In this document: positions 1-39,391 of the stretch, one piece after another | Layout: every line of letters begins with the position of its first letter | How positions within the stretch are numbered: the first letter of the stretch is position 1 | Origin: Candidatus Shapirobacteria bacterium | GTDB lineage: Bacteria > Patescibacteriota > Microgenomatia > UBA12405 | Direction of reading: 5' to 3' | Length of the DNA: 39,391 bases | Assembly: GCA_041659325.1 (NCBI GenBank) | Contig: JBAZYN010000001.1 | Span: 197,428 to 236,818 of the forward strand | Translations under genes and position numbers: made by a program | Notes under the pieces: model-generated | What the model was told of the DNA's origin: nothing | Database searches by the model: none | The model's input: the letters and a program-made list of their open reading frames with translations, nothing else

Positions 1-1
1 A

Positions 2-811
2 CTGGAGAGAATGTCGGCAGTTGCCAAAAACTCAGGGTTCAAAAACGTAGAATTTGAATACGAACCGGTTGGCGCTGCTCTTAATTATGGAATCGATATA
101 AACACCCCTTCAAATGTTTTGGTTTTTGACTTTGGAGGGGGAACACTCGACGTATGCATTATGAATTTTCCCTCGCAGAAAGTAATTTCAGTATCCGGTC
201 GGCCAATCGGTGGAGATCTGTTGGATTCGATTATTGTAGAAAATAAAATTCTAAAATATTTTGGAAAAGGTGTCATTATTTCCAAAAAAATGCCCATGCC
301 GAGGTATTTTCTTTCAGCCCTCACCAGCTGGTATCAAATCACTTTATTAAAAAACGTAAAAGATCTAGAAACACTGGATTACTACATTACCAATGCCGAC
401 ATTCAAAAACCGGTTCAAAATTTAAAAAATCTAATTATAAACGATGATGGTTATAACTTTTTTCATCGCGTCGATCAAACCAAAATAAAATTATCATCCG
501 AAGACAAAAATCAGTTCAAATTCAAATGCGAATATTTTTCAATAAAGGAGACAATATTTAGAAATGAATTTGAAGATATGATCACTGCAGAATTATCAGA
601 AACTAATAAATGTTTAGATGAAGCACTAAAAGGGGCAAGTCTCCGTCCATCGCAAATCGACAAAGTTTTGGTAACCGGCGGCTCCTCCAAAATTCCTGTT
701 TTCAAACAAATTCTCGTTCAAAAATTTGGCGCTGATAAAATTATTGATAGTGATCGTTTCACCAGCGTGGCCCTGGGATTGGGAATAAAATCAGAACAGG
801 TATTTGGTTAA
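2..811 (+). CDS. Hsp70-family protein (YegD-like), 5'-truncated by window edge
   Basis: Hsp70 motifs EPVGAA, VFDFGGGTLD and VLVTGGSSKIP; the frame is open upstream of ATG 11 to the window start; no C-terminal substrate-binding domain. Confidence 0.8.
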   Translation: MERMSAVAKNSGFKNVEFEYEPVGAALNYGIDINTPSNVLVFDFGGGTLDVCIMNFPSQKVISVSGRPIGGDLLDSIIVENKILKYFGKGVIISKKMPMPRYFLSALTSWYQITLLKNVKDLETLDYYITNADIQKPVQNLKNLIINDDGYNFFHRVDQTKIKLSSEDKNQFKFKCEYFSIKETIFRNEFEDMITAELSETNKCLDEALKGASLRPSQIDKVLVTGGSSKIPVFKQILVQKFGADKIIDSDRFTSVALGLGIKSEQVFG

Positions 812-816
812 TCTAT

Positions 817-1803
817 TTAATGCTCGACAATGTTTATCGTCAAGCTTTTGCCGTTAATATCTATTATCACCCCTCCTCCAATCGGAAAGGTCACTCTTGG
901 ATCCGTATGCCCAAAATCAACATTGGCTATCACCGGGATTTTTTCCAACTCTTTTTTGCCTTTAATCATTTCAATTATCAGCTTATCGCTAACATTTGAT
1001 GCCTTTTGAAATCTCCCCAAAACTATTCCTTTAACTTTTTCAAAATCCGGTAGATGAATCAACGATTGTAAATCTCTGTCAAAGTTAACGATCTTTGACT
1101 CATAATCATCTTCCAAAAATAATATTGAATCCGCCAGACTGGGCATATATTCGGTTCCTTGCAATAGGTTTAATGTACACAAATTTGACCCCAAAATTGT
1201 TCCTTCTGCCCGCCCCTCATTTATAATCAGCCACCCTGCATTTTTAGCGGGATTTCTATTATCTTGATCTTCATACCATTTATCGTCTGTCCATTCGCTA
1301 CTAGGTTTGACCTTAAATGTCTCATCTCTCATCACACATTTTTCAAAATACTCCTGGTTGTATTCGAAATATAATTTTTGCCCGAAATTTGAATAACACA
1401 ACCCGGAATAATTTACCAATCCGGTCTTTGCAAAAAAAGCGTTATTTAGAGCCGTAATATCAGAAAAACCACAAATAATTTTTGGATTATTATTTATTAA
1501 TTCCCAGTCAATATACCGAAACATCTGGTTGCAGTTGAACCCGCCAATTGTTGCCAACACCGCTTTTATATTTTTATCTGCAAACGCTTGATGTAAATCC
1601 TCGACTCTCGATTCTACTGGTGAAGATCCAAAATCGTCACATTCGTCAACATGTTTTCCAAAACTTATCTTAAATCCCATTGCCGATAACCTGCTGTTTG
1701 CAATTTCCCGAGTTTCTTTCGTTAAGATTGCCATCGACCCCGCCGGGGCAATCACTCTGATTTCATCCCCACGTTTTAGTTTATCCGGAAATATTTTCTT
1801 CAT
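817..1803 (-). CDS. S66 family LD-carboxypeptidase (MccF/LdcA-like)
   Basis: IRVIAPAGS, IGGFNCNQ, GFSDIT (Ser), FLEDD (Glu) and DFGHT (His) triad motifs; start moved to ATG 1803, which lies 5 nt after TGaTAAAAT. Confidence 0.9.
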   Translation of the reverse strand: MKKIFPDKLKRGDEIRVIAPAGSMAILTKETREIANSRLSAMGFKISFGKHVDECDDFGSSPVESRVEDLHQAFADKNIKAVLATIGGFNCNQMFRYIDWELINNNPKIICGFSDITALNNAFFAKTGLVNYSGLCYSNFGQKLYFEYNQEYFEKCVMRDETFKVKPSSEWTDDKWYEDQDNRNPAKNAGWLIINEGRAEGTILGSNLCTLNLLQGTEYMPSLADSILFLEDDYESKIVNFDRDLQSLIHLPDFEKVKGIVLGRFQKASNVSDKLIIEMIKGKKELEKIPVIANVDFGHTDPRVTFPIGGGVIIDINGKSLTINIVEH

Positions 1804-1842
1804 ATGACATTTTATCACCGCCTGTGATAATCTCTAATCACT

Positions 1843-2391
1843 ATGTCAAACCAAGAAAACAATCTCTGTCCCAAATGTGGTGCCCCGCTTAGTCCGGTTA
1901 CCGAAACTCCCACCGGTCGTCGTTTACAGCGTTGCTCAACTGGGACTTGGAATCCGCAAACCCATAAAACTGATGGTTGTGATTATGTAAAATGGCTCGA
2001 AGTTGAGCCAAAAACCCTGGACGAAGTTTGTCCAAAATGCGGTGCTCCTCTTGTTCTACAGTTGACCAGATTCGGCAAAAAAATGAAAAAATGCTCCAAG
2101 GGTGGCTGGGATAAGGAAGCCAAAAAAGCCACCGGCTGCGATTATGTCGAGTGGATTAATGGCACCAGTGAGCCATTAGATGAAATATGCCCAAAATGTG
2201 GTGAAAAGTTAGTTCTCTACACCACCGCAAACGGCAAAAAGATGAAAAAATGTTCGACGTCCGGCTGGGATAAGGAAGCCAAAAAAGCCACCGGTTGTGA
2301 TTATGTTGAATGGTTGAAAGTTACCAAACCTACGTCAGAAGACACCGGCGAAGAATATCTCCCCCCCGAACCGGAAGATATTGCTTTCTAA
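1843..2391 (+). CDS. Stand-alone protein of three topoisomerase-I-type C4 zinc-ribbon repeats
   Basis: Three CPKCG...C..G.W...GCDYV.W units of 53-54 aa plus an acidic tail; no topoisomerase catalytic core. Confidence 0.8.
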   Translation: MSNQENNLCPKCGAPLSPVTETPTGRRLQRCSTGTWNPQTHKTDGCDYVKWLEVEPKTLDEVCPKCGAPLVLQLTRFGKKMKKCSKGGWDKEAKKATGCDYVEWINGTSEPLDEICPKCGEKLVLYTTANGKKMKKCSTSGWDKEAKKATGCDYVEWLKVTKPTSEDTGEEYLPPEPEDIAF

Positions 2392-2398
2392 AAAATAG

Positions 2399-3292
2399 CT
2401 AAATTACTCCGGCTTCTCGTAGTAACGACATAATCTTCCCATTTCGCTCTATTAGCGTTTGCATCATCCCCCGGTCGATCAAAAAAGCAGATTGCAACTC
2501 TTCTCTCTGGTTTTCAATTGTCACATATTTGATCGGTGGGCATTCTTGGAGTAATTTTCCCAAAGATGTCCACTTTTTTAATGTCATTTCTACAACCGGA
2601 AGTGAATCGTTTTGCTTAAGACCTATTGGAACATGAAGACCCACCGTATCTATCGTTGATGCCGTTTGACGTATGATCTGCAGCGCATTTTCCCAATACT
2701 TTTCTACTATTTTGCCCGTAATAATGTCACCGGATTGGGATAATTCATATAATAAATGAACCAAATCAATCATTACCCCCGCCCTAACACCGAGTTCTTT
2801 TAACCTTCCCACTGCAGCTATTGTCAACCCCATTGAATTAGCTTCCGGTAAATTTTCTACCATAAGACGATTTGCGGGAAAACCTTGGGAAATCCCTACC
2901 ATATCAGCTATCTTTTTTTCTGAATTCACAACGGGCAAATGAACTAAAATATAAGCCCCGGGGAATTTTTTAGATATTTCTACAAGCCGGGTAGGGTCGA
3001 CTATTAGATAATCGAATACCGCTCCCATAAACAGACTTCTTAATGACGGCGGCTTCGACGCGGCTTCAGCCCGACACCCGGGAGGTCCATGTATTCCGTT
3101 AACCTTTAGACCAAGATTATTATATTCACTCCATTTAATGCGACTCAAGCCGACCACCTCAAGCCCAATACCGGATTTTACTAAGTCCACTCTAGAATAA
3201 GCTTCACGAACCTGATCTAGACGACCAGGAGCTCCGGCAATATCAGTCGACACAGAAACAATTACCGTTTCTTTCCTAGTCACAGGCAACAT
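2399..3292 (-). CDS. Hypothetical protein, probable xylose-isomerase/AP-endonuclease-2-like TIM barrel
   Basis: Ordered motifs IHGP, LVH, VEN, IDLVH, GLHV and IEN match that fold's metal-ligand spacing; true start may be GTG 3283, 7 nt after TGaTAAAAT. Confidence 0.5.
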   Translation of the reverse strand: MLPVTRKETVIVSVSTDIAGAPGRLDQVREAYSRVDLVKSGIGLEVVGLSRIKWSEYNNLGLKVNGIHGPPGCRAEAASKPPSLRSLFMGAVFDYLIVDPTRLVEISKKFPGAYILVHLPVVNSEKKIADMVGISQGFPANRLMVENLPEANSMGLTIAAVGRLKELGVRAGVMIDLVHLLYELSQSGDIITGKIVEKYWENALQIIRQTASTIDTVGLHVPIGLKQNDSLPVVEMTLKKWTSLGKLLQECPPIKYVTIENQREELQSAFLIDRGMMQTLIERNGKIMSLLREAGVI

Positions 3293-3339
3293 TTTATCAT
3301 AATTTATAAAATGTCGATGTCAACGTGTATAATTCGTCC

Positions 3340-4326
3340 ATGTCAGACGTTATCTCCCTTTTCAAAAAACTAATCTCTACCCCCTCGGTCACCGGTAATG
3401 AGCAAAACATCTGTCTCGAGGTCTACAACATGCTGACAGATGAAGGTTTTTCGACCAAAAAGATTCCTGTGTCGGACAACCGATTTAACATTTTTGCTAG
3501 TCTTGGTATACCAAAAGTTATTCTATCTGCGCACCTTGATACGGTATCACCATATATCCCACCAAAAGAAACCGATACTCATATTTATGGTCGTGGTTCC
3601 TGCGACACTAAATCCTGTGTCGCCTCCATGATTACGGCCGCCGTTAAGTGCAAGGAAGACGGACTATCAAATTTTGGCTTAATCTTTACGGTTGGCGAAG
3701 AGGAAGATTTTGACGGTGCCATAAAAATAAAAGAATCGGGATTAAAAATTCCCTTTATAATCGTTGGCGAACCAACCTCATTGGAAATCGTAAATGGTCA
3801 CTTTGGCATGCTGGTATTGAAAATTACCGCCCCGGGCAAAGCGGCTCATAGCAGTACCCCCGAAAAAGGTATTAACGCCATAGATAGTTTAATTTTAGCC
3901 ATCAAGCAGATTCAGTCAATTCCCATTTATCCCGATTCACTGATGAGTTTGGTAAAAATTGATGGTGGAATCGCCGACAATATAATTCCGGCTGAATCAA
4001 ATTGCACCTTTTCGTTTAGGATTCATCCGCAGGATACCAACGATTATCAAAAGATTATTAAGTCAGTTATCGGCTCCTCGTACAAAATAACAAAGATTTT
4101 GGATGCTTCCAGTGTTTATTCGAAAGTCCCGAATGAATTGTCATTTATAAAAAAACAAAAAATAGTCAAGTATGGTACTGATTTGTCGATATTAAAAAAT
4201 GGAATTGTTCTTGGGCCGGGTGATATCAAATACGCCCACGGGGATAATGAACAAATTAAGAAAAGTGAACTAAAAAGAGCGGTTAACGTTTATTATGAAA
4301 TAATTAAGAATTTTGTGGTAAAATAA
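3340..4326 (+). CDS. M20 family metallo-hydrolase (ArgE/DapE-like)
   Basis: SAHLDTV, GRGSCDTK, GEEED, VGEP, GKAAHSS and AHGDNE motifs; ATG 3340 lies 6 nt after TATAAT. Confidence 0.9.
   Translation: MSDVISLFKKLISTPSVTGNEQNICLEVYNMLTDEGFSTKKIPVSDNRFNIFASLGIPKVILSAHLDTVSPYIPPKETDTHIYGRGSCDTKSCVASMITAAVKCKEDGLSNFGLIFTVGEEEDFDGAIKIKESGLKIPFIIVGEPTSLEIVNGHFGMLVLKITAPGKAAHSSTPEKGINAIDSLILAIKQIQSIPIYPDSLMSLVKIDGGIADNIIPAESNCTFSFRIHPQDTNDYQKIIKSVIGSSYKITKILDASSVYSKVPNELSFIKKQKIVKYGTDLSILKNGIVLGPGDIKYAHGDNEQIKKSELKRAVNVYYEIIKNFVVK
4316..4324 (+). promoter_or_regulatory. Extended -10 promoter for a leaderless His leader peptide
   Basis: TGgTAAAAT lies 7 nt before ATG 4332, the same geometry seen at many other genes in the window. 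Confidence 0.65.
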
Positions 4327-4331
4327 CCCCA

Positions 4332-4376
4332 ATGACCAATCAAATAAGATCAATTGCTCATCATCACGCTAACTAG
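4332..4376 (+). CDS. Histidine attenuator leader peptide MTNQIRSIAHHHAN
   Basis: ATG 4332 to TAG 4376 with consecutive CAT CAT CAC at 4359-4367, directly followed by mutually exclusive hairpins. Confidence 0.8.
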   Translation: MTNQIRSIAHHHAN

Positions 4377-4432
4377 TTGTTGGCGGATTTGATTGTGTCA
4401 AAATTACCGCCAACAAATGGCGGTTCTTTTTT
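4367..4432 (+). promoter_or_regulatory. Transcription attenuator (protector, antiterminator, terminator)
   Basis: 1:2 CGCTAAC 4367-4373 / GTTGGCG 4379-4385; 2:3 TTGTTGGCGG 4377-4386 / CCGCCAACAA 4407-4416 (perfect 10 bp); 3:4 ACCGCCA 4406-4412 / TGGCGGT 4418-4424 followed by TCTTTTTT. Confidence 0.8.
4406..4432 (+). terminator. Intrinsic terminator (attenuator 3:4)
   Basis: 7-bp GC-rich stem, 5-nt loop and T-tract. Confidence 0.8.
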
Positions 4433-4488
4433 GTACTTTTTAGGTCGAAATTTAAAGGGAAGCGCCTAAATTTTGCCTAAAAATACAA

Positions 4489-4513
4489 TCCCGATTGCGA
4501 AGCGTCATCGGGA
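4489..4513. repeat. TCCCGA...TCGGGA-type palindrome
   Basis: TCCCGAT-tgcgaagcgtc-ATCGGGA; similar arms at 8862-8883 and 29869-29890. Confidence 0.55.
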
Positions 4514-4603
4514 AGGCTCATTTACTTACATGGTGGAACGTAGGAGTTTTGGTAAAAATTTAAACGTCCCAACCACGTCGGTTTGCTTTAGCAAACTATA
4601 CTT

Positions 4604-4677
4604 GGTGGTATTAGCTCAATGGTTAGAGCGCTGCTCTGTGAAAGCAGAGGTTGCCGGTTCGACCCCGGTATACCACC
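4604..4677 (+). tRNA. tRNA-His(GTG)
   Basis: 8-bp acceptor GGTGGTAT/ATACCACC including the G-1:C73 identity pair; anticodon arm CTGCT-CTGTGAA-AGCAG; T-loop GGTTCGAC; full CCA not encoded. Confidence 0.97.
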
Positions 4678-4913
4678 CAACAGTATCCGAAATTATTATA
4701 ATCTACATGACGAGATCCAGTAATTGTTTGTAATTTTTGATAAATCTGTTTTCTTAAAACATTATATAGTCATCATCCCCCCAAGCGGTGGATTGTTAAC
4801 CAATATCATTGCCTTAAACTAGGCTGACTACCTTCAGGTAAATGTTTATAAAATAATATTGTTTGGCATTACTATAATGCCATTAAGAAAAGATGTAAAA
4901 TTGATGCGTAAGA

Positions 4914-6386
4914 ATGCAAACATATAAACAGTTACGAAGAACAAGAAAGCTTAAGAAGTTTGGGAAGAAGGTTGTTATTGCCATTCTGTTTTTAGGTATA
5001 AGTTATCTGCTTTCCCTATTGTCGTTCTATATTTATACCCAACTGTCACAGATTTTACAGCCGGCAGAAAAAGGATTTTTGGGATTTGCCATTATTGGTG
5101 TAATCGCAGGACTTGTTGCCGTACTTGTTTCATTTGCCAATAAGCGACTGGTTCTAACTGTGGTTATTTCGTTTCTTGTTGACTGCCTGGTTAACAGTAT
5201 CATTTTATTTTCCAGCTTAGGCACAAAAGTTATCTCGTTTCTCCCTGGTTTAATGGTCGGAATGTTTACAGTGGTTGGCTCTGGATATTTATTAAGAAGA
5301 AAATTCGGTTTTCTTGATATAAGTATTCTGTCCCCGCGTTGCCTGAAAGAAAAGGATTACAAAAAATATGCTCTCGCCCGAAAACTATTAGAAAACCCGA
5401 ATAAAATTACTATGACAATCTTGAATGATGCTTGCGGACTTTTTCAAGATAAAGACGTTGATCCAAAAATTGGCGCAGTATTAAAGGAGGTGGACAATTT
5501 TACCAGAGCACTAGGTGGTGATGTAGCGGGGTTTATTGTGGCCCACATAAAAACAGAGACAGAAAAAGATGAAGAAAAAAAAGAGAAAGTATTGTTTTTT
5601 ATTGATCTTATAAACGATATAAAAGAAGAAATTGACTTCGCCTTTGTTAGGATAGGATCTGGCGAAGCCAAAAACTTTGTTGATCATCCGATAAAGCAGG
5701 CTCATCACAGTTATATAGCTAGTGCAGCGACATCGGCTAATAACCCGTCTATTGTGGCCACCATTGTGGCCGGATCGGTAATTGCTACCAGTGCCGCGGG
5801 AATTATTCCTGGTCTTCCCCTTATATCACAAAATGTTATCCACCCGAAAGAAATACAATCTACTCAGGGAATAGTCAGACCTACGCAAACCGCGACTCCA
5901 ACAATTTTGCCAACAGAGACACCGACGCCCAAACCCACAAACAAACCAGCCATAATTTTTTCAGCCGTCGAGAAAACTTTTTTCGTCTCCGCTCCCCAAG
6001 AAGGAACCATTTTTACCGTTAACGCCAGCGGAACATACAGGTTTACTATTATTGGAGGAGCAGCAGAGATTTCTCCGCAAAAATCCCAACCAAATTACCC
6101 TGAGCAATGGGGATGGCAAACAAAATTGTTGATTTATAAAAACCGAGCCATTGCATTTGGCCCAACTCTTTCGGGATTAGGTAATCCTCTTGTAGGGTGG
6201 ATTTATCTCATGGGTGATCCAAATTTAAAGCCAACAGCCGCAGAAGCCGAACAATCCGGCAAAGGGAAATACATAGACCTTACTTTGAATAAAGATGATT
6301 ATCTGATCTTTATTGTTGATGATTCAGATGGTGGTTTTGTAGATAATAACGGAGGCGTATCCCTCCAAGTTCAAAAGGGAGTCTAA
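4914..6386 (+). CDS. Hypothetical membrane-anchored surface protein
   Basis: Basic N-terminus, about 4 hydrophobic segments, a charged middle region, another hydrophobic stretch, a PT-rich linker and a beta-rich C-terminal domain. Confidence 0.7.
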   Translation: MQTYKQLRRTRKLKKFGKKVVIAILFLGISYLLSLLSFYIYTQLSQILQPAEKGFLGFAIIGVIAGLVAVLVSFANKRLVLTVVISFLVDCLVNSIILFSSLGTKVISFLPGLMVGMFTVVGSGYLLRRKFGFLDISILSPRCLKEKDYKKYALARKLLENPNKITMTILNDACGLFQDKDVDPKIGAVLKEVDNFTRALGGDVAGFIVAHIKTETEKDEEKKEKVLFFIDLINDIKEEIDFAFVRIGSGEAKNFVDHPIKQAHHSYIASAATSANNPSIVATIVAGSVIATSAAGIIPGLPLISQNVIHPKEIQSTQGIVRPTQTATPTILPTETPTPKPTNKPAIIFSAVEKTFFVSAPQEGTIFTVNASGTYRFTIIGGAAEISPQKSQPNYPEQWGWQTKLLIYKNRAIAFGPTLSGLGNPLVGWIYLMGDPNLKPTAAEAEQSGKGKYIDLTLNKDDYLIFIVDDSDGGFVDNNGGVSLQVQKGV

Positions 6387-6418
6387 AAATGCGATTATGT
6401 TTAGTTTGGGCTAAATAT

Positions 6419-6427
6419 TGATATAAT
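6419..6427 (+). promoter_or_regulatory. Extended -10 promoter of the GNAT-hisS leader
   Basis: TGaTATAAT, a perfect extended -10. Confidence 0.7.
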
Positions 6428-6516
6428 TGAGTTTAATTAAACCGGTCGGGTTCAAACTTGTCCAGTTTCGAACATCAGCTGGGAGACGACCCCACAACTT
6501 TATAACTTTCTACTTT

Positions 6517-6612
6517 ATGAACTTTATAAACTTTAATACTTATTCGCATCATACCCATACCGTGGTCACCATTCCGCGGGGTATTGCAGTGACCATCCTC
6601 AAATCTTTCTAG
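6517..6612 (+). CDS. Putative His attenuator leader peptide MNFINFNTYSHHTHTVVTIPRGIAVTILKSF
   Basis: CAT CAT ACC CAT at 6547-6558; lies upstream of a terminator and the GNAT-hisS operon. Confidence 0.6.
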   Translation: MNFINFNTYSHHTHTVVTIPRGIAVTILKSF

Positions 6613-6633
6613 AAAAGATAAATATTAACTTTT

Positions 6634-6659
6634 AAACCCCCGCAATCGCGGGGGTTTTT
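6634..6659 (+). terminator. Intrinsic terminator in the hisS operon leader
   Basis: AAACCCCCGC-AATC-GCGGGGGTTT followed by TTCGTTTCTTT; left arm also complementary to ATT-cc-GCGGGG at 6571-6581. Confidence 0.85.
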
Positions 6660-6763
6660 CGTTTCTTTGGGTCAAATAATAAACCGAATGGTGAAATATT
6701 TTGACCTAAGACACAATCCGATAGCTTAAGATAATCGGGATAAATTTATTTAACAAAATTATT

Positions 6764-7462
6764 ATGATCAAAGAAATATCATTATTAACATTATCTCCGG
6801 AGACAATTATCGCCTCCGATCAAATTAGTCAAATTGCGATTTTATATGCCGATGTTTTTCGGGGACCACCATGGAACGAAGCGGTAAAATGCAATTCTTG
6901 CAAAAAATACGAAGAGGAATCGGTTGCCGTTAATTCTCCATGTCCTTGTGGTGGTTATTTCAGTGAAGCTTATCCTTTGTCGGAAACCAAGGGTTATATT
7001 GAGTCAGAATCTCAAATACCTGGCTTCCGTCTCACACTTGTGAAAGATAAGGAACAAGTCGTGGGTTTCGCCTGGAGTTACCTAACCACTCCGGCAAAAC
7101 TTGTTGTTGCCAAATGGTCAGATCCACAAAATCAACAGTCCATACTTAAAGTTCTTGAAAGAAATGATTTAACTCCTAATACTCAATTTCGCTATTTCTG
7201 TGAAATTGGCATTGCTCCGGAATATAGAGGTCTCGGTCTTTCAAACTATCTTTCCAAACAGGTTGTGGGCTCTGAACCAACTCTGTTTAGAACCAACATT
7301 GGCACCAAAATGATGGCGGTCGGAGCGACTCTTGGCTTTGAACAAATAATGGGGCCGGAAGTAACTGTCGATCGTTCAGGTGGCATAATTATTCCCACCG
7401 GGAAAATATTTAACCGCCTTGATTCCGAAAGAGAGGATCGGGTTCTATTTTTAAAATCATAA
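6764..7462 (+). CDS. GNAT-family N-acetyltransferase with a Cys-rich insert
   Basis: YADVF..PPWNE N-terminal motif, VVGFAWSY, and acetyl-CoA motif EIGIAPEYRGLGLS; CxxC...CPC cluster. Confidence 0.75.
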   Translation: MIKEISLLTLSPETIIASDQISQIAILYADVFRGPPWNEAVKCNSCKKYEEESVAVNSPCPCGGYFSEAYPLSETKGYIESESQIPGFRLTLVKDKEQVVGFAWSYLTTPAKLVVAKWSDPQNQQSILKVLERNDLTPNTQFRYFCEIGIAPEYRGLGLSNYLSKQVVGSEPTLFRTNIGTKMMAVGATLGFEQIMGPEVTVDRSGGIIIPTGKIFNRLDSEREDRVLFLKS

Positions 7463-7470
7463 AAATTTCA

Positions 7471-8754
7471 ATGCTACAATCAACTATGAATCAACTAATT
7501 CAACCGGTTAAAGGTACCCGTGATTTTTATCCCGAAGATCAGGCCTTTCAAACTTGGTTTTTCCAAAAAGTCAGGGAAGTTTCTGAAACCTTTGGGTTTC
7601 AGGAATACAACGGTCCGTTTCTGGAGCCTCTGGAACTTTATGCCGCCAAATCAGGTGAGGAGCTGGTTAAAAAACAAGCTTTTACTTTAACTGATCAGTC
7701 GGGAAAAATTCTAGCTCTAAGGCCGGAAATGACACCCACTCTCGCCCGCATGATTGCCCAAAAAGACGGTGAATTAACCTTTCCCGTAAAGTGGTGGACT
7801 TATGGCTCACGTTACAGATACGAAAAACCCCAGAAAGGTCGTGGACGGGAGTTTTTTCAGTGGGATTGCGATATTATCGGTACCGACGGATTCGAGGCCG
7901 ATGCCGAAGCAATTGCCATCGCCGCTACCATGTATAGAAAATTAGGATTAACCTCCACAGATGTAAAAATAAAAATCAATGATCGCCAACTTCTTCAAGG
8001 TGAACTTTTAAATATCGGAGTCCCGGAAAATCTAATTGTTAATGTTTTTAGAATTGCTGATAAAAAAGACAAAGTTACCGAAGTGGATTTCAAAGAAATG
8101 CTTTTAGAAACCGGACTAACCGAGTCACAGACGGATATGGTTAAGAAAACTCTTGAAGACAAAGATCTTTATAAAAAATCTGAATGGCTTTTAAAAATTT
8201 TTGATCTTTTAAAAATTTATGGAATTTCCGATTTTGTAGAATTTGATCCCGGGATTGTTCGTGGACTTGAATATTACACCAGAACCGTTTTTGAAGGTTG
8301 GGATGTAAACGGAGAATTTCGGGCCATCTGGGGCGGTGGCAGATATGACAATCTAGTTGCTGATGTCGGTTCCAAAAACAAAGTACCCGGAGTTGGCTTT
8401 GCAATGGGGGATATGGTTATTGCCGAAGTTTTGAAACAATATAAAAAATATCCGGTCCTTTCTGCAAATAAATCCAAGGTCTTAGTAACTGTATTTTCAC
8501 CGGAACTTTTTAACAGTTCACTCGAAGTCACAAACATACTTCGAAAAAATAACATAAATACCGAAATCTACCTTAACCCCGACATAAAAATTGATAAACA
8601 ATTAAAATATGCCGATAAAAAGGGTATTCCTTATGTTATAGTTCTCGGCCCTGATGAAATTAAAGCCGACTCGGTTACGATAAAAAATATGTCTTCTGGT
8701 ACTCAAACTACAGTCAAGAAAGAAGACGTGGTTAATTCAATAACTCCAAGTTGA
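7471..8754 (+). CDS. hisS: Histidine--tRNA ligase
   Basis: KGTRDF, LRPEMT, RYEKPQKGRGREFFQ, RGLEYYT and GGGRYD motifs plus anticodon-binding domain; start may be ATG 7486. Confidence 0.97.
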   Translation: MLQSTMNQLIQPVKGTRDFYPEDQAFQTWFFQKVREVSETFGFQEYNGPFLEPLELYAAKSGEELVKKQAFTLTDQSGKILALRPEMTPTLARMIAQKDGELTFPVKWWTYGSRYRYEKPQKGRGREFFQWDCDIIGTDGFEADAEAIAIAATMYRKLGLTSTDVKIKINDRQLLQGELLNIGVPENLIVNVFRIADKKDKVTEVDFKEMLLETGLTESQTDMVKKTLEDKDLYKKSEWLLKIFDLLKIYGISDFVEFDPGIVRGLEYYTRTVFEGWDVNGEFRAIWGGGRYDNLVADVGSKNKVPGVGFAMGDMVIAEVLKQYKKYPVLSANKSKVLVTVFSPELFNSSLEVTNILRKNNINTEIYLNPDIKIDKQLKYADKKGIPYVIVLGPDEIKADSVTIKNMSSGTQTTVKKEDVVNSITPS

Positions 8755-8854
8755 GCGCTAGTCACCGTTATCGAGCTATTCAATAATTTATACATGCGTA
8801 TCTGTTAAAGTTGTACCGAAAAATCGAACGTATTTTGAGTTATAATCATTCTCA

Positions 8855-8913
8855 CCCCGCTCGTCCCGTCGCCGGTCGGGACGTAAATCGCGCCTGTCCG
8901 CCTTTGGAGGGGG
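8855..8913. repeat. Composite palindromic element
   Basis: CCCCGC...GCGGG outer arms interrupted by CGTCCCG-N8-CGGGACG (8862-8883) and CCTGTCCGCCTTTGGAGGG (8893-8911). Confidence 0.6.
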
Positions 8914-9015
8914 TTCGATTGAAAATTATTCAAAAAAACAAATAGCCCAAACCAAGATTCGATAGTGTAAACCAAATCATTATTTGTAAGACCCCATCAA
9001 TACCATAGATATTAT

Positions 9016-9300
9016 CTATAACAAATCAGGATCAATCCAAGTAGTCCCAAAAGGTTGCCTATCTCCAACATGAATCCCGTCACTTTTTCTCTCTATATAG
9101 AAGGCTCCATCAATTTCCGGCACAGGTATTAAATCTAGATCTTCACGTAAGGTGACAATCCATCCGCCTTTACGTAACTTTTCAGCCTCACCCAAGCGAC
9201 TCAATACGGCATTTGCTTTGGCCCCCTTAATTCCATAATTACTTTCCGGACCGTCACCGACAAGATTTAGTGATAAGATTTCCACTCTTTTTCCTGCCAT
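9016..9300 (-). CDS. Hypothetical protein
   Basis: 94-aa ORF filling the intergenic space, with TGaTAAAAT 9 nt upstream; no family recognised. Confidence 0.6.
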   Translation of the reverse strand: MAGKRVEILSLNLVGDGPESNYGIKGAKANAVLSRLGEAEKLRKGGWIVTLREDLDLIPVPEIDGAFYIERKSDGIHVGDRQPFGTTWIDPDLL

Positions 9301-9377
9301 ATAGAAACGATTTTATCATAATATCCTATATAAAGCAAAACTCAGAATAATTCCCAAAAACCGTGAGTATCGTATCT

Positions 9378-9752
9378 GTTACCCCACATGGTGTCCTCCA
9401 CCTTCGGTTACGGAACACCTAAGATTCTGTCTTGCTTTCACATCTTTCTTTAAAGCTTCAGATATCAACCTTTTATAAGCGAATGCTTTTCCAGAACCGC
9501 TTTTCAAATAAAGTTCAAAATCTTTAGCCTCTTGCTCACTTTCAAAAGATCCATACCAAACTAATTTCCATGGAATATGCGGTTTTGTTGAAAATACATT
9601 TCCTCTGTTGTGTAATTCAAATCTGTTCCTCAGGTCTGAGGTGTATCCATAGTAGAAAATATGTGATTTTGAACTTAACAATATGTAGGAATAAAACATT
9701 CCTCAGTATAACCATTCTGAAGCTTTAGCGAAAGATGGGTTACCCCACATGG
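9378..9752 (-). mobile_element. Putative tRNA-Gln-associated GIY-YIG mini-element
   Basis: 14-nt direct repeat GTTACCCCACATGG at 9378-9391 and 9739-9752 (tRNA 3' end); 22-nt inverted repeats at 9441-9462 and 9716-9737 (20/22 identical). Confidence 0.6.
9379..9699 (-). CDS. GIY-YIG nuclease family protein
   Basis: YSYIL...YYGYT..L..R...HN, PWKLV and E..LKSG motifs; C-terminal tail is read through repeat DNA. Confidence 0.9.
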   Translation of the reverse strand: MFYSYILLSSKSHIFYYGYTSDLRNRFELHNRGNVFSTKPHIPWKLVWYGSFESEQEAKDFELYLKSGSGKAFAYKRLISEALKKDVKARQNLRCSVTEGGGHHVG

Positions 9753-9810
9753 ATTCGAACCACAATTACTACGTTCAGAGCGTAGTGTCCTACCATTAGA
9801 CGATGGGGTA
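9740..9810 (-). tRNA. tRNA-Gln(CTG)
   Basis: Acceptor TACCCCA/TGGGGTA, anticodon arm CTACG-CTCTGAA-CGTAG, T-loop GGTTCGAATCC; TGaTAGAAT promoter 15 nt upstream. Confidence 0.97.
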
Positions 9811-9821
9811 TTGTATCTGCG

Positions 9822-10460
9822 CTATATTCTATCAAATTTGTACTTTTTTGACTCGTTTTCAATGGTTGTTTCCTGTCCGTGCCCGGAAAGAACCAAAGTC
9901 TCAGGAGACAGCTCCATCAATTTCCGTATACTTTTAAAAATTTCCTCAGTTGAGCCATATTTAAAGTCGGTCCTACCGCGCAGGGCAAAAAACAAAGTAT
10001 CTCCAGAAAACAACAAGTTTTCTTTTGGACAATAAAAGCATACTCCTCCCGGGGTATGGCCGGGGGTTTTAATAATTTTTATTGTATTAGCCCCCAAATG
10101 AATTTCGTCTATTTGATCTAAGTCTGTATCAATATTTTCAATATTCGGTGTTGCCACATTTTTGTTAAGAAAATAGCCTGCGGTTTGATTTTGTCTCTTC
10201 AGTAAAAACATGTCTCTTTTACTGCAATATATGGGAACATTAAACATCAGCTTCATATCAAGCGCGGCCATCACATGATCAAAATGTCCGTGAGTTAAAA
10301 AAACTCCCGTCGGTTTCAAACTATTTTTTTGTATCTCTTCTACAATATAATCAGCTTCGTCAGCCGGATCGATAATAAAACACTTTCGCTCCTCACTCTC
10401 CCAAAGAAGATAACAGTTTGTTTGCATTTCCCCCAATACTAAAGTCCTATATTCCAACAT
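9822..10460 (-). CDS. MBL-fold metallo-hydrolase (glyoxalase II-like)
   Basis: THGHFDH, TPGHTPG, FSGDTLF and GHG motifs; ATG 10460 lies 7 nt after TGgTAAAAT. Confidence 0.92.
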   Translation of the reverse strand: MLEYRTLVLGEMQTNCYLLWESEERKCFIIDPADEADYIVEEIQKNSLKPTGVFLTHGHFDHVMAALDMKLMFNVPIYCSKRDMFLLKRQNQTAGYFLNKNVATPNIENIDTDLDQIDEIHLGANTIKIIKTPGHTPGGVCFYCPKENLLFSGDTLFFALRGRTDFKYGSTEEIFKSIRKLMELSPETLVLSGHGQETTIENESKKYKFDRI

Positions 10461-10499
10461 GTTCTTAATTTTACCAACCATTTTAGATATAATGACAGT

Positions 10500-11135
10500 A
10501 TGAAACTAACATATTTGAAGTCAATTTGTCTTCTCCTCTGTGCTACCTTTATATTTTCCGCCTGCGGTAAAAAAGATAGTACAAAAGATGTTATCTTCAG
10601 TGACGCGGAAAACGAAATAGAAACAATTAGCCCATACGTCGACAAGTTGGCAAGTGTACAAATTGATTTATCCAAAACCATACCCCTCAATCAGGAGTTT
10701 GAGGTAATTTATAAAACAGCAAACCCGGACGGTATAGGCAAAGCCACTTTTAAGGCTAAATCAATGAAAGAAATTCCGAAAGCCGGCCTTAATACACCAG
10801 AAGAAGGTAAAAAATTGGTTCTTGTCGAAATTTCCATTCGCGGTAACAAGGACAATAAAGGTGAACCCTCTGGTTTCAACCAGATTGGTGATAAACCATC
10901 TCCTCAATTTGTGATGATAAATAAGGATAAAAATATAAGTGAAGTGGAAACTACTTATTTCAGCGACAGCTATACTGTCGAAAAAAAATTATTTGAACTT
11001 TCAAAAATCACCCTAGATCATGACCAATGGGTCCATACTGCTCTGGTTTTCCAACTGGACAAGGATAGCACCCCGGATCTTGCCTTTAGATTTACTAATC
11101 CCGAAGGAAAAACAGCATTTTATGACCTCCAGTAA
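10500..11135 (+). CDS. Lipoprotein, possibly DUF4352-like
   Basis: Signal peptide with lipobox FSAC-GKK; beta-rich domain containing LVLVEISIRGN. Confidence 0.65.
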   Translation: MKLTYLKSICLLLCATFIFSACGKKDSTKDVIFSDAENEIETISPYVDKLASVQIDLSKTIPLNQEFEVIYKTANPDGIGKATFKAKSMKEIPKAGLNTPEEGKKLVLVEISIRGNKDNKGEPSGFNQIGDKPSPQFVMINKDKNISEVETTYFSDSYTVEKKLFELSKITLDHDQWVHTALVFQLDKDSTPDLAFRFTNPEGKTAFYDLQ

Positions 11136-11718
11136 ATCAGCCAACAAGAGACTCTTTATCGGGGGATTGCCATACAAATATAGCGAAGGTCAGCTCTTAC
11201 GATTATTTATCGGCCAAGGTAAGGTAATAGATGCCAGAATTATTCATAATCAGTGGGGAAAAAGCCGCGGTATAGGCTATGTAGAGTTTGAAGACCTGAA
11301 CGATGCCATCGAAGCCAAACAAAAATTTCACAATTACGAAATAGAACCGGGCCGAACCATTATAGTCGACTTTGCCCAAACAGATCCCATGTTGACACCC
11401 GAAGGTCAGCAAAGACATGCCGAGGCGCAAGCTAAGAAACGTCCATATATTCGTCGGTCGGACAACTATTCCCGCACCCCGGAGGGAGATTCCAAATTTA
11501 TTTCTACCCATAGCCTTAATACTGATCGGCCGCAAGAAGACCAACAGTTCAAACCAAAATTTGGACCCCGTCTTAAATTCGGCAAAAAGGGTGATTCTTC
11601 AAAAACCAAAGCTAGTTTTGAGCATCAACGCCAGAGTGTCTTTAATTCGCGTAATTTTGGGGCCAAAACAGGCGCAAAATTTGCTGCCAGAACTGCCGCC
11701 CGTAAAAAAACCCGATGA
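11122..11718 (+). CDS. RRM RNA-binding protein with basic disordered tail
   Basis: RNP2 LFIGGL and RNP1 RGIGYVEF; start placed at ATG 11122, overlapping the upstream gene by 14 nt. Confidence 0.88.
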   Translation: MTSSKSANKRLFIGGLPYKYSEGQLLRLFIGQGKVIDARIIHNQWGKSRGIGYVEFEDLNDAIEAKQKFHNYEIEPGRTIIVDFAQTDPMLTPEGQQRHAEAQAKKRPYIRRSDNYSRTPEGDSKFISTHSLNTDRPQEDQQFKPKFGPRLKFGKKGDSSKTKASFEHQRQSVFNSRNFGAKTGAKFAARTAARKKTR

Positions 11719-12782
11719 TCAGTTTTCAAAAACCGATAATCGGGCTTTCTCCCATGGATGGTATTACCGACGAGCCGTTTCGTCTGCTTCAATCCCGTAT
11801 CGCCAAACCTGACCTTATGTTTACGGAATTCGTGAGCGCGGAGGGGCTAAGTCGCGGAGGAGTTAAGCTCTACGACGTTCTTTTGTACTCGAAAGAAGAA
11901 AGGCCGATCGTAGGCCAACTTTTCGGAAAAGACCCCGAAAGTTTTTACAAGTCCGCCATAATTCTTGCTCATCTTGGTTTTGATGGGGTAGACATCAACA
12001 TGGGTTGCCCGGCCAAGACAGTTATCCAACATGGCTCGGGCGGAGCACTGATCGAAAACCCAACACTTGCATCGGAAATTATCAAGTCAACCCAAAAGGG
12101 CATCACCGACTGGTATCAAGGCAGGATTTCTATTGACAACCTTGACCTCAATCAAAAAACCCATCAGGTTATCAAAAGAAATTTAAAATATTCCATCATT
12201 AAAAGTCTCCCCTTCCTCAAGGGGAGATGTCCCGAAGGGACAGGGAGGTTTGTCCCCTCTGTTTCTGTTAAAACCAGGTTGGGTATCAACGATAAAGTAT
12301 ACAAAACCTGGATTCCTTTTTTACTGCAACACCGCCTGGATTTTATAACAATTCACGGCCGAACGCTAAAGCAAGGTTATTCCGGATCTACCGATTGGCC
12401 GGCAATTCAGGAATGTGCCCAAATAGCAAAGTCATCAAACACTCCGATTTTCGGTAACGGCGATATTCAATCCCGCCAACAGGGTATGGATTATTGTAAA
12501 AAATATGGCGTCTCTGGTGTCTTAATCGGCCGGGCATCAACGGGGAATCCGTGGGTTTTCAAAGATAGAGAAGCTTCTCTAAAAGAAAAATATTCCACCA
12601 TGTTACTTCACACCCAGCTTTTCCAGTCTATCTTTCCATCCCGCCGCCTTGATTCTATGCGAAAACATTTTCTTTTGTATTCCACGGGACACCTCCATGC
12701 CAAAAAGCTCCGTGCTCACTTAGTCAGAGTAAATTCACTTAACGACCTTTTGTCACTTGAAGACGAGTTTTTAAATTGCTAG
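11715..12782 (+). CDS. tRNA-dihydrouridine synthase (DusB-like)
   Basis: LSPMDGITD, QLFG, DINMGCP, SVKTRLG, IHGRT, GNGD and IGRA motifs. Confidence 0.92.
   Translation: MISFQKPIIGLSPMDGITDEPFRLLQSRIAKPDLMFTEFVSAEGLSRGGVKLYDVLLYSKEERPIVGQLFGKDPESFYKSAIILAHLGFDGVDINMGCPAKTVIQHGSGGALIENPTLASEIIKSTQKGITDWYQGRISIDNLDLNQKTHQVIKRNLKYSIIKSLPFLKGRCPEGTGRFVPSVSVKTRLGINDKVYKTWIPFLLQHRLDFITIHGRTLKQGYSGSTDWPAIQECAQIAKSSNTPIFGNGDIQSRQQGMDYCKKYGVSGVLIGRASTGNPWVFKDREASLKEKYSTMLLHTQLFQSIFPSRRLDSMRKHFLLYSTGHLHAKKLRAHLVRVNSLNDLLSLEDEFLNC
12206..12251. repeat. Double-hairpin palindromic element in-frame within dus
   Basis: TCTCCCCTT-cctc-AAGGGGAGA (12206-12227) directly followed by TGTCCC-gaa-GGGACA (12228-12242). 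Confidence 0.7.
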
Positions 12783-12792
12783 ATTAAAAGGT

Positions 12793-13203
12793 ATGCCAAA
12801 CGACAATCAAACATCGCAAACCCTCGTCAGCGTAGAATCACTTATTAATAGCTACAACTCCCGTCTCGACACTCTCCAGACCCAACAAAAGCAATTTAAA
12901 GAAATGCTCAACTCGATTCTCGACAACGACACTGATTTTCAAACTATTGCCAAAGAAGCCTCAAAACAGGCAAAACTTAAGATGATTGCAAAGCAAAAAG
13001 TATTAAAACTCTCGGAAGCCGCCCAAACTGTAGACAAGATGAAAGAGTGCCAGACCCAGCTGAGAGAAATAAAAACTGCCCTCTCGGATTATCTTTCCCA
13101 ATATGTAACTCTTTCCGGAACCAACCAAATAGAAGGCATGGATGGGGTTTTACGACAAATTGTTTATACCGCCAAATTAGTTAAAATATCCGGTAAAAAA
13201 TAA
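12793..13203 (+). CDS. Hypothetical coiled-coil protein
   Basis: Q/K/E/L-rich helical ORF in operon orientation. Confidence 0.7.
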   Translation: MPNDNQTSQTLVSVESLINSYNSRLDTLQTQQKQFKEMLNSILDNDTDFQTIAKEASKQAKLKMIAKQKVLKLSEAAQTVDKMKECQTQLREIKTALSDYLSQYVTLSGTNQIEGMDGVLRQIVYTAKLVKISGKK

Positions 13204-13246
13204 ATTTAAAAATTATTAAATTATAAATTATTAAATTTTTTAAAAT

Positions 13247-13564
13247 ATGTCACATATCGTTGGTACAGAACAAAACTTTAAAACCGAAGTTCTCGATTAC
13301 AAAGGAAAAGTTCTCGTCGATTTTTGGGCACCCTGGTGTGGACCCTGTCAAATGCTAACACCGATAATTGAGGAGATTGCCCTCGAACAAACCGGAAAGC
13401 TAAAGGTGGTAAAAGTAAACGTCGACGAACAGCAATCTCTTTCCTCACAATACGGCATCAGCGGTATCCCGGCTGTTTTCATCTTTATTAACGGAGAGCT
13501 AAAGGAACAAATCATTGGTTTCCGCCAAAAACAAGATTATTTATCAGCCATAGAAAAGTATTAA
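13247..13564 (+). CDS. trxA: Thioredoxin
   Basis: VDFWAPWCGPC active site and GIP motif. Confidence 0.96.
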   Translation: MSHIVGTEQNFKTEVLDYKGKVLVDFWAPWCGPCQMLTPIIEEIALEQTGKLKVVKVNVDEQQSLSSQYGISGIPAVFIFINGELKEQIIGFRQKQDYLSAIEKY

Positions 13565-14559
13565 TGGATTTATCGAAAGTTGAAACTTTCTTAAAAAATA
13601 ACAATCTCCCGCTTTATCGTCTAAAACAAATCCGCAAAAATTATTTTTCCGGTCGTTTTTCCTCTTTTGATGATATGACGGACTTGCCTCTGAGCCTAAG
13701 AAAGTCTCTGTCCGCAAATTTTTCTCTACTTTCAGTTATCACCGACAAAACTGAGACCACAGGCAGCACCCAAAAAGCGCTTCTAAATCTCGTCGACAAT
13801 CAAAAAATAGAATCTGTTCTAATGGATTACGACGGATGGCTGACCGCTTGTGTCAGCAGTCAGGTAGGTTGTCCTCTAAATTGTTCTTTTTGCGCCACAG
13901 GGCGTTTAGGTTATAAAAGAAACTTATCAGCCGAAGAGCTAGTAGACCAAATATTATATTGGAACACTCGCTTATTTCCCAAATATATTGGCCGGATTGT
14001 TTTTATGGGAATGGGAGAGCCGTTTTTAAACTGGGACAACCTAATCTCTGCCCTAAAAATTATTAATTCAAAAGATGGTTTGGGCATTGGAGCCCGTAAG
14101 ATTAGTATTTCTACCGCCGGCATCATCAACCGCATCTACGACTTTACAAATCTTAATACCGAAATCAACTTGGCCATTTCCCTTCATAGTGTTAATCAAA
14201 AAATTCGCGAGCATATAATGCCGATTGCCAAACAATATCCGCTCCGTGATCTAAAAAAGGCTTGTCTAAATTATGTGCAAGTCACCAAGCGCCAACTCTT
14301 TTTTGAATACGCCCTAATGAAGAACATAAACGATAGCCCGGAGGATGCGGCCAAGCTAATTATTTTTATAAATACAAATAGATTATATTATTTAAACTTA
14401 ATTCATTTAAATCCCATAGAAAAAGGAATTGTCCCCTCCGACCAAAAGACCAGCAACTCGTTTATCTCCATCTTAACAAAATCCGGAATAAATTTTTCTC
14501 TACGGCGGACTTTTGGCCAGTCTATCCATGCTGCTTGTGGTCAGCTAGCTGGTAAATAA
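13564..14559 (+). CDS. rlmN: 23S rRNA/tRNA m2A methyltransferase RlmN
   Basis: SSQVGC, CPLNCSFC radical-SAM motif, MGMGEP, ISTAG, AISLH and AACGQL. Confidence 0.93.
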   Translation: MDLSKVETFLKNNNLPLYRLKQIRKNYFSGRFSSFDDMTDLPLSLRKSLSANFSLLSVITDKTETTGSTQKALLNLVDNQKIESVLMDYDGWLTACVSSQVGCPLNCSFCATGRLGYKRNLSAEELVDQILYWNTRLFPKYIGRIVFMGMGEPFLNWDNLISALKIINSKDGLGIGARKISISTAGIINRIYDFTNLNTEINLAISLHSVNQKIREHIMPIAKQYPLRDLKKACLNYVQVTKRQLFFEYALMKNINDSPEDAAKLIIFINTNRLYYLNLIHLNPIEKGIVPSDQKTSNSFISILTKSGINFSLRRTFGQSIHAACGQLAGK

Positions 14560-14582
14560 CGAAATTACAGTATAATACAGAT

Positions 14583-15533
14583 ATGTTAATCGATGAAGCC
14601 AGAATATTAATCAAAGCCGGTGATGGTGGAAACGGTTTTGTCCACTTCTATCGAGACCGTTGGCGGCCCAAAGGCGGCCCGGATGGTGGAAATGGCGGGA
14701 GTGGGGGTTCGGTCTATTTTGTCGCGGTTTCAGATATCAGTAAACTTCGCCAATTTCGCCATCAAAAAAAGTATTTGGCTGAAAACGGCAGTAATGGAGG
14801 TGTTAAGCAAATGACCGGAAAAAATGGCCAGGATCTTACCCTTGAAGTTCCAGTGGGGACTATTGTCACATACGACAATGGTACACAGGTAGAATTTACA
14901 AAAGTTGGAGAGAAGTTTCTGATGACCAAAGGTGGTAAAGGCGGCAAAGGAAATTTTCACTTCCGTTCCGCAACTAACCAAACTCCTCAGGACTTCACTC
15001 CCGGCCAAAAGCGAGAATATAAAAATCTTTTTTTACAACTCAAATTAATTGCCCAGGTCGGTCTTATCGGACTACCAAACGCCGGGAAAACTAGCCTCTT
15101 AAATGAACTAACTTCCGCCAAAGCCAAAGTTGCCAACTACGCCTTTACCACCCTTGAACCAAATCTCGGGAGCACCAAGTCCGGCTTTATTATCGCCGAT
15201 ATCCCCGGGTTAATTGAAGGTGCCTCATCCGGAAAAGGGTTGGGGATCAAGTTTTTAAAACATATTGAAAGAACTCAAATTTTGGTTCATTGCTTATCGT
15301 GTGAATCAACAGATCCCCAGAAAGACTACCACACCGTCCGTCACGAACTAGAAAGCTATAGCTCAGTTTTAGCTGCCAAACCGGAATTGTTAGTCCTGAC
15401 AAAATCAGACATCCTGGTCTCCAAACAGATAAAACTGCTCCAAAAACAAACCGGGGCTCAATTTGCCACCTCAATCATAGACACAGATAGCGTTAAAAAC
15501 CTAAACGATTATCTGGCCAAAGAACTATCTTAA
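14583..15533 (+). CDS. obgE: GTPase ObgE/CgtA
   Basis: Gly-rich Obg domain (GPDGGNGG) and G-motifs GLPNAGKTS, FTT, DIPG and TKSD. Confidence 0.96.
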   Translation: MLIDEARILIKAGDGGNGFVHFYRDRWRPKGGPDGGNGGSGGSVYFVAVSDISKLRQFRHQKKYLAENGSNGGVKQMTGKNGQDLTLEVPVGTIVTYDNGTQVEFTKVGEKFLMTKGGKGGKGNFHFRSATNQTPQDFTPGQKREYKNLFLQLKLIAQVGLIGLPNAGKTSLLNELTSAKAKVANYAFTTLEPNLGSTKSGFIIADIPGLIEGASSGKGLGIKFLKHIERTQILVHCLSCESTDPQKDYHTVRHELESYSSVLAAKPELLVLTKSDILVSKQIKLLQKQTGAQFATSIIDTDSVKNLNDYLAKELS

Positions 15534-15961
15534 GCCGTTAAAGCCTTTTTAATTTTCAACCAATCCTTTTTAAGCTGATTAGCTAATTTTGTCGCTCCAT
15601 TTTTTGTTGCATCAAAATCATTTTTAAAATCGGAGACGACATCCTCAACAATCATCCCATATTTCTCTTTATTGATTTCCTCCCCGGCACTTTTAACTGC
15701 CGCCACCTTTTCCATTACTTTCGAAGTGATTTCCTTGTATTTATCCTTCGCCATTTTCGTTGCTTCACCAAAAACTTCGGTCACTCTACTCTCAGTATCC
15801 TCTACTTCTGTCTTTATCGCCTTACCCAACTTACTGGCCAATCTCAAAATATCTTCTCTGGTTTCCTCTCCGGATTTAGGAGCAAACAACAAACCGCCTA
15901 TCGCTCCGGCTGCAGCACCCAATAACCCAGCCAAAAAAAATTTACCTGTAGTTTTTGACAT
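15530..15961 (-). CDS. YtxH-domain protein
   Basis: GLLGAAAGAIGGLLFAPKSGEETR signature; has an AGGAG Shine-Dalgarno. Confidence 0.85.
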   Translation of the reverse strand: MSKTTGKFFLAGLLGAAAGAIGGLLFAPKSGEETREDILRLASKLGKAIKTEVEDTESRVTEVFGEATKMAKDKYKEITSKVMEKVAAVKSAGEEINKEKYGMIVEDVVSDFKNDFDATKNGATKLANQLKKDWLKIKKALTA

Positions 15962-16029
15962 AATTCTCCTAATAATTCTATAACAACTCAGTCTAATTTA
16001 TTTTAAGCCTGCTGTCAACATCAAGTAGG

Positions 16030-16935
16030 TTATTCTATCACCGCTCTTTCCGGCCAATGAGGATCGGTTTTAACATTAAGTTCCAAAAACACTTTCCTTC
16101 CGGACATTAGTTCCAATTCTTTTCTGGCATTAAAACCTATTTCTTTAATCTTTTTTCCATCTCTACCAATTATCATTTTTTTATATCTATCCGCCGTTGT
16201 AAAAATTGTCGCCTGAATCAAAATTAGTTTCTTTTTATCAACAATCTTGTCTACTACAATACTAATCGAATATGGGACTTCTTCTCTCAAAAACAAATAT
16301 GCCTTTTCCCTGACAAGCTCCCCAATATATTCCTTAGAGCTAATCGGTATTACTGGTTTTTTAACTGATTTCAATATCTTGACTTCTTCTTCTATTTTTT
16401 CTTCGCTATCGTCTCCGAGTAGATCAAAAATCAAATTTACCAACCCCTTAACATTCTTTGATTTAATCGCGCTAATCTTTATATTTCTGTCAAACTCATC
16501 CTCCATATAGTTGTACTCTGCAAAATGATCTTTACTACCTGTTGCCGCATCAGATTTGTTATAGACCAGAATTTTTTTGGCTCCTGATTTTCTGACCAAT
16601 CCCAAGGCTTTATTTTCTTCATCATTTTTTGGCCTCGAAATATCAACCAACATTACAATTACATCGGCCTTGCTGCTTTCCTTTGGTGCTTCGGTGTTTA
16701 CCCTCTTCCCCACCAAGTCTTCGACTTTTCCGATAACTCCCGGGGTATCGGAAAACAATATTTCACCTCGAGCATCGGAATATACTACTCTCATATTTTT
16801 CCGGGTAGTTTGGGGCAGGGGAGATGTGATTGCGACTTTCTGATTCATAATCGCATTCAGTAGTGTTGATTTACCGGTATTCGGTCTGCCGATTATTACC
16901 GCTCTTCCTGATTTTTTGACATCTTGAATTTTCAT
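16030..16935 (-). CDS. era: GTPase Era
   Basis: GRPNTGKST, QTTR, DTPG, NKSD, EEVPY and KH-domain IIGRDG; ATG 16935 lies 7 nt after TGtTAAAAT. Confidence 0.95.
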   Translation of the reverse strand: MKIQDVKKSGRAVIIGRPNTGKSTLLNAIMNQKVAITSPLPQTTRKNMRVVYSDARGEILFSDTPGVIGKVEDLVGKRVNTEAPKESSKADVIVMLVDISRPKNDEENKALGLVRKSGAKKILVYNKSDAATGSKDHFAEYNYMEDEFDRNIKISAIKSKNVKGLVNLIFDLLGDDSEEKIEEEVKILKSVKKPVIPISSKEYIGELVREKAYLFLREEVPYSISIVVDKIVDKKKLILIQATIFTTADRYKKMIIGRDGKKIKEIGFNARKELELMSGRKVFLELNVKTDPHWPERAVIE

Positions 16936-16999
16936 CTTCGATATTTTAACATTAATTTCAACGTTGACACTTAGCAATGGCAATGATAGACTGCTAATT

Positions 17000-19381
17000 A
17001 TGACCGAAATACCACTACAACCAAACCAGGAAAAAGCCCTCCAACCAGTGAGGAAAGTCTTGCCATTAATTCCGCTCAGAAACGTTGTTCTTTTTCCTTC
17101 CGTTGAAACTTCATTGTTCTTTGGTCGAAAAGAATCGATGAATTCATTGCTTTATGCCTACGACAATACAAATAAATTAGTAATTATTACTGCCCAAAAA
17201 AACCCCAAGGTCGAAAAGCCATTATTGTCGGATATTTACACTGTTGGGGTTCTTGCCAGAATTGAGCATATCCTCCAAACCGATGGCAGTCTCCATGCCA
17301 TAGTCAAGGGTGTCTCTCGAGTGAATATTGTCAACATGACCCAAACAGACCCACACGCCATGGTCGAGTTTGTCGATCTTCCCATAATCCCCGAATCAGT
17401 TACCGACATCCAACAGGCCGCAGAAGCCTTGCTTAGCCAACTAAAGAAGGCCTTTTCTATGGGAAGACAATTTGACCTTCCTGCCATGATGCAGCTAAGT
17501 ACGGGTGTTTCTAGCTCAGATCTTGCCGACCAGGTCAGCTTTTCCACCAACGCTAAAATGCCAGAAAAGCAAACCTTACTTGAAATGCTTCTCGTCAGTC
17601 AAAGACTAAAAGCCGCCACAGAATTTTTGGTTCAGGAAATGAAAGTCGCCGAACTGGAGCGGACAATCGAAGACAGAACCCAGGAGAAATTTAATACCGG
17701 CATGAAACGGAACATTCTGGAAGAACGCAAGCGCCAAATTGAAAAAGAATTAAAGAAAATCGGTGAAAATTCTTCGGGAGAATTTGGTGATTTGGAAACA
17801 AAAATAAAAAAACTCAAAATGCCCCCTGAGGTAAAAAGAAAGGTTCTCAAGGAGTTTGACCGTCTTGTTGAAATGGGATCAATGGCTCCCGAGTCAAGTT
17901 ATATCAGAACCTACCTGGAAACCGTTGCTGAAATGCCCTGGGGAAAATACAGTGTATCCAATCCGGACATCAAAAAAGCAGAAACTATTTTAGACAACGA
18001 CCATTATGGCCTCAAGGATGTAAAGGAACGAATCTTGGAACATCTAGCCGTCATCAGTCTTAAAAATAAAAATAAAACAAAAAAAGATGAGCCCGTTTCC
18101 ACAACAAATATTCTGTGTTTTATTGGCCCACCGGGAGTTGGAAAAACCTCTATTGGTAAATCAATTGCAAACGCCCTGGGCAGAGAATTTGTTCGCGCTT
18201 CACTTGGAGGCATCCGTGACGAGGCCGAAATTAGAGGCCACCGTAGAACCTATGTCGGCGCTATGCCCGGAAGGATTGTAAAGGGGCTCAAAGACGCCAA
18301 AAGCATGAACCCGGTTTTTATGTTAGATGAAATTGACAAAATCGGAGCCGATTACAGGGGAGACCCCTCATCCGCTTTATTGGAAACTCTCGACCCTGAA
18401 CAAAACAAGGACTTTAATGATCATTATCTTGATTTTCCTCTCGATTTATCAAAAGTCTTTTTTATCCTAACCGGAAATAGTCTTAGTACTATACCCGGCC
18501 CCCTTCGTGATCGTCTAGAAGTCATCATGTTCTCCGGATACACCCAGGAAGAAAAATTTCATATTGCTAAACAATACCTAATCAAAAAAGAATTAAAAGC
18601 CAACGGTCTGAGTCGTGAAAAAATACCCGACCTCAACGACAATACTATTCGGTACATAATCGACAAGTATACCCGCGAAGCCGGAGTCCGTGAACTAGAA
18701 AGGGTAATCGCCAGTTTATTCCGGAAAATCGCCAAAAAGATTGTATCTGGAAACAAAATAAAAACTGACTTGAATAATACTGCAACCATCAAAAAACTTT
18801 TGGGTCCGGAAAAATTTAGTTCACAATTAAAAGGCAAAAAGGACGAGGTGGGAACCTCCACCGGCCTTGCCTGGACTAGTGTTGGGGGCGACATTCTTTT
18901 TATTGAGGTCAATGTTATGCCCGGAAAAGGTCATTTGATCCTTACCGGCAAGCTTGGATCCGTCATGAAAGAGTCCTGCCAAGCCGCTTTGTCATTTGTC
19001 AGAAGCCAAGCGAATAAATGGCATATAAAACAGGATTTCCACAAAATCGATATTCATATTCATGTCCCCGAAGGAGCTACTCCAAAAGATGGTCCATCCG
19101 CCGGATGTGCTATTACTACCGCCATCGTTTCCGCCCTTAAGGGAGTACCCGTTCCCCGGGATATCGGAATGACCGGCGAAATTACCCTCAGAGGCAACGC
19201 TTTGGAAATTGGCGGTCTCAAGGAAAAATCAATTGCCGCTCACCGTGCCGGTCTTAAAACCATATTTATTCCGGCTGATAACAAAAAATCTCTGGTTGAA
19301 ATTCCAAAAGAGGTAAAAAAGGATATAAAATTCATTCCTGTCAGCCACTATTCCGAGATCTACGACAAAATTTTTAGCTAA
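17000..19381 (+). CDS. lon: Lon protease
   Basis: LPLIPLRN N-domain, GPPGVGKTS Walker A, LDEIDK, and PKDGPSAG (Ser) plus GGLKEK (Lys) dyad; ATG 17000 lies 7 nt after TGaTAGACT. Confidence 0.97.
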   Translation: MTEIPLQPNQEKALQPVRKVLPLIPLRNVVLFPSVETSLFFGRKESMNSLLYAYDNTNKLVIITAQKNPKVEKPLLSDIYTVGVLARIEHILQTDGSLHAIVKGVSRVNIVNMTQTDPHAMVEFVDLPIIPESVTDIQQAAEALLSQLKKAFSMGRQFDLPAMMQLSTGVSSSDLADQVSFSTNAKMPEKQTLLEMLLVSQRLKAATEFLVQEMKVAELERTIEDRTQEKFNTGMKRNILEERKRQIEKELKKIGENSSGEFGDLETKIKKLKMPPEVKRKVLKEFDRLVEMGSMAPESSYIRTYLETVAEMPWGKYSVSNPDIKKAETILDNDHYGLKDVKERILEHLAVISLKNKNKTKKDEPVSTTNILCFIGPPGVGKTSIGKSIANALGREFVRASLGGIRDEAEIRGHRRTYVGAMPGRIVKGLKDAKSMNPVFMLDEIDKIGADYRGDPSSALLETLDPEQNKDFNDHYLDFPLDLSKVFFILTGNSLSTIPGPLRDRLEVIMFSGYTQEEKFHIAKQYLIKKELKANGLSREKIPDLNDNTIRYIIDKYTREAGVRELERVIASLFRKIAKKIVSGNKIKTDLNNTATIKKLLGPEKFSSQLKGKKDEVGTSTGLAWTSVGGDILFIEVNVMPGKGHLILTGKLGSVMKESCQAALSFVRSQANKWHIKQDFHKIDIHIHVPEGATPKDGPSAGCAITTAIVSALKGVPVPRDIGMTGEITLRGNALEIGGLKEKSIAAHRAGLKTIFIPADNKKSLVEIPKEVKKDIKFIPVSHYSEIYDKIFS

Positions 19382-19388
19382 TATGACA

Positions 19389-19531
19389 TCATTGCGCCTG
19401 CCCGCCTCTGGCGGGAGGAGCTTTTCAAGCGACGAAGCAATCATTACAGGATTTGACTATACAAATCTCTCCACTCCGAATTATTGCTTTTGTTAAAGAT
19501 TGCCACAGTCAATCCTTCCTTCGCAATGACG
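19389..19531. repeat. REP-like CGTC-tagged palindromic element with nested 19-nt insert
   Basis: TCATTGCG 19389-19396 pairs with CGCAATGA 19522-19529; GCAATC 19437-19442 pairs with GATTGC 19498-19503; insert CCTGCCCGCCTCTGGCGGG at 19397-19415. Confidence 0.7.
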
Positions 19532-19537
19532 AAATCT

Positions 19538-21268
19538 CTACATCTTTTCAATCGGTTTTAATCCCAATAGCACCAGTCCGATACGAATTATACTAGCCGT
19601 GGTTTTCGTCAAGAACACCCTAAACGCCTCTTCTTTGCTTTCTACGATCCTATTTTTACCATAGAATTCATTAAACTTCCTGGCCACACTCAAAATATAT
19701 TCAGCCACTACTGCCGGTGAGAACCTACAAGACGACTCTATAATCTTTTCCTCAAATTTGTAAAATTCTCTAAGTAGTTGTAATTCATCTTCATTTATTG
19801 ATAGGGGAACCGAGTCAATATTTTTCTGTTCAAGTATTCTAGTTTTGGCCAACACACTCTGGCATCTGGCATAAGTGTACTGAAGATATGGCCCCGAATC
19901 TCCGTCCAAGCTCATTATCTTATCCCAGTCGAAAATAACATCCTTTCTTGGGTCAGACGACAAGTCATTAAATTTAATTGCCCCGATTGCCACCTCTTGA
20001 ATCATTTCCTGTTTTTCAGTTGACGTCATTTCTTTGGACACACTGCTCTTTTCAGCTACTGCAGTCGCCATCTCTTTCGCTCTGTAAATTACTTCAGATA
20101 AATGAATTGTCTGCCCTTTTCTGGTAGAAAACTTCCCATCCTTCCACCTTATCAAACCATGACCGATATGTTTAAACCCATCCTTCGGCATCCACCCAAG
20201 CATTTTAGCGACCGCAAATACTTGTCTAAAATACAAATTTTGATCAGAACCCACCTCATAGACAATTAAGTCAGGGTTCCAGGTCTCTTTGCGATATTTT
20301 ATTGCTGCCAAATCTCTGGCCAAATATGTAGTCGCCTCATTAGTCTTTTTCAAAATTATCGGAGGCATATTTTCAAATTCTATAATTAACGCCCCTTCAC
20401 TCTTCCTGGTTATACCCTTTTTAATACAATCATTTATTACATCCTCGAGCATTGGTAAATAAAATGATTCTCCATACGCAAAGTCAATTTTTACCCCCAA
20501 AAGATCATAAACCCGGTCAAATTCCAAAAGAGAAATATCGACACACTTTTGCCAAATAGACTTAGCTTCAGAATCACCATTCTCTAATTTGGAAAACCAC
20601 TCCCTGGCTTCTTCAATCAACCCCGGTTCTTTTTCTTCTTCCTCGTGGAACTTCACATATAATTTTTCCAAATCGTCTACCGTCATATTGTCCACCGTCT
20701 TTTTCCCCCACTTCTTTACCGCCACAATCAATTTTCCGAATTGTGTGCCCCAATCGCCCAAATGATTGTCCCCAATACAATTCCACCCTAAAAATTTATA
20801 AATATTATAGATTGCCTGACCGATATTGGTTGACCGTAAATGCCCGATACCAAAAGGTTTGGCAATATTCGGAGCCGAGTAGTCCACCACCACTGTTTTA
20901 CCTTTCCCGTATGCATTAAGTTTATTTCTAAACTCTATTTCGTAATTGATTACTTCTGCCTGTCTTAGTAAAACTTCATTTTTCAAAAAAATATTAATAA
21001 ATCCGTTTCCCGCCACTTCCGCCTTTTCAATCAATCCGCTCTCCTGAGAAAAAGCCGAGATTTTTACAAGAATTTCTTGAGCCAAAACTTTCGGGTTCTT
21101 TTTTTCTCTTTTTCCCAGAATCATACCGATATTTGTCGAATAATCTCCAAAATTACTATCGGCCGGATGTTCAAAGATTATTTCATCACTATCGATTTTA
21201 TAGCCCATAGAACTAATAGTTTGGGAGACAATCTCGGTCAGCTGTTTTACAATATCAGTTTGCATCAT
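19538..21268 (-). CDS. argS: Arginine--tRNA ligase
   Basis: FGDYS, GFINI, DYSAPNIAKPFGIGHLRS, GDWGTQFG, FSTRKG and GPYLQY motifs; second ATG 21265 may be the start. Confidence 0.97.
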   Translation of the reverse strand: MMQTDIVKQLTEIVSQTISSMGYKIDSDEIIFEHPADSNFGDYSTNIGMILGKREKKNPKVLAQEILVKISAFSQESGLIEKAEVAGNGFINIFLKNEVLLRQAEVINYEIEFRNKLNAYGKGKTVVVDYSAPNIAKPFGIGHLRSTNIGQAIYNIYKFLGWNCIGDNHLGDWGTQFGKLIVAVKKWGKKTVDNMTVDDLEKLYVKFHEEEEKEPGLIEEAREWFSKLENGDSEAKSIWQKCVDISLLEFDRVYDLLGVKIDFAYGESFYLPMLEDVINDCIKKGITRKSEGALIIEFENMPPIILKKTNEATTYLARDLAAIKYRKETWNPDLIVYEVGSDQNLYFRQVFAVAKMLGWMPKDGFKHIGHGLIRWKDGKFSTRKGQTIHLSEVIYRAKEMATAVAEKSSVSKEMTSTEKQEMIQEVAIGAIKFNDLSSDPRKDVIFDWDKIMSLDGDSGPYLQYTYARCQSVLAKTRILEQKNIDSVPLSINEDELQLLREFYKFEEKIIESSCRFSPAVVAEYILSVARKFNEFYGKNRIVESKEEAFRVFLTKTTASIIRIGLVLLGLKPIEKM

Positions 21269-21277
21269 AAGATAATA

Positions 21278-21613
21278 TCAAAAAACCTTTACTCCGTTTT
21301 TCATGTCCTTTTCCAATAAAAGAATACTTATCATCCCGTTTTCTTCGTCATCAGCGGCAAAAATCATCGCCTCCGATTCCTCACCCATTATTTTTTTCGG
21401 AACCATATTAACCACAAACACTGTTTTTTTATCGATTAATTCTTCTGGCTCATACCATTTATGTATACCGGAATACACCGTTTTTACCCCCAACTCGCCA
21501 AAATCTACTCTCATTCTGATTAATTTCTCCGATTTCGGAACACAAACTGCTTCAATAATTTGGCCTACTCTAAACTCAACCTTGGAAAAATCGGCATAAG
21601 TTATTTGATCCAT
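21278..21613 (-). CDS. Stand-alone tRNA-binding OB-fold protein (MetG C-terminal/CsaA/Trbp111-like)
   Basis: DFSKVEFRVGQI, KLIRMRVDFG, N..PKKIMG.ESEAMI; ATG 21613 lies 5 nt after TGaTAAAAT. Confidence 0.88.
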   Translation of the reverse strand: MDQITYADFSKVEFRVGQIIEAVCVPKSEKLIRMRVDFGELGVKTVYSGIHKWYEPEELIDKKTVFVVNMVPKKIMGEESEAMIFAADDEENGMISILLLEKDMKNGVKVF

Positions 21614-21655
21614 AATCGATTTTATCAAATAAATCACTTTATGATATCCTAGAGG

Positions 21656-23080
21656 ATGAAGATAAACCCCAATATGTTTCGAGGATATGATTTACGTGGT
21701 ATTGCTAATGTCGATTTAAATCCGGAAATAGTTCAAAACATCGGCCGTGCCTATGGAACTTATTTATCTAACAAAGATATCAAGGATGCAGTTGTCGGTC
21801 GTGATTGTCGTCAGACCAGTTTGGAATACTCAGAGGCACTGATTAAAGGAATCAGACAGTCGGGGATTAATGTGGTCGATATTGGCCTAACCATGATAGG
21901 CACCTTTTATTGGTCTCAACATCACTTAAACATCCGAGGGGGTGTTTTTGTTACCGCCTCACATAATCCGGCCGAATACAACGGCTTTAAAATTGCATCT
22001 GACCTTTCCGAAACGCTTGTCTCCGACGGAATGAAAGAACTCCGTATAAAAGTAGAGAATGATGATTATGTTCAAAATAAACCCCAAGGTACTTACAAAG
22101 AATATGATATTAACGAACCCTATTTTCGGGAAATTATTAAACTTTTCCCTCAGAATAAAAAATTAAAAATCCTAATTGATCCCAGTCATACCACTGCCGG
22201 TGTAATGGTTCCGTCTCTGCTTCGTCGACTAGGCCACGAAGTAATTGAAATGCACTGCAATATCGACCCCACGTTTCCACTTGGAACACCCGATCCGACA
22301 GAGTCATTCGTTGCAAAAAGGTTGTCACAAGAAGTTGTTTCCGCCGGCGCCGACATTGGCTTTACCTACGACTCTGATGGTGACAGAATCGGAATTGTCG
22401 ATGAAAAAGGTGGGATTATTTGGAACGATGTTTTGTTGGCTATTTTTGCGGCCGATGTTTTGGCACACCACCCAGGCGAGAAGATCATGTTCAACACCCT
22501 TTGTTCCAAAATAGTTCCCGAAACCATTGTTGCCAACGGAGGTGTCCCATTCATGTGGCGAACAGGCCATTCTTTTTTAAAGAAAAAAAATCAGGAAATA
22601 AAAGCTGCTTTTATTGGTGAACTTTCCGGCCATTTTTTCTTTTCAGCAGATTTCTATAATCATGATGATGGTATTTATTCCACCGTAAGACTAATTGATT
22701 ATATCGCTCGAACAGGTAAAACATTATCCGAGGCAGTTTTAAAGTTGCCTCAATATATTTCCAGTCCAGAGATAAAAATCGGCAGTCCTGATGACAAAAA
22801 AGTTGCTTTAATGTCAAAAATCAGTCAAATATTGAAAAAAGATTATCCCTCCGCTGAAATTGTAGATGATGAGAGAGCCGGAGATGGAGTCCGACTCGAT
22901 ATGCCGGATTCTATGTTTGTGGTCCGTTATTCCCAAAACGGACCTTATCTAACCATAAAATTTGAAGCCAGAACGCAGACTAAATACGAAGAACTAAAAA
23001 AATACATTGCAAATCTCATGCGCACTTTTCCACACGACGTAGACTGGTCATTTGGCGCTAATTTGGAAAGCTTAGAGTAA
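21656..23080 (+). CDS. Phosphomannomutase/phosphoglucomutase
   Basis: FRGYDLRG, TASHNP phosphoserine, DSDGDR metal loop and GELSGH sugar loop. Confidence 0.95.
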   Translation: MKINPNMFRGYDLRGIANVDLNPEIVQNIGRAYGTYLSNKDIKDAVVGRDCRQTSLEYSEALIKGIRQSGINVVDIGLTMIGTFYWSQHHLNIRGGVFVTASHNPAEYNGFKIASDLSETLVSDGMKELRIKVENDDYVQNKPQGTYKEYDINEPYFREIIKLFPQNKKLKILIDPSHTTAGVMVPSLLRRLGHEVIEMHCNIDPTFPLGTPDPTESFVAKRLSQEVVSAGADIGFTYDSDGDRIGIVDEKGGIIWNDVLLAIFAADVLAHHPGEKIMFNTLCSKIVPETIVANGGVPFMWRTGHSFLKKKNQEIKAAFIGELSGHFFFSADFYNHDDGIYSTVRLIDYIARTGKTLSEAVLKLPQYISSPEIKIGSPDDKKVALMSKISQILKKDYPSAEIVDDERAGDGVRLDMPDSMFVVRYSQNGPYLTIKFEARTQTKYEELKKYIANLMRTFPHDVDWSFGANLESLE

Positions 23081-23109
23081 AGTCCATTTTTATTGTCTAT
23101 TATATTTTT

Positions 23110-24315
23110 ATGACAAAATATCAACCTTCAGTCGAAATTCTTGATCGTTACGCCGACGTTCTCGTCAACTTTGCCCTTAATCACGGCAAAGGAATGAAAA
23201 AGGGAGAAGTGGTTTTTCTCCAAGTCCCGGAATCTGCAAAACCTCTCCTAGTTTCATTGCAAAAAATAGTCCTTCGGAGTGGGGGACACGCCATCATACA
23301 ATATCTCCCCGATGAAATCCAAAAAGATTTTTTTGCCCTGGCCTCAGACGAACAAATAAATTTTTTTCCTGCCAAATTTTTAAAAGGAAAAATCGACCAG
23401 GCCGATCATTTTCTCACCATTTTAGCCGAAACCAATCTTCACGAACTTGAAGGCATAGACCCATACAAAATCATGGACCGCAATCGCTCCATGAAGCCCT
23501 ATCTCGATTGGCGAAATGTCAAGGAAGCCAAAGGAAAATTTTCCTGGACACTTGGTCTGTATGCCACCCCTGCCATGGCCAAAGAGGCCGGTATTTCTTT
23601 AAAATCATGCTGGAAACAAATCATTCGCGCCTGTTATCTTGACAACCACAGCCCCGTTAACAAGTGGAAAAAAGTCCAAATCGAAATTAATCGTGTAAAG
23701 GACAAATTAAATAAACTTAATATTGAAAGTTTACATATTAAATCCAGAAATTGTGACTTTACAGTTGGGATCGATAGAAACAGAAAATGGCTAGGCGGTA
23801 ACGGTGCCAATATTCCCAGTTTTGAGCTGTTTATTTCTCCCGACTGGCGAAAAACCAACGGCCATATATTTTTCAATCAACCCCTTTACCGTTACGGTAA
23901 TCTGATAAAAAACATAAATTTAGATTTTAAAGCAGGTATAGTAATCAATGCCACCGCCAATTACGGCCAAAAGGTACTCACCGATTTATTAAAAGTAGAA
24001 AACGCAAACAAAATCGGTGAATTTTCTTTAACTGACAAACGCATATCCAAAATAAACAGCTTTATGGCAGAAACTCTCTATGATGAAAATTTCGGAGGCA
24101 GATTTGGCAATACTCATATTGCCCTGGGTAATTCTTTTCGAGATTCTCACCCCGGTAATACTTCAAAAATTACCGCAAAAGAATGGGATGATCTGGGATT
24201 CAATGACTCAGCCATCCATGTTGACCTAATATCTAGCGAGAATCGAATGGTCACCGCAACCTTAGAAAACGGCACGCAGATAATAATCTATAAGGATGGT
24301 GTCTTCTGTATTTAA
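23110..24315 (+). CDS. M29 family aminopeptidase (AmpS/AmpT-like)
   Basis: YADVLV, NIPSFELF, KIGEF, YDEN, HIALG and SAIHVDLI motifs. Confidence 0.92.
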   Translation: MTKYQPSVEILDRYADVLVNFALNHGKGMKKGEVVFLQVPESAKPLLVSLQKIVLRSGGHAIIQYLPDEIQKDFFALASDEQINFFPAKFLKGKIDQADHFLTILAETNLHELEGIDPYKIMDRNRSMKPYLDWRNVKEAKGKFSWTLGLYATPAMAKEAGISLKSCWKQIIRACYLDNHSPVNKWKKVQIEINRVKDKLNKLNIESLHIKSRNCDFTVGIDRNRKWLGGNGANIPSFELFISPDWRKTNGHIFFNQPLYRYGNLIKNINLDFKAGIVINATANYGQKVLTDLLKVENANKIGEFSLTDKRISKINSFMAETLYDENFGGRFGNTHIALGNSFRDSHPGNTSKITAKEWDDLGFNDSAIHVDLISSENRMVTATLENGTQIIIYKDGVFCI

Positions 24316-24342
24316 ACACTTCACAACCTACTAACCTATCTT

Positions 24343-27033
24343 CTATCTTTTGGTTGTAAAATTTTTAACTGAGGAACTATATTCAACCCCGGATGCGTTC
24401 TTAGAGTGTACTTTATAATAGTACTTTCTACCCCGGCTTAAACCAGAGAGCTTTACGGAATGAATTTTTGTCAAGTTATTATCTAAAGTCGTCGAATTAT
24501 TAAGAAAAATTGACATTACTCCATAGCTCACCCTACTTGTTCCTGGGTTTGAGCTTGTCCAGTTTATTACCACCGAACTACTGGTAATATTTGTGGCGGA
24601 AATTGCCGATATAACTATTGGCTGAGCTGTTGGTATCGGAATTGGTGTTGGTGTATTTGTAGGAGTGGGTATACTAGTCGGTACCAAAACAGGTATTGGG
24701 TTTTTATAAATTCTAATTTGCCCTCTGTTTGCATCAAATACATACAAATCATCATTACTATCAAAAACTGCTCCAACCGGCCAATTATAGAAATCAGACA
24801 GATAACCATCAGGTTTTGCAAACTCTGGATCGGACGGGTTATTCTGGTTAACAAGTGCCGGATCATTATAATACTCAACAAACCTGTTGCCTCCATAAGG
24901 ATTTTGCCCTACCACCATTTGATTTAGGCTATTGAATGTTGGTTCAAAAGTCATATGTGGATAGCTGTTCGATGAGCTTTTTCTCGGAAATGACTTGGTG
25001 GCGAAGGTGGCATACATAACTTCTGCGTTGTCCGATGGAAATAAGGCCGAAGAAAACATCAGCAGTCTCCAGTTTCCCGCCGATTCCAAATAATGGTCCG
25101 ATACATACAAATTCCCTTTTTTATCTATTGCCAAAGCCCCGGGGTAACACAGCATATTCAAATCCGCCGTCAGTGCTGTCCCTGAATTGGGCTGAGGCAC
25201 CACACCTCGATTACACTCATTCCCGTTAATATCATTCTGCCCCAATACAACGTCGACCACCGGATCAGTCAGTGGGGTTCTTATTCTAAACACTCTGTGA
25301 TTAATAGTGTCTGATACCCACAAAAACTCAGAATGTTCCGTAATCGCTAATCCGTGAGCATCATCAAAATTCACCTGCCCTCCGCCTAAAACCTGAATCG
25401 GCGAACTAATTATTTTCACTGCCGACGCACCGATCGATAAAGGTGCCTGGTATAAAACTACTTGGTTGGACCTCATTATCCAAACTCTGTTATCAGAATC
25501 AACTTTTATCTGTTCATACCCGGGATTTGGTAGCTCGCTAAAATTAGAAACGCCTACATAGCCATCCGGTGTTTGGCCGTTTACAAGACTATCCTTATCA
25601 TTCCAAAACAATACCCTGTTATTACCGGCAATCAGCTGGTTTCCGGCAATAGCGACTCCCACAAAACCCGGATGCTCAAATCTCCTGGCTGAAGTAAAAT
25701 TATATCCGTATGGTGGAGAAAACAACCTCTTCGTTTGAAGATAACTCCCGTCACTCTGTTTTGTGAACCTATAGACATCTTGTCCATATACATATGAAGA
25801 AGGCAGCAAACTACCTTCACTGTCGATCCCCACTGAGCCACCCCCCAATGCTTCAACACTTAATTGTGTAATTACGTTAGTACCGTTGCTATCCCATAAT
25901 CTGATCCGACCCGACCATACATTATTATCATATACAAATATCCCTCTCCCATCCGGGTCTATTTCTACCGCCACTGGATTTGTGTGATCTGCTCCAAAAA
26001 TGGCTCCGCTCATTCCGACACTAAACGGTTCACTAAATTGGAGAACTCTATTATTATAAGTATCGGCAACTAATATTCTTGCATTGTTACCGTCATATCT
26101 CACCGCTCCCGGACCATGCAATCTATCAGGTGAACTCCCGTATGACCAATCGCCCCCTGTCGTAAAGTTTGGTTGACCCAACACTACATCAGCGGTCTTA
26201 GAAATAATACCAGTCTGCGTATCTCTTGGAAATCTCAAAACCCTGTTATTTCCACCATCGGCTACCCATAAATTTCCGAATTTATCGATCGTAACTCCGC
26301 CCCCGGCAGCGCCGATAGAGTGAAAGCAGATCGAAAACGCAGTTGGAGGCGGTGAAGCCGAAAAACCATTCCCAATCCCTCCACTGATATTACATTGATT
26401 ACCGCTAAAATCCGCCTGGCCCCAAACCTCATCCGCCACCGTATCCGTTGTAAACGGGCTAATAAACTTCAATACTCGGTTGTTTTGCGAATCGGCCACA
26501 AAAAGATTTCCATAATCATCAACGAACATACTGACAAAACTTTTGTCTTCCAGCGTTGTCCGGGTAGACTCTGGCATCCCACACAAAGTCGATGCCGATG
26601 CCGGTCTCCTGTTTGGGTATGTGTCAAAACTTGCATCCTGATTACACGCCCCATAATCACTCGCCGATGGCTGTCCTATTACCAAATCCGCGCTGCACGG
26701 TGAATCTCCACTATAACAGTTGGCGAGATTTATCCCAAGTATTCTGCTATTTCCCGAATCCCAAACGTAGAGTCTACCCGGGCTTACCGACCTATCAATT
26801 ATTGTTCCACCCGGTGATGATACTTTAAACGGTACTACCTCTCGGGGGGCAATCTCTCCAAAATCTCTTTTACCAATAACTGTATCAGCCCAAAAATCTC
26901 CGGAAATACCCCGACTTACAACTGCCCCTTGAGCCAATACAAATTCTTTTTTTTGATACCACCAGACGCATGTCAAACTTACAATGAAAATTGATATTAC
27001 TGACACATAAACCACTTTCGAAAGAACCTTCAT
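24343..27033 (-). CDS. Secreted NHL/beta-propeller repeat protein with PT linker and C-terminal FN3-like domain
   Basis: N-terminal signal/TM; repeated VAD..NNRVL and AD.V.GQ motifs; PTSIPTPTNTPTP linker; W.S..P..S.V.YG...H.V.L..L.....YYY motif. Confidence 0.85.
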   Translation of the reverse strand: MKVLSKVVYVSVISIFIVSLTCVWWYQKKEFVLAQGAVVSRGISGDFWADTVIGKRDFGEIAPREVVPFKVSSPGGTIIDRSVSPGRLYVWDSGNSRILGINLANCYSGDSPCSADLVIGQPSASDYGACNQDASFDTYPNRRPASASTLCGMPESTRTTLEDKSFVSMFVDDYGNLFVADSQNNRVLKFISPFTTDTVADEVWGQADFSGNQCNISGGIGNGFSASPPPTAFSICFHSIGAAGGGVTIDKFGNLWVADGGNNRVLRFPRDTQTGIISKTADVVLGQPNFTTGGDWSYGSSPDRLHGPGAVRYDGNNARILVADTYNNRVLQFSEPFSVGMSGAIFGADHTNPVAVEIDPDGRGIFVYDNNVWSGRIRLWDSNGTNVITQLSVEALGGGSVGIDSEGSLLPSSYVYGQDVYRFTKQSDGSYLQTKRLFSPPYGYNFTSARRFEHPGFVGVAIAGNQLIAGNNRVLFWNDKDSLVNGQTPDGYVGVSNFSELPNPGYEQIKVDSDNRVWIMRSNQVVLYQAPLSIGASAVKIISSPIQVLGGGQVNFDDAHGLAITEHSEFLWVSDTINHRVFRIRTPLTDPVVDVVLGQNDINGNECNRGVVPQPNSGTALTADLNMLCYPGALAIDKKGNLYVSDHYLESAGNWRLLMFSSALFPSDNAEVMYATFATKSFPRKSSSNSYPHMTFEPTFNSLNQMVVGQNPYGGNRFVEYYNDPALVNQNNPSDPEFAKPDGYLSDFYNWPVGAVFDSNDDLYVFDANRGQIRIYKNPIPVLVPTSIPTPTNTPTPIPIPTAQPIVISAISATNITSSSVVINWTSSNPGTSRVSYGVMSIFLNNSTTLDNNLTKIHSVKLSGLSRGRKYYYKVHSKNASGVEYSSSVKNFTTKR

Positions 27034-27116
27034 AATATATTTTTATCAAACCAATAAAAGCACTTAGCTCAGTAAACAGCAGCAATATATTTTTGTCAAT
27101 GGGTACTTATCGTCCC

Positions 27117-27434
27117 CTACAAGTCCCTAAATAATATCTCCTTAAAATCGGATACTCTTCCGTTACATATCTTTACCCCTTCTTCTTTCAGAAGTTCCAT
27201 CTTCTTTTTCTGATACTTACCGTCTTTAAATCCAAAATAGCCTCCGATCTTTCCATTACTTTTTACCACCCTATGGCAGGGGACTTCGGGAGCAAATGGA
27301 TTATTCCTTAAAGCCTGGCCAATAGCCCGATAACACTTGCACCCCATAATATCTGCAATTACTTTATAAGTGGTTACGTTGCCAACAGGAACTTTTTTAA
27401 CTATTTTGTATACTTTATCTCTAAATTTACTCAT
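27117..27434 (-). CDS. MGMT/Ogt-family alkyltransferase domain protein
   Basis: VTTYK, RAIGQAL..NP and VPCHRVV with catalytic Cys; lacks N-terminal domain. Confidence 0.9.
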   Translation of the reverse strand: MSKFRDKVYKIVKKVPVGNVTTYKVIADIMGCKCYRAIGQALRNNPFAPEVPCHRVVKSNGKIGGYFGFKDGKYQKKKMELLKEEGVKICNGRVSDFKEILFRDL

Positions 27435-27507
27435 ACGCTAGACAGCCGTGTTGCCGTTCATTAATATTATATCTCTATAAATGTTTAGCCCTGTTATACT
27501 CATAAAG

Positions 27508-28191
27508 ATGACCTCATTTCATATCAAGTTGATTGCAATTATCGCCATGGTTATCGACCATGTAAGTCTTTTCTTTTACCCTGACAATCTTGCTCTAAAA
27601 ATTGTCGGCCGGTTATCTTTCCCGCTTTTTGCTTTTATGGTGGCGATTGGCGCCCGTCACACCCAAAATATCAGCAAATATTTTTTGCGAATGTTAATTT
27701 TTGCATTAATCTCACAAACTCCATATCATTTGACCCATCGGCTAATTAATCCTGAATTTTCTAAACTAAATGTTCTTTTTACATTTTCACTAGCCCTCTT
27801 GGCAATTATTCTGAGCACCAAAATCACCAAAGTCCTCGTGAAACTTATACCAATAGTACTCTCTGCGGCAGCGGCCCAGTTTCTAAAAACTGATTATGGG
27901 GCACTGGGGTTGCTTTTGGTCATTTCCTTTTATTATTTTTTTGATAATTTCAAAATTTCTTCTTTCTCACAAGTTATATTTGCCTTCCTTGCCACCCTTA
28001 TATCTGTCTCCGGTTTCAAACAGTTTTCCATTTCGCAAATTGATCTTGGCCCTGCAATAAGCCTACTCACTATCCCGATTATCTACTCCTACAATTACAA
28101 AGAAGGTCCAAAAGCAAAATACCTATTTTATATCTTTTACCCACTTCAATACACAATAATCTATCTCACCATGACTATATTTTCCCGATAG
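27508..28191 (+). CDS. TraX-family membrane protein
   Basis: KLIAII.MVIDH, GRLSFPLFAF, NVLFT, DYG and K.LFY.FYP motifs; ATG 27508 lies 7 nt after TGtTATACT. Confidence 0.85.
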   Translation: MTSFHIKLIAIIAMVIDHVSLFFYPDNLALKIVGRLSFPLFAFMVAIGARHTQNISKYFLRMLIFALISQTPYHLTHRLINPEFSKLNVLFTFSLALLAIILSTKITKVLVKLIPIVLSAAAAQFLKTDYGALGLLLVISFYYFFDNFKISSFSQVIFAFLATLISVSGFKQFSISQIDLGPAISLLTIPIIYSYNYKEGPKAKYLFYIFYPLQYTIIYLTMTIFSR

Positions 28192-28404
28192 CAACTTGGA
28201 AACACCTACAATAAAGAGCATTTTGATATCATTCCATCTGTTCAACAAAAACAAACTAAAATAAAAGCACTTTATAATATTTATTGATATATCTTTATAG
28301 TCAATAAACCCTATTAATAAGCAAAATAGTAATAATATTATCACTTCTGGCTTTTTCCCTTTAAATTAATTAAACTGTGTAAATTATTGATTGTAATTTC
28401 AAAT

Positions 28405-29511
28405 ATGGAACATAGAGTATCAAGAAGAGATCTTCTAAGATCGGGAGCTGCTGCGCTAGCTGGTCTAGCTGCAAAAGGTTGTATGCCAGAATCTGCCCCT
28501 TCGCAAACAGCACAACCTCCTGCCAATAGCAATGAGGCTCCTCAACCATACGTTGAACAGCCCGCTCAACAACCTACAGTTGCAGTGGTTGAAGAAAGAC
28601 CATCTACAGACAAATCTCTGAATGAACTTTATGATATATATCAAAACGGTGACTTGAGTAAAATTGCTCCGGAGCGTAATTTGGATGAATTAGATCCACG
28701 TATTCAAATGATCAGGCAGTATGCAAACAATATTCAAAATGGAAATGCAAAACAGATAGTATTATCCGATCTTGATAGGTTTACAGAACTTACTTCTAAC
28801 AACCCTGAAACAATAAAATTGTACTATGCTGAAGATGGCCGAGAATACTTGAGAGTTGCTTTAGTTCAGGCACATATCGATGATTCCAAACAGACTGTTC
28901 GTTTCGAATTTTTATTAGCTCCAGATCGTAAATCTCTAACCGCCAGTAACCTAGGTGATTTTGTTCATGAACTTCACCACACGATCGCTCAATACGATTA
29001 TTATGCGCAACACCATACGCTTCAAAGAGACTCACAAATTGAAGAAGCAGAAGAAGTAACTTGTTCTCACCTTGGTAATTTAATACAAGGTCTAGCACTA
29101 AAAGATTATCCTACCACAGAGGATTCATCAGAGCTTTTAAAATCTGATATCGGAATTGACGCACCACAGGCAGCTGCACTTTTGGATAATTCTTATAGTT
29201 CAGAGCCTGGCAATCCAACCTGGAAGGTTATACAAGACCTTTCGTTGAGATTCGTCTTAAACAGGGGGATCGATAAGTTTAAAAATAAATATGGTGACAA
29301 AAAAACAATTTTTAGAATATTGCAAATTATAAAGAACGGAAAAATTAAGGAGGCTCTTATGAGTAAACAATTTGAAGCAGGGAGAGATAAAATTGACACC
29401 TATTATAGCCAAAATCCAATTAGTGAAGATATCCAACAACAAATTGAAACTCTACGCCAAGGGGGATATTTACACAACGACTTCATACCACAATCCTATT
29501 TATCACACTAA
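28405..29511 (+). CDS. Putative lipoprotein with twin-arginine-like signal and HEXXH motif
   Basis: SRRDLLRSGAAALAGLAAKG-C, P/Q-rich linker, then FVHELHH followed by EEAEE. Confidence 0.65.
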   Translation: MEHRVSRRDLLRSGAAALAGLAAKGCMPESAPSQTAQPPANSNEAPQPYVEQPAQQPTVAVVEERPSTDKSLNELYDIYQNGDLSKIAPERNLDELDPRIQMIRQYANNIQNGNAKQIVLSDLDRFTELTSNNPETIKLYYAEDGREYLRVALVQAHIDDSKQTVRFEFLLAPDRKSLTASNLGDFVHELHHTIAQYDYYAQHHTLQRDSQIEEAEEVTCSHLGNLIQGLALKDYPTTEDSSELLKSDIGIDAPQAAALLDNSYSSEPGNPTWKVIQDLSLRFVLNRGIDKFKNKYGDKKTIFRILQIIKNGKIKEALMSKQFEAGRDKIDTYYSQNPISEDIQQQIETLRQGGYLHNDFIPQSYLSH

Positions 29512-29532
29512 AAATCTAATATCTTCATCGAT

Positions 29533-29607
29533 TGGTGACCCTACGGGGAATCGAACCCCGGTTATTTGGATGAGAACCAAATGTCCTAACCGCTAGACGA
29601 TAGGGCC
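29533..29607 (-). tRNA. tRNA-Glu(CTC)
   Basis: Acceptor GGCCCTA/TAGGGTC, anticodon arm TTTGG-TTCTCAT-CCAAA, T-loop GGTTCGATTCC, encoded CCA. Confidence 0.97.
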
Positions 29608-29849
29608 TTACTATGTATTAAATTTTCAATAGCCTTTCTGCTTTTCCACGACTTAATTATTTTTTCTCTCTTTCGAGCCAAAGAAAGGCTTGAAAACTTC
29701 TCAAAGTATATCAAATTCCAAGGCAATTTTAACTTCGTATATCTGGATCTTCCGGCATTATGATAATTTAGTCTTTGATATATCTCAGACGTTGACCCCA
29801 CATAATAAGAATTATCCCTCAATGAAGCTAGAATATAAGTGTAATACAT
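29586..29849 (-). CDS. GIY-YIG nuclease family protein overlapping the tRNA-Glu 5' end
   Basis: YTYIL...YYVGST....RL..HN, PW.LIY and RE..IKS motifs; the last 22 nt of the ORF are tRNA sequence. Confidence 0.9.
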   Translation of the reverse strand: MYYTYILASLRDNSYYVGSTSEIYQRLNYHNAGRSRYTKLKLPWNLIYFEKFSSLSLARKREKIIKSWKSRKAIENLIHSKALSSSG

Positions 29850-29857
29850 AACTTACT

Positions 29858-29929
29858 CTAACCGCTAGTCCCGATCCTTCGGATCGAGGATGCTCGGTCC
29901 CTTATATTCAGACCGGCAACGATAGGGCC
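29858..29929 (-). repeat. Interrupted duplicate of the tRNA-Glu 5' 22 nt
   Basis: GGCCCTATCGT (29929-29919), a 50-nt insert of two hairpins (29918-29869), then CTAGCGGTTAG (29868-29858). Confidence 0.8.
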
Positions 29930-29951
29930 GCGTGTTGTACAATTAAAACAG

Positions 29952-31091
29952 ATGAATTCTATCAAATTTCGTCATCAAATTCTTTTAATTCTCATCACCG
30001 CTCTTTCATCAACAATTTTCTGGTTGATATTTTATCTCAATATACCCTCCCTGATTGGTTTTCCCGCCACCACCCTTGAGACGATCTTCTCAAACTACGA
30101 CGGCCCAAATTATATGATTATCAGTAAATGCGGCTACAATCGTGACTGTATCGCTTCAAATTTTTCCCTTCCCTCTGCTCTCGAATATTACCCCGCTCAT
30201 TTTCCGGCTTATCCGCTCATAATTCGCTTCTTTGACAATTTCTTATCCGGCCCCAAATCAATGCTTCTGGCCACTCTTTTTGGATCAATTTTCCTTAGTC
30301 TTATTTTATATAACTTTTTTAACCAGTTTATAAATTCCAAAAAATCACTCTGGCTATCAATTATCATGATATTTTTCCCCGGAAGATTGTTTATATTGCG
30401 TCAAATCGGCGCTCCGGAAACCTGGTTTGTGGCCTTTATTCTTCTTTCTATACTTCTCTTTCGCCAAAAAAAATATCTCTATTCTGCCTTATCCGCGGGT
30501 TTTTCCTTATCTTTTAAAAGCCCCGGTGTGCTATTGGGTGTGTCATATCTTGCTCTGGCTATATATGAACTTCTTTTCCAAGATTTAAAGCTTAAGGAAA
30601 TCTTTCGAAAGTACATTTATTTTCTTTTTATTCCTCTGATCCTGCTTGCAATATTCTTTTTATATCATTTTCAAACGGGAGACTTTTTGGCTTATTTTCA
30701 TAGCGGTGACAATTTTCACCTTAGCCTTTTCCCATATACTGTCTTTATAAGCAATCGATCCTGGATCAACACCATCTGGCTTGAGGACGTTATTTATATA
30801 TATTTTATTTCTTTATACGGCATTTACCGTTTGAATAAAAAGTATCATCGTGATCTGGTTTCAATATTTCCATCTATATTCCTCCTTGCTACCCTTTTTG
30901 TCGCCCACAGGGATATCAGCCGATACATTACCCCTATCTATCCATTTCTCATGCTTTCTTTTCATAAAACTCTTACTCAAAAATCCTTCAAGCTTATCTT
31001 TGTCATCCTTCTGCCGGCAATTATCTTATATGCGATCAATTTCGCTATCGGTAATACCGCTCCCATTGCCAACTGGAAACCATATCTATAA
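29952..31091 (+). CDS. Polytopic membrane glycosyltransferase (GT-C, PIG-V/PMT-like)
   Basis: DGPNY..I...GY, AHFPAYP and PETWF motifs; many TM segments. Confidence 0.7.
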   Translation: MNSIKFRHQILLILITALSSTIFWLIFYLNIPSLIGFPATTLETIFSNYDGPNYMIISKCGYNRDCIASNFSLPSALEYYPAHFPAYPLIIRFFDNFLSGPKSMLLATLFGSIFLSLILYNFFNQFINSKKSLWLSIIMIFFPGRLFILRQIGAPETWFVAFILLSILLFRQKKYLYSALSAGFSLSFKSPGVLLGVSYLALAIYELLFQDLKLKEIFRKYIYFLFIPLILLAIFFLYHFQTGDFLAYFHSGDNFHLSLFPYTVFISNRSWINTIWLEDVIYIYFISLYGIYRLNKKYHRDLVSIFPSIFLLATLFVAHRDISRYITPIYPFLMLSFHKTLTQKSFKLIFVILLPAIILYAINFAIGNTAPIANWKPYL

Positions 31092-31097
31092 TCCATC

Positions 31098-32753
31098 ATG
31101 ACTGATTCTGTTACCCAAATACGTTCAAGTGACCAATCAATACGAAACCATCTTAAAAGCTACATGTCCTCTCTTGAATCAGGGGACACAAGTGTTTCAC
31201 AGCTAGTCGACACTTACAAACAAATACGTCCATCACTCCACGTAAACCTCTTCTCGGACAAGATCGATATCGGTGCTTTAACGTATTGCCTAACCAGGCT
31301 CCCAAGATGTTTTTTTTATGTCGAAACCCTATTACTCGCACAACACCTATCCGATTTTCAAAACAAAGATCTTGATATCCTAAGCTGGCAAAACAGAATC
31401 GCCCCGGACCGGCGTAGACAGGTCTTTTACAATCCCAACACCAAAACCGCCATTACTTTTTTATCATCTGACTCGGATATTGATGACATTATAAATATCC
31501 TCATTTGTTTTCATATAGAATGGTCCAAGATTGGGAAAATCCTCACCGATAATGGTAAAGGTATAATCGATTTCGAAAAATACAGCCTATTTGGCCTAAA
31601 CCAAACCGAGTGGCAAAGACTTAAAACTGTTCTCGGAAAAAATTGGAAAAACCATCTTCAAAGTAGCACAGAAATAAAAAACATTGTTATCAAGTTAATA
31701 TCCCACTCCGATGAAAAATATCAACAAACAATTTCTGCGTGGTGGACCAATGTTTCTCAGAAATCATTTTACCTCGACTTTTCGAATTTGCCGATTTATT
31801 TTATTTCCTCCAACCAACACAGTCTGGTAAATATTATTGGTCGGTATGTCACCCAAAAAGAAAATGACATTTTTTATTTTATTCACAAAAAACACCCCGA
31901 CCTTGAAAAAGAATGGCAATCAGTTAAAAACGGCAGTAATCTGGTAAGAATCACAGATTTTTTATATTATATTTCCGGAAAGTATTTCCAATCGTATCCG
32001 GATGAACAATTAAAAAAAATACAATATGAAGAATCTTTAGGAATTAAAAAAATCCAGAGCATCAACGAACTTATCTGTAACGTCCAAATATTTCCGGTTA
32101 GTATATTTTCTAAATTACCTGTAGTCGATCCGTCTCTTTCCCTTATCAACATAGACAAAATATCAAAAAGCGACGCTTTGATTGTAAATACCGATTATCC
32201 CCTTGGTTTTGCAGCCTATTATGTTTTTCGGGAAATATTATTAAAACAAAAAAACATCAGGGGTTTATATTCAATTGGCAAAGCTGCCATTTTATCCGGT
32301 GAAATCGGCGACATCCAGGTCCCTTCTTCTATCTTTGATGAAAGAACCGGAAACATATTTAAAATCAACAATTGTTTCAATCATGAAAATCCGATCATCT
32401 CAAAACAAAATCAGGTATTTTTAAACCAAAGAGCCATCTGTGTCTATAATCCCTTTCTCGAAAACGAAAAACAATTAAAAGGTTATATAGACACAGGTTT
32501 CAACATTGTTGAAATGGAATCAGGCCCACTTATGACTTCAATTGCTCAGTGGCAGTCAAGGAGAGATACTCCTCAAAATGTCGTCTTTAATATTGGCAAA
32601 TTACCCTTTGACTACGGCATTATCAACTATGCCTCTGATAATCCTTTGTCAAGAACTTTAGGAGAGGGGTCAATGGCCATCAGGGGAGTTGAACCTACTT
32701 ACTTGGCAACAATTAGCGTTCTTCAAAGAATCATCGATTTAGAGTGCATATAA
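31098..32753 (+). CDS. Conserved hypothetical protein with nucleoside-phosphorylase-like C-terminal half (possibly DUF6909)
   Basis: SIGKAAIL..EIGDI, VEMESG and YASD motifs in PNP/MTAN-like order; the DUF assignment is from recall only. Confidence 0.5.
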   Translation: MTDSVTQIRSSDQSIRNHLKSYMSSLESGDTSVSQLVDTYKQIRPSLHVNLFSDKIDIGALTYCLTRLPRCFFYVETLLLAQHLSDFQNKDLDILSWQNRIAPDRRRQVFYNPNTKTAITFLSSDSDIDDIINILICFHIEWSKIGKILTDNGKGIIDFEKYSLFGLNQTEWQRLKTVLGKNWKNHLQSSTEIKNIVIKLISHSDEKYQQTISAWWTNVSQKSFYLDFSNLPIYFISSNQHSLVNIIGRYVTQKENDIFYFIHKKHPDLEKEWQSVKNGSNLVRITDFLYYISGKYFQSYPDEQLKKIQYEESLGIKKIQSINELICNVQIFPVSIFSKLPVVDPSLSLINIDKISKSDALIVNTDYPLGFAAYYVFREILLKQKNIRGLYSIGKAAILSGEIGDIQVPSSIFDERTGNIFKINNCFNHENPIISKQNQVFLNQRAICVYNPFLENEKQLKGYIDTGFNIVEMESGPLMTSIAQWQSRRDTPQNVVFNIGKLPFDYGIINYASDNPLSRTLGEGSMAIRGVEPTYLATISVLQRIIDLECI

Positions 32754-33617
32754 CTTTCCGTTATCGTCCTCAATCACCCCATCCATTATCATTTTCGATA
32801 TCAAAATCGAAATTTCAGGAATATTCATGTTAATTTCTCTTGCCAGTTCGTCAGTTGTCATCGATTCCCGCCGTAAGACGCTTATTACTTTCTTATATTC
32901 AATATTAATATCGTTTTCCTCAAAAATATCCATTTGCGTTACATAATTTTTTTGACCTAAAATCTGGCCTGGGCTAACAGCGATTTTTGCCAAACCCTGG
33001 TCTATCAACCAATTGCTTCCCTCGGAGGCGGTTGAGGTTATTTGCCCCGGAACCGCAAAAATATTTTTCTTCTGCTTAAACCCAATTCTTGCCGTAATTA
33101 AACTCCCGGATTTTACTCCCGCCTCCACTATCAAAATCCCTAAAGTTGACATTCCTGAAACAATTCTATTTCTTTGAGGAAAACTCCACAACGTTGGTTT
33201 AAAATCAGGCTCATATTCCGAAACCACCAATCCGCCATTTTCTAATATTTCGGCATACATTTCGTCATTTTCTATCGGGGTTAAACAATTTAATCCGCAA
33301 CCCAGTACGGCTATAGTTTTTCCACCCAAGCTCAAACATGTTCTATGCGCCTCACTATCAACTCCATACATAAAGCCGGAAATTATAACTACCTTGTTTG
33401 CCACCAAATCAGGCATAAATCTTGCAATGACCTCACGGCCGTATTTTGTCATTCTCCGGCTACCCACTACACTCAATGTTTTGGCAAACAATCGGGTATC
33501 CCACTCACCCCGGTAATAAAGTTTTTTTGGGCAACCCGATATTTTTTTAAGCTCCATGGGAAAACCCGATTGGTCCTGACAAATTTCATTGATTTTCCAT
33601 TTCTTCCATTTATTCAT
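32739..33617 (-). CDS. dprA: DNA-processing protein DprA
   Basis: VVGSRRMT.YG, ISGF.YGVD..AH, FPQRNRIVSG and SGSLITA motifs; C-terminal winged helix. Confidence 0.95.
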   Translation of the reverse strand: MNKWKKWKINEICQDQSGFPMELKKISGCPKKLYYRGEWDTRLFAKTLSVVGSRRMTKYGREVIARFMPDLVANKVVIISGFMYGVDSEAHRTCLSLGGKTIAVLGCGLNCLTPIENDEMYAEILENGGLVVSEYEPDFKPTLWSFPQRNRIVSGMSTLGILIVEAGVKSGSLITARIGFKQKKNIFAVPGQITSTASEGSNWLIDQGLAKIAVSPGQILGQKNYVTQMDIFEENDINIEYKKVISVLRRESMTTDELAREINMNIPEISILISKMIMDGVIEDDNGKLYAL

Positions 33618-33973
33618 TGGATATCTTTATAGTGTTTAGTATTTTCTCCCAATAGGCATACCGCATCGATTCTATATTTTGAATAATTTTTATTAACCTC
33701 AGGCCGTTCTATCAAATAAATTTGCGCCACTCTTCTGATTTGGGCAATCTTCCATCCGCTGATCATTTCTTCTGGTGTGCCGAATTTGTTATCGGTCTTA
33801 AATTTCACTTCCACAAAAACCAGTCTGTCTCTGTCGGTCATAACTAAATCAATTTCCCCGATATGACACAAAAAATTAGATTCAATCCACCCAAGCCCTT
33901 TTTTCTCCAAATACATTCTTGCCCTCTCTTCGCTACTTCTTCCTTTACTATAATTTTCAACTTTTACCTTCAT
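33614..33973 (-). CDS. yraN: YraN family nuclease
   Basis: G...EE.A..YL, GEIDLV, LVFVEVK and RIDAV motifs. Confidence 0.93.
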   Translation of the reverse strand: MKVKVENYSKGRSSEERARMYLEKKGLGWIESNFLCHIGEIDLVMTDRDRLVFVEVKFKTDNKFGTPEEMISGWKIAQIRRVAQIYLIERPEVNKNYSKYRIDAVCLLGENTKHYKDIQ

Positions 33974-35511
33974 TATTCTCCACTTCTAATTCTATATTGC
34001 AACGCCTCAGCCACATGAAATTCTGAAATTTCTCTGCTACCGCCCAAGTCGGCTATAGTTCTCGACACTTTTATTAGTCTAAAATATGTTCTGGCTGACA
34101 AATTAAATTTGTTTACCGCCTGTTTTAAAAGTAAATTTGCTCTTTTTGTCAGTTTTGCAAATTCTTTTAAGTGGGAATTTTTCATATCCGAATTACTATG
34201 AACCCCGGATATATTTCTGAACCTATCAGTCTGAATTCCCCGGGCTTTAATTACTCTTTTCCTGATCATGGCCGAAGTTTCTCCTCTATTTTCTGCGTCG
34301 ACGTTAACCATTAGTTTGTTTACATCCACAGCCGGGACATTTAGATGCAAATCAATTCTATCCATTATTGGCCCTGATAATTTTTTTTGATAATTCATAA
34401 TTTGGTGAACACTGCATTTGCACTCTTTTTTTAAATCACCCAGATACCCACACGGGCAGGGATTTGCTGCTGCCACCAACATAAATTGTGCCGGAAAACT
34501 CATCGACCCCGCCGATCTGGAAATGGTTACATTGCCATCCTCAAGCGGCTGCCTTAATGCCTCCAATGTATTTCTACCAAACTCCGGAAATTCATCTAGA
34601 AACAATACTCCTCTGTGGGCCAAAGACACCTCCCCGGGGTGAGGGTTACTACCTCCTCCGATCAAACCCACCAAAGAAGTTGTATGATGTGGTGACCGAA
34701 AAGGTCTTGTCCTTACCAACGAACCTCCCGGGGGGATATTTCCCGTAACTGAAAATATTTTTGTAACTTCCAAGCTTTCTTTTTCTGTTAAATCCGGCAT
34801 TATCCCCGGAATTGCCCGGGAAAGCATTGTCTTTCCACTCCCTGGTGGTCCCATCATAAAAATATTATGCCCACCGGCAGCAGCAATCTCCAGCGCTCTT
34901 TTGGCCTGTTCCTGTCCAAGTATTTCCGAAAAATCAAAATCCGGTCGTAATTCGTCGTTTAGAATTTCACGGCTAATCGTTTTTAGGGGCTCTATTAACT
35001 TATTCCCCCGCAAATGACTTATCAAAGCAGTTAAGCTATCGACCGGATAGACGTAAACTCCTTCAACTATAGAGGCCTCGTTGGCACAAAGTCTTGGAAC
35101 AAATATGTTTTTTACCCCCTGTTCTCTGGCTAATATCGCCAAAAGAAACACTCCTCTTGTGTGCCGTAAACTTCCATCCAAAGATAATTCACCATAAAAA
35201 TATGATTTTTCTTTCGGCAAAGACACATCGCCTAAAGCGCTTATAATCCCAATGGCAATTGGCAAGTCATAATATGCGCCATCTTTTGGTAAATCAGCTG
35301 GCGCTAAATTAACGGTAATCTTTGCTGTAGGAAATTCAATATCAGAATTAATAATCGCGGTCTTAACTCGCTCTTTGGCTTCCTCAATGGCCTTACTGGC
35401 TAATCCGACAATCCCGAATCCCGGAAAACCCTTTTCCGCAACATTAGATTCAATTTCTACATCAACTGCCTTTAGACCATAATTTGCCGCACTACATATT
35501 TTTGTCAGCAT
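33973..35511 (-). CDS. comM: YifB/ComM Mg-chelatase-like AAA+ helicase
   Basis: NLAPADLPKDG, GELSLDG, GPPGSGKT, PGEVSLAHRGVLFLDE, LSGPIMDRID and LSAR motifs. Confidence 0.95.
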   Translation of the reverse strand: MLTKICSAANYGLKAVDVEIESNVAEKGFPGFGIVGLASKAIEEAKERVKTAIINSDIEFPTAKITVNLAPADLPKDGAYYDLPIAIGIISALGDVSLPKEKSYFYGELSLDGSLRHTRGVFLLAILAREQGVKNIFVPRLCANEASIVEGVYVYPVDSLTALISHLRGNKLIEPLKTISREILNDELRPDFDFSEILGQEQAKRALEIAAAGGHNIFMMGPPGSGKTMLSRAIPGIMPDLTEKESLEVTKIFSVTGNIPPGGSLVRTRPFRSPHHTTSLVGLIGGGSNPHPGEVSLAHRGVLFLDEFPEFGRNTLEALRQPLEDGNVTISRSAGSMSFPAQFMLVAAANPCPCGYLGDLKKECKCSVHQIMNYQKKLSGPIMDRIDLHLNVPAVDVNKLMVNVDAENRGETSAMIRKRVIKARGIQTDRFRNISGVHSNSDMKNSHLKEFAKLTKRANLLLKQAVNKFNLSARTYFRLIKVSRTIADLGGSREISEFHVAEALQYRIRSGE

Positions 35512-35572
35512 CTATACTTACTCTACCATTCAAAAATACTCTTCACTAGCCACCATTACTTTCTCCCTATCT

Positions 35573-35950
35573 TTAAGTAATATCATCTCGCACATATAAC
35601 CTTACATTTATCCCCATATCAACCAGACTATTCCCTGTCAGCCTTAAATCTTCAGGACCCAACAAATCTGCCCCGGCCAACAGTACTTCAGCCCCTCTGT
35701 CCACGATCCTGTTCTTGTCCTCTCCAATAACTCTCATTATATCGGGATAGTTTCTTACTGCCAACGTGCGCAACACGCCTCCAGCGCTTTTTGTCATTGA
35801 CCTCAACATTCCTCCTCCGTCATCGCACACAACTTGTAAAGCCCAAAAAAAAGTATTATCCCCAAGACAAACTTGTTGTCTTGCAAAAATTTTATCAGCC
35901 ATTGCCTCAGAATCTATAGCACCATAAAACTCTACTGTCCCTCTTGGCAT
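35573..35950 (-). CDS. Hypothetical protein
   Basis: 125-aa ORF with TATAAT 6 nt before the ATG; no family recognised. Confidence 0.6.
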   Translation of the reverse strand: MPRGTVEFYGAIDSEAMADKIFARQQVCLGDNTFFWALQVVCDDGGGMLRSMTKSAGGVLRTLAVRNYPDIMRVIGEDKNRIVDRGAEVLLAGADLLGPEDLRLTGNSLVDMGINVRLYVRDDIT

Positions 35951-36010
35951 CGATACATTATACAGTATTTAACTACCCGAAAACTACCCGAAACTTGATA
36001 AAATAACAAT

Positions 36011-38026
36011 GTGAATTTCCATCTAGAGTCCGACATGAAACCAGCAGGGGACCAGCCCCAAGCCATCGATAAACTGGTCTCCGGACTAAACTCCGGCATC
36101 TCCAAACAAACCCTGCTAGGAGTTACCGGCTCCGGCAAAACCTTTACTATTGCCAACGTCATCCAACAAACTCAACTTCCTACTCTAGTAATATCTCACA
36201 ACAAAACACTCGCTGGTCAACTTTATCAGGAATTCAAAGAATTATTTCCAAAAAACAAAGTCTCCTATTTCGTTTCCTACTACGATTATTATCAGCCCGA
36301 AGCTTACATCCCTGCCTCCGACACCTACATTGCCAAAGAAGTTGAAATAAACGATTTAATCGATAAACTTCGACTCGAAGCTACTTCAAACATATTTTCC
36401 GGTGATGACAATATTATTATTGCGTCTGTTAGTTGTATCTACAACATCGGCGACCCAATTCAGTTCAGTGGTCGTACGATTGATTTTGCCCTCGGCCAAA
36501 ATTGGAGCCGGCGCATCTTTTTAGAAAGCCTAATTTCCCTCTATTACACCCGATCAGAATTAGAGTTTAAACGTTCAACCTTCAGAGTCAGGGGTGAAAT
36601 TTTTGAAATATGGCCCTCCTATCAGGATTGGATTTTGGTCCTCGAATTCAAAGAGGGAACACTTACAAAGATTACCAACCGTCACCCCTTTTCCGGCCAC
36701 GAATTTGATCTAAAAGAATTTCGTTTATATCCTGCCAAACAGTATGTTGGTGCCTCCGGCTCTGATCTAAAACCAATTTTTGAAAAAATCCGCTCTGATT
36801 GTCAAAAACAAGTCGAAATTTTTAAATCTCAGAACAAAATTCTTGAGGCTCATCGGATTCAACAACGAGTTGAATACGACTTGGAAATGCTAACTGAAAT
36901 GGGTTATGTCAACGGTATTGAAAATTATTCAATTTATTTTGAAGAAAAACGTCAACATGGCGACCCGCCATTCACCCTTATTGATTATTTTAACCATAAA
37001 TGGGGTAAAAGTTTTTTGACCGTTATCGATGAATCACATGTCACCGTCCCCCAAATCGGCGGTATGTATTTTGGTGACTTATCCCGTAAACAAAATCTTG
37101 TTGATTTTGGTTTCCGCCTCCCTTCAGCTATCGATAACCGTCCGCTTAAGTTTGACGAATTCTACAACCGAACGCCCAAAGTTATCTATGTCTCCGCCAC
37201 CCCTGCCGACTATGAAATTAAAGAGTCCAAAGGAAATGTAATCGAACAAATCATTCGCCCTACCGGCCTGATCGACCCACCTATCACTATCCGCCCTAGT
37301 ATTTCTCAAATTTCTGATCTAATAAGTGAAATAGAAAAACGAGTTGCCAAAAAAGAACGTGTCTTAGTAATCACTATTACTAAACGTATGGCCGAAGATT
37401 TATCAACATATTTGTCAAATGTCACAAAAACCTGCCTGCCGGCAAGTACGGCCCCAATTCCTTTTAAGGTTGCCTATTTGCACTCTGATATTGATACTCT
37501 GGAAAGGTCAAATGTTTTGGATAATCTCCGTAATGGTAATTATGACGTTCTGGTCGGTATCAATTTATTAAGAGAAGGTCTGGATTTACCGGAAGTCACT
37601 CTGGTTGCTATTTTAGATGCAGGAAGCCAAGGATTCCTGCGGTCAAAATCCTCTCTCATTCAGATCATGGGTCGGGCCTCAAGAAACGTAAACGGCCAAG
37701 TTATCCTTTATTCCGACACCATGTCCGATGCCATGAGCGGTGCTATCAAAGAAGTCAATCGCCGTCGGCTAATTCAGCAGAAGTATAATGAGGATTATGG
37801 AATTACCCCTCAAACCATTATCAAATCCATCCGTCCAAAAATTATCCAAATAGAGGCAAAGACAGTCGAGCCATTAATGCAAATAGATCCCGAGTCTCTT
37901 ACTCCGCCACAAAAAAAACAATATATCACCAAACTCAAAAAAGAAATGCGCTCCCTTGCTTCCGATATGAATTTCGAAGAAGCCATTCAAATTCGGGATA
38001 AAATTAGAGATATCGAAAAAATCTAA
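36011..38026 (+). CDS. uvrB: Excinuclease ABC subunit B
   Basis: GVTGSGKT, YYDYYQPEAY, DESH, DNRPL, GINLLREGLDLPEV motifs and C-terminal UVR domain; GTG start lies 6 nt after TGaTAAAAT. Confidence 0.97.
   Translation: MNFHLESDMKPAGDQPQAIDKLVSGLNSGISKQTLLGVTGSGKTFTIANVIQQTQLPTLVISHNKTLAGQLYQEFKELFPKNKVSYFVSYYDYYQPEAYIPASDTYIAKEVEINDLIDKLRLEATSNIFSGDDNIIIASVSCIYNIGDPIQFSGRTIDFALGQNWSRRIFLESLISLYYTRSELEFKRSTFRVRGEIFEIWPSYQDWILVLEFKEGTLTKITNRHPFSGHEFDLKEFRLYPAKQYVGASGSDLKPIFEKIRSDCQKQVEIFKSQNKILEAHRIQQRVEYDLEMLTEMGYVNGIENYSIYFEEKRQHGDPPFTLIDYFNHKWGKSFLTVIDESHVTVPQIGGMYFGDLSRKQNLVDFGFRLPSAIDNRPLKFDEFYNRTPKVIYVSATPADYEIKESKGNVIEQIIRPTGLIDPPITIRPSISQISDLISEIEKRVAKKERVLVITITKRMAEDLSTYLSNVTKTCLPASTAPIPFKVAYLHSDIDTLERSNVLDNLRNGNYDVLVGINLLREGLDLPEVTLVAILDAGSQGFLRSKSSLIQIMGRASRNVNGQVILYSDTMSDAMSGAIKEVNRRRLIQQKYNEDYGITPQTIIKSIRPKIIQIEAKTVEPLMQIDPESLTPPQKKQYITKLKKEMRSLASDMNFEEAIQIRDKIRDIEKI
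37430..37447. repeat. Palindrome remnant in-frame within uvrB
   Basis: ACCTGCCTGCCGGCAAGT with a perfect TGCCGGCA core, inside an apparent insertion of about 10 aa. Confidence 0.5.
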
Positions 38027-38069
38027 CTAACTAAAACGCCCATATATTTGGTAAAATATAAACTTCATT

Positions 38070-39391
38070 ATGACAAATTTTCAAACCAAAATTGTAGTCA
38101 AAGGTGCCAGGGAAAACAACCTCAAAAATGTATCCTTTGAATTCCCCAAAAATCAGCTGGTAGTTTTTACCGGAGTTTCCGGATCCGGCAAGTCATCCAT
38201 GGCCTTTGACACCCTTTTTGCCGAAGGCCAACGTCGTTATGTTGAAAGCCTCTCTTCTTATGCCCGCCAGTTTTTGGGCAGTATGAAAAGACCAGAAGTC
38301 GATTTAATCGAAGGACTTTCTCCGTCAATTGCTATCAATCAAAAGGCTATTTCCCACAACCCCCGCTCTACTGTTGGCACCGTCACCGAAATCTACGATT
38401 ATCTTCGACTTCTTTTTGCCCGCATTGGCCATCCTCACTGTCCACAATGCGGCCGGGAAGTTGCTCCTCAAACCACCAAACAAATTGTCACCAACATTCT
38501 CGACAATGCCAAATCAGCTGTCACCGGTCCATTCACCTATCGAATATTGATTTTAGCCCCGGTTGTCCGCGACCGGCGGGGAGATTTTAAAGGTCTTACT
38601 GACAATCTTCGCAAACAAGGGTATAAGTGGATCAGGGCCGATAACTCTCTAATAGACTTGTATACGGATTTCGGTATTGCCAAAACCAACAAACACACCA
38701 TCGATGCCGTTATTGACCGTGTCTCTATCAATAAAGATAGTCTAAAACAGCATGATGAGCTTTATTCCCGTTTAGTCGACGACGTCGAGCAAGCCATGAA
38801 ACTGTCAAACGGTCTGACCATAGCCAGTCGGATAGATGACCAATCTTTTGAATTTCCAGACAAACCAAAGGAGATGGTTGATAACTTATATTCCGAAAAT
38901 TATGCCTGTCCTGTCTGCAACATCTCCCTTCCGGAAATCGAACCACGTCTTTTTTCTTTTAATTCTCCCCAAGGGGCTTGTCCTGAGTGCAAAGGTTTGG
39001 GCTCAAAATTCCAGATCGACAGATCCAAATTCCCCGAATGGAAAGCTCAATACTTAGAAGCCAGGTACTACAATTCACCCTCTGACGCTGTCCGTGAAGA
39101 ATTGGAAAATCTAATGATTAAAGAGAGTTGCCACGTCTGTGCGGGCTCCCGCTTAAACAAAGACGCCCTTTCCATCACTATAACCGGGAAAAACATTTAT
39201 CAGACAACTTGTTTATCAATTGAAAACCTAACCAACTGGGTTGGCAGCCTGGAAACAATGTTAACAAGCGACAAAGAACAGGAAATATTGTCCCCTATCA
39301 AAAAAGAAATTTTGGCTCGACTCGAATTTTTATTGGCCGTAGGCCTTGACTATCTAAGTCTTGATCGGGAAGCGGGAACTCTTAGTAGCGG
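38070..39391 (+). CDS. uvrA: Excinuclease ABC subunit A, 3'-truncated by window edge (absent from the ORF track)
   Basis: Manual translation from ATG 38070 is open to the window end: KGARENNLKNV, GVSGSGKSS, EGQRRYVES, NPRSTVGT and FSFNSPQGACPEC. Confidence 0.97.
   Translation, partial: MTNFQTKIVVKGARENNLKNVSFEFPKNQLVVFTGVSGSGKSSMAFDTLFAEGQRRYVESLSSYARQFLGSMKRPEVDLIEGLSPSIAINQKAISHNPRSTVGTVTEIYDYLRLLFARIGHPHCPQCGREVAPQTTKQIVTNILDNAKSAVTGPFTYRILILAPVVRDRRGDFKGLTDNLRKQGYKWIRADNSLIDLYTDFGIAKTNKHTIDAVIDRVSINKDSLKQHDELYSRLVDDVEQAMKLSNGLTIASRIDDQSFEFPDKPKEMVDNLYSENYACPVCNISLPEIEPRLFSFNSPQGACPECKGLGSKFQIDRSKFPEWKAQYLEARYYNSPSDAVREELENLMIKESCHVCAGSRLNKDALSITITGKNIYQTTCLSIENLTNWVGSLETMLTSDKEQEILSPIKKEILARLEFLLAVGLDYLSLDREAGTLSS

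Follow-up and report, generated by a model that had tools for sequence, protein, structure and literature searches.

Organization of the locus

The window, i.e., the whole stretch of 39,391 nucleotides analysed here, comes from a tiny-genome groundwater bacterium of the CPR/Patescibacteria (Shapirobacteria). Its plus strand carries tRNA-His and, further downstream, a weakly GNAT-like gene followed by hisS, and in front of both lies a leader with a complete set of elements (a promoter, a short ORF that bears three His codons, and a protector, an antiterminator and a terminator). A sequence-only reading had placed two His-rich leader ORFs here (HHH at 4359-4367 and HHTH at 6547-6558), each between an extended -10 box and an intrinsic terminator whose left arm could pair with an upstream segment, and all of these elements were recovered, none more than a few bases away from the positions it gave. 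The elements of the first leader and its target are:

4295-4324, plus strand: leader 1 promoter (promoter scan, TG flag), with the extended -10 TGgTAAAAT at 4316-4324
4332-4376, plus strand: leader ORF 1 (ATG 4332, TAG 4376), 14 codons, peptide MTNQIRSIAHHHAN and stop
4334-4399, plus strand: no-ribosome fold of leader 1, outer helix 4334-4345 with 4387-4399, enclosing protector hairpin 1:2
4377-4416, plus strand: antiterminator 2:3, TTGTTGGCGG (4377-4386) with CCGCCAACAA (4407-4416), a perfect complement of 10 bp
4406-4433, plus strand: intrinsic terminator 3:4, ACCGCCA-ACAAA-TGGCGGT at 4406-4424, then TCTTTTTTG
4434-4603, plus strand: spacer between terminator and tRNA, variable and rich in hairpins, ca. 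170 nt
4604-4678, plus strand: tRNA-His (anticodon GTG), ARAGORN 4605-4678 with an encoded G-1 at 4604, Rfam 68 bits

The extended -10 overlaps the last codons and the stop of an M20 peptidase gene and ends 7 nt upstream of the ATG, so leader 1 is probably translated from a leaderless mRNA, with a start that is inferred and not mapped. Its regulatory His codons (CAT CAT CAC) are adjoined by a layout of protector 1:2, in which CGCTAAC (4367-4373) pairs with GTTGGCG (4379-4385), antiterminator 2:3 and terminator 3:4; the leader folds with an MFE of -32.4 kcal/mol (z -4.65). When region 4 is left untranscribed, the 2:3 pairing is predicted at -17.6 kcal/mol when the model places a ribosome at either of the first two His codons and at -12.8 kcal/mol with the ribosome at the third, and it is blocked with the modelled ribosome at the stop codon. 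Over the six reading frames the 39 kb window holds only eight clusters of at least three His codons within four codons, both leaders among them, and among 5000 shuffles of leader 1 an antiterminator of at least 7 bp appears in 0.6%, and one accompanied by a protector beside the His codons in 0.02% (ca. 2 in 10,000).

The second leader lies beyond a gene for a membrane protein:

4914-6386, plus strand: membrane-protein gene, 490 aa, separating tRNA-His from leader 2
6419-6427, plus strand: extended -10 TGaTATAAT, candidate leader 2 promoter, read from the sequence and not listed by the promoter scan
6517-6612, plus strand: leader ORF 2 (ATG 6517, TAG 6612), peptide MNFINFNTYSHHTHTVVTIPRGIAVTILKSF and stop
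6562-6596, plus strand: leader 2 protector hairpin, GTGGTCAC (6562-6569) with GTGACCAT (6589-6596)
6634-6670, plus strand: leader 2 intrinsic terminator, hairpin 6634-6657 (AAACCCCCGC-AATC-GCGGGGGTTT), then a T-run
6764-7462, plus strand: weakly GNAT-like gene, 232 aa, Cys-rich, first gene behind attenuator 2
7471-8754, plus strand: hisS, histidyl-tRNA synthetase (Pfam tRNA-synt_His 2.4e-41 and HGTP_anticodon), second gene behind attenuator 2

Here the His codons read CAT CAT ACC CAT, the protector encloses region 2 (GCGGGG, 6576-6581), which is complementary to CCCCGC (6638-6643) in the left arm of the terminator, and the fold has a z of -4.76. While the identity of hisS is well supported, the GNAT label that the sequence-only reading had attached to the gene before it stands only weakly: Acetyltransf_1 is sub-threshold in Pfam (E 0.06, 14 bits vs a cutoff of 20.7; E 0.007 for the L086 ortholog), no PDB relative of the protein was found, and its AlphaFold model (pLDDT 45) is unusable. 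In relatives this protein is 73-84% and HisRS 86-88% identical. The 490-aa membrane protein has no Pfam match, and homologs of its gene sit in unrelated contexts; L086-L088 and L092 lack the gene at this site, between their tRNA-His and leader 2, so it was either inserted in the window or lost from the relatives.

Conservation of the leaders in relatives

The sequence-only reading would have been refuted by His codons that are not conserved in relatives; they are conserved in both leaders. HHHAN and stop recurs beyond the window in L086/87/88/94/95, L092/L101, L093/L100 and L096, i.e., it is kept in four close Shapirobacteria variants (window, L086, L092 and L093) and in a more distant contig (L096, 47% GC and a different HisRS type, leader peptide MAIQAINIHHHAN and stop), and it is invariant across these five variants while the N-terminal residues vary. 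The last six codons in L096 are CAT CAC CAC GCC AAC TGA, with three silent changes (CAT to CAC, GCT to GCC and TAG to TGA). As to compensatory stem changes, which the same reading had also proposed to look for, the GCT to GCC change turns a U-G pair of helix 1:2 into C-G, and the outer helix of L096 is rebuilt with the same architecture from different sequences (z -5.3), but the four close variants are ca. 92% identical and show little covariation. A covariance model from the window's clade alone matched L096 over its full length (25.5 bits, E 0.016 in 238 kb), and the same search of 238 kb gave no match outside the window's clade except L096. L086, L092 and L096 carry extended -10 boxes at a matching distance from the ATG (6-8 nt upstream), and the leader 1 terminator is kept in all relatives.

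Folds with a masking ribosome retain the 1:2 / 2:3 / 3:4 logic in all five leader 1 variants: without a ribosome region 3 is free, at the stop codon the ribosome covers region 2, and a stall on the His codons lets 2:3 form at -12 to -17.6 kcal/mol. In equilibrium folds of the full transcript with a stalled ribosome the terminator is still the MFE structure in four of the five, so the switch must be kinetic.

Three relatives, L086 and L092 among them, keep leader 2 in front of the GNAT-like gene and hisS, with the core HHTHTVVT(I/S)PRG and an in-frame TTG start aligned to the ATG of the window. The terminator is retained in L086 and L092, as is, in L086, the protector (GTGGTCA/TGGCCAC, with a U-A to U-G change). 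The extended -10 of the window is not conserved, because the relatives have tRNA-His directly upstream at that position. Several points count against leader 2: the TTG start and the lack of a defined promoter in relatives, a stop well beyond region 2, and a fold of the L092 version that already predicts the antiterminator without a ribosome.

The evidence of conservation comes from no more than two clearly distinct lineages, the window's clade and L096. In L089/L090 (HisRS 78% identical), whose tRNA-His is served by a standard promoter (TTGAAC-17-TATACT), and in the remaining Shapirobacteria examined the module is absent, as it is in front of hisS at eleven further Patescibacteria loci; the attenuator module is restricted to certain lineages.

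The tRNA gene as a probable target

No plus-strand promoter-like site other than that of leader 1 was found by the window's promoter scan from there to tRNA-His, spacer included. The spacer itself varies from ca. 95 nt in L086, ca. 90 unrelated nt in L093 and ca. 30 nt in L096 to 1-3 nt in L092, where the terminator T-run directly adjoins tRNA-His, leaving no room for another promoter, so that the tRNA would be transcribed only via the attenuator. A 151-nt metatranscriptome contig (depth 6) matches L092 with one mismatch and one gap and extends from leader codon 7-8 (L092:693; ATG at 673) past the terminator into tRNA-His; the flanking protein-coding genes of the L092 locus have no metatranscriptome coverage. 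The tRNA-His of L096 is 100% identical to that of the window, and the gene order there (leader, terminator, tRNA-His, hisS) puts the two His-specific translation genes into one unit.

A putative histidine-sensing switch

Anatomy, conservation and thermodynamic consistency are established for the switch, and we consider it probable that the locus holds two independent ribosome-mediated leader-peptide transcription attenuators sensing the supply of charged tRNA-His. In attenuator 1, transcription would begin at the AUG or immediately ahead of it, ca. 7 nt past the extended -10. With plentiful His-tRNA-His the ribosome would reach the stop codon (4374-4376) and cover region 2, leaving region 3 to pair with region 4, and the terminator would stop the polymerase before tRNA-His; if the leader is not translated, region 2 would be sequestered by the 5' helix together with hairpin 1:2, again leading to termination. 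When His-tRNA-His is scarce, the ribosome would stall on CAU CAU CAC, covering region 1 and leaving region 2 free for the 2:3 antiterminator, with readthrough into tRNA-His and, in relatives such as L096, on into hisS. Attenuator 2, unrelated in sequence, would control the GNAT-like gene and hisS in the same manner, and the net effect would be a feedback loop in which a shortage of charged tRNA-His increases both tRNA-His and HisRS. Transcription start, leader translation and His-dependent readthrough are inferred only; in the absence of readthrough data, the interpretation first put forward by the sequence-only reading is supported by comparative sequence data (His codons and switch logic conserved in relatives) and not by experiment. 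Counting against attenuation are the merely three His codons in each leader, an extra supply of tRNA-His that is not obviously of benefit if free histidine is limiting, and the fact that neither experiments nor transcriptome data back the transcription start, termination at 4433 or 6670, or a His response.

The hairpins could alternatively be constitutive pre-tRNA or mRNA leader structures, serving processing or stability or acting as a leaky terminator that keeps output constantly low without His switching, even if the mini-ORFs are translated. In four of five variants the terminator does surpass the antiterminator in stability, the pre-tRNA spacer is full of unrelated hairpins, and L007 has a hairpin and T-run directly before tRNA-His with a mini-ORF (MRTLVPY and stop) that lacks His. 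We regard this as unlikely, since it leaves unexplained both the selection on three consecutive His codons exactly at region 1 and the persistence of the mutually exclusive 2:3 pairing in two lineages whose sequences differ. Slightly less credible still are ordinary terminators and chance His codons, with untranslated mini-ORFs and with tRNA-His and hisS on unrecognised promoters; the 4406-4433 hairpin would then end the M20 peptidase gene and that at 6634-6670 the membrane-protein transcript. A gene on the same strand does precede each terminator, the 4406-4424 hairpin is so symmetrical that it also scores on the minus strand, the promoter scan is only weakly enriched over shuffles (22 sites vs 17 expected), and L089/L090 do without any leader. 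However, L096 keeps HHHAN through silent changes only, although neighbouring gene, N-terminal peptide and helices all differ; there is no space for a tRNA promoter past the L092 terminator; the 6634 terminator lies 250 nt beyond the membrane gene stop and is kept, downstream of tRNA-His, in relatives without that gene; and protector and antiterminator rarely arise jointly in shuffles.

It is very improbable that the RNA senses tRNA-His directly, as a T-box does, or a protein such as HisRS, with the CAU/CAC triplets as specifier-like elements. T-box control of hisS is known in Firmicutes and some other phyla (PMC2965389), and the leader 2 block CAUCAUACCCAUACCGUGGUCACCA is conserved at the nucleotide level, but no T-box match was obtained at E up to 10 in the window or at the gathering threshold in relatives, no UGGG bulge able to pair with the CCCA 3' end of tRNA-His is present, the triplets are in frame inside an ORF with conserved start codon and stop, and the silent changes of L096 keep the amino acid and not the sequence. 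Equally hard to sustain is an effect of the leaders on translation or mRNA stability instead of termination, or a function of the HHH peptide in trans. Some mycobacterial leaderless short ORFs work via translation-coupled effects (bioRxiv 10.1101/834739) and peTrpL is a known trans-acting leader peptide (PMC7298713), yet the first target here is an untranslated tRNA, both leaders end in canonical hairpin-plus-U-run terminators, and the leader 1 peptide is not conserved outside HHHAN. Attenuation by leader peptides remains the reading that we favour.

Comparison with known systems

The hisS T-boxes of Firmicutes and others share with this locus the hisS gene, the tRNA-His charging signal and the choice between terminator and antiterminator, but bind uncharged tRNA directly without a ribosome, and neither a T-box match nor such a sequence occurs here. 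In other phyla, leader peptides have already been predicted to control synthetase genes, a hisS paralog among them (PMC2965389, PMC4007540, PMC8079986); in these systems a cognate-codon leader peptide attenuates the aminoacyl-tRNA synthetase gene, and in Deinococcus and Streptomyces the leaders are leaderless, as inferred for leader 1. They have no sequence relationship to the leaders described here, and these papers contain no tRNA gene target and cover neither Patescibacteria nor Chloroflexota. The HisRS clade next to that of the window's lineage belongs to Anaerolineae, in which at least 12 loci carry a mini-ORF with a His run upstream of hisS (e.g., MNFTLFHAHHHHHHHDGHFRLG and stop), with a -10 box 7-9 nt before the ATG in most and a strong terminator upstream of hisS in all. 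By its predicted architecture, attenuator 2 (GNAT-like gene and hisS) is a straightforward addition to the leader-controlled synthetase genes predicted in other phyla.

With the enterobacterial hisL (Rfam RF00514), trp, pheA and leu attenuators both leaders share a run of cognate codons within a short ORF, overlapping hairpins (1:2, 2:3 and 3:4), an intrinsic terminator and, by inference, a stalled ribosome that selects the antiterminator; sequence similarity is absent, RF00514 scoring only on leader 2 in the Rfam search and below threshold there (21 bits vs 49). The hisL leader has seven His codons, instead of three, and controls a biosynthetic operon, whereas here a tRNA gene and a synthetase are the targets, the leader is probably leaderless without a Shine-Dalgarno sequence, and the host is a CPR bacterium. 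The literature yielded no report of a tRNA gene directly targeted by leader-peptide attenuation, in agreement with the sequence-only reading, which knew of none. In anatomy this is a trp/his-type attenuator in front of a tRNA gene; what appears to be new is the tRNA target alone.

Architecture of two His-rich leaders

The window lies on a 574 kb contig of Candidatus Shapirobacteria (Microgenomates, CPR/Patescibacteria) from a groundwater metagenome sample. Its two largest intergenic regions are occupied by short His-rich ORFs, one before tRNA-His (leader 1) and one before a GNAT-like gene and hisS (leader 2). The sequence-only reading had proposed a His attenuator at each, and everything it named was found in the sequence, i.e., the His ORF, extended -10, terminator, upstream pairing and tRNA-His for leader 1, and likewise all elements of leader 2. 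The attenuator segments are numbered regions 1 to 4, where 1:2 is the protector, 2:3 the antiterminator and 3:4 the terminator.

Features of the two leaders in the window
4316-4324, + strand: extended -10 TGgTAAAAT, overlapping the end of the M20 peptidase gene and ending 7 nt before the leader-1 ATG
4332-4376, + strand: leader ORF 1 (ATG 4332 to TAG 4376), HHH codons at 4359-4367
4367-4373, + strand: leader 1 region 1, CGCTAAC, beginning within the third His codon
4377-4386, + strand: leader 1 region 2, TTGTTGGCGG, beginning immediately past the stop codon
4407-4416, + strand: leader 1 region 3, CCGCCAACAA, left arm of the terminator
4418-4424, + strand: leader 1 region 4, TGGCGGT, followed by TCTTTTTTG
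4406-4433, + strand: leader 1 intrinsic terminator, between ORF and tRNA-His, kept in relatives
4604-4678, + strand: tRNA-His(GTG) with encoded G-1, 3' of leader 1
6419-6427, + strand: -10 box TGaTATAAT, 5' of leader 2
6517-6612, + strand: leader ORF 2, peptide MNFINFNTYSHHTHTVVTIPRGIAVTILKSF-stop, HHTH codons at 6547-6558
6634-6657 plus T-run, to 6670, + strand: strong leader 2 terminator, between ORF and regulated genes, kept in relatives

Leader 1 lacks a Shine-Dalgarno sequence and, given the -10 box 7 nt before the ATG, a leaderless mRNA is the simplest reading. Its minimum-energy fold (-32.4 kcal/mol, z -4.65) contains an extra helix, in which the 5' end (4334-4345) pairs with 4387-4399 and encloses hairpin 1:2. 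In leader 2, the left arm of the terminator, CCCCGC (6638-6643), has a potential partner in GCGGGG (6576-6581), which is otherwise enclosed by a GTGGTCAC/GTGACCAT hairpin starting 4 nt past the last His codon.

The GNAT label of the sequence-only reading rests on a sub-threshold match only: the ORF at 6764-7462 reached 14.1 bits (E 0.06) against Pfam Acetyltransf_1, below the 20.7 cutoff, and its ortholog E 0.007. The AlphaFold model of the protein was too poor to use (pLDDT 45), and a search for PDB relatives found none. In the window, a membrane-protein gene (490 aa, 4914-6386) lies between the two attenuators, and leader 2 has its own -10 box. The closest relatives lack this gene here. Proteins homologous to it (45-64% identical) are often longer, show weak similarity to an LpqE-like / 'copper(I)-binding' domain and are encoded in unrelated contexts, and the gene was rejected as a synteny anchor.

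Conservation of the leaders in relatives

A search of metagenome contigs for perfect matches to 44 nt of the tRNA, an anchor independent of the leaders, returned five loci. Three syntenic contigs, L086-L088 (HisRS 86% identical), carry M20 peptidase, leader 1, tRNA-His, leader 2, GNAT-like gene and hisS, without the 490-aa membrane gene. Two homologs of the M20 peptidase (P0149, P0150) led only to the L093 and L092 types again, on contigs that break inside the leader.

Leader 1 peptides
Window, close variant: MTNQIRSIAHHHAN-stop
L086, close variant: MTNQFRTIAHHHAN-stop
L092, close variant: MTNQFVIVAHHHAN-stop
L093, close variant: MTNQFRTIVHHHAN-stop
L096, distant variant: MAIQAINIHHHAN-stop

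The distant locus L096 differs from the window in GC content (47% vs 40%), in its neighbouring genes and in the type of its HisRS (N-terminus MTTPQTLKGFRDFLPD...). An extended -10 (cTGcTATAAT) lies 8 nt before its leader ATG, and HHHAN-stop is retained with silent differences only (CAT CAC CAC GCC AAC TGA), of which GCT to GCC turns a U-G pair of helix 1:2 into C-G. Region 2 is also retained (GTTGGCGG), the terminator differs (ACCGCC-UCCG-GGCGGU), and the outer 5' helix is built from wholly different sequences (MFE -39.5 kcal/mol, z -5.3). A covariance model trained on the four close variants only recovered L096 at full length (25.5 bits, E 0.016, 238 kb searched), its sole match outside the training clade barring a reverse-strand terminator echo in the window. 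Conservation of the His codons, the check proposed at the outset, is thus borne out in the four close variants and in L096, with silent changes and rebuilt helices. As hisS starts 27 nt past tRNA-His in L096, one attenuator precedes both His-specific genes there; extension further into hisS failed, both contigs stopping at the same point.

For leader 2, conservation could be followed in three close variants only. Both L086 and L092 keep CATCATACCCATACCGTGGTCACCA..CCGCGGGGT.TTG plus the terminator; the intervening sequences, the C-terminus of the ORF and the position of the stop have all diverged. The ATG of the window aligns with an in-frame TTG of the relatives, ten codons precede HH in both, and the protector helix is retained with a one-sided change. 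Two hisS contigs (P0030, P0031) begin inside the GNAT-like gene and add no leader 2 region. In relatives, tRNA-His lies directly 5' of leader 2 with no terminator between them, and thus the two attenuators are probably serial, on one transcript.

Predicted switching

Leader 1 was folded with ribosome-covered RNA masked and the transcript cut just past region 3, i.e., before region 4 is made, and all five variants behaved alike. When no ribosome was placed, the 5' helix and hairpin 1:2 formed while region 3 was left unpaired. A ribosome with any of the His codons in its A site allowed 2:3 to form (-11.9 to -17.6 kcal/mol), and one that had reached the stop codon occluded region 2, leaving the terminator without a competitor. 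At equilibrium in full-length RNA the terminator is still favoured in four of the five stalled states, implying that the switch must be kinetic. The terminator of E. coli trp is likewise more stable than its antiterminator. Masked folds of leader 2 supported a switch in the window and L086 and were ambiguous in L092.

Position of tRNA-His behind the terminator

The spacer between the leader 1 terminator and tRNA-His is hypervariable, with ca. 170 nt in the window, ca. 95 in L086, an unrelated ca. 90 in L093, ca. 30 in L096 and 1-3 in L092. In this last case the T-run (TTCTTTTAT) runs straight into G-1 of the tRNA, leaving no space for a promoter, and a promoter scan of the window spacer found no promoter-like site. 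The tRNA-His genes of Anaerolineae have an evident TAnAAT box 13-15 nt upstream, so a tRNA promoter here would probably have been visible as well. In a freshwater metatranscriptome we found a 151-nt contig (depth 6) identical to L092:693-842 save for one mismatch and one gap, which spans the interior of the leader ORF and the terminator and extends into tRNA-His, with the M20 gene and the downstream region uncovered. It fits a readthrough precursor, yet it is a single short contig for which DNA carry-over is possible, and it is the only hint regarding leader translation or a rise of readthrough at low charged tRNA. No RNA-seq run was found for the source groundwater sample.

Two peculiarities of these sites are recorded here. 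Different stable hairpins occupy the spacer in each close relative (window 4434-4603, L086:5789-5884, ca. 90 nt on the minus strand of L093), and the spacer is absent in L092, consistent with small palindromic insertions accumulating at the site. Directly past tRNA-His in L092 (849-985) are three tandem units of ca. 45 nt (gcagaggttgtcccgatgcaatcgggatataccaccctcaaaaaa) that resemble the 3' half of the tRNA with a different T-arm, and could be an integrative-element scar or an assembly artefact.

Chance and known RNA families

All six frames of the window hold eight clusters of at least three His codons within four codons, two of which are leaders 1 and 2, and none of its 12 intergenic regions, including that upstream of argS, contains another attenuator-like codon-run mini-ORF. 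Among 5000 shuffles of leader 1, a complement of at least 7 bp to the left arm of the terminator arose in 0.6%, and such a complement together with a protector beside the His codons in 0.02%. The arrangement of the leaders is real and non-random.

A T-box or another known RNA family was considered and rejected, as the only Rfam matches were sub-threshold, of leader type and terminator-driven (E up to 10). Against His_leader RF00514, leader 2 scored 21.2 bits (gathering threshold 49) and leader 1 was unmatched. The T-box covariance model gave no match at E up to 10 across 3800-9900 and none at the gathering threshold in 14 related loci; no UGGG bulge was seen by eye, and non-tRNA Rfam matches were absent from the 14 loci. 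Two further candidates were discarded: the unbiased pattern AACTRR-N1-3-GTTGGCGGAT gave 120 chance matches in viral contigs, 0 with upstream His codons, and a Phe leader suspected for E. coli pheV was not present in the pheV upstream region.

Distribution among CPR bacteria and Chloroflexota

The best HisRS matches in contigs representing one genome per species were Shapirobacteria/Patescibacteria MAGs (52-75% identity), with a large group of Anaerolineae (Chloroflexota; 45-52%) ranking next. Three MAGs recorded as Clostridia or Gammaproteobacteria (L002, L003, L009), with HisRS 55-64% identical to that of the window, are probably mislabelled Patescibacteria bins. In L089 and L090 (HisRS 78% identical), tRNA-His, M20 and hisS follow a plain TTGAAC-17-TATACT promoter, with no leader, and at eleven other Patescibacteria hisS loci the genes 5' of hisS are different ones and a His mini-ORF is lacking; the distribution of the module is therefore patchy. 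Shapirobacteria hisS loci taken from the one-genome-per-species contigs likewise differ in upstream genes and lack the leader.

Several neighbouring loci have features of their own. Between the promoter and the intact tRNA-His, L089 (598-650) and L090 (580-632) carry a partial copy of the 5' half of tRNA-His (GGTGGTATTAGCTCAA...GGTTAGAGC), and the intact gene differs from that of the window at several stem positions, which suggests, on sequence grounds, that the tRNA gene may have been replaced in this lineage. Just upstream of tRNA-His, L007 (1882-2203) has a strong TTGACA-17-TATACT promoter and a structured RNA of ca. 200 nt with a terminator, and a second hairpin with T-run abuts the tRNA; His codons are lacking here, and Rfam gave no match. 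The gene for the M20 peptidase (acetylornithine deacetylase-like) repeatedly adjoins aaRS genes (window 3325-4326, L089:679-1902, L102:4001-6747), lying directly 5' of hisS in L089/L090 and, as a 60% homolog, next to argS; in L102 it is 5' of argS with a GNAT gene before it.

HisRS searches retrieved ca. 62 Chloroflexota loci. In at least 12 of these Anaerolineae/Chloroflexota loci (L016, L018, L019, L020, L023, L024, L027, L039, L042, L049, L055, L063), a mini-ORF with a His run lies 100-250 nt 5' of hisS, e.g., MNFTLFHAHHHHHHHDGHFRLG-stop and MRPKMKTNVAVHARHHHHHHHDGFFGLG-stop, often ending in a conserved ...F(G/R)LG-stop. In most, a -10 box lies 7-9 nt before the ATG, suggesting leaderless leaders, and a strong terminator follows in all. 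None matched an Rfam family, and the set looks like an undescribed family of putative hisS leader-peptide attenuators. In about 40 loci (of L013-L072), tRNA-His follows hisS at a distance of 20-115 nt and has a -10 box of its own, often with tRNA-Arg(TCG) next, the TAnAAT box sometimes overlapping the hisS stop codon. Linkage of hisS and tRNA-His and putative His-leader control of hisS are common to Chloroflexota and the CPR lineage; only in the CPR loci does the tRNA itself lie behind the attenuator.

Interpretation and comparison with known systems

Four features expected of a leader-peptide attenuator are present: clustered cognate codons in the 5' leader (HHH before tRNA-His, HHTH before hisS), a terminator between leader ORF and regulated gene (both leaders), an exclusive antiterminator and protector (five of five leader 1 variants; window and L086 for leader 2), and conserved codons and pairings (four close variants plus L096 for leader 1, three close variants for leader 2). 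The best explanation, and in our judgement a probable one, is a pair of leader-peptide attenuators sensing His-tRNA-His, although start, translation, termination and His response are all inferred, and we are more confident of leader 1 than of leader 2. Attenuator 1 would gate tRNA-His directly and attenuator 2 the GNAT-like gene with hisS. We hold with only slightly better than even confidence that the cellular tRNA-His gene, probably the single one, forms a closed-loop homeostat, gated by a leaderless 14-codon peptide that itself needs His-tRNA-His; the cell would then sense what tRNA-His and HisRS jointly produce and tune the two accordingly. The L096 unit (leader, terminator, tRNA-His, hisS) is the simplest and may be ancestral, in which case the clade of the window would have split it into two attenuators, serial in close relatives.

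Accounts of bacterial tRNA genes usually place their control at the promoter, through the stringent response and growth rate, rather than gene by gene. In CPR bacteria transcription factors are few, and the cells probably rely on amino acids taken up from outside. If true, the homeostat would provide the first description of a leader-peptide attenuator on a cellular tRNA gene, a feedback specific to a single tRNA species and coupled to its cognate synthetase, and it would show that ultra-small CPR bacteria keep classic transcription-translation-coupled regulation. The module is short (ca. 100 nt) and directly testable in E. coli reporters, and the His-run leaders of Anaerolineae hisS extend the known range of aaRS leader peptides.

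In E. coli pheST, leader-peptide attenuation of an aaRS gene is established. Predictions of such control exist for a Bacillus hisS paralog and hisZ (PMC2965389), for Streptomyces alaS/thrS/trpS/leuS (PMC8079986) and for Deinococcus deserti aaRS genes, whose leaderless leaders were mapped by dRNA-seq (PMC4007540), and for mycobacteria there is a description of leaderless Cys attenuators (bioRxiv 10.1101/834739). Full-text literature searches found no tRNA gene reported behind a leader-peptide attenuator, no attenuators in Patescibacteria and no His leader peptide before Chloroflexi hisS, nor did we find a regulatory RNA switch reported from CPR/Patescibacteria. The mechanism class is thus known and its use on aaRS genes already predicted; apparently new, as far as we found, are its use on a cellular tRNA gene, its probably leaderless nature in a CPR bacterium and the placing of two attenuators in series.

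Follow-up and report, generated by a model that had tools for sequence, protein, structure and literature searches.

Why should a short reading frame with consecutive histidine codons, followed by a set of alternative hairpins that includes an intrinsic terminator, stand in front of a gene for tRNA-His? Leader-peptide attenuation is a textbook mechanism, and the targets known for it are operons for amino-acid biosynthesis together with a small number of synthetase genes. The locus lies on the forward strand of a 39,391-nucleotide stretch of DNA from a Candidatus Shapirobacteria bacterium (the window, to which all coordinates refer). We conclude that the element is very probably a transcription attenuator of the ribosome-mediated, leader-peptide type, with charged tRNA-His as the signal sensed, and that read-through would lead into tRNA-His and then into hisS, the latter gated by a second attenuator.

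The leader and its alternative hairpins

The elements of the first attenuator are as follows.

4316-4324, forward strand: probable extended -10 element TGGTAAAAT (promoter search, ATGAAA-18-TAAAAT with TG)
4332-4376, forward strand: leader ORF MTNQIRSIAHHHAN (sequence; homologous ORFs in relatives)
4333-4400, forward strand: outer 'protector' helix P0, 4333-4343 with 4389-4400, enclosing the 1:2 hairpin (MFE structure)
4367-4385, forward strand: 1:2 anti-antiterminator hairpin, with the stop codon in its loop TAGTT (MFE fold)
4377-4416, forward strand: 2:3 antiterminator (folds with the 5' part masked; nascent-RNA folds)
4406-4432, forward strand: 3:4 intrinsic terminator, loop ACAAA, tail TCTTTTTT (fold and terminator search)

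The leader ORF comprises 14 codons, from the ATG at 4332 to a TAG at 4374-4376, and carries the His codons CAT CAT CAC at 4359-4367. Its ATG lies 7 nt past the extended -10 element, which overlaps the final codons and stop of an M20 peptidase gene, and no Shine-Dalgarno sequence precedes it. A TAAAAT -10 box is found 6-7 nt before the leader ATG in all lineages that carry the element, and this constant distance suggests a leaderless start; the leader mRNA is thus probably leaderless, its transcription start being placed from the spacing to the -10 box.

Three pairings compete within the leader. In the first, CGCTAAC (4367-4373) pairs with GTTGGCG (4379-4385) through 7 bp, one of them G-U; in the second, TTGTTGGCGG (4377-4386) forms a perfect 10 bp helix with CCGCCAACAA (4407-4416), with an inner cap TTTGAT/GTCAAA; and in the third ACCGCCA (4406-4412) pairs with TGGCGGT (4418-4424), after which TCTTTTTTG follows. 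The initial annotation of this DNA had described the ORF and all three pairings, and each is found where it had placed them. A fold of 4327-4440 gives an MFE of -32.4 kcal/mol as against a shuffle mean of -19.1 (z = -4.43), with 0 of 200 shuffles as good. A strict terminator screen of the whole 39-kb window returned two matches only on the forward strand, the 4406-4432 element and a second at 6634-6657, both with a His-rich mini-ORF on their 5' side.

The layout is that of an attenuator. The first base of segment 1 is also the final base of the third His codon (4367), a ribosome stalled there would cover this strand, and the stop codon adjoins segment 2 (from 4377 onward), where a terminating ribosome would occlude it. 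Antiterminator and terminator share a strand and are mutually exclusive, and the intrinsic terminator (4406-4424 plus its tail) separates the ORF from the gene that would be regulated.

Since a MAFFT alignment of the leaders misplaced the terminator between two sequence groups, ribosome states were modelled sequence by sequence, by masking RNA in constrained folds; a ribosome at the stop codon was taken to mask RNA to stop+13, a footprint size adopted from knowledge of E. coli. When RNA is masked as by a ribosome stalled on these codons for His, the window, L166, L173 and L176 (relatives are referred to by such labels) switch to the 2:3 antiterminator as MFE structure; with the mask of a ribosome at the stop codon the terminator forms in all 7 lineages. 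When segment 4 is left off, as in a nascent RNA, the antiterminator forms in 7 of 7 lineages, with 7-13 bp and energies from -12.0 to -18.2 kcal/mol (the latter for the window), while the terminator hairpin alone has -11.3 to -12.6 kcal/mol. The antiterminators of L081 and L088, of just 7-8 bp, lose to the terminator at equilibrium in constrained folds and so would have to win kinetically.

Conservation and covariation

The same leader and terminator device is present in six further lineages of Ca. Shapirobacteria-like Patescibacteria, with the homologous leader ORFs MTNQFRTIAHHHAN, MTNQFRTIVHHHAN, MTNQFVIVAHHHAN, MSNKTLCLNHHHANL, MLTKTLRSSHHHTNF and MIDTRLVQGHHYTNF, and conservation and covariation in these lineages strongly support the attenuator reading put forward in the initial annotation. 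Three clustered His codons are found in six lineages and a degraded HHY motif in one (L173). The distance from the ATG to the first His codon is always 27 nt (9 codons), although the sequence of these nine codons varies, and the stop codon, TAG or TAA depending on the lineage, is always present. In L081, L084 and L088 the leader promoter carries TGTTAAAAT.

The helices provide examples of covariation. In the 1:2 hairpin CGCTAAC/GTTGGCG is replaced by CACTAAC/GTTGGTG in L173 and L176, a compensatory G-C to A-U change after which the new U can still form a wobble pair with the G in segment 3. For the outer helix four different sequences, at shifted positions, are found across the lineages, its equivalents being TATGTTTAAA/TTTAAACATA in L166, ACACGTTTA/TAAACGTGT in L173 and TACGTT/AACGTA in L176. 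Beside the core of the antiterminator, the flank covaries from UUG/CAA to AAG/CUU through swaps of U-A for A-U.

In most lineages there is no nucleotide difference in the His codons or in segment 1, and conservation of HHH by itself therefore cannot separate a coding from an RNA constraint. The device is patchy even within Shapirobacteria/Microgenomates, as judged from its absence in the hisS relatives L001-L010 and L076 from GTDB genomes (52-75% HisRS identity), where no His-rich mini-ORF was found within 4 kb upstream of hisS; in L007 tRNA-His precedes hisS, with ordinary terminators and no leader.

tRNA-His, a probable second attenuator and hisS

Beyond the first terminator the window contains the following features.

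4431-4513, forward strand: structured spacer module, a long AT-rich hairpin at 4431-4488 whose 3' end includes the ATACAA motif, followed by a CCCGAT/ATCGGG hairpin at 4489-4513 (fold)
4528-4603, forward strand: lineage-specific insert of ~70 nt, two hairpins, GGTGG on either side (fold, comparison)
4604-4678, forward strand: tRNA-His, anticodon GTG, encoded G-1 at 4604, no encoded CCA (ARAGORN, 4605-4678; Rfam tRNA, 68.2 bits)
4914-6386, forward strand: ORF of 490 aa, hydrophobic segments at the N-terminus, without a Pfam match (ORF and Pfam search)
6517-6612, forward strand: second His leader ORF MNFINFNTYSHHTHTVVTIPRGIAVTILKSF (ORF; comparison with relatives)
6634-6657, forward strand: terminator of attenuator 2, AAACCCCCGC, loop AATC, GCGGGGGTTT, T tract (terminator screen; homologues in relatives)
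6764-7462, forward strand: GNAT-like gene, 232 aa, first gene to follow attenuator 2 (weak match to Pfam Acetyltransf_1, E = 0.06)
7471-8754, forward strand: hisS, histidyl-tRNA synthetase (Pfam tRNA-synt_His, 2.4e-41, and HGTP_anticodon)

As first described, tRNA-His is the first element after the terminator, 172 nt past its T tract, and it is likewise the next element in 6 of the 7 lineages. The order of terminator and tRNA-His is found in the window, L081-83, L088, L166, L171 and L176; the contigs of L168 and L169 start in a T-rich tract just 5' of tRNA-His.

The conserved second His leader and its terminator span 6517-6657, with an H-x-H-T-V motif at codon 11 of the leader in all relatives. 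In L171 and L176 the ATG of this leader lies just 6-7 nt past the 3' end of the tRNA, a gap so short that tRNA and leader 2 must be co-transcribed there. Homologues of the GNAT-like gene always occur within the hisS cluster. The 490-aa ORF separates the tRNA from attenuator 2 in the window lineage only, being absent from this position in L081, L088, L166, L171 and L176, and by this comparison is a lineage-specific insertion. The initial annotation had considered, as an alternative, a unit that extends to the gene at 4914; the unit reaches further than it proposed, ending neither at the tRNA nor at that gene but running on into attenuator 2 and hisS. Judged by its sequence, then, the element at 4332 is the leading member of a tandem pair of His attenuators within a tRNA-His/hisS operon, and these cognate targets support an attenuator that senses His.

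Proposed mechanism

From sequence we infer where transcription starts, that translation is coupled to it and that the switch responds to His-tRNA-His, and on this basis propose the following sequence of events. Transcription would start 6-7 nt past TAAAAT, and the 14-codon ORF would be read from a message that is leaderless or nearly so; in the window lineage read-through transcripts from M20 may also feed the leader, with re-initiation 5 nt past the M20 stop. With no ribosome present the ORF region would fold on segment 2, through the outer helix and the 1:2 hairpin, and the 3:4 hairpin would stop RNA polymerase. When His-tRNA-His is plentiful the ribosome would reach the stop codon, 0-3 nt from segment 2, and cover segment 2, so that 3:4 again terminates. 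When it is scarce the ribosome would stall on CAT-CAT-CAC, melting the outer helix and covering segment 1, and the freed segment 2 would pair with segment 3 and block the terminator. Read-through would then yield tRNA-His and, in the window lineage, the inserted 490-aa gene, after which the polymerase would meet attenuator 2, which would gate the GNAT-like gene and hisS. The locus would thus function as a two-stage homeostat of His-tRNA-His in which stage 1 adds tRNA-His and stage 2 adds HisRS.

A stronger form of this proposal is that tRNA-His is under direct autogenous control by its own charged form, by way of ribosomes stalling on the leaderless HHH mini-ORF, and that excision of the tRNA out of the read-through RNA makes the near-leaderless 5' end for translation of leader 2 (6-7 nt before its ATG in L171 and L176), giving a sequential sensor that calls for more tRNA and then for more synthetase. 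We offer it tentatively, with the balance tilted somewhat against it. The gene at 4604-4678 may be the sole tRNA-His gene of the organism.

Is the tRNA a target or a passenger?

The most serious competing explanation accepts the attenuator as real and takes its working target to be the hisS operon (leader 2, GNAT-like gene and hisS), with the tRNA a passenger transcribed from its own promoter or supplied by another copy, at a level not meaningfully under attenuator control. L173, L174 and L175 have attenuator 1 directly before attenuator 2, with no tRNA between them; in L176 the 30 nt that separate terminator and tRNA include a perfect extended -10 element, TGATATAAT; the corresponding spacer of L166 has a 9/12 promoter-like site; and L166 and L171 each contain a second tRNA-His gene of identical sequence, served by a TGTTAAAAT promoter of its own. 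Because of the L176 element, the second copies in L166 and L171 and the loss of the tRNA in L173, control of the tRNA by the attenuator is probably not exclusive everywhere. The window itself has a long spacer that includes the conserved ATACAA motif.

Against the passenger explanation, the tRNA stays between both attenuators in 6 of 7 lineages, and in L088 it abuts the terminator, with 8 nt (TCTTTTAT) between the terminator stem and G-1 of the tRNA, a gap that contains no promoter-like site and leaves no room for a promoter. Neither a promoter-like site at 9/12 or better nor a TG-extended -10 with a proper hexamer was found in the window spacer. The initial annotation had raised an internal promoter at TACAAT (4484-4489); this hexamer is present and may be a weak internal promoter, but the spacer scores just given speak against it and no promoter fits in L088. 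The Logan contig of the source sample is unbroken across tRNA-His, which is weak evidence that the organism has no second identical copy, and a tblastn search with the genes that flank the second copy in relatives gave no match in the window. A search for sequencing runs that hold this stretch returned one DNA groundwater metagenome, together with partial tRNA matches, and no RNA run. We consider the passenger explanation rather unlikely.

The spacer is itself structured (z = -4.12 for a fold of 4425-4604). Its module recurs after the second terminator of the window (about 6663-6740) and after the attenuator terminators of L166, L171, L173 and L176, whereas the ~70-nt insert 5' of the tRNA is shared with L081 only and is absent in L088, L166 and L171. 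We considered the module as a genome-wide repeat and as a sigma-70 promoter, and rejected the former since the window holds a single exact copy and the latter since the -35/-10 geometry is inconsistent across lineages.

Other explanations of the leader

Could the RNA act through a bound protein or tRNA, as a T-box-like or other riboregulator, with the small ORF untranslated? Such an element would account for the nucleotide-level conservation of HHH and segment 1, for the missing Shine-Dalgarno sequence and for the further conserved structured module 3' of the terminator. It is nonetheless very improbable. A cmscan of 3800-5400 at E <= 10 returned the tRNA and noise only, with neither the T-box (RF00230) nor His_leader (RF00514) among the matches. 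The nine N-terminal codons diverge in sequence while remaining in frame and constant in length, the distance between ATG and -10 box is constant, and the stop is kept despite the change between TAG and TAA; an Ala to Thr change tracks the RNA pairing, yet the frame is preserved.

CPR bacteria generally lack amino-acid biosynthesis, and this, along with the degraded HHY motif of one lineage, could suggest that the attenuator is a relic whose operon, for histidine biosynthesis or transport, has been lost, as the initial annotation had allowed. The relatives do not bear this out. Genes for his biosynthesis or a transporter are absent downstream in all 7 lineages, each of which has tRNA-His and/or the GNAT-like gene with hisS there; moreover helices, promoter and ORF are intact and covarying, as would not be expected of a relic. 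We regard a relic as extremely improbable.

There is next to no chance that the hairpin is a plain terminator of the M20 gene, with the HHH mini-ORF and alternative pairings arising by chance: M20 needs a terminator, and the ORF begins 5 nt past its stop codon and has no Shine-Dalgarno sequence, but in L166, L171, L173 and L176 leader and terminator follow a divergent gene, with a TTGACT-16-TAAAAT promoter of their own and no M20 upstream, M20 orthologues (L087 and L089-L093, 48-58% identity) have no such element on their 3' side, and conservation extends to the reading frame, start distance and stop codon of the ORF, with covariation in the helices. The promoter in L166 and L176 (10/12, with the leader ATG 6-7 nt on and no gene upstream) in particular indicates that the element is not merely an M20 terminator. 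The window M20 was also considered as the counterpart of the M20 in the GNAT-M20-hisS cluster of relatives, and this was rejected; the two are paralogues, with 36% identity over part of their length.

Relation to known attenuators

The his leader (hisL) of E. coli and Salmonella (RF00514) resembles the proposed attenuator in its consecutive His codons, exclusive 1:2, 2:3 and 3:4 pairings, terminator and sensing of His-tRNA-His through ribosome stalling. The window leader, which does not match RF00514, has 3 His codons as opposed to 7 and is probably leaderless, where hisL is driven by a Shine-Dalgarno sequence; its targets are a tRNA gene and hisS rather than biosynthetic enzymes, and its host belongs to the Patescibacteria. 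In the pheM-pheST system of E. coli an aminoacyl-tRNA synthetase operon is under the control of a leader peptide, so that there, too, the target is the charging machinery and not biosynthesis; it differs in amino acid, in having a single attenuator and no tRNA gene, and in a leader preceded by a Shine-Dalgarno sequence.

Leaderless leader peptides occur before aminoacyl-tRNA synthetase and biosynthesis genes in Deinococcus deserti, with transcription starts, mapped by dRNA-seq, at or 1 nt before the AUG (PMC4007540). Synthetase genes are among the targets there as here, while neither a tRNA target nor a tandem layout is reported in that work, and the start in the window is placed from -10 spacing. 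His leader peptides have been predicted in the Bacillus cereus group before a hisS paralogue and hisZ (PMC2965389), and His-leader attenuators are found in other Firmicutes (PMC9413887). Like the window leader these are lineage-specific, lie outside the Proteobacteria and are unrelated to RF00514, and one precedes a hisS-family gene; they differ in sequence and lineage, and their attenuators are not followed by a tRNA gene. Serial arrangements of two termination switches, as in the window, are known from the Salmonella mgtCBR leader (PMC3641672) and from the double T-boxes mentioned in PMC9413887, but in the window a functional tRNA gene lies between the switches and each stage would release a different product, tRNA-His and then HisRS. 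A full-text literature search returned no report that places a leader-peptide attenuator before a tRNA gene, and none of such an attenuator in Patescibacteria. The mechanism is thus classical, and it is the tRNA-gene target, the tandem layout and the lineage that are new.

If the tRNA is truly controlled in this manner the circuit would be the shortest possible feedback loop, with the sensed molecule regulating its own gene. The tandem layout offers a compact natural model of leaderless leader ORFs and of attenuation in stages. For the organism, the mechanism, if correct, would show how auxotrophic bacteria with tiny genomes and no His biosynthesis meet a shortage of His-tRNA, by raising charging capacity (tRNA and HisRS) rather than synthesis.

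Organization of the Locus

A tRNA-His/hisS operon, whose elements in the window are listed below, carries two His attenuators in tandem, and the one examined here, attenuator 1, comes first. The source organism is a Candidatus Shapirobacteria-like member of the Patescibacteria (CPR). The source contig comprises 573,898 bp and the HisRS that it encodes is closest to those of Shapirobacteria/Microgenomates MAGs (52-75% identity).

Features of the window
3325-4326, + strand, M20 peptidase gene
4332-4376, + strand, leader ORF 1, MTNQIRSIAHHHAN then stop
4406-4432, + strand, terminator 1
4604-4678, + strand, tRNA-His (GTG), Rfam tRNA score 68.2 bits, G-1 encoded
4914-6386, + strand, 490-aa ORF, unannotatable
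6517-6612, + strand, second mini-ORF, MNFINFNTYSHHTHTVVTIPRGIAVTILKSF then stop
6634-6657, + strand, second terminator
6764-7462, + strand, GNAT-like gene
7471-8754, + strand, hisS

The tRNA-His is a genuine tRNA gene. Strong intrinsic terminators are scarce, with five in the whole 39-kb window by a strict screen; only two of these lie on the + strand, both preceded by a His-rich mini-ORF, and these are the two His attenuators. Further upstream, pheS and pheT are found between a zinc-ribbon gene and a 294-aa gene in the relatives' genome loci L081-L085 (L081 2185-5097) and are missing at the corresponding window position (2391-2399), so that the neighborhood has been rearranged.

Pairings and Folds of Attenuator 1

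The initial annotation proposed three alternative pairings for attenuator 1, all of which we recover. The anti-antiterminator hairpin (1:2) joins CGCTAAC (4367-4373) to GTTGGCG (4379-4385) through 7 bp with one G-U, the antiterminator (2:3) joins TTGTTGGCGG (4377-4386) to CCGCCAACAA (4407-4416) through a perfect 10 bp, and the terminator (3:4) joins ACCGCCA (4406-4412) to TGGCGGT (4418-4424), with TCTTTTTT coming next. The minimum free energy (MFE) structure of 4327-4440 contains both 1:2 and 3:4 (-32.4 kcal/mol vs -19.1 +/- 3.0 for shuffles, z = -4.43), along with an outer helix, 4333-4343 with 4389-4400, that is absent from the initial annotation.

Masking the RNA to 13 nt beyond the His codon in the A site, as by a stalled ribosome, moves the MFE to 2:3 in the window and in L166, L173 and L176, while a mask at the stop codon gives the terminator in all seven lineages (the window and six others). 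The antiterminators of L081, L088 and in part L171 are shorter (7-8 bp) and lose at equilibrium. For nascent RNA without segment 4 the antiterminator forms in 7/7 lineages (-12.0 to -18.2 kcal/mol; the terminator hairpin alone is worth -11.3 to -12.6 kcal/mol across lineages), and it is this kinetic case that is the relevant one.

Conservation in Relatives

Relatives were found through homologues of the flanking proteins. Those of M20 (72-77% identity) led to L081-L083, L084, L085/L086 and L088, in all of which leader 1 lies immediately 3' of M20 and encodes MTNQFRTIAHHHAN, MTNQFRTIVHHHAN or MTNQFVIVAHHHAN, each followed by a stop. Homologues of the GNAT-like protein (46-56% identity) led to the remoter lineages L166, L171, L173-175 and L176, as well as to L168/L169, in which the upstream part is cut off. 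In the former four, leader 1 adjoins a divergently transcribed gene rather than M20, has its own promoter (TTGACT-16-TAAAAT, 10/12) and encodes MSNKTLCLNHHHANL, MLTKTLRSSHHHTNF or MIDTRLVQGHHYTNF, again each followed by a stop. The distance from the ATG to the first His codon is exactly 27 nt in 7/7 lineages, even though their first nine codons have almost nothing in common, and the stop, TAG or TAA, comes 2-3 codons past the His run. Likewise, 6-7 nt separate the end of TAAAAT from the ATG in every lineage; where M20 coding sequence has displaced the -35 box the -10 box gains a TG extension (TGGTAAAAT or TGTTAAAAT). From this geometry we infer the transcription start, and leader 1 may well be a leaderless ORF. 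There is precedent in Deinococcus deserti, in which mapped transcription starts fall on the AUGs of leader peptides ahead of aminoacyl-tRNA synthetase (aaRS) genes (PMC4007540).

The pairings covary. The 1:2 hairpin, CGCUAAC/GUUGGCG in the window, reads CACUAAC/GUUGGUG in L173 and L176, so that both partners of one pair differ (G-C to A-U), and the new segment-2 U can still form a wobble pair with the segment-3 G, as the alternative-pairing model demands. The outer helix is built from four different sequence pairs at differing positions within the ORF, yet it is maintained. The antiterminator core GUUGGYGG/CCGCC is invariant, whereas its extension is UUG/CAA in the window and AAG/CUU in L176. 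Anatomy, conservation and covariation of attenuator 1 are direct observations, as is operon continuity in the relatives.

tRNA-His as the Probable Target

The tRNA-His gene follows the terminator, as had been noted for the window, also in L081-83, L088, L166, L171 and L176, with spacers of 8 nt (L088), ~30 nt (L176), ~100 nt (L081), ~105-110 nt (L166/L171) and 172 nt (window). The initial annotation offered a his-operon relic as an alternative; it is rejected, as no relative carries his biosynthesis or transport genes at the locus.

Transcription of tRNA-His mainly from an internal promoter, which the initial annotation named as a refuting outcome, is a stronger alternative. The 30-nt spacer of L176 harbors a perfect extended -10 (TGATATAAT) and that of L166 a promoter-like site (9/12). 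The outcome nevertheless favors the attenuator: in L088 the T tract TCTTTTAT directly adjoins G-1 of tRNA-His and the 8-nt spacer has no promoter-like site, so that tRNA-His can be obtained there solely via read-through. In the window's spacer there are no sigma-70-like sites scoring at least 9/12, and the TACAAT singled out initially falls inside a structured module (below). L166 and L171 each have a second, sequence-identical tRNA-His ~1 kb upstream with a TGTTAAAAT promoter, and L173-175 keep attenuator 1 (HHY instead of HHH) with no tRNA behind it, only the other tRNA-His copy remaining. These extra copies and the loss imply that the attenuated tRNA is an inducible, dispensable extra in part of the clade, and attenuator control over tRNA-His is probably not exclusive in every lineage. 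The source-metagenome contig passes through the window's tRNA-His unbroken, which speaks weakly against a second identical copy. We consider it very probable that attenuator 1 is a functional His attenuator with read-through into tRNA-His, and lean slightly toward attenuator 1 materially setting the tRNA-His level in the window's organism.

Features of the relatives and spacer modules
L166 3666-3742 and 4706-4782, two identical tRNA-His genes, one with its own promoter, the other behind the attenuator
L171 3367-3443 and 4751-4827, the same arrangement
Window 4431-4513 and ~6663-6740, conserved structured module
L166 4610-4690, conserved structured module
L173 3865-3975, conserved structured module
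L176 1712-1782, conserved structured module

The window's terminator-tRNA spacer forms strong secondary structure (-54.5 kcal/mol, z = -4.12) and includes one copy of the module. The module lies downstream of both window attenuator terminators and of those of relatives. Its parts are a long AT-rich hairpin whose loop is of a conserved A(A/C)GCC type, the motif ATACAA and a CCCGAT/ATCGGG hairpin. A general window repeat was ruled out; the module could act in processing or stability, or serve as an operator that carries a weak promoter.

Two further features were seen near tRNA-His. A ~70-nt two-hairpin element immediately 5' of the gene (window 4528-4603, L081 ~7122-7196), missing from L088, L166 and L171, is flanked on both sides by GGTGG, the first bases of tRNA-His, and looks like a small insertion with target duplication. 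Downstream of tRNA-His in L088, a 45-nt unit recurs in tandem (812-985, 3.9 copies); it resembles the tRNA-His 3' half (GCAGAGGTTG...TATACCACCC), except that a TCCCGAT-GCA-ATCGGGA hairpin takes the place of the T arm.

Attenuator 2 and the hisS Unit

A second His leader lies 3' of tRNA-His, and all lineages share its motif H-x-H-T-V at codon 11; in the window (6517-6657) the leader reads HHTH and has its own terminator, ahead of the GNAT-like gene and hisS. Terminator 2 (CCCCGC/GCGGGG) is kept in all relatives, and the leaders of L081 and L088 start with TTG at an unchanged distance. In L171 and L176 the leader-2 ATG is just 6-7 nt from the tRNA-His 3' end, which places both on one transcript. 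Terminator 2 is followed by the GNAT-like gene and, further on, by hisS, in most cases with a gene for an M20 paralogue or a nucleoside hydrolase between the two. Judged from these arrangements, the ancestral unit comprised promoter, leader/attenuator 1, tRNA-His, leader/attenuator 2, GNAT-like gene, (M20) and hisS.

The 490-aa ORF, found between tRNA-His and attenuator 2 in the window lineage only, is an insertion, and co-transcription is expected on read-through; no terminator-like sites occur on the + strand within 4424-6634. The initial annotation gave a unit extending to the 4914 gene as an alternative; the unit does not end there, and attenuator 2 and hisS follow. The ORF matches no Pfam family; its product has hydrophobic N-terminal segments and a linker rich in Thr and Pro.

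A conserved cluster of GNAT-like gene, M20 peptidase (~375 aa) and hisS, then rpmE and prfA, is present in L166 (5001-8206), L168, L170, L173, L176 and L177. In L171 a nucleoside hydrolase replaces M20, and in L177 both enzymes are encoded. The M20 gene of the window (3325-4326) is another paralogue, with 36% identity to that of the hisS cluster. That a GNAT and an M20 hydrolase are linked to hisS hints at His-related chemistry, e.g., N-acyl-His or dipeptide turnover.

Proposed Mechanism

Attenuator 1 shares its working principle with hisL and the trp leader, and has no match to Rfam His_leader or T-box at E <= 10. In E. coli the leader peptide pheM precedes the synthetase genes pheST. Leader peptides are also known or predicted ahead of aaRS genes in D. 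deserti (PMC4007540) and of a hisS paralogue in bacilli (PMC2965389), and His leaders in other Firmicutes (PMC9413887); known tandem switches include mgtCBR (PMC3641672) and double T-boxes (PMC9413887). The full-text literature searched, incomplete in coverage, contained no leader-peptide attenuator ahead of a tRNA gene and none in Patescibacteria.

The initial observation of an attenuator upstream of tRNA-His is confirmed and its interpretation supported. With translation of the ORF and transcription-translation coupling, both of which we infer along with the physiological response, the operon would be governed by classical ribosome-mediated attenuation with His-tRNA-His as the signal, the output of the first stage being tRNA-His and that of the second the GNAT-like protein and HisRS.

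What the first reader, a model, noticed from the sequence alone, without database searches (positions are those of the whole stretch)
6517..6662. Second His-responsive leader controlling GNAT-hisS
Seen: a 31-codon leader with His-His-Thr-His. A protector stem GTGGTCAC 6562-6569 / GTGACCAT 6589-6596 sequesters ATT-cc-GCGGGG 6571-6581, which can alternatively pair with CCCCGC-AAT 6638-6646, the left arm of the terminator. Inference: a ribosome stalled at the His codons would cover the protector's 5' arm and free the antiterminator. In many Firmicutes aminoacyl-tRNA synthetase genes use T-boxes; no T-box consensus is evident here.
Basis: partly seen in the sequence, partly recalled or inferred. 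Interest (0 to 1): 0.7.

Follow-up and report, generated by a model that had tools for sequence, protein, structure and literature searches.

The report
Histidine-sensing leader before GNAT-hisS operon
A short histidine-codon-rich mini-gene and a switchable terminator hairpin sit in front of the histidyl-tRNA synthetase operon of this tiny Shapirobacteria (CPR) bacterium and are conserved in its relatives, so it is most likely a classic ribosome-stalling "attenuator" that raises hisS expression when histidine runs short, the first such leader I could find for this group of bacteria.

Summary
There is a 31-codon ORF at 6517-6612 (HHTH at 6547-6558), a strong intrinsic terminator (stem 6634-6657 plus T-tract), and an upstream GCGGGG segment (6576-6581) that can pair with the terminator's left arm. 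No T-box is present.

Eleven related loci from four lineages share a GNAT-like gene at 46-81% identity. All carry the same element just upstream of GNAT-(M20 deacylase)-hisS-rpmE-prfA, usually just after tRNA-His.

- Every complete copy keeps an ATG or TTG exactly 10 codons before a His cluster (HHTH, HxH or HHH).
- Segment 2 (CCRCGGGG) is kept although it is read in different frames.
- Its complement lies in the terminator, with one compensatory G:C to A:U change.
- A segment directly after the His codons pairs with segment 2.

Folding with a ribosome parked on the last His codon gives the antiterminator in all ten complete copies.

The best-conserved protector is CCGUGG (6560-6565) paired with CCGCGG (6574-6579).

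It is a new member of a known kind: a leader-peptide attenuator of an aminoacyl-tRNA synthetase operon. It is not in Rfam, and I found no report for CPR.

The parts
3325..4326 (+). M20 (ArgE/DapE-family) deacylase gene. In relatives its homologue lies between GNAT and hisS, inside the attenuated operon.
   Evidence: Pfam Peptidase_M20 plus M20_dimer. NCBIfam ArgE/DapE family, below the cut-offs. 36% identity to the M20 of L086. Operon maps.
4332..4376 (+). Leader 1 ORF (MTNQIRSIAHHHAN*) with its own terminator, upstream of tRNA-His. This is the sister element and is given here as context.
Evidence: Sequence. It is conserved in relatives: L081 ...VAHHHAN* (read), L086/L093 MSNKTLCLNHHHANL*, L216 MLTKTLRSSHHHTNF* and L218 MKTYANIAHHHAD*.
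4605..4678 (+). tRNA-His (GTG). In relatives it lies directly upstream of leader 2.
   Evidence: ARAGORN and Rfam. tRNA-His lies next to leader 2 in L081, L084, L086-L090, L093, L216 and L218.
4914..6386 (+). 490-aa membrane ORF with no family hit. It appears to be inserted between tRNA-His and leader 2 in this genome only.
   Evidence: No Pfam hit. Absent from all related loci.
6419..6427 (+). Candidate extended -10 promoter TGATATAAT. A second -10-like TATAAC lies at 6501-6506, 10 nt before the ATG.
   Evidence: Read from the sequence. Many genes of the window have a TATAAT-like box just before the ATG and no Shine-Dalgarno sequence. Unverified.
6443..6495 (+). Degenerate copy of the 3' half of tRNA-His (T-arm-like hairpin). 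It is a relic of the ancestral junction between tRNA-His and leader 2.
   Evidence: It aligns with the tRNA-His 3' half and with the tandem pseudo-3'-halves of L081 and L084. It forms a stable hairpin in the MFE fold.
6517..6612 (+). Leader ORF of 31 codons: MNFINFNTYSHHTHTVVTIPRGIAVTILKSF*.
   Evidence: The frame is open in 10 of 10 complete relatives, the other two frames carry stops in 10 of 10, and the start codon is always 10 codons before the first His.
6547..6558 (+). Regulatory His codons CAT CAT ACC CAT.
   Evidence: A His cluster is conserved as HHTH, HCH/HRH or HHH. Synonymous changes occur inside it: CAT to CAC in L092 and ACC to ACA in L084.
6560..6565 (+). Segment 1 (CCGUGG), which pairs with segment 2. 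It would be covered by a ribosome stalled on the His codons.
   Evidence: RNAalifold consensus. 98% of cells paired. Invariant at two four-fold degenerate codon positions. Replaced by CCCUGC in L218.
6562..6569 (+).
   Evidence: 78% of cells paired and 3 pairs with changes on both sides across relatives. It is the alternative MFE in L084, L089, L141 and L216.
6574..6581 (+). Segment 2 (CCGCGGGG). It pairs either with segment 1 or with segment 3.
   Evidence: Conserved in the complete copies and in the partial L215/L217 (CCACGGGG in L092), although it is read in different frames.
6589..6596 (+).
6603..6619 (+). Small spacer hairpin (UCUUUC/GAAAGA) spanning the leader stop codon.
   Evidence: MFE fold. 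Also present in L084. Absent in the shorter leaders.
6634..6643 (+). Terminator left arm. CCCCGC at 6638-6643 is segment 3.
   Evidence: The 2:3 pairing is 100% kept, with G:C changed to A:U in L092.
6648..6664 (+). Terminator right arm (segment 4, GCGGGGGTTT) and U-tract.
   Evidence: The terminator helix is conserved with two compensated pairs.
6664..6745 (+). Copy of the genome's 'tag plus hairpin' repeat, inserted between the terminator and the GNAT start. It is absent in L081 and L084.
   Evidence: Alignments. The same element follows the terminator of leader 1 at 4436-4520.
6764..7462 (+). GNAT-fold acyltransferase with a Cys-rich insert. It is the first regulated gene.
   Evidence: Pfam is only weak (E = 0.06). 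AlphaFold2 gives pLDDT 89. All top Foldseek PDB hits are GNAT N-acetyltransferases. 22 homologues were found.
7471..8754 (+). hisS, histidyl-tRNA synthetase.
   Evidence: Pfam tRNA-synt_His plus HGTP_anticodon.

Best explanation
This is a ribosome-mediated (leader-peptide) transcription attenuator that senses charged tRNA-His and controls read-through into GNAT-hisS. In relatives it controls GNAT-M20 deacylase-hisS-rpmE-prfA.

When His-tRNA is plentiful:
- The ribosome translates the short ORF without pausing.
- Segment 2 (CCGCGGGG, 6574-6581) is then covered by the ribosome. Alternatively it is re-captured by segment 1 (CCGUGG, 6560-6565) or by the flanking hairpin 6562-6569/6589-6596.
- The terminator 6634-6657 forms and transcription stops at the U-tract.

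When His-tRNA is scarce:
- The ribosome stalls on the CAU codons (6547-6558) and physically covers segment 1.
- Segment 2 is left free to pair with CCCCGC (6638-6643) as soon as that is transcribed.
- The terminator cannot form, and RNA polymerase reads into the operon.

Shown here: the sequence elements, their conservation, the alternative pairings and their covariation, and the genomic linkage to tRNA-His and hisS.

Inferred: translation of the ORF, stalling, coupling of transcription to translation, and the His-dependent outcome.
For: 1. All elements are present and the terminator is strong.

2. The element is conserved at the orthologous place in 11 related loci from four lineages. These were found through the GNAT-like protein plus one true hit of a DNA-pattern scan (L141). 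A covariance model built from nine copies finds exactly one copy per locus. That includes three copies not used for training: L215, L217 and L218 (E = 6.6e-5).

3. ORF logic.
   - The start codon lies exactly 10 codons before the first His in 10 of 10 complete copies.
   - The His frame is open in 10 of 10, and both other frames carry stops in 10 of 10.
   - A His cluster is always present (HHTH, HCH, HRH or HHH).
   - The rest of the peptide drifts freely with no 3-periodicity, as expected for a leader peptide.

4. RNA-level constraint.
   - CCGCGGGG is kept although it is read as P-R-G in one clade and A-G in the other.
   - ACC GTG G after the His codons shows no synonymous variation across the nine aligned copies (L218 has a different segment 1).
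   - It pairs with segment 2 in the RNAalifold consensus (98% of cells paired).
   - In L218 a different sequence at the same place (CCCUGC) pairs with GCGGGG.

5. Antiterminator 2:3.
   - It is paired in 100% of cells, with a compensatory G:C to A:U in L092.
   - In L092 the terminator itself uses a different register. The 2:3 complementarity is therefore not just a by-product of segment 2 copying segment 4.

6. Folding.
   - Without a ribosome, the leader MFE sequesters segment 2.
   - With the RNA masked to 12 nt past the last His codon and ending after segment 3, the unconstrained MFE is the 2:3 helix. This holds in all 10 complete copies, at -10 to -18 kcal/mol.

7. Context.
   - In L081, L092 and L215 the GNAT ATG is only about 25-30 nt after the U-tract, leaving little room for a separate promoter.
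   - The element lies next to tRNA-His and before hisS.
   - A second leader with conserved HHH precedes tRNA-His.

8. Lack of a Shine-Dalgarno sequence is normal for this genome.
Against: - There is no expression, ribosome-profiling or reporter data, and no RNA runs hold this sequence.
- There are only 2-3 His codons. In one clade the middle codon is Cys or Arg.
- The two closest relatives start the ORF with TTG and have no SD.
- Most paired positions are invariant, so covariation support is thin. There are one or two compensatory events per helix, from 9-11 sequences in about four lineages.
- At equilibrium the terminator is more stable than the antiterminator. The switch must therefore be kinetic, as in known attenuators.
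- Segments 2 and 3 are 40-56 nt apart, further than in the E. coli trp or his leaders.
- In the window a 100-nt repeat-derived spacer with -10-like boxes separates the terminator from GNAT. An independent promoter is therefore possible there.
- Transcription-translation coupling has not been shown in CPR bacteria.
Confidence: 0.72

Rival explanations
1. Translation-independent attenuator. The same terminator/antiterminator switch would be set by a trans factor that binds the conserved CAU..ACCGUGG / CCGCGGGG region. Candidates are uncharged tRNA-His, HisRS (autoregulation, as E. coli ThrRS does on its own mRNA) or another RNA-binding protein. The ORF would then be incidental.
For: The strongest nucleotide conservation lies in RNA segments, not in the peptide. 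The element is physically fused to tRNA-His in relatives. The first regulated gene product has a GNAT fold whose top structural match is a tRNA acetyltransferase.
Against: No T-box or other known RNA family is detected. No Stem-I or specifier architecture is present.

This model does not explain four observations: the frame is open in 10 of 10 copies; the start codon stays exactly 10 codons before the His cluster in all lineages; the His codons are kept through synonymous changes (CAT to CAC); and segment 1 always lies within a ribosome footprint of the last His codon, even where its sequence differs, as in L218.
Confidence: 0.1
2. An ordinary intrinsic terminator that ends the upstream transcription unit (tRNA-His in relatives, the 490-aa ORF in the window), followed by a separate GNAT-hisS promoter. 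The short ORF and the GCGGGG repeat would have no regulatory role.
For: The hairpin is a textbook terminator and sits downstream of a gene or tRNA in every locus. AT-rich spacers contain -10-like boxes. The sub-threshold Rfam hits are driven mainly by the terminator.
Against: A plain terminator does not need 120 nt of conserved upstream sequence with a fixed-phase His ORF. Nor does it need a second copy of its own right arm that covaries with its left arm.

In several relatives only about 25-30 nt separate the U-tract from the GNAT ATG. The element stayed with GNAT-hisS, not with tRNA-His, when the 490-aa block was inserted in this genome.
Confidence: 0.1
3. A genuine small-protein gene (25-31 aa, His/Thr-rich, possibly metal-binding) with its own terminator.
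For: The ORF is conserved and open, with a conserved H-x-H/HHTH motif.
Against: The N- and C-terminal parts are not conserved at the protein level. The conserved CCGCGGGG block is read in two different frames. Substitutions show no codon periodicity. The HTV motif is lost in L218 while the RNA logic is kept.
Confidence: 0.05

Closest known systems
Classical leader-peptide attenuators of aminoacyl-tRNA synthetase genes. Examples are E. coli pheST (pheM leader), the candidate attenuators of Streptomyces trpS2 and leuS (PMC1262725), and the predicted histidine leader peptide upstream of the Bacillus hisS paralogue and hisZ (Naville & Gautheret 2010, PMC2965389).
   Same: A short ORF with clustered cognate codons, mutually exclusive 1:2 / 2:3 / 3:4 pairings, an intrinsic terminator just before the regulated gene, and a target that is the synthetase for the sensed amino acid.
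   Different: - No sequence relationship to any of them.
- A different phylum (Candidatus Shapirobacteria, CPR/Patescibacteria), for which I found no report.
- Only 2-3 His codons.
- No Shine-Dalgarno sequence.
- In relatives the ORF starts 1-7 nt after the CCA end of tRNA-His.
- The operon also carries a GNAT and an ArgE/DapE-type deacylase, rpmE and prfA.
Histidine operon leader hisL (Rfam RF00514, His_leader) of Enterobacteria.
   Same: His codons in a leader peptide set the choice between terminator and antiterminator, so both work as sensors of charged tRNA-His.
   Different: It scores 21.2 bits against a gathering score of 49, so it is not a member. hisL has seven consecutive His codons and controls biosynthesis genes. 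This element has HHTH (or HxH, HHH) and controls hisS in an organism of a group that generally lacks amino-acid biosynthesis (general knowledge of CPR, not tested here).
T-box riboswitch (Rfam RF00230), the usual regulator of hisS in Firmicutes.
   Same: The same regulatory goal (more synthetase when tRNA-His is uncharged) and the same terminator/antiterminator output.
   Different: No T-box hit even at E <= 10. The leader is about 150 nt, with no Stem I, specifier loop or T-box sequence. Sensing would be through a translating ribosome rather than direct tRNA binding.

Membership tests
Leader-peptide (ribosome-mediated) transcription attenuator | A short ORF upstream of the regulated gene with a cluster of codons for the sensed amino acid. 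| tested here: met
   The 31-codon ORF at 6517-6612 has HHTH. A His cluster is present in all 11 related copies.
Leader-peptide (ribosome-mediated) transcription attenuator | An intrinsic terminator between the leader ORF and the regulated gene. | tested here: met
   A 10-bp G+C-rich stem plus U-tract at 6634-6664. The helix is conserved with compensated pairs.
Leader-peptide (ribosome-mediated) transcription attenuator | Mutually exclusive antiterminator (2:3) and anti-antiterminator (1:2), with segment 1 inside the footprint of a ribosome stalled at the regulatory codons. | tested here: met
   1:2 is 98% paired and 2:3 is 100% paired with one compensatory change. Segment 1 starts 2 nt after the last His codon. 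Masked folding gives the 2:3 helix in 10 of 10 complete copies.
Leader-peptide (ribosome-mediated) transcription attenuator | Conservation of the ORF phase and regulatory codons across related genomes, with the peptide otherwise free to vary. | tested here: met
   The start is 10 codons before the first His in 10 of 10. The frame is open in 10 of 10, and the other frames are closed in 10 of 10. There is no codon periodicity.
Leader-peptide (ribosome-mediated) transcription attenuator | Read-through increases when the cognate charged tRNA is limiting (experimental). | not testable with these tools
   No RNA-seq runs hold the locus. The organism is uncultivated.
Rfam His_leader (RF00514) | Score at or above the family gathering threshold (49 bits). 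| tested here: not met
   21.2 bits, E = 0.37.
Rfam Phe_leader (RF01859) | Score at or above the gathering threshold (55 bits). | tested here: not met
   28.5 bits, E = 0.011. The aligned part is mostly the terminator.
T-box riboswitch (RF00230) | A match to the T-box covariance model (Stem I, specifier, T-box/antiterminator bulge). | tested here: not met
   Not listed among matches with E <= 10 for 6300-6850, nor at gathering score in the whole window.
GNAT acyltransferase (the first regulated gene) | GNAT fold with the acetyl-CoA-binding motif A (R/Q-x-x-G-x-G/A). | tested here: met
   Sequence match is weak (Pfam E = 0.06; PDB profile E about 0.4). The AF2 model (pLDDT 89) matches GNAT structures at Foldseek E of 1e-6 to 1e-5. 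The motif RGLGLS is present. The substrate is unknown.

The most novel reading that the evidence does not exclude
The element is one half of a two-stage histidine-starvation circuit built around tRNA-His, in a bacterium from a group that generally cannot make histidine (not tested here).

- Stage one: an HHH leader attenuates transcription into tRNA-His itself.
- Stage two: a second leader ORF begins 1-7 nt after the tRNA's CCA end in several relatives. 3' maturation of tRNA-His would therefore create the (near-)leaderless mRNA of the second attenuator.
- That second attenuator gates a salvage-and-translation operon of GNAT acyltransferase, ArgE/DapE-type deacylase, HisRS, L31 and RF1.

This would be an attenuator-controlled tRNA gene plus a tRNA-processing-coupled leader peptide. 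I found no description of either arrangement.
Probability: 0.3. Interest if true: 0.75.

Novelty: new member of a known kind. Interest (0 to 1): 0.6.

Why it matters
Leader-peptide attenuation needs a ribosome that closely follows RNA polymerase. A conserved, well-formed attenuator in Shapirobacteria would therefore be indirect evidence for two things in CPR/Patescibacteria. One is that transcription and translation are coupled. The other is that these reduced genomes, which have few recognisable regulators, still sense amino-acid supply through tRNA charging.

It also defines a small histidine-responsive gene set: tRNA-His, HisRS, a GNAT, an ArgE/DapE-type deacylase, L31 and RF1. That set gives a functional lead for two uncharacterised enzymes, possibly histidine salvage or (de)acylation.

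Finally, it provides a new covariance model that could be used to annotate this leader in metagenomes.

Tried and rejected
I could not scan the rest of this genome for further copies, nor check whether his biosynthesis genes are absent.

2. hisS-based search of genome contigs.
   - It returned 80 loci, the closest at 68% identity.
   - None had the GNAT, the 490-aa ORF or a His leader near hisS.
   - Synteny around hisS is different there, so this route gave only the negative result that the leader is clade-restricted.

3. DNA-pattern scan of metagenome contigs with ATACCGTG-N(8-12)-CCRCGGGG.
   - Only L141 was a true instance.

4. Dispersed palindromic repeat, as earlier notes describe for this genome: rejected. 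There is a single copy in the window, at the orthologous position in relatives.

5. Long ORF 6427-6612 (61 aa from TTG): rejected, because relatives have in-frame stops upstream of the conserved ATG/TTG.

6. Equilibrium folding with a masked ribosome still prefers the terminator. The switch only appears when the RNA is truncated before segment 4, so it is kinetic.

7. No RNA-seq runs hold the locus.

8. One GNAT homologue (P0013) had no retrievable DNA.
Full report
**1. What is in the window**

hisS (7471-8754) follows the 232-aa ORF.

- The ORF from ATG 6517 to TAG 6612 encodes MNFINFNTYSHHTHTVVTIPRGIAVTILKSF*. The codons CAT CAT ACC CAT lie at 6547-6558.
- The hairpin AAACCCCCGC-AATC-GCGGGGGTTT at 6634-6657, followed by a U-rich tail, is by far the best terminator-like site in 4300-9000.
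- GCGGGG at 6576-6581 repeats the terminator's right arm, so it can pair with CCCCGC at 6638-6643.
- The region folds far better than shuffled sequence (z = -4.85 and -3.7).
- hisS is unambiguous.
- The 232-aa protein has only a weak Pfam GNAT hit (E = 0.06). Its AlphaFold2 model (pLDDT 89) matches GNAT N-acetyltransferases throughout the top of a PDB fold search.
- Rfam finds only three tRNAs in the window, one of them tRNA-His at 4605-4678.
- A permissive Rfam scan of 6300-6850 finds no T-box. It gives only sub-threshold hits, including Phe_leader (28.5 bits against 55) and His_leader (21.2 against 49), most of which lean on the terminator.

**2. Relatives**

A hisS-based search of species-representative genomes returned 80 loci.
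- None has the GNAT-like gene, the 490-aa ORF or any His-rich leader next to hisS.
- In those Shapirobacteria/Microgenomates, hisS follows a secreted protein gene with a short spacer.

The GNAT-like protein has a small family of 22 proteins, and its contigs told the story.
- In every case with enough DNA the order is: (leader 1) - tRNA-His - leader 2 - terminator - GNAT - M20 deacylase (or a nucleoside hydrolase) - hisS - rpmE - prfA.
- The window is a rearranged version. Its M20 gene (3325-4326) is 36% identical to the operon M20 of L086 and belongs to the ArgE/DapE family. It lies just upstream of leader 1.
- In the window, the 490-aa ORF separates tRNA-His from leader 2.
- Window 6443-6495 is a degenerate copy of the tRNA-His 3' half. 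It matches the tandem pseudo-3'-halves seen after tRNA-His in L081 and L084. The 490-aa block therefore looks like an insertion at the tRNA 3' end.

**3. The leader ORF is conserved as an ORF, not as a protein**

Ten complete copies and one 5'-truncated copy were recovered.

| Copy | Leader peptide |
|---|---|
| window | MNFINFNTYSHHTHTVVTIPRGIAVTILKSF |
| L081 | (TTG) KILNFKLFNHHTHTVVTIPRGVDVT |
| L084 | (TTG) KILNFKLVWHHTHTVVTTPRGIVVTMSQSF |
| L092 | MKIVNCKFCLHHTHTVTQNPRGVFVF |
| L086 | MKNKINFIKNHCHTVGPKTAGFLAA |
| L093 | MKNKIKFIKNHCHTVGPKTAGFLAA |
| L089 | MKNKIKFIKNHRHTVAPKTAGFLAA |
| L141 | MKIKIKITLNHRHTVGTKTAGFLSA |
| L216 | MKIKTNFIKNHRHTVAVNTAGFLAA |
| L218 | MKTKNININYHHHPALSAGNFSMS |

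- In all ten the start codon lies exactly 10 codons before the first His.
- The His frame is open in all ten, and each of the other two frames has at least one stop in all ten.
- By composition an open frame has a probability of about 0.2 per sequence.
- Variable sites show no third-position excess (5, 7 and 8 at codon positions 1, 2 and 3).
- The C-terminal halves of the two main clades are unrelated as peptides.
- Only the His cluster is kept, through synonymous changes: CAT to CAC in L092, and ACC to ACA between His codons in L084.

This is the pattern expected of a regulatory leader peptide and not of a functional small protein.

**4. The RNA switch is conserved**

- *Segment 2.* The octamer CCGCGGGG (CCACGGGG in L092) is present in every copy. 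It is read as Pro-Arg-Gly in the window's clade and as Ala-Gly in the other, so the constraint is on the RNA.
- *1:2 and terminator.* RNAalifold on nine copies predicts two helices. One is CCGUGG, starting 2 nt after the last His codon (window 6560-6565), paired with CCGCGG (6574-6579). The other is the terminator. For these two helices together, 95% of cells are paired, against 43-60% when partners are slid. The codons ACC and GTG show no synonymous variation across the nine aligned copies, although both end in four-fold degenerate positions. Both of those positions lie in this helix.
- *2:3.* The antiterminator GCGGGG:CCCCGC is paired in 100% of cells. In L092 it is ACGGGG:CCCCGU, a compensatory change. 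L092's terminator uses a different register (AAAGCCC/GGGCUUU). The 2:3 complementarity is therefore maintained in its own right.
It is the predicted MFE in some copies. It overlaps segment 1, so the two are alternative ways of holding segment 2.
- *L218.* In the most divergent copy the sequence after HHH is CCCUGC. It forms a 6-bp hairpin directly with GCGGGG (-10 kcal/mol). This is the same logic with a different solution.

**5. Does the geometry work?**

- A ribosome with the last His codon in its A site should cover roughly 12 nt downstream of that codon.
- I masked the RNA to that point and ended it just after segment 3. The unconstrained MFE then contained the 2:3 helix in all ten complete copies (-10 to -18 kcal/mol).
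- Without the mask, the leader MFE sequesters segment 2 in all of them.
- With the full transcript the terminator wins at equilibrium. The choice must therefore be kinetic, as in the E. coli trp and his leaders (established knowledge).
- In the shorter leaders the stop codon lies 12-13 nt after segment 2, so a terminating ribosome would still cover part of it. In the window and in L084 five extra codons move the stop further away, and re-formation of 1:2 would have to do the job.

**6. Is read-through needed for GNAT-hisS expression?**

- In L081, L092 and L215 the GNAT ATG is only about 25-30 nt beyond the U-tract.
- In L093, L216 and L218 the leader ATG is 7, about 6 and 1 nt after the CCA end of tRNA-His. 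There the leader must be co-transcribed with the tRNA.
- In the window a 100-nt spacer (6664-6763) separates the terminator from GNAT. It is a copy of the genome's 'tag plus hairpin' repeat, and the same repeat follows the terminator of leader 1.
- That spacer and the AT-rich DNA contain -10-like boxes, so an additional promoter cannot be excluded.
- Genes of this window mostly lack Shine-Dalgarno sequences, and many have a TATAAT-like box a few nt before the ATG. The absence of an SD before the leader ORF is therefore unremarkable.
- Candidate promoters for the window's leader are TGATATAAT (6419-6427) and TATAAC (6501-6506). Neither is verified.

**7. Specificity**

The covariance model built from nine copies finds exactly one copy in each GNAT locus.
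- That includes the non-training copies L215, L217 and L218 (E = 6.6e-5).
- It finds none in the hisS loci that lack the GNAT, and no second copy in the window.
- Leader 1 (4332-4376, MTNQIRSIAHHHAN*) is not detected by it and is a separate element. It too is conserved upstream of tRNA-His: L081 ...VAHHHAN*, L086/L093 MSNKTLCLNHHHANL*, L216 MLTKTLRSSHHHTNF* and L218 MKTYANIAHHHAD*.
- Two independent His-codon leaders bracketing tRNA-His and preceding hisS make histidine the obvious signal.

**8. What is known**

- Classical attenuators upstream of synthetase genes are established for pheST and predicted for Streptomyces trpS2 and leuS (PMC1262725).
- A histidine leader peptide was predicted upstream of a Bacillus hisS paralogue and hisZ (PMC2965389).
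- Full-text searches that combined Patescibacteria or Candidate Phyla Radiation with attenuator, leader peptide, riboswitch or T-box returned nothing relevant.
- The element fails the Rfam His_leader, Phe_leader and T-box thresholds.

I therefore file it as a new member of a known kind. It is a leader-peptide attenuator in a new phylum with a new target operon. Its unusual features are very few His codons, no SD, and fusion to the 3' end of tRNA-His.

**9. Verdict**

One refinement applies: the primary protector is the pairing of 6560-6565 with 6574-6579.

- Confidence that this is a ribosome-mediated His attenuator: about 0.72.
- Main rivals: a trans-factor-operated switch (about 0.10), a plain terminator plus incidental ORF (about 0.10), and a small-protein gene (about 0.05).
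- Nothing here is experimental. The organism is uncultivated and no RNA data hold the locus.

Noticed in passing
window 4332-4678; L086 3510-3782; L093 3547-3827; L216 1374-1572; L218 1067-1238: A second leader ORF with conserved HHH (window MTNQIRSIAHHHAN*), its own GGCGG-type terminator/antiterminator, and an extended -10 box (TGGTAAAAT) 7 nt before the ATG, so it is probably leaderless. It lies upstream of tRNA-His in all lineages. It would be an attenuator controlling a tRNA gene.
   Followed up: partly
L141 5150-5370: In this relative, leader 1 reads HHY (CAT CAT TAC) instead of HHH. No tRNA-His lies between leader 1 and leader 2, so the cassette may be decaying or the tRNA may have moved.
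   Followed up: no
window 4436-4520 and 6664-6745; L141 5492-5640; L086 3600-3705; L085 1-72: The same 'tag plus hairpin' repeat (AGGTC..AAATTTTGCC..ACAATCCCGAT..ATCGGGA) begins right at the U-tract of both attenuator terminators, in the window and in relatives. It is absent after terminator 2 in L081 and L084. Whether it carries a promoter or processing site is unknown.
   Followed up: partly
window 6443-6495; L081 850-1000; L084 79-140: Degenerate, sometimes tandem, copies of the 3' half of tRNA-His with a replaced T-arm hairpin (GTCCCGATGCAATCGGGAT). They lie between tRNA-His and leader 2 and look like scars of integration at the tRNA 3' end. In the window the 490-aa ORF block (4679-6440) lies between the tRNA and such a scar.
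   Followed up: partly
L086 2666-3782 and L093 2367-3827: Two tRNA-His genes flank a 235-aa minus-strand ORF (plus a 109-aa ORF in L093). This may be another insertion that duplicated the tRNA.
   Followed up: no
L218 1238-1242; L093 3827-3837; L216 about 1575-1584: The leader 2 ATG starts 1-7 nt after the encoded CCA end of tRNA-His. 3' processing of the tRNA would therefore leave a leaderless or nearly leaderless leader mRNA.
   Followed up: partly
window, upstream of most ORFs (for example 10500, 14583, 35950, 9822-10481): Most genes lack a Shine-Dalgarno motif. Many have a TATAAT-like box 5-12 nt before the start codon, which suggests widespread leaderless or very short-leader mRNAs in this genome.
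   Followed up: no
window 6764-7462 and homologues P0002-P0022: The GNAT-fold protein has invariant Cys residues (C43, C60, C62, in the CNSC...CPCGG insert), an invariant PWNE motif, and no Pfam or NCBIfam assignment. Its best structural match is the GNAT domain of tRNA(Met) cytidine acetyltransferase. In relatives it is always paired with an ArgE/DapE-type deacylase.
   Followed up: partly

Follow-up and report, generated by a model that had tools for sequence, protein, structure and literature searches.

The closest known system to the elements described here is the Ssn family of nuclease/hairpin modules, arranged as NTS/SRM-ssnA-NTS/SRM and including SsnA from Neisseria meningitidis (Chenal et al. 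2025, PMC11893778). The authors of that study themselves liken Ssn modules to insertion sequences and RAYT/REP; the RAYT/REP analogy, which our first-pass annotation drew for the present loci, is reasonable, but it had already been proposed there for small GIY-YIG nucleases. Two further systems involve GIY-YIG genes next to other genes: SegB of phage T4 is a free-standing homing endonuclease of a tRNA gene cluster (PMC2330249; also PMC13096335), and in fungal mitochondria GIY-YIG ORFs (mORFs) are appended to atp6, cox2, and similar genes (PMC3630166).

The window analyzed here, a stretch of 39,391 nucleotides from a Candidatus Shapirobacteria bacterium, carries two different cassettes of ~350 bases, each consisting only of a tiny nuclease gene and conserved DNA hairpins (Table 1). 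They are inserted DNA, present or absent among close relatives, since close relatives without them were found at exactly these sites, and they are probably mobile. In both designs, the host tRNA stays intact and functional, the end of the tRNA being duplicated. The features first pointed out, namely, a small GIY-YIG gene, an adjacent intact tRNA on the same strand, and a duplicated tRNA segment, are real at both loci, and the suggestion of two independent minimal elements tied to tRNAs was borne out: they recur at many tRNAs, are polymorphic for insertion, and have covarying hairpins of their own. We found no description of such tRNA-docked nuclease-hairpin cassettes in the searchable literature. 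With moderate confidence, we regard them as two subfamilies of nuclease-plus-hairpin cassettes living at tRNA genes, with a mechanism that we infer.

Table 1. Features of the two cassettes and associated repeats (positions in the window)
Feature	Position	Strand	Evidence or remark
Host tRNA-Gln(CTG), intact	9738..9810	(-)	ARAGORN; Rfam tRNA 59.5 bits
Type A GIY-YIG nuclease gene P0001, 106 aa	9379..9699	(-)	Pfam PF01541, E 6.6e-14
Proximal copy, 14-nt direct repeat CCATGTGGGGTAAC	9739..9752	(-)	Repeat search
Distal copy of 14-nt tRNA-Gln 3'-end repeat	9378..9391	(-)	Exact; contains P0001 TAA stop
Left-end motif LE, CATCTTTCGCTAAAGCTTCAGA	9716..9737	(-)	Begins immediately 3' of tRNA-Gln end
IRi, internal inverted LE copy	9441..9462	(-)	Within P0001 CDS, codons ~80-86
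Right-end hairpin RE, GGTGTTCCGTAACCGAAGGTGGAGGACACC	9390..9419	(-)	DNA fold; adjoins distal tRNA repeat
Noncoding block X with palindrome CGTCCCG-N8-CGGGACG	8804..8892	(-)	blastn
Candidate solo hairpin TCCCGAT-TGCGAAGCGTC-ATCGGGA	4489..4513		Hairpin scan; fold
Host tRNA-Glu(CTC), intact	29533..29607	(-)	ARAGORN; Rfam 63 bits
Type B GIY-YIG nuclease gene P0002, 87 aa	29586..29849	(-)	Pfam PF01541, E 1.3e-17
Distal copy A, tRNA-Glu nt 1-11 (GGCCCTATCGT)	29919..29929	(-)	Repeat search
Distal copy B, tRNA-Glu nt 12-22 (CTAGCGGTTAG)	29858..29868	(-)	Repeat search
50-nt double-hairpin module	29869..29918	(-)	DNA fold; separates copies A and B
Segment missing from empty allele, 322 nt (one repeat period)	29610..29931		Run X3 contig

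The type A cassette at tRNA-Gln (locus 1) is 3'-docked and runs in the order tRNA, LE, gene, RE hairpin, and copy of tRNA nt ~61-73. The duplicate lies behind the tRNA, the junction falling precisely where the T loop meets the T stem; the repeat CCATGTGGGGTAAC equals nt ~61-73 plus one extra base and comprises the 3' strands of the T and acceptor stems and the discriminator. LE is a quasi-palindrome with a GCTAAAGC mini-hairpin, kept as (N)ATCYTTCGCYAARGCTWCRGAAT in ~50 related loci, and the window copy has 0 mismatches to this pattern. An inverted-repeat search found LE and IRi complementary at 20 of 22 positions in the window, and DNA homology of the P0001 locus to other elements stops at IRi (blastn limits 9736-9442). 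RE belongs to the family with the consensus GGTAKTCCGAAGC-loop-GCGWAGGAYA but is divergent here. The core of P0001 spans ~86 aa, and its tail is translated from the hairpin and the tRNA repeat. Downstream lies a non-GIY block, formed by a 94-aa ORF and block X, with TAAC|AGATACG on both sides; block X is 82% identical (blastn) to the DNA immediately preceding the type A element of L016, which is the closest one.

We found 772 homologs of the type A nuclease, and the census of gene-to-tRNA distance suggested at first pass placed a same-strand tRNA at most 120 nt upstream of the gene in 50 of 73 evaluable loci. The host tRNAs cover at least 13 anticodons (Gln, Asn, Ser, Gly, Tyr, Leu, Met, and Cys), and upstream remnants resembling tRNA 3' ends occur in most of 20 listed loci (the 18 in which no tRNA was detected, together with L016 and L093). 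An exact repeat of the local tRNA of at least 13 nt was found in 37 of 53 loci; an equal-length control stretch in 51 related loci gave matches of 4-7 nt in 50 and of 11 nt in one. This agreement with the local tRNA holds across at least 13 anticodons among elements that are 60-86% identical, and closely related genes occupy different tRNAs, with several copies per genome. LE and RE are conserved in the listed loci. LE and IRi covary (88.7% of cells paired), with 121 double-sided changes versus 45 in shuffles (0 of 500 shuffles as high), and one change in the noncoding LE is mirrored in the ORF by an E/V codon exchange. Gene-less hairpin derivatives are present in L176 and L179.

The type B cassette at tRNA-Glu (locus 2) is 5'-docked, with the order tRNA nt 1-11, 50-nt double hairpin, nt 12-22, gene, and tRNA; the hairpin module splits the copy after CGT, at the junction of acceptor stem and D arm. 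Translation places the last seven codons and the TAG stop of P0002 in the first 22 nt of tRNA-Glu. A -10-like hexamer, TAGAGT, continues from copy B and stands 5 nt ahead of the P0002 ATG. The double hairpin has the layout TGCCG-stem1-CGAGCA-TCCTCG-stem2-CGGGA, with invariant bases and covarying upper stems (ATCC/GGAT, ACCC/GGGT, ACCT/AGGT, GTCC/GGAC, and GTCCCGAT/ATCGGGAC in the alignments), and it recurs in other contexts within run X3. Eleven homologs of P0002 are 74-82% identical to it, all 87 aa long except P0006, which has 106 aa, and in the fetched loci of P0004, P0006, and P0009 the ORF overlaps tRNA-Glu by 22 nt wherever the tRNA was detected. In all relatives, dprA and comM adjoin locus 2.

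The comparison of filled and empty sites, also proposed at first pass, recovered both states at tRNA-Glu, and the tRNA-Gln site is without a cassette in L176, L177, and L180. Of 80 related tRNA-Glu sites, 6 carry the cassette and 54 lack it; on the host-gene tree, this pattern calls for at least 8-9 changes of state, and the site in the window's nearest relative (L096) is empty. In sister pairs, the filled site is set apart from the empty one by a clean insertion, no recombinase was found in these aligned differences, and the position of copy A equals that of the tRNA 5' end in empty sites. A contig of run X3, a sister sample, shows the precise empty allele: position 29609 is followed directly by 29932, and the 78 + 52 nt on either side of the joint contain 0 mismatches. 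The distal copies follow the tRNA variant of each lineage (C4T; D-loop TAGCGG, TAATGG, or TAACGG), and L145 has an independent GIY lineage, 43% identical, at the same site. GIY identity correlates with host-gene identity (r = 0.63); therefore, much of the patchiness could be due to vertical descent and precise loss between the repeats.

The two nucleases share 37% identity. Residues Y16, R26, H30, E62, and K66 of P0001 are invariant across homologs, and its AlphaFold model has a pLDDT of >94 for residues 1-70. In the fold search, UPF0213 BH0048 and the nuclease domain of Slx1 came nearest, at 26-33% identity, with I-TevI far behind (E ~0.6), and the best matches by sequence and fold were 1zg2, 1ywl, 6sei, and 7cq3 (Slx1 / UPF0213 YhbQ-type). 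Both proteins are minimal GIY-YIG nucleases of Slx1/UPF0213-like fold with intact catalytic residues, and they are probably active.

Other details of the first-pass annotation had to be revised. The palindrome described within each duplicate exists at locus 2, splitting it into 11 + 11 nt, but at locus 1 the hairpin abuts the 14-nt repeat and does not clearly divide a longer copy, and the upstream GAATC is only 5-6 nt long and absent from relatives in the family listing. Both stop codons do lie in tRNA-derived sequence, but this is incidental as a feature of the elements: most type A relatives stop in or just before the RE hairpin, making the tRNA stop at locus 1 an accident of that copy, and the type B stop, seen in three of five contexts, follows from tight packing. 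As for a shared leaderless pattern, -10-like hexamers do stand 5 nt before each ATG, but the promoter scan found no sigma-70-type promoter. The C34 anticodons and the shared ATCGTCTA are also incidental, as host tRNAs of relatives carry GTT, TTG, GCT, GGA, CGA, TCC, and others. The supposed spread of palindromes across the window appears thin and weakly evidenced: CCCG...CGGG occurs 14 times versus 6.7 expected, and the hairpin scan gave only two plausible solo hairpins (4489-4513 and 8862-8883). The first, with the outer stem of type B hairpin 2 around a GCGAAGC core, may be linked to the elements.

Single repeats are short (11-14 nt), and small ORFs, tRNAs, and repeats might have come together by chance, but this is hardly conceivable considering that dozens of independent loci repeat the architecture, that controls gave only 4-7 nt, and that the Pfam matches are far above threshold; the census of related loci refuted it. 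We also consider it unlikely that the cassettes are passive GIY-YIG cargo, inserted and excised in trans by site-specific recombinases that target tRNAs and have their genes elsewhere, with the tRNA-end repeats as attachment sites. Large serine recombinase genes do lie directly behind tRNA-Glu in L004, L005, and L007, the type A repeat, running from the T stem to the 3' end, is the classic integrase target, and the non-GIY block downstream of locus 1 is bounded by TAAC|AGATACG on both sides. However, the hairpins coevolve with the nuclease gene, one copy even lying inside the ORF, and element-carried attachment sites would need many switches because the repeats match the local tRNA. The 5'-end position and the hairpin within the copied tRNA piece set type B apart from known integrase sites, no recombinase was found in the window or in the filled/empty differences, and, as first noted, no integrase or transposase lies nearby.

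It also seems rather improbable that these are domesticated genes, old insertions kept for a host service such as restricting or shaping incoming single-stranded DNA like SsnA in Neisseria, the absences being repeated precise deletions between repeats. The strong conservation of protein and catalytic residues, the partly vertical signal at tRNA-Glu, the constant neighborhood of dprA and comM, and the host-level action of SsnA in transformation (PMC11893778) would fit. Against this stand the closely related type A genes at different tRNAs and in several copies per genome, the independent lineage in L145, and the re-homogenization of the distal copies to the tRNA of each lineage, which requires new duplication events.

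In the preferred reading, that of nuclease-plus-hairpin cassettes, homing may be driven by the element's own nuclease. By analogy with Ssn nucleases and their hairpin repeats, this enzyme would bind its own hairpins, which would most likely be single-stranded or extruded, and would nick beside them. Host replication or repair could then copy or reinsert the cassette where helices meet in tRNA genes, and the duplication would be generated from the target tRNA or re-homogenized against it. A hydrolytic nuclease of ~90 aa is alone incapable of strand transfer. A separate observation speaks against self-mobility: the cassette with the 94-aa ORF is bounded by repeats resembling tRNA 3' ends, which hints that the mobilizer is not specific to GIY genes.

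Among known systems, SegB (PMC2330249) resembles the cassettes in its location among tRNA genes, in a recognition site containing a conserved T-psi-C stem-loop motif (compare the type A junction), and in presence/absence marker inheritance, but it makes double-strand cuts. Homing is not known to leave a target duplication or to involve hairpin ends, and the cassette fold is nearer to Slx1/UPF0213 than to I-TevI, the sole homing-type structure in the fold search. Seg-type enzymes have, moreover, an added DNA-binding domain. Slx1/UPF0213 proteins are the best matches by sequence and fold, and Slx1 makes structure-directed cuts in branched and hairpin-like DNA; however, Slx1 contains a RING domain and has Slx4 as its partner, and we know of no Slx1 or UPF0213 protein tied to tRNA genes or mobile cassettes. 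Like the cassettes, the mORFs lie inserted where a host gene ends; that gene stays intact, and a displaced copy of its end lies beyond the ORF. In their case, however, the host gene encodes a protein and is joined to the ORF in frame, the copies of the end differ in sequence, and hairpin ends are missing. RAYT/REP (REPtron) and IS200/IS605 elements likewise have a small gene between inverted hairpin repeats acting as single-stranded DNA and a short conserved tag 5' of the hairpin, and gene-less hairpin derivatives are a further common trait; both use HUH tyrosine transposases with covalent intermediates, with no known target duplication or preference for tRNA genes. As for Ssn, tRNA is nowhere mentioned in PMC11893778, which reports neither target duplication nor empty versus filled sites; motif copies are few in this window, and the published degenerate SRM motif matched neither the window nor 423 kb of related loci (0 hits in each). 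The likeness lies in a single-domain GIY-YIG protein of ~90-100 aa with equally spaced catalytic Tyr/Tyr/Glu, in oriented hairpin motifs on either side of the gene and, for the type B hairpins, in the TCCCG...CGGGA stem, the 5' tag CGT(C), and the C right after the palindrome.

Two of the three tRNA genes detected in the window by ARAGORN and Rfam, tRNA-Gln and tRNA-Glu, each adjoin a small ORF on the same strand. Both ORFs (106 aa for P0001, at tRNA-Gln, and 87 aa for P0002, at tRNA-Glu) have a GIY-YIG core of ca. 86 aa as their sole domain (PF01541; 52.4 and 64.3 bits, respectively, with a Pfam cut-off of 22.6) and share 37% identity. Residues Y16, R26, H30, E62, and K66 are invariant in an alignment of both families, in agreement with the catalytic Tyr, Arg, His/Asn, and Glu and the beta-beta-alpha...beta-alpha core of the GIY-YIG superfamily. 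The AlphaFold model of P0001 has a pLDDT of >94 for residues 1 to 70 and a disordered tail past residue ~93; UPF0213 BH0048 and the Slx1 nuclease domain are its nearest folds (26 to 33% identity), and these families also gave the best sequence matches. Considering that the catalytic residues are kept and that the predicted fold of P0001 is closest to Slx1/UPF0213, both proteins look like minimal Slx1-like nucleases, predicted to be active. Neither resembles a classical homing endonuclease, which would have a DNA-binding domain; I-TevI is a distant fold match for P0001 (10% identity, E value of 0.6). Searches of NCBIfam, PADLOC, and PHROGs gave no match for the cassettes of the window, and an exact look-up of the P0002 sequence found no identical record. 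The -10-like hexamers described in the first-pass annotation do exist, but a promoter scan ahead of P0001 and P0002 predicted none.

The two loci follow different plans. In type A (locus 1), docked at the 3' end of the tRNA, a left-end motif (LE), the gene, a right-end hairpin (RE), and a copy of the tRNA 3' end follow one another, with an inverted copy of LE (IRi) inside the ORF. In type B (locus 2), docked at the 5' end, a copy of the tRNA 5' end split by a double hairpin precedes the gene and the tRNA. The elements are 322 to 361 nt long and contain a single ORF.

Features of the two tRNA-docked GIY-YIG cassettes in the window
Feature	Position	Strand	Remark
tRNA-Gln(CTG)	9738-9810	minus	ARAGORN, Rfam
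LE, 22 nt	9737..9716	minus	directly behind tRNA-Gln
P0001 ORF, 106 aa	9699..9379	minus	start 38 nt past tRNA-Gln
IRi, inside P0001 ORF	9462..9441	minus	20/22 complementary to LE
RE hairpin, 30 nt	9419..9390	minus	DNA fold
Exact 14-nt tRNA 3'-end copy, CCATGTGGGGTAAC	9391..9378	minus	holds P0001 TAA stop
tRNA-Glu nt 1-11 copy	29929..29919	minus	upstream of P0002
Double hairpin, 50 nt	29918..29869	minus	between tRNA-Glu nt 1-11 and nt 12-22 copies
tRNA-Glu nt 12-22 copy	29868..29858	minus	P0002 ATG 8 nt further on
P0002 ORF, 87 aa	29849..29586	minus	end lies 22 nt inside tRNA-Glu
tRNA-Glu(CTC)	29533-29607	minus	ARAGORN, Rfam

The search for P0001 homologs yielded 772 proteins (E ≤ 1e-5), many of them 60 to 86% identical and spread over distant CPR lineages. 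A scan of species-representative genomes provided 80 type A loci, 73 of them with enough upstream sequence, and a tRNA on the same strand ended ≤120 nt from the start codon in 50 of these 73 and ≤260 nt in 54; most loci with no detected tRNA have a decayed tRNA-3'-like end just ahead of LE. The host tRNAs are Gln(CTG/TTG), Asn(GTT), Ser(GCT/GGA/CGA), Gly(TCC/CCC), Tyr, Leu, Met, and Cys. Given this diversity, the C34 anticodons and ATCGTCTA, initially noted as shared by the two hosts, are coincidental. Some 300 nt past the ATG, 37 of 53 loci repeat ≥13 nt of the adjacent tRNA exactly, from the T loop/T stem border to the discriminator or the encoded CCA, and the repeat matches the local tRNA in every case (control stretches gave 4 to 7 nt in 50 of 51 loci and 11 nt in one). 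The type A protein tree is poorly resolved, with partial grouping by tRNA type and some switches (Ser-GCT beside Gln-TTG), and three loci (L038, L053, and L070) have a single tRNA with a type B gene ahead and a type A gene behind.

LE follows the pattern (N)ATCYTTCGCYAARGCTWCRGAAT and starts immediately past the tRNA in all listed type A loci, and RE (consensus GGTAKTCCGAAGC-loop-GCGWAGGAYA) always adjoins the tRNA repeat. DNA homology of the window to other type A elements is confined to the stretch from LE to IRi (9736-9442). The two motifs covary: 88.7% of the cells are paired (34 to 47% in slid controls), and there are 121 double-sided changes versus 45 in shuffles, none of the 500 shuffles being as high. 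One of the covarying positions flips a codon between Glu and Val; hence, the constraint is on the nucleic acid and not on the protein. Five loci (L026, L035, L039, L040, and L067) have three to five tandem copies of a 20- to 36-nt unit between LE and the GIY start, which stems from the tail of LE (GAATGGCAAGCC...) and forms a small expanding minisatellite.

Homologs of P0002 at 74 to 82% identity are 87 aa long in ten cases and 106 aa in one (P0006). The loci of P0006 and of two other homologs, P0004 and P0009, are syntenic (comM, UPF0102, dprA, a 378-aa membrane protein, the GIY gene, tRNA-Glu, and a variable region), and the ORF overlaps tRNA-Glu by 22 nt wherever the tRNA was detected. The double hairpin keeps the invariant bases TGCCG..CGAGCA and TCCTCG..CGGGA, and its upper stems change in a compensatory manner (ATCC/GGAT, ACCC/GGGT, ACCT/AGGT, GTCC/GGAC, and GTCCCGAT/ATCGGGAC). 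Since the fold energies of the hairpins, each taken alone, are nonsignificant (z of -0.6 to -2.5), the case for the structure rests on covariation and not on energy. Other type B genes follow this plan at tRNA-Ser(GGA), tRNA-Gln(CTG), tRNA-Gln(TTG), and a His-like tRNA, where the hairpin usually follows TCG(T) directly, where the D arm begins. In the sequencing run of the source sample (X1), the filled allele is also present on another contig (window 29824-29961), at lower depth and with 11 substitutions and small insertions within the double hairpin, so that co-occurring strains differ in this module.

To compare occupied and unoccupied tRNA-Glu sites, metagenomes were searched with the neighboring 379-aa protein. 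Among the 80 loci obtained, 54 were empty (tRNA-Glu at 20 to 40 nt from the neighbor gene and no GIY), 6 were filled, 15 had other genes in between, and 5 were cut by contig ends. Placed on the host-gene tree, the filled or empty state changes at least 8 to 9 times. The nearest relative of the window (L096, 77% identity in the host protein) is empty, and filled/empty sister pairs were found (L128/L105, L113/L132, L010/L127, and L161/L112). Pairwise alignments of filled and empty sites show a clean insertion, in which the position of the distal nt 1-11 copy corresponds to the tRNA 5' end (and presumably the promoter flank) of the empty sites. In a sister sample (run X3), window positions 29609 and 29932 are joined on a contig of 259 nt, which skips exactly 322 nt, i.e., one repeat period, with 0 mismatches over 78 + 52 nt. 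Gaps of 217 to 1,294 nt between the neighbor gene and tRNA-Glu were also considered as cassettes, but 10 of the 11 examined contained ordinary genes instead (pilin-like or RtcB-like; ORF ≥45 aa); the 290-nt gap of L146 has no ORF of ≥45 aa.

At the tRNA-Gln site, the type A gene is present in L018 and missing from L176, L177, and L180, the first two being the closest informative relatives (78% identity in the MBL neighbor). L176 has an LE-type hairpin without a gene within a partial 5' copy of tRNA-Gln (2660-2746). In L179 (3003-3130), there are two tandem 50-nt hairpin-only units, each with GAATC, the hairpin, and CATGCGGGGCAAC, in which a tRNA-Gln 3' copy is split between GAATC and CATG. The GAATC split at locus 1, which has this same design, was rejected as a general feature because relatives show no T-loop remnant ahead of RE.

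The copies of the local tRNA that flank the gene are 13 to 17 nt long in type A and 15 to 38 nt in type B. In five tRNA-Glu lineages, the distal copies bear the variant of their own lineage (C4T with the compensating G69A, or the D loops TAGCGG, TAATGG, and TAACGG), and position 4 is C in the empty locus most closely related to the C4T lineage. These variants, together with the type A repeats being always local, favor a duplication that is copied from the target during insertion or is frequently rehomogenized; a fixed sequence carried by the element would fit less well. At tRNA-Glu, GIY identity rises with host identity (r = 0.63), so vertical descent and precise loss between the repeats must contribute too. 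The tRNA-Glu site of L145 is occupied by another GIY lineage (43% identical), an independent arrival. In this locus (~1360-1500), a 38-nt copy of a tRNA-Glu 5' half has a hairpin at its end, and another partial copy, without a gene and split by a hairpin of its own, lies further upstream.

The first-pass annotation had also proposed that tRNA sequence supplies the stop codons. This is real for P0001 and P0002 but does not extend to type A relatives in general, in which the ORF usually ends in or just ahead of RE. In these relatives, the stop could come from the conserved arm of RE (GCGTAGG or GTGAAGG); the RE of the window has GTGGAGG instead, and hence translation of P0001 continues into the tRNA repeat. 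For type B, the first in-frame stop is simply the one in the D loop of the tRNA, as seen in three of five contexts. The palindromes thought to be scattered across the window turned out to be few.

Three copies of another repeat, CAGATAC(A/G)ATAC (TAAC-AGATACG), are found near locus 1: just upstream of tRNA-Gln and into its first 3 nt (9808-9819), after the type A distal repeat (9367-9378), and after a noncoding block, X (~8797-8808). They look like either a junction of the tRNA 3' end with its upstream flank or attachment-site repeats of a second cassette (the 94-aa ORF P0167 plus X). Block X (8804-8892) contains the palindrome CGTCCCG-N8-CGGGACG and a T-loop-like GTTCGAT, and is 82% identical to positions 2372-2461 of L016, which stand in place of the tRNA immediately ahead of the closest type A element. 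A decayed tRNA-Gln repeat, CCATGTGAGTTAAC, is still present at the end of this L016 element.

In our working model, the nuclease would nick beside its own hairpins and at tRNA-gene helix junctions exposed as single strands, and host replication or repair would finish the insertion. The observed order of parts would likewise result if a circular or hairpin intermediate entered in Campbell fashion, with RE-repeat-LE folding into a stem on which the tRNA segment is presented. A more far-reaching reading, which we consider rather unlikely, is that the cassettes are autonomous mobile DNA whose sole enzyme is a ~90-residue Slx1-like structure-specific GIY-YIG nuclease reading its own inverted hairpin ends and the helix junctions of tRNA genes. 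The latter would be recognized in tRNA genes folded as single-stranded cloverleaves (nt 60/61 and the 3' end in type A, nt ~8 to 12 in type B), and insertion, again finished by host replication or repair, would leave a duplication of 13 to 38 nt taken from the target.

Mobilization of the cassettes in trans by tRNA-targeting recombinases is a serious rival to autonomous movement, and such recombinases do adjoin tRNA-Glu in some relatives. L004, L005, and L007 (2754-4481) code for a serine recombinase (Resolvase) of 564 to 575 aa immediately behind tRNA-Glu, and a DUF87/TraG-like gene comes next in L004 and L005; from the recombinase position, tRNA-Glu is both a 3'-end integration site for islands and the host of a 5' GIY cassette. 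In the window, as originally annotated, there is no integrase or transposase near either cassette, the neighbors being hisS, an MBL hydrolase, TraX, DprA, and DUF6909.

These loci provide clean comparative evidence for the gain and loss of nuclease/hairpin units as discrete insertions: sister sites differ in occupancy, the duplications match their targets, and the target tRNAs are many. The role and possible mobility of mini-nucleases of the Ssn type outside Neisseria are questions left by the 2025 paper that defined these nuclease/hairpin modules. The units use tRNA genes as safe landing sites and carry no recombinase. The cassettes also account for a common oddity of CPR genomes, the small "GIY-YIG nuclease family protein" genes overlapping tRNAs. 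If the nuclease itself drives insertion, this would be a new way of transposing; an autonomous cassette would then be a transposon with a nuclease as its only enzyme and would rank with the smallest self-contained mobile elements known. Paired hairpin/nuclease specificities would offer possible single-stranded DNA tools.

We found no description of tRNA-docked small GIY-YIG cassettes in the literature searched. The nearest described system is Ssn (cd10448). Its nucleases, GIY-YIG proteins of 94 aa, bind an oriented hairpin (NTS/SRM) as single-stranded DNA only and cut a few nucleotides upstream of it; the motif often flanks their genes, and the authors compared this arrangement with an insertion sequence and with RAYT/REP, with no mention of tRNA (PMC11893778). 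Like Ssn (~90 to 100 aa), type A and B proteins are single-domain GIY-YIG with no extra domain, and type B hairpins resemble the NTS in the TCCCG...CGGGA stem, with CGT(C) ahead of the palindrome and C behind it. However, the hairpins flanking type A and B genes differ in sequence from the published Ssn-related motif, and HGTCWYN(0-2)YYVSBRHN(0-5)WNVSBRGN(0-2)RNCYNB had 0 matches in the window and 0 in 423,382 bases of the related loci L002-L095. RAYT/REP and IS200/IS605 depend on an HUH (Y1) transposase, whereas the lone ORF of the cassettes is a GIY-YIG, and tRNA-integrating islands carry their own integrase or recombinase, which these elements lack. Among GIY-YIG enzymes, T4 SegB provides a precedent for reading the T-psi-C motif common to tRNA genes (PMC2330249). 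As with the Seg/I-Tev homing endonucleases, type A and B genes are present or absent at one conserved site among relatives. However, Seg/I-Tev enzymes have a separate DNA-binding domain, whereas type A and B proteins consist of the ~86-aa core only, and homing inserts without target duplication, whereas type A and B elements are flanked by copies of the local tRNA.

Follow-up and report, generated by a model that had tools for sequence, protein, structure and literature searches.

The small GIY-YIG gene that follows tRNA-Gln(CTG) in this genome of Candidatus Shapirobacteria, an ultra-small (CPR) bacterium, is probably part of a minimal selfish DNA cassette, in which an Ssn-like nuclease is combined with hairpins and which docks on the 3' ends of tRNA genes. 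As far as can be judged from sequence, the cassette is almost certainly a minimal mobile element. In these sequences the tRNA is kept intact by a local repeat of its positions 61-74, and comparison between genomes shows that the element is gained or lost and that it switches tRNAs. A first-pass annotation, made from the letters of the window (the whole 39,391-nt stretch of DNA that was analysed, to which the coordinates refer), had read the locus as a mobile, small GIY-YIG gene at the tRNA-Gln 3' end with target duplication and inverted repeats, and this central reading is supported by the relatives described below.

Layout of the locus and its direct repeat

Compared with empty tRNA-Gln(CTG) sites, the extra DNA at this locus amounts to 347 bp, and the unit including one repeat copy to 361 bp. 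On the minus strand, the order of the elements is tRNA-Gln, one base, CATCTTTCGCTAAAGCTTCAGA, the 16-nt spacer, the ORF with TCTGAAGCTTTAAAGAAAGATG inside it, the hairpin and a copy of CCATGTGGGGTAAC (Table 1). According to the genome-wide tRNA list, the tRNA at 9738-9810 is the sole CTG isoacceptor, and Rfam gave no matches in the locus region other than tRNA. The host genome comprises 1.12 Mb in 4 contigs, with 41-44% GC and 46 tRNAs.

Table 1. Features of the tRNA-Gln(CTG) locus, in window coordinates.
Feature	Position	Strand	Basis or remark
tRNA-Gln(CTG), intact, docking site	9738-9810	minus	ARAGORN; Rfam tRNA 59.5 bits; genome-wide tRNA list
Left copy of 14-nt direct repeat, CCATGTGGGGTAAC	9739-9752	minus	within working tRNA-Gln
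Motif copy 1, inverted repeat 5' arm, CATCTTTCGCTAAAGCTTCAGA	9716-9737	minus	repeat finder; left cassette end
Spacer ATGGTTATACTGAGGA, 16 nt, upstream of ATG	9700-9715	minus	sequence
GIY-YIG ORF, 106 aa	9379-9699	minus	Pfam GIY-YIG E = 6.6e-14
Motif copy 2, inverted repeat 3' arm, TCTGAAGCTTTAAAGAAAGATG	9441-9462	minus	repeat finder; in ORF 3' part
Terminal hairpin, motif copy 3, GGTGTTCC-GTAACCGAAGGTG-GAGGACACC, 30 nt	9390-9419	minus	fold and conservation/covariation
Right copy of 14-nt direct repeat	9378-9391	minus	flank beyond begins AG, as in empty sites
Cassette insert, 347 bp	9392-9738	.	comparison with empty loci L035, L039 and others

The 14-nt direct repeat of the tRNA 3' end, already claimed in the first-pass annotation, proved to be exact at both coordinates: GTTACCCCACATGG is found at 9378-9391 and at 9739-9752 with 100% identity (repeat finder, family D2), and these two sites are the only copies of the 14-mer in the 1.12-Mb genome. 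The copy inside tRNA-Gln(CTG) spans tRNA positions C61 to C74. It consists of the 3' strand of the T-stem (C61-G65), the 3' strand of the acceptor, the discriminator and one further base, and motif copy 1 begins 1 nt past it. By our own estimate, about 0.001 exact 14-mer repeats would be expected by chance in a 751-nt region ((751^2/2)/4^14). Both the direct repeat and the inverted repeat are far above chance expectation.

It had also been suggested that the hairpin splits a duplicated tRNA segment between GAATC and CATGTG, with the reservation that the outer 5-nt match could be chance. Here, the reservation was right and the split was not. The local tRNA's 5 nt precede the hairpin in 0 of 39 other cassettes, and L127 carries AGAATC before the hairpin, yet its own tRNA reads GAGTC. 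Thus, the GAATC that is indeed present lies outside the target duplication and is cassette-borne: AGAATC is cassette sequence (codons Arg-Ile) that recurs in L086, L127, L083 and L072. A duplicated tRNA segment split by the hairpin was therefore rejected. The derivation of the 3' half of the hairpin from the local T-loop was rejected as well, since the same sequence is found beside different T-loops.

Empty sites, occupied sites and changes of tRNA

Twenty-five tRNA-Gln(CTG) loci of relatives were fetched, many of them with the same metallo-beta-lactamase-fold (MBL) hydrolase gene upstream, and about 20 of the 25 are without a cassette. In the case of genome G014, the tRNA is 100% identical and is followed directly by the flank AGTTTTTGC...; the flank past the right repeat here begins with AG too. 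In G004 this site is occupied by the same cassette (TCATCTTTCGTTAAAGCTTCAGAATG..., truncated at a contig end), and in three other genomes unrelated GIY-YIG cassettes sit on one or both sides of tRNA-Gln(CTG). The alignment of relatives' loci that had been put forward as a check consequently finds the orthologous site mostly empty, and filled in G004. In the case of G003, the Gln site is empty and tRNA-Ser(GCT) carries a cassette that is 76% identical in protein; its inverted repeat is the same, and 13 nt of the Ser tRNA end are repeated. In G000 tRNA-Ser(GCT) is empty, so that occupancy is reciprocal with G003. Presence and absence are thus polymorphic at a fixed site between related genomes.

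The exact nuclease protein was matched by one identical contig of 1974 nt in Logan (run SRR18595301), which starts 9 nt inside the tRNA; the same exact-protein look-up of the neighbouring MBL hydrolase gave no match. Metagenome scans with the predicted empty junction, TTCGAATCCATGTGGGGTAAC joined to AGATACGATAC, and with a junction common to filled and empty alleles also gave no match. As both scans were blank, with the filled allele included, the species is not represented there.

Related genes were found in this same genome. A protein search gave four nuclease paralogues, all adjoining a co-oriented tRNA: downstream of the tRNA in the case of Pro(GGG) and Gln(CTG), and upstream in the case of Glu(CTC), at 29533-29849 of the window, and Asn(GTT). 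Each of the four is bounded, on the other side of its ORF, by a second copy of the end of that tRNA. A further two small GIY-YIG genes, detected by Pfam search, are not docked on co-oriented tRNAs. In a survey that added 40 related genomes, such genes were present in 28 of 41 genomes, with up to 10 per genome. A tRNA lay within 300 nt in 23 of 33 fetched loci, was co-oriented in all 23, and in most had its end copied.

The lineage of this particular cassette was then scanned with one genome per species. This yielded 80 loci with 56-86% amino acid identity from Shapiro-, Sacchari-, Moran-, Komeili-, Jorgensen-, Portnoy-, Woese-, Levy-, Berkel-, Curtiss-, Roizman- and Yanofskybacteria and others. 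A tRNA 3' end adjoins the 5' arm in 48 of the 71 evaluable loci, all co-oriented, and the isotypes of these 48 abutting tRNAs are Gln (21), Asn (11), Ser (10), Gly (4), Tyr (1) and Met (1). Overall, the cassette was found behind at least 10 different tRNA species and in many CPR classes. The far-side repeat measures at least 10 nt in 38 of the 48; its commonest length is 14 nt, with a start 14 nt before the arm, at C61.

Which sequence is repeated depends on the allele of the local tRNA: it is CCATGTGGGGTAAC here, CCATGCGGGGTAAC in L074 and CCATGCAGGGCAAC in L073 (in the contexts ...ATGTGGGG..., ...ATGCGGGG... and ...ATGCAGGG..., respectively). In 10 of 48 loci the two copies are of one tRNA type but not identical, which fits either age or carry-over. 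In L146, for example, the left copy reads CCCGTCTCCCGCTCC and the right one CCCCTATCCCGCTCC, and the latter is the allele of the tRNAs of sister cassettes. No abutting tRNA was detected for the remaining 23 of the 71 cassettes. About six of these are apparently cut by a contig end, the others lie beside fragments that resemble tRNA 3' ends, with no whole tRNA, and Rfam gave no match upstream of cassettes that had no ARAGORN tRNA. Truncated remnants and stacked or serial insertions are present too (L064; L141).

In the protein tree, at least 16 switches of tRNA identity are required among 48 tips, as against 20-27 with shuffled labels. The identity of the cassette protein is high across CPR classes when compared with the MBL hydrolase, a housekeeping neighbour that shows 46-60% identity within one family, and this argues for horizontal spread.

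These data bear directly on the question whether the nuclease is instead a domesticated host protein. It would then be a fixed cellular gene, for example with an Ssn-like control of incoming single-stranded DNA, that has borrowed the tRNA promoter, and the repeat and hairpins would be fossil or regulatory. We consider this quite unlikely. It would agree with the strong purifying selection and intact ORFs, with the host-level role of Neisseria Ssn in transformation (PMC11893778) and with a motif that is not dispersed in this genome, and the mobility of the cassette is read from genome comparison. However, the orthologous site is empty in most relatives, Gln and Ser occupancy is reciprocal, and the tree holds at least 16 target switches. 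Identity of at least 70% across CPR classes against 46-60% for MBL within one family, perfect 14-nt repeats that match each local tRNA, and the truncated remnants and stacked copies likewise speak against a fixed gene.

The nuclease and the three motif copies

The Pfam GIY-YIG domain (PF01541; E = 6.6e-14, 52.4 bits against a cut-off of 22.6) was the only domain found in the protein. It covers residues 2-71 with the conserved Y3/Y5, Y16, G18, R26, H30 and E62, and in a set of 38 sequences Y16, G18, R26, H30 and E62 are invariant. The AlphaFold model has a pLDDT of 86.8, and its top fold matches are GIY-YIG proteins, the closest being the structure-specific nucleases UPF0213 (1zg2), HIGLE and Slx1, with I-TevI and UvrC lower. 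On the basis of this model the protein is a single-domain, Slx1/UPF0213-like GIY-YIG nuclease; Pfam and the model gave no separate DNA-binding domain within its 106 aa. Searches of NCBIfam and PHROGs with the nuclease gave no match. A PDB sequence search added nothing; no Ssn structure is in PDB, where the nearest match is UPF0213.

In the model, the tail of the protein consists of a single helix and a disordered end. The basic tail is coded by the hairpin region, and its final 8 residues are a read-through into the tRNA copy. As the first-pass annotation had suspected, the native stop has been lost: the nearest relatives L074 and L073 end in ...RCSETK* at a TGA within the hairpin, whereas this copy does not stop there, and its ORF is extended by 8 codons up to a TAA formed by the tRNA-derived GGGGTAAC. 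In L072 the stop has been lost as well, and reading continues past the hairpin to the tRNA-derived TAA. The comparison of C-terminal lengths that had been proposed along with this claim agrees with it. The median length of 80 homologues is 98.5 aa, compared to 106 aa here, and among 45 loci the stop codon lies in the terminal hairpin in 32, before the hairpin in 10 and in the repeat in 3. With 80 of 81 ORFs intact and a median dN/dS of about 0.18, the nuclease gene is, by these sequence measures, under purifying selection.

Regarding expression, the spacer has a -10-like TATACT 5 nt upstream of the start codon and no Shine-Dalgarno sequence at a usable distance. A promoter scan gave no consensus promoter on the minus strand, and for this reason transcription driven by the tRNA promoter seems probable. 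The nuclease would thus probably be expressed by read-through from that promoter, or from a leaderless mRNA.

The 22-nt inverted repeat that had been noticed around the nuclease core was recovered by the repeat finder (I1) at 9441-9462 versus 9716-9737, with 91% complementarity. Motif copy 2, its 3' arm, codes for the conserved C-terminal helix S-E-A-L-K-K-D. A genome-wide count of the repeat, which the first-pass annotation had recommended, gave a divided answer. The repeat is not dispersed in this genome, as no further copies of either arm (at most 2 mismatches) beyond the two arms and no further copies of the terminal hairpin were found in the 1.12 Mb; elsewhere it is present, and covarying, in more than 60 homologous cassettes.

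Covariation was assessed in 64 distinct arm pairs, with each arm located independently against a fixed consensus. Pairing was kept in 83% of cells compared to 77% in shuffles, and 13 of 25 pairs had changes on both sides (150 cells). The covariation score was 0.252 against 0.145 +/- 0.007 for shuffled data, with 0 of 500 shuffles as high, and it reached at most 0.135 in slid-register controls. Typical switches are CTAAAG/CTTTAG to CCAAGG/CCTTGG, CTAC/GTAG to CTTC/GAAG, and ATCT/AGAT to ATCC/GGAT. This covariation fits pairing, binding of both arms by one co-evolving protein, or gene conversion, and does not by itself prove pairing.

A third copy of the motif lies between the 3' arm and the repeat and reads GGT(A/G)nTCCGAAG, a variable part, and CG(T/A)AGGA(T/C)A followed by CC. 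Its outer stem has 7 bp with one bulge and covaries in relatives: at one pair A-T was counted 22 times, G-C 7 times and C-G 4 times, and at another C-G 25 times and A-T 9 times. In the first-pass annotation this element had been placed at 9391-9422 as a 32-nt hairpin. It is indeed the conserved right end of the cassette, and folds at 9390-9419 as GGTGT.TCC...GGA.ACACC, where C61 and C62 of the right repeat copy take part in the two outermost base pairs. An unusually stable structure was rejected, as the hairpin gives -5.2 kcal/mol compared to -4.1 +/- 1.8 for shuffled sequences (z = -0.6), and the thermodynamics of the individual hairpins is not unusual in general. We take the terminal hairpin to be real because it is conserved and covarying in relatives. 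Every motif copy is able to fold on itself with G.A mismatches, and in this form resembles the hairpin sites of Ssn nucleases. When the whole 446-nt unit was folded as single-stranded DNA, the arms paired in both the minimum-energy and the centroid structures (z = -3.6, DNA parameters).

The same fold could be given another meaning, namely that the inverted repeat acts mainly as RNA. The 5' UTR would then pair with the end of the coding region and control translation or stability of the nuclease mRNA, or its separation from the tRNA precursor. In addition to the 446-nt fold, whose z-value was obtained with DNA parameters, the compensatory changes that keep the pairing and the probable common transcript of tRNA and ORF would agree with such a role. 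Nevertheless, we judge it highly unlikely as the main function: the third motif copy is outside this pairing, yet conserved and internally covarying, Ssn relatives bind their flanking hairpins as DNA and not as RNA (PMC11893778), and other cassette lineages of this genome have no room for a 5' arm. A role at the RNA level can coexist with the cassette explanation.

Proposed mechanism and relation to known systems

Since GIY-YIG enzymes hydrolyse DNA without rejoining it, insertion must depend on host functions. By analogy with the NTS/SRM hairpins of Ssn enzymes, the motif copies may be the recognition sites of the nuclease itself. The break would be made where a tRNA gene encodes the T-arm and the acceptor end, the nuclease probably acting on the lagging-strand template in its single-stranded state, and the T-arm would be recognised through its likeness to the cassette motifs. 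After the break, host repair would install the cassette. The sense strand of the cassette is the lagging-strand template, an observation that is confounded with gene orientation.

Two routes of installation can be envisaged. In the first one, a 14-nt staggered break would be filled in, leaving a true target-site duplication; this fits the constant geometry at every tRNA type. In the second one, the cassette would bring along one copy of the tRNA's final 9-14 nt and recombine through this segment, either as homing of the fungal mobile-ORF type or as a Campbell-like integration; this fits hybrids such as L146 as well as the fungal precedent. The predicted junction of a circle or tandem would be ...GGTGGAGGACACCATGTGGGGTAAC followed by CCATCTTTCGCTAAAG, and new insertions would join CATCTTTCGCTAAAG to other tRNA ends.

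Among the closest known systems are the Ssn proteins (family cd10448, with N. meningitidis SsnA), 94-aa single-domain GIY-YIG enzymes that act as site-specific nucleases on single-stranded DNA (Chenal et al. 2025, PMC11893778). Their binding sites are the flanking hairpins in single-stranded form, with cleavage close by, and the NTS-ssnA-NTS layout was likened to an insertion sequence by its authors (PMC11893778). The cassette resembles them in a protein of about 94-100 aa that consists of one GIY-YIG domain and has no DNA-binding domain, in a gene with an imperfect hairpin motif, probably its own, on either side, and in a similar spacing of Tyr, Tyr and Glu (Y5/Y16/E62 here, Y6/Y17/E64 there). 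Unlike in Ssn, the hairpins here do not follow the SRM pattern and are not dispersed in the genome: the published pattern matches no motif copy, and its 5 hits in the genome compared to 1-8 in shuffles are no enrichment. A second difference is the fixed position of the cassette at a tRNA gene with a 14-nt duplication, tRNA being unmentioned in PMC11893778.

Other systems share traits with the cassette. The Seg and I-TevI type of enzyme joins a catalytic domain to a DNA-binding domain, whereas here there is one domain, with a fold nearer to Slx1/UPF0213 than to I-TevI and without a PHROG match. SegB, a phage enzyme, is larger, has several domains and acts on double-stranded DNA, and we know of no description of tRNA-end duplication or flanking hairpins for it. 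It is a free-standing GIY-YIG homing endonuclease of T-even phages that cuts tRNA genes at RAWTSGAAC (PMC13096335; Brok-Volchanskaya 2008 cited there), a site that would correspond to the T-loop consensus. The likeness lies in a free-standing GIY-YIG gene beside tRNA genes, with many tRNA isotypes and a widespread association (PMC13096335).

In fungal mitochondria, mORFs carry a replacement gene end, as in Allomyces atp6 and Glomus atp6/atp9/cox2/nad3 (PMC3630166). As with the cassette, an endonuclease ORF has entered an essential gene close to its 3' end, the duplicated end keeps that gene complete, and the displaced copy is found downstream of the ORF (PMC3630166). However, the fungal targets are protein genes, the duplicated ends are hundreds of bases long and visibly foreign, and the enzymes are LAGLIDADG or larger GIY-YIG proteins without hairpin repeats.

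The resemblance to IS200/IS605 elements consists of a very small size, subterminal hairpins read as single-stranded DNA, a strict target choice and the link to the lagging-strand template. Differences are that IS200/IS605 insertion leaves the target unduplicated and that GIY-YIG enzymes lack a covalent rejoining intermediate. The cassette has no HUH transposase (TnpA), and no transposase of any kind searched for (DDE, HUH, serine or tyrosine recombinase) was found in it, its sole ORF product being the GIY-YIG nuclease. The comparison of Ssn with IS200/IS605 ('peel and paste') was drawn by the Ssn authors (PMC11893778).

Lastly, integrase-driven tRNA islands (attL/attR) also enter a tRNA gene in its 3' part and leave the tRNA whole by means of a direct repeat. 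Islands of this kind are classically recognised by a duplicated tRNA 3' end. That the locus is a leftover att site of one, or a local duplication that arose by chance and independently of the nuclease gene, is so improbable that it can practically be dismissed: the repeats are only 361 bp apart, the whole element has 347 bp and one 106-aa ORF, the 14-nt geometry recurs with the cassette at dozens of different tRNAs, and the chance expectation is about 0.001 (own estimate). An att remnant was consequently rejected, as no integrase lies in or beside the interval.

A stronger claim than that of a docking selfish cassette would be a new class of prokaryotic insertion sequence, in which a bare GIY-YIG nuclease of about 100 aa reads GG/CC-closed hairpins in single-stranded DNA and cuts after position 74. 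We raise this tentatively and regard it as rather doubtful. Features like those of insertion sequences are the 22-nt inverted repeat conserved in more than 60 loci and the target-matching repeat, most often of 14 nt; the 3' arm has a subterminal position, with about 50 nt between it and the cassette end. The nuclease would have two kinds of target, the terminal hairpin of its cassette and the T-arm of any tRNA gene, which resembles it, both cut at a fixed distance 3'. The unit of cassette plus tRNA positions 61-74 would be excised and pasted behind another tRNA, where target bases would complete the terminal hairpin; one may compare L123, in which AC instead of CC closes the stem.

In full-text literature searches, no account of small GIY-YIG cassettes that dock on the ends of tRNAs turned up, and the element is apparently a widespread, undescribed variant of the nuclease-plus-hairpin cassettes. 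If the reading as a selfish docking cassette is true, it would be among the smallest autonomous mobile elements, with about 350 bp and a single protein of some 100 aa. It would also be an example of how a nuclease that has neither a DNA-binding domain nor a joining activity can home to an essential, universal target and spare it. The recently defined Ssn-like hairpin nucleases would thereby gain a biological role, also outside Neisseria, and a natural target in the ends of tRNA genes. Nuclease/hairpin pairs with mapped covariation would be candidates for single-strand DNA tools. For CPR genomes, the cassette would account for the many unexplained small GIY-YIG genes beside tRNAs, and for the stray tRNA-end fragments that confuse their annotation.

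Variation at the cassette ends

In the case of L123, a locus at tRNA-Met in another genome, the right repeat (the far-side copy of the tRNA 3' end) begins 3 nt later, ACCCCCGCAAC, and the closing pairs of the terminal hairpin stem are formed by the target's AC with GT rather than by CC with GG. This single case suggests that the terminal hairpin is completed by target bases. At the same locus, the 5' arm unit of the inverted repeat stands in a local tandem of three to four copies. Other local tandem repeats were found at L136, where the terminal hairpin plus 10 nt is duplicated, and at L091, where a 31-nt repeat occurs in three copies ahead of the arm. In three further loci, each at a different tRNA (L079, L081 and L105), the 5' arm is broken after AAAGCT by a common palindromic insert of about 40 nt, ATCCGTCGCTACTACGTAGCTATGGAATAGCG..., which is a small element nested within the arm.

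Positions of the features described
Feature	Locus or contig	Coordinates	Strand
Late-starting right repeat	L123	1770-1810	
Tandem 5' arm units	L123	1384-1500	
Duplicated terminal hairpin	L136	1790-1860	
31-nt repeat	L091	1330-1460	
tRNA-Glu(CTC) cassette	window	29533-29929	
Split copy at tRNA-Asn	C3	70619-70941	
Small GIY-YIG gene, no nearby tRNA	C1	41100-41321	+
Small GIY-YIG gene near tRNA-Ser(TGA)	C1	568858-569073	-
Solo arm motif	C2	137593-137617	
Closest relative	L072	1400-1830	
Stacked cassettes, tRNA-Ser(GGA)	L064 (G004:C38)	10800-12800	-
Second 5' arm	L141	1790-1850	

Other GIY-YIG genes and a solo arm in the genome

A second, unrelated GIY-YIG cassette (34% amino acid identity) lies in the window on the 5' side of tRNA-Glu(CTC). 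Here, tRNA positions 1-22 are copied upstream, and a 50-nt GC-rich double hairpin divides this copy 11|11; likewise, an 11|12 split was detected at tRNA-Asn and in the relatives L020 and L024. Two small GIY-YIG genes, of 91 and 97 aa, were found by Pfam search only; no tRNA lies close to the former, and the latter is oriented divergently from tRNA-Ser(TGA), at a distance of about 120 nt. Outside the window, a lone copy of the arm motif, CATCCTTCGCCAAGGCTTCGGAATGG, exactly matches a variant of the lineage consensus in repeat-rich intergenic surroundings, with no nuclease gene or tRNA nearby. This copy is either a remnant or a hairpin that spread independently.

Stacked and possibly displaced cassettes

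The closest relative of the tRNA-Gln(CTG) cassette, L072 (86% amino acid identity), has no whole tRNA alongside. Its left flank carries a decayed tRNA-Gln-like end, GTTCGAATTTGTACGTACAGCCTTAACC, and its right copy reads CCATGTGAGTTAAC; either the cassette moved together with tRNA fragments, or the tRNA eroded.

In the related genome G004, tRNA-Ser(GGA) has cassettes on both its 5' and 3' sides. Beyond the 3'-side cassette follows a remnant from the inverted-repeat lineage, truncated at its 5' end and terminating in a tRNA-Ser-like end, and a hairpin array, CTGCCCCGC...GCGGGGC, is located upstream. Altogether this looks like serial insertion at a single tRNA. At L141, the right repeat is immediately followed by another 5' arm, CATCCTTCGCTAAAGCTACGGAGTGG, which differs from the first and does not lead into a nuclease gene; here, a newer cassette appears to have pushed an older one downstream.

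Follow-up and report, generated by a model that had tools for sequence, protein, structure and literature searches.

The Ssn family comprises site-specific single-stranded DNA nucleases associated with NTS/SRM hairpin repeats (Chenal et al. 2025, PMC11893778). Their substrate is single-stranded DNA, in which they bind to a hairpin repeat and cleave a few nucleotides upstream of it; a single-domain GIY-YIG protein of 94 aa with catalytic residues Y6, Y17, and E64 binds hairpin repeats flanking its own gene, and the resulting NTS-ssnA-NTS arrangement resembles, according to its authors, an insertion sequence (PMC11893778). SegB of phage T4 is a free-standing GIY-YIG homing endonuclease encoded in a tRNA gene cluster; the T-psi-C stem-loop, a conserved motif of tRNA genes, forms part of its recognition site, and its gene is inherited preferentially with neighbouring tRNA sequence (PMC2330249). 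In the mORFs of fungal mitochondria (e.g., Allomyces atp6 and Glomus atp6, atp9, cox2, and nad3), an endonuclease ORF resides in an essential gene together with a replacement gene end, and the native end is left beyond the ORF (PMC3630166).

The locus described here lies in a window of 39,391 nucleotides, the whole stretch of DNA that was analysed, from an ultra-small bacterium of Candidatus Shapirobacteria. Judging from comparisons of related genomes, it is likely to be a member of a family of selfish cassettes, very small in size, that reside inside tRNA genes. In our best reading, two parts make up each cassette: a minimal nuclease of Slx1/UPF0213 type and, co-evolving with it, a double hairpin of 50 nt. 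The features of the locus are listed in Table 1. Along the minus strand they follow in the order promoter flank, nt 1–11, hairpins, nt 12–22, ORF, and full tRNA. The gene for the 87-residue nuclease and the conserved double hairpin are the only gene content of the insert, the exact boundaries of which are ambiguous by up to 22 nt owing to the direct repeat. The original flank lies between the tRNA and a divergent gene for a 379-aa membrane protein.

Table 1. Features of the tRNA-Glu locus, in window coordinates
Feature	Positions	Strand	Evidence or remark
Intact tRNA-Glu(CTC)	29533-29607	-	ARAGORN; Rfam RF00005, 63 bits
GIY-YIG ORF, 87 aa, single domain	29586-29849	-	Pfam PF01541, E 1.3e-17
322-bp insert at 11|12 (hairpins, nt 12-22 copy, spacer, ORF, nt 1-11)	29597-29918	-	Filled/empty comparison
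8-nt spacer AGTAAGTT, from tRNA fragment to ATG	29850-29857	-	No Shine-Dalgarno sequence
TAGAGT, -10-like hexamer, candidate leaderless promoter	29855-29860	-	Sequence; followed by AAGTT, then ATG
Copy of tRNA nt 12-22, CTAGCGGTTAG	29858-29868	-	Sequence match to tRNA-Glu
50-nt double-hairpin insert	29869-29918	-	Between nt 1-11 copy and nt 12-22 copy
Hairpin 2, TCCTCGATCC-GAA-GGATCGGGA, bulged T	29869-29890	-	DNA fold
Hairpin 1, TGCCGGTC...GACCG-A-GCA, bulged A	29891-29918	-	DNA fold
Copy of tRNA nt 1-11, GGCCCTATCGT; original tRNA 5' end, orphaned	29919-29929	-	Empty-site flanks
Original 22-nt intergenic flank (CTGTTTTAATTGTACAACACGC on minus strand)	29930-29951		About 12 empty-site relatives

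An earlier note on this DNA had described the first 22 nt of tRNA-Glu as recurring upstream of the nuclease, split at CGT|C by a 50-nt insert of two hairpins, with TAGAGT 5 nt before the ATG; the sequence confirms both observations. The 22-nt overlap of ORF and tRNA that it reported is also real and is kept in all six intact Glu-site copies. The last seven codons and the TAG stop of the ORF are tRNA nt 1–22, the TAG being nt 20–22, and all six intact Glu-site ORFs end in ...A(L/P)SSxG* at this same TAG. Because nt 1–11 are present twice and nt 12–22 are also repeated, a working tRNA-Glu is retained. The nt 12–22 copy varies from 7 to 15 nt in length across orthologous cassettes.

The first line of evidence for a mobile element is the comparison of filled with empty sites. 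In about 12 relatives the flank CTGTTTTAATTGTAC... stands directly before tRNA nt 1, whereas in this genome the same flank precedes the split copy instead. Since the upstream flank abuts the split copy, the first 11 nt of the copy represent the native 5′ end of the tRNA gene, and the insertion at 11|12 amounts to 322 bp; under this reading nt 1–11 of the intact tRNA-Glu would be insert-derived and nt 12–75 resident. The metagenome contig L078 (filled) and the genome G099 (empty) share an identical 29-nt flank. Across the order, 6 of 132 genomes carry hairpin 2; for genus g8 the figure is 4 of ~45. Occupancy differs between members of g8. At the Glu site, G007 and G098 have a cassette and G099 and G102 have none. 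At tRNA-Gln(CTG), G102 has a filled site, G099 an ORF-less copy, G098 a small remnant, and G007 an empty site. The Gln-site nuclease nests inside the Glu clade, next to that of G007, and its cassette uses the same TCGT|CTA junction as the Glu site; in this genome the 7-mer is found at the D-arm of only the four Glu/Gln tRNAs. At the level of sequence, these comparisons establish an insertion that separates T11 from C12 in the tRNA-Glu(CTC) D-stem, within the motif TCGT|CTA, its presence/absence polymorphism, and the occupation of a second tRNA species at the same motif. In the seven copies with an intact ORF, the repeats are identical to the resident tRNA at 163 of 163 nt; in L079 and L055, the ORF is broken or missing and the repeats have decayed. 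A T6.G67 acceptor-stem variant, sought as a footprint of donor-derived nt 1–11, occurs at empty sites too.

The second line of evidence is the recurrence of the design at other tRNA genes. A second GIY-YIG ORF, at tRNA-Asn of this genome, is preceded by nt 1–11, hairpins, and nt 12–21, and the split-copy architecture recurs at orthologous tRNA-Glu genes of other genomes. Of the six small GIY-YIG ORFs in the genome, five are no farther than 200 nt from a tRNA, a zone that makes up 2% of the genome (P ~2e-8). The same holds for 28 of 35 homologous ORFs in relatives, most of which have a hairpin-split partial duplicate beyond the ORF. In 3′-side cassettes the hairpin-split copy lies downstream of the ORF; the 3′ ends of tRNA-Pro and tRNA-Gln of this genome are duplicated. 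This genome contains four cassettes with both ORF and tRNA duplicate and at least six ORF-less scars. With a cassette or scar at ~10 of the 46 tRNA genes of a 1.1-Mb genome, the family shapes tRNA loci, transcripts, and annotation in candidate-phyla-radiation bacteria. A literature search for GIY-YIG cassettes inside bacterial tRNA genes found no earlier description; as far as we could find, a nuclease-hairpin design on many tRNA genes is apparently new.

The third line of evidence is the conservation of the hairpins. Folded as DNA, the 50-nt insert has an energy of -12.6 kcal/mol (z -3.5), and equally good folds were obtained in 0 of 200 shuffles. Hairpin 2 is 100% paired in nine copies, with compensatory change at two pairs. 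Hairpin 1 has a conserved base, while its inner stem is swapped with compensatory changes (CCGGTC/GACCG vs CCGATTCG/CGAATCG). For both hairpins together, 99% of cells are paired and four pairs are changed on both sides; such covariation shows that the hairpin structure is under selection. The double hairpin lies 19 nt upstream of the ATG, on one side only, in all seven intact orthologous copies. Hairpin type tracks the nuclease clade; the stems of hairpin 1 show no agreement with host genera.

The nuclease itself is a well-defined member of its superfamily. The 87-aa protein matches PF01541 with 64.3 bits (gathering cut-off, 22.6), and Y5, Y16, G18, R26, H30, E62, and K66 are invariant among 30 homologs. 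Its AlphaFold model (pLDDT 93.7) has the GIY-YIG fold, a three-stranded sheet with flanking helices, and is closest to UPF0213, Slx1, and the I-TevI catalytic domain. The protein amounts to a catalytic domain only, a sequence-reading DNA-binding domain being absent. With dN 0.13, dS ~1.1, and dN/dS ~0.12 relative to the G007 ortholog, it is evidently under purifying selection; for a neighbouring host gene, dS between the same genomes is saturated. Searches of NCBIfam, PHROGs, and PADLOC gave no match, and the nuclease is therefore not a recognised defence component. It matches UPF0213 structures at E 7e-7, whereas the genome's paralog, found among CGTCATTGCG repeats, does so only at E 0.17; this indirectly suggests that the cassette nuclease may form a sister subfamily to Ssn.

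That the cassettes move we infer from the comparison of genomes. By analogy with Ssn nucleases, the hairpin module would be the cognate recognition site of the nuclease, and breaks made by the nuclease may, through recombinational repair, spread the cassette to tRNA genes that lack it. This scheme depends on repair by the host because a hydrolytic GIY-YIG enzyme cannot join DNA. Simple homing predicts a donor origin of the tRNA pieces inside the insert; in the Gln-site copy both internal pieces are Gln-type, which counts against it and requires microhomology-mediated template switching, later gene conversion, or a target-duplicating mechanism. The patchy distribution could in part reflect frequent loss by direct-repeat recombination rather than frequent gain. 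It should be noted that the regenerated tRNA keeps an intact TCGT|CTA site, at which repeated cutting would be expected; this observation counts against our best reading.

Several other classes of element were considered and rejected. A group I or archaeal-type tRNA intron does not fit an intact tRNA downstream, and Rfam finds no ribozyme in 28500-31000. An integrase-type island using a tRNA att site is rejected for lack of a recombinase and because of the small size of the insert (322 bp). As to an insertion sequence or transposon, the only ORF encodes a hydrolytic nuclease, and no inverted repeats are found at the insert ends.

Expression of the ORF may rely on the tRNA transcript, whose leader it would form, or on TAGAGT acting as a weak leaderless -10 element. 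Cutting by RNase P at nt 1 of the tRNA would then take the stop codon off the ORF and so limit its expression. The earlier note went further, proposing that the split duplicate exists as the promoter of the nuclease and that the tRNA overlap couples or limits expression via RNase P. Part of this proposal agrees with the data. A TANNNT hexamer ending 5–8 nt before the start codon is present in 9 of 31 cassettes, compared with ~1 per other 5-nt bin, and the cassettes concerned have no Shine-Dalgarno sequence; TAGGAT occupies the hexamer position in three of the six other intact Glu/Gln-site copies (L080, L078, and G007). It is thus plausible that the nt 12–22 copy and the 8-nt spacer create a weak leaderless promoter where they meet. 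A sigma-70 scan did not call TAGAGT because there is no -35 element, but it likewise called no tRNA promoter, so the negative result carries little weight. Removal of the stop codon by the predicted RNase P cleavage is plausible as well: all six intact Glu-site copies have their stop within the tRNA, and an RNase P RNA gene is probably present in the genome (a candidate of 90 bits, below the 100-bit cut-off). A tmRNA was looked for and not found. As an explanation of the split duplicate, however, the promoter proposal is improbable in our opinion. The copy's 5′ half represents the native start of the tRNA gene and still adjoins the native flank, 3′-side cassettes carry the split copy downstream of the ORF, the hexamer is absent from three of seven Glu/Gln-site copies, and 11 of 31 cassettes start 0–3 nt after a tRNA 3′ end. 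Moreover, by the note's own criterion, split copies in relatives that lack the GIY-YIG gene speak against the proposal; such copies are two tandem units at tRNA-Glu in G002 and copies at tRNA-Gln in G099 and G098. Comparison among genomes indicates that the split copy is an insertion scar rather than a structure built as a promoter.

The cassettes could also be a domesticated, non-mobile host device like SsnA/NTS of Neisseria, trimming incoming single-stranded DNA or modulating recombination around tRNA loci, with the duplicates being old by-products kept alike by gene conversion. Such a device would account for the strong purifying selection on the ORF, the perfect maintenance of the repeats, and the dispersal of related hairpin-module repeats in the genome, and SsnA/NTS does have a host-level role in transformation (PMC11893778). 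We nevertheless hold it to be quite improbable, given patchiness within one genus with clean empty sites, occupation of two tRNA species by the same cassette lineage, tandem ORF-less units and decayed copies, and a copy number that ranges from 0 to 9 per genome among close relatives. Nucleic-acid-guided targeting, in which the orphan tRNA pieces, as RNA or single-stranded DNA, would pair with the tRNA gene and position the nuclease at 11|12, seems very improbable. It would explain why both pieces are kept despite strong compaction and match perfectly in all seven intact copies, why they decay once the ORF is dead, and why they are Gln-type after the switch to tRNA-Gln; Ssn can also cleave with a hairpin assembled from two oligonucleotides (PMC11893778). 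However, the pieces are very short (11 nt and 7–15 nt), SsnA does not bind RNA (PMC11893778), and the pieces equal the tRNA by descent, so that their covariation is uninformative. To chance similarity or an assembly artefact we give practically no credence. The same architecture is found in independent assemblies and in metagenomes, and since the split recurs at tRNA-Asn and at orthologous tRNA-Glu genes and the ORFs adjoin tRNAs (P ~2e-8), chance is excluded.

The selfish-cassette reading can be extended to the origin of the Ssn repeats, though only tentatively; the cassettes might represent the Ssn-type partnership of nuclease and hairpin in a "wild", still-mobile state, an extension that we consider rather unlikely as a whole. 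The 87-residue nuclease would read the double hairpin on single-stranded DNA, the pair would invade the CGT|C(T/Y)RG motif of Glu/Gln tRNA D-arms, and the conserved CGTC...CYRG flanks of dispersed NTS/REP-like repeats would be fossils of tRNA-derived target sites. If true, this would explain how Ssn-associated hairpin repeats arose and how they spread, and it would define a class of mobile DNA without transposase or recombinase.

Little of the DNA in a cell is as conserved or as heavily transcribed as its tRNA genes. An element of ~320 bp that sits inside one without killing its host bears on how small an autonomous selfish element can be, and a nuclease that acts with its hairpin on a defined target could be developed into a reagent for cleaving single-stranded DNA.

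Among known systems, the likeness to Ssn is manifold. Both nucleases are single-domain GIY-YIG proteins of ~90 aa without a DNA-binding domain (87 aa here); Y5, Y16, and E62 of the cassette nuclease correspond to Y6, Y17, and E64 of Ssn; the gene has next to it a conserved hairpin of defined orientation, whose type changes with the nuclease lineage; and the tRNA D-arm CGT|CTAG resembles the NTS flanks CGTC...CYRG. This genome also contains 31 NTS-like CGTCATTGCG...GCAATC repeats, whose inner hairpin modules recur in the tRNA cassettes. Differences exist as well. The Ssn report makes no mention of tRNA genes (0 occurrences), target duplications, or filled and empty sites (PMC11893778), the cassette has two adjacent hairpins where Ssn has one, and the cassette protein is nearer to UPF0213/Slx1 than is the genome's more Ssn-like paralog. 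The SRM pattern HGTCWYN(0-2)YYVSBRHN(0-5)WNVSBRGN(0-2)RNCYNB has no match on either strand of 29841-29940; genome-wide it has 5 matches, compared with 4.0 in shuffles.

With SegB-type elements the cassette shares presence/absence polymorphism at one homologous site (L078 vs G099). SegB, however, is a multi-domain phage protein encoded between tRNA genes and has neither a hairpin module nor a duplicated tRNA fragment, whereas the cassette nuclease is domain-only and encoded inside a tRNA gene. Like an mORF, the cassette combines an endonuclease ORF with a duplicate of the displaced gene end (tRNA nt 1–22). In mORFs, by contrast, the hosts are protein-coding genes, the ORFs are mostly LAGLIDADG, the inserted copy is foreign (64–81% identical, as against identity to the resident sequence in cassettes), and no hairpin splits the leftover fragment.

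The enzymes of IS200/IS605 and REP/RAYT elements are HUH transposases, which cut and rejoin DNA via a covalent intermediate. These elements resemble the cassette in the tie of a small nuclease to single-stranded-DNA hairpin repeats and in insertion next to a short specific motif; they differ in that they have no duplicated host-gene segment and in that a GIY-YIG hydrolase cannot cut and rejoin. Slx1, a structure-specific endonuclease of eukaryotic repair that cuts branched and hairpin DNA, carries a RING domain, and needs Slx4, provides the nearest solved fold with known function (30–34% identity, rmsd 2.1–3.4 A, 64–71 aligned columns); unlike the domain-only cassette nuclease, it has the RING domain and the dependence on Slx4, and it belongs to no mobile element. 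The cassette thus links homing-type GIY-YIG nucleases with the recently described Ssn nucleases and their hairpin repeats.

The sequence features described in the earlier note, namely the overlap of the GIY-YIG ORF with tRNA-Glu, the split copy of tRNA nt 1-22 and the two hairpins in the 50-nt insert, are all present, and that observation is confirmed. The ORF overlaps the tRNA by 22 nt at its 3' end, so that its TAG stop coincides with tRNA nt 20-22; this overlap is kept in all six intact copies at Glu sites. The 50-nt insert folds into a pair of adjoining hairpins with a single bulged base apiece; its DNA fold reaches -12.6 kcal/mol, and none of 200 shuffled sequences folds equally well.

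Features of the tRNA-associated cassettes. Bare positions refer to the window; those prefixed C1 or C2 lie elsewhere in the same genome.
Feature	Position	Strand	Remarks
tRNA-Glu(CTC)	29533-29607	minus	
GIY-YIG ORF	29586-29849	minus	87 aa; Pfam E 1.3e-17
AGTAAGTT		minus	directly before ORF ATG, after nt 12-22 copy
CTAGCGGTTAG	29858-29868	minus	copy of tRNA nt 12-22
50-nt insert	29869-29918	minus	between the tRNA-copy halves
GGCCCTATCGT	29919-29929	minus	copy of tRNA nt 1-11
tRNA-Gln(CTG) 3'-side cassette	9378-9810	minus	tRNA at 9738-9810
ORF-less split copy	C1:430648		tRNA-Leu(GAG); two different modules in one pseudo-copy
ORF-less split copy	C1:442671		tRNA-Lys(CTT)
ORF-less split copy	C1:447614		tRNA-Val(GAC)
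ORF-less split copy	C1:512547		tRNA-Leu(CAA)
ORF-less split copy	C2:75751		tRNA-Ser(GGA)
ORF-less split copy	C2:266148		tRNA-Pro(CGG); two tandem units

Comparison with sites lacking the cassette indicates how this layout arose. In 21 relatives tRNA-Glu(CTC) is divergent to a gene for a 379-aa membrane protein, with just 20-26 nt between the start of that gene and tRNA nt 1 in about 12 of them; the flank of the empty site, in about 12 relatives, reads CTGTTTTAATTGTAC(A/T)ACA.... In the window this flank (29930-29951) is next to the split copy instead of the intact tRNA, so the copy's first 11 nt represent the tRNA-Glu 5' end as it was before the insertion. The insertion comprises 322 bp (29597-29918), from the hairpins through the second GGCCCTATCGT, placed between T11 and C12; because of the direct repeat, its ends could be shifted by up to 22 nt. 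The cleanest filled/empty pair is a metagenome contig (L078) and the relative's genome G099, which share an identical 29-nt flank. The membrane-protein gene itself lacks a Shine-Dalgarno sequence and carries TACAAT 8 nt upstream of the ATG (29938-29954, plus strand), so this gene may also be leaderless; the TTGTA motif of the tRNA-Glu flank is conserved because of this hexamer.

The Glu locus is one of many. The genome holding the window (G000; 1.12 Mb, 4 contigs, 46 tRNAs) encodes six small GIY-YIG ORFs, five of which adjoin tRNA genes; since only 2% of the genome lies that close to a tRNA, P is ~2e-8. The tRNA-Asn gene repeats the Glu layout (nt 1-11, a 39-nt hairpin module, nt 12-21, ORF, tRNA). 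At tRNA-Pro(GGG) and tRNA-Gln(CTG) the ORF follows the tRNA and is itself followed by a copy of the tRNA 3' end, split by a hairpin. The tRNA-Gln ORF (9379-9699), with TATACT 5 nt upstream of its ATG, extends across its own hairpin (9390-9419) to a TAA stop within the 14-nt copy of the tRNA 3' end (9378-9391). Together with six further tRNAs that have ORF-less partial copies split by palindromic hairpin modules, ~10 of the 46 tRNA loci bear marks of this element family. Small GIY-YIG ORFs also occur in 30 of 41 relatives, with at most nine per genome. Among the 35 best loci of relatives, a tRNA lies within 200 nt in 28, on the same strand in 27, and the split partial duplicate is usually beyond the ORF. 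In one nuclease clade, associated with Ala, Lys, Ile, Thr and Gly tRNAs (loci L011, L012, L013, L014, L019, L022, L023), the far copy amounts to an almost full-length pseudo-tRNA in which a short hairpin takes the place of the anticodon arm (~nt 27-43).

The distribution of the cassette is patchy. Searched with up to 3 mismatches, hairpin 2 was present in 6 of 132 genomes of the order (G000, one of genus g41 and four of ~45 of genus g8), and five more contigs came from a metagenome scan. G007 and G098, both of g8, carry the cassette at the Glu site, which is empty in two other members of that genus, G099 and G102. The tRNA-Gln(CTG) gene of G102 holds a cassette of this lineage, also between T11 and C12 (TGCTTCGTCGT / hairpins / CTAATGGTAGGACA); that site carries an ORF-less derivative plus a second hairpin module in G099, a small remnant in G098, and is empty in G007. 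The Gln copy falls inside the Glu clade of the nuclease tree, beside G007, and in G000 the D-arm motif TCGTCTA is confined to the four Glu/Gln tRNAs. Hairpin 1 stem variants do not match host genera: the stem of G099 equals that of G000 (genus g1), unlike those of G007 and G102. Otherwise, nuclease clades track tRNA species, side and hairpin type. In our opinion, the reading as a mobile cassette is well supported and likely to be correct. Upstream of tRNA-Glu(CTC) in another relative (L055, G002:C56) are two tandem ORF-less units (nt 1-11 / 28-nt hairpin module / nt 12-34 / 33 nt), identical save for the 5' end of the outer unit, an arrangement that fits repeated insertion into a regenerated 11/12 site.

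The earlier note had proposed that the split duplicate forms the nuclease promoter and that RNase P strips the stop codon, a reading that is only partly supported. The duplicate persists without an ORF in G002, G099 and G098, an outcome that the note itself had named as refuting its reading, and in 3'-side cassettes it lies downstream of the ORF; it is an insertion scar and not a promoter device. The junction hexamer is nevertheless not meaningless. In 9 of 31 cassettes, with no Shine-Dalgarno sequence, TANNNT ends 5-8 nt upstream of the start codon, versus ~1 per other 5-nt bin; among the Glu/Gln-site copies it reads TAGGAT in L080, L078 and G007 and is missing in G098, G089 and G102. In another 11 of the 31 the start codon is 0-3 nt past the tRNA 3' end (3'-side examples are L010, L014, L017, L019, L022, L023, L028, L030 and L003, e.g., ...GGTCCACCA/ATG), where tRNA 3' processing would free an mRNA starting at AUG. 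Thus, expression of the ORF as a leaderless message linked to the tRNA seems to be a trait of the family. It is also fair to infer that RNase P cleavage would remove the nuclease stop codon; a probable RNase P RNA is found at C1:167085-167368 (90 bits, under the 100-bit gathering score), and neither ARAGORN nor Rfam RF00023 found tmRNA in the 98%-complete G000 assembly.

Both parts of the cassette are conserved. The nuclease shares 78% amino-acid identity with its G007 ortholog (dN 0.13, dS ~1.1, dN/dS ~0.12); synonymous sites are saturated in the host gene next to it (pS 0.82 versus 0.58), which hints at a common ancestor of the cassettes more recent than that of the hosts. Residues Y5, Y16, G18, R26, H30, E62 and K66 are invariant across 30 homologs, and the predicted structure is a bare GIY-YIG domain (pLDDT 93.7), most like BH0048 and EF2693, both UPF0213 proteins, and the Slx1 nuclease domain. 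Pairing in the two hairpins reaches 99% over nine distinct copies, with four pairs changed on both sides and both bulges retained. These patterns are evidence that nuclease and hairpins are both functional parts. The repeats equal the resident tRNA at 163 of 163 nt over seven intact-ORF copies, following its substitutions (nt 4 and nt 15-16 at Glu sites; the Gln sequence in G102), and the ORFs of the same copies are 20-36% different at the amino-acid level. Among the copies that bear an ORF, a single one has an imperfect repeat: this Glu-site cassette, on an activated-sludge contig (L079, UOWO01001075), has a stop at codon 5 and one substitution in its nt 12-24 copy (GGTCAGGA versus GGTTAGGA); the ORF-less tandem units of G002 are likewise decayed. 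Perfect repeats in intact copies and decay in broken ones would mean that insertions are young, or that repeats are renewed continually while the nuclease works.

The most economical model of spread would be nuclease-induced breakage followed by recombinational copying of the cassette, as in homing endonucleases. SegB recognizes a tRNA T-arm motif (PMC2330249), and fungal mitochondrial mORFs similarly combine an endonuclease ORF with a copy that replaces the displaced end of the gene (PMC3630166). However, the regenerated tRNA retains the TCGT/CTA target motif, which does not fit this model. After the move to tRNA-Gln, moreover, both internal tRNA pieces are of the Gln type, which simple donor-templated repair would not yield; microhomology-mediated template switching would be possible, given the near-identical Glu/Gln D-arms in g8 and the TAA shared at the junction of ORF and tRNA. 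Pseudo-copies also gain extra modules, at fixed sites elsewhere (G099; tRNA-Leu(GAG) of G000), which suggests that hairpin modules can insert independently.

The hairpins have a likely parallel in Ssn, the published GIY-YIG single-stranded DNA nucleases. Neisseria SsnA is a 94-aa single-domain protein (catalytic Y6, Y17, E64). Its target is an oriented repeat that forms a hairpin (NTS: CGTC + palindrome + CYRG), which it binds solely as single-stranded DNA, cutting a few nt upstream; such repeats flank most ssn genes, and the authors, who mention tRNA nowhere, liken NTS-ssnA-NTS to an insertion sequence (PMC11893778). The cassette nuclease is likewise domain-only, with catalytic residues at almost the same positions, and its hairpin module is conserved, owes its directionality to the bulges and is specific for the clade of nuclease; CGT and CTAG, taken together, bracket the module much as NTS flanks do. 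G000 also contains 31 NTS-like hairpin repeats, CGTCATTGCG...GCAATC (one at window 19492-19531, minus), with exchangeable inner hairpins, and these inner modules (TCCGCC..GGCGGA, TCCCGA..TCGGGA, CCTGCCTGCCGGCAGGCA) reappear in tRNA cassettes and scars. The sixth GIY-YIG gene of G000 lies among such repeats, four of them in tandem beside it (C1:568649-568800). The published Ssn repeat pattern (SRM) has no match at the cassette, however, and the cassette protein is nearer UPF0213 than that sixth paralog is; therefore the cassette probably works like Ssn, with the hairpin as the nuclease recognition site, and is not thereby classed as Ssn. Our literature search turned up no account of GIY-YIG cassettes that sit within tRNA genes of bacteria, and the Ssn paper (PMC11893778) does not treat them. 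We regard the cassette as a variant, apparently new, of two kinds of system already known: GIY-YIG elements of the homing type and nuclease-hairpin pairs of the Ssn type.
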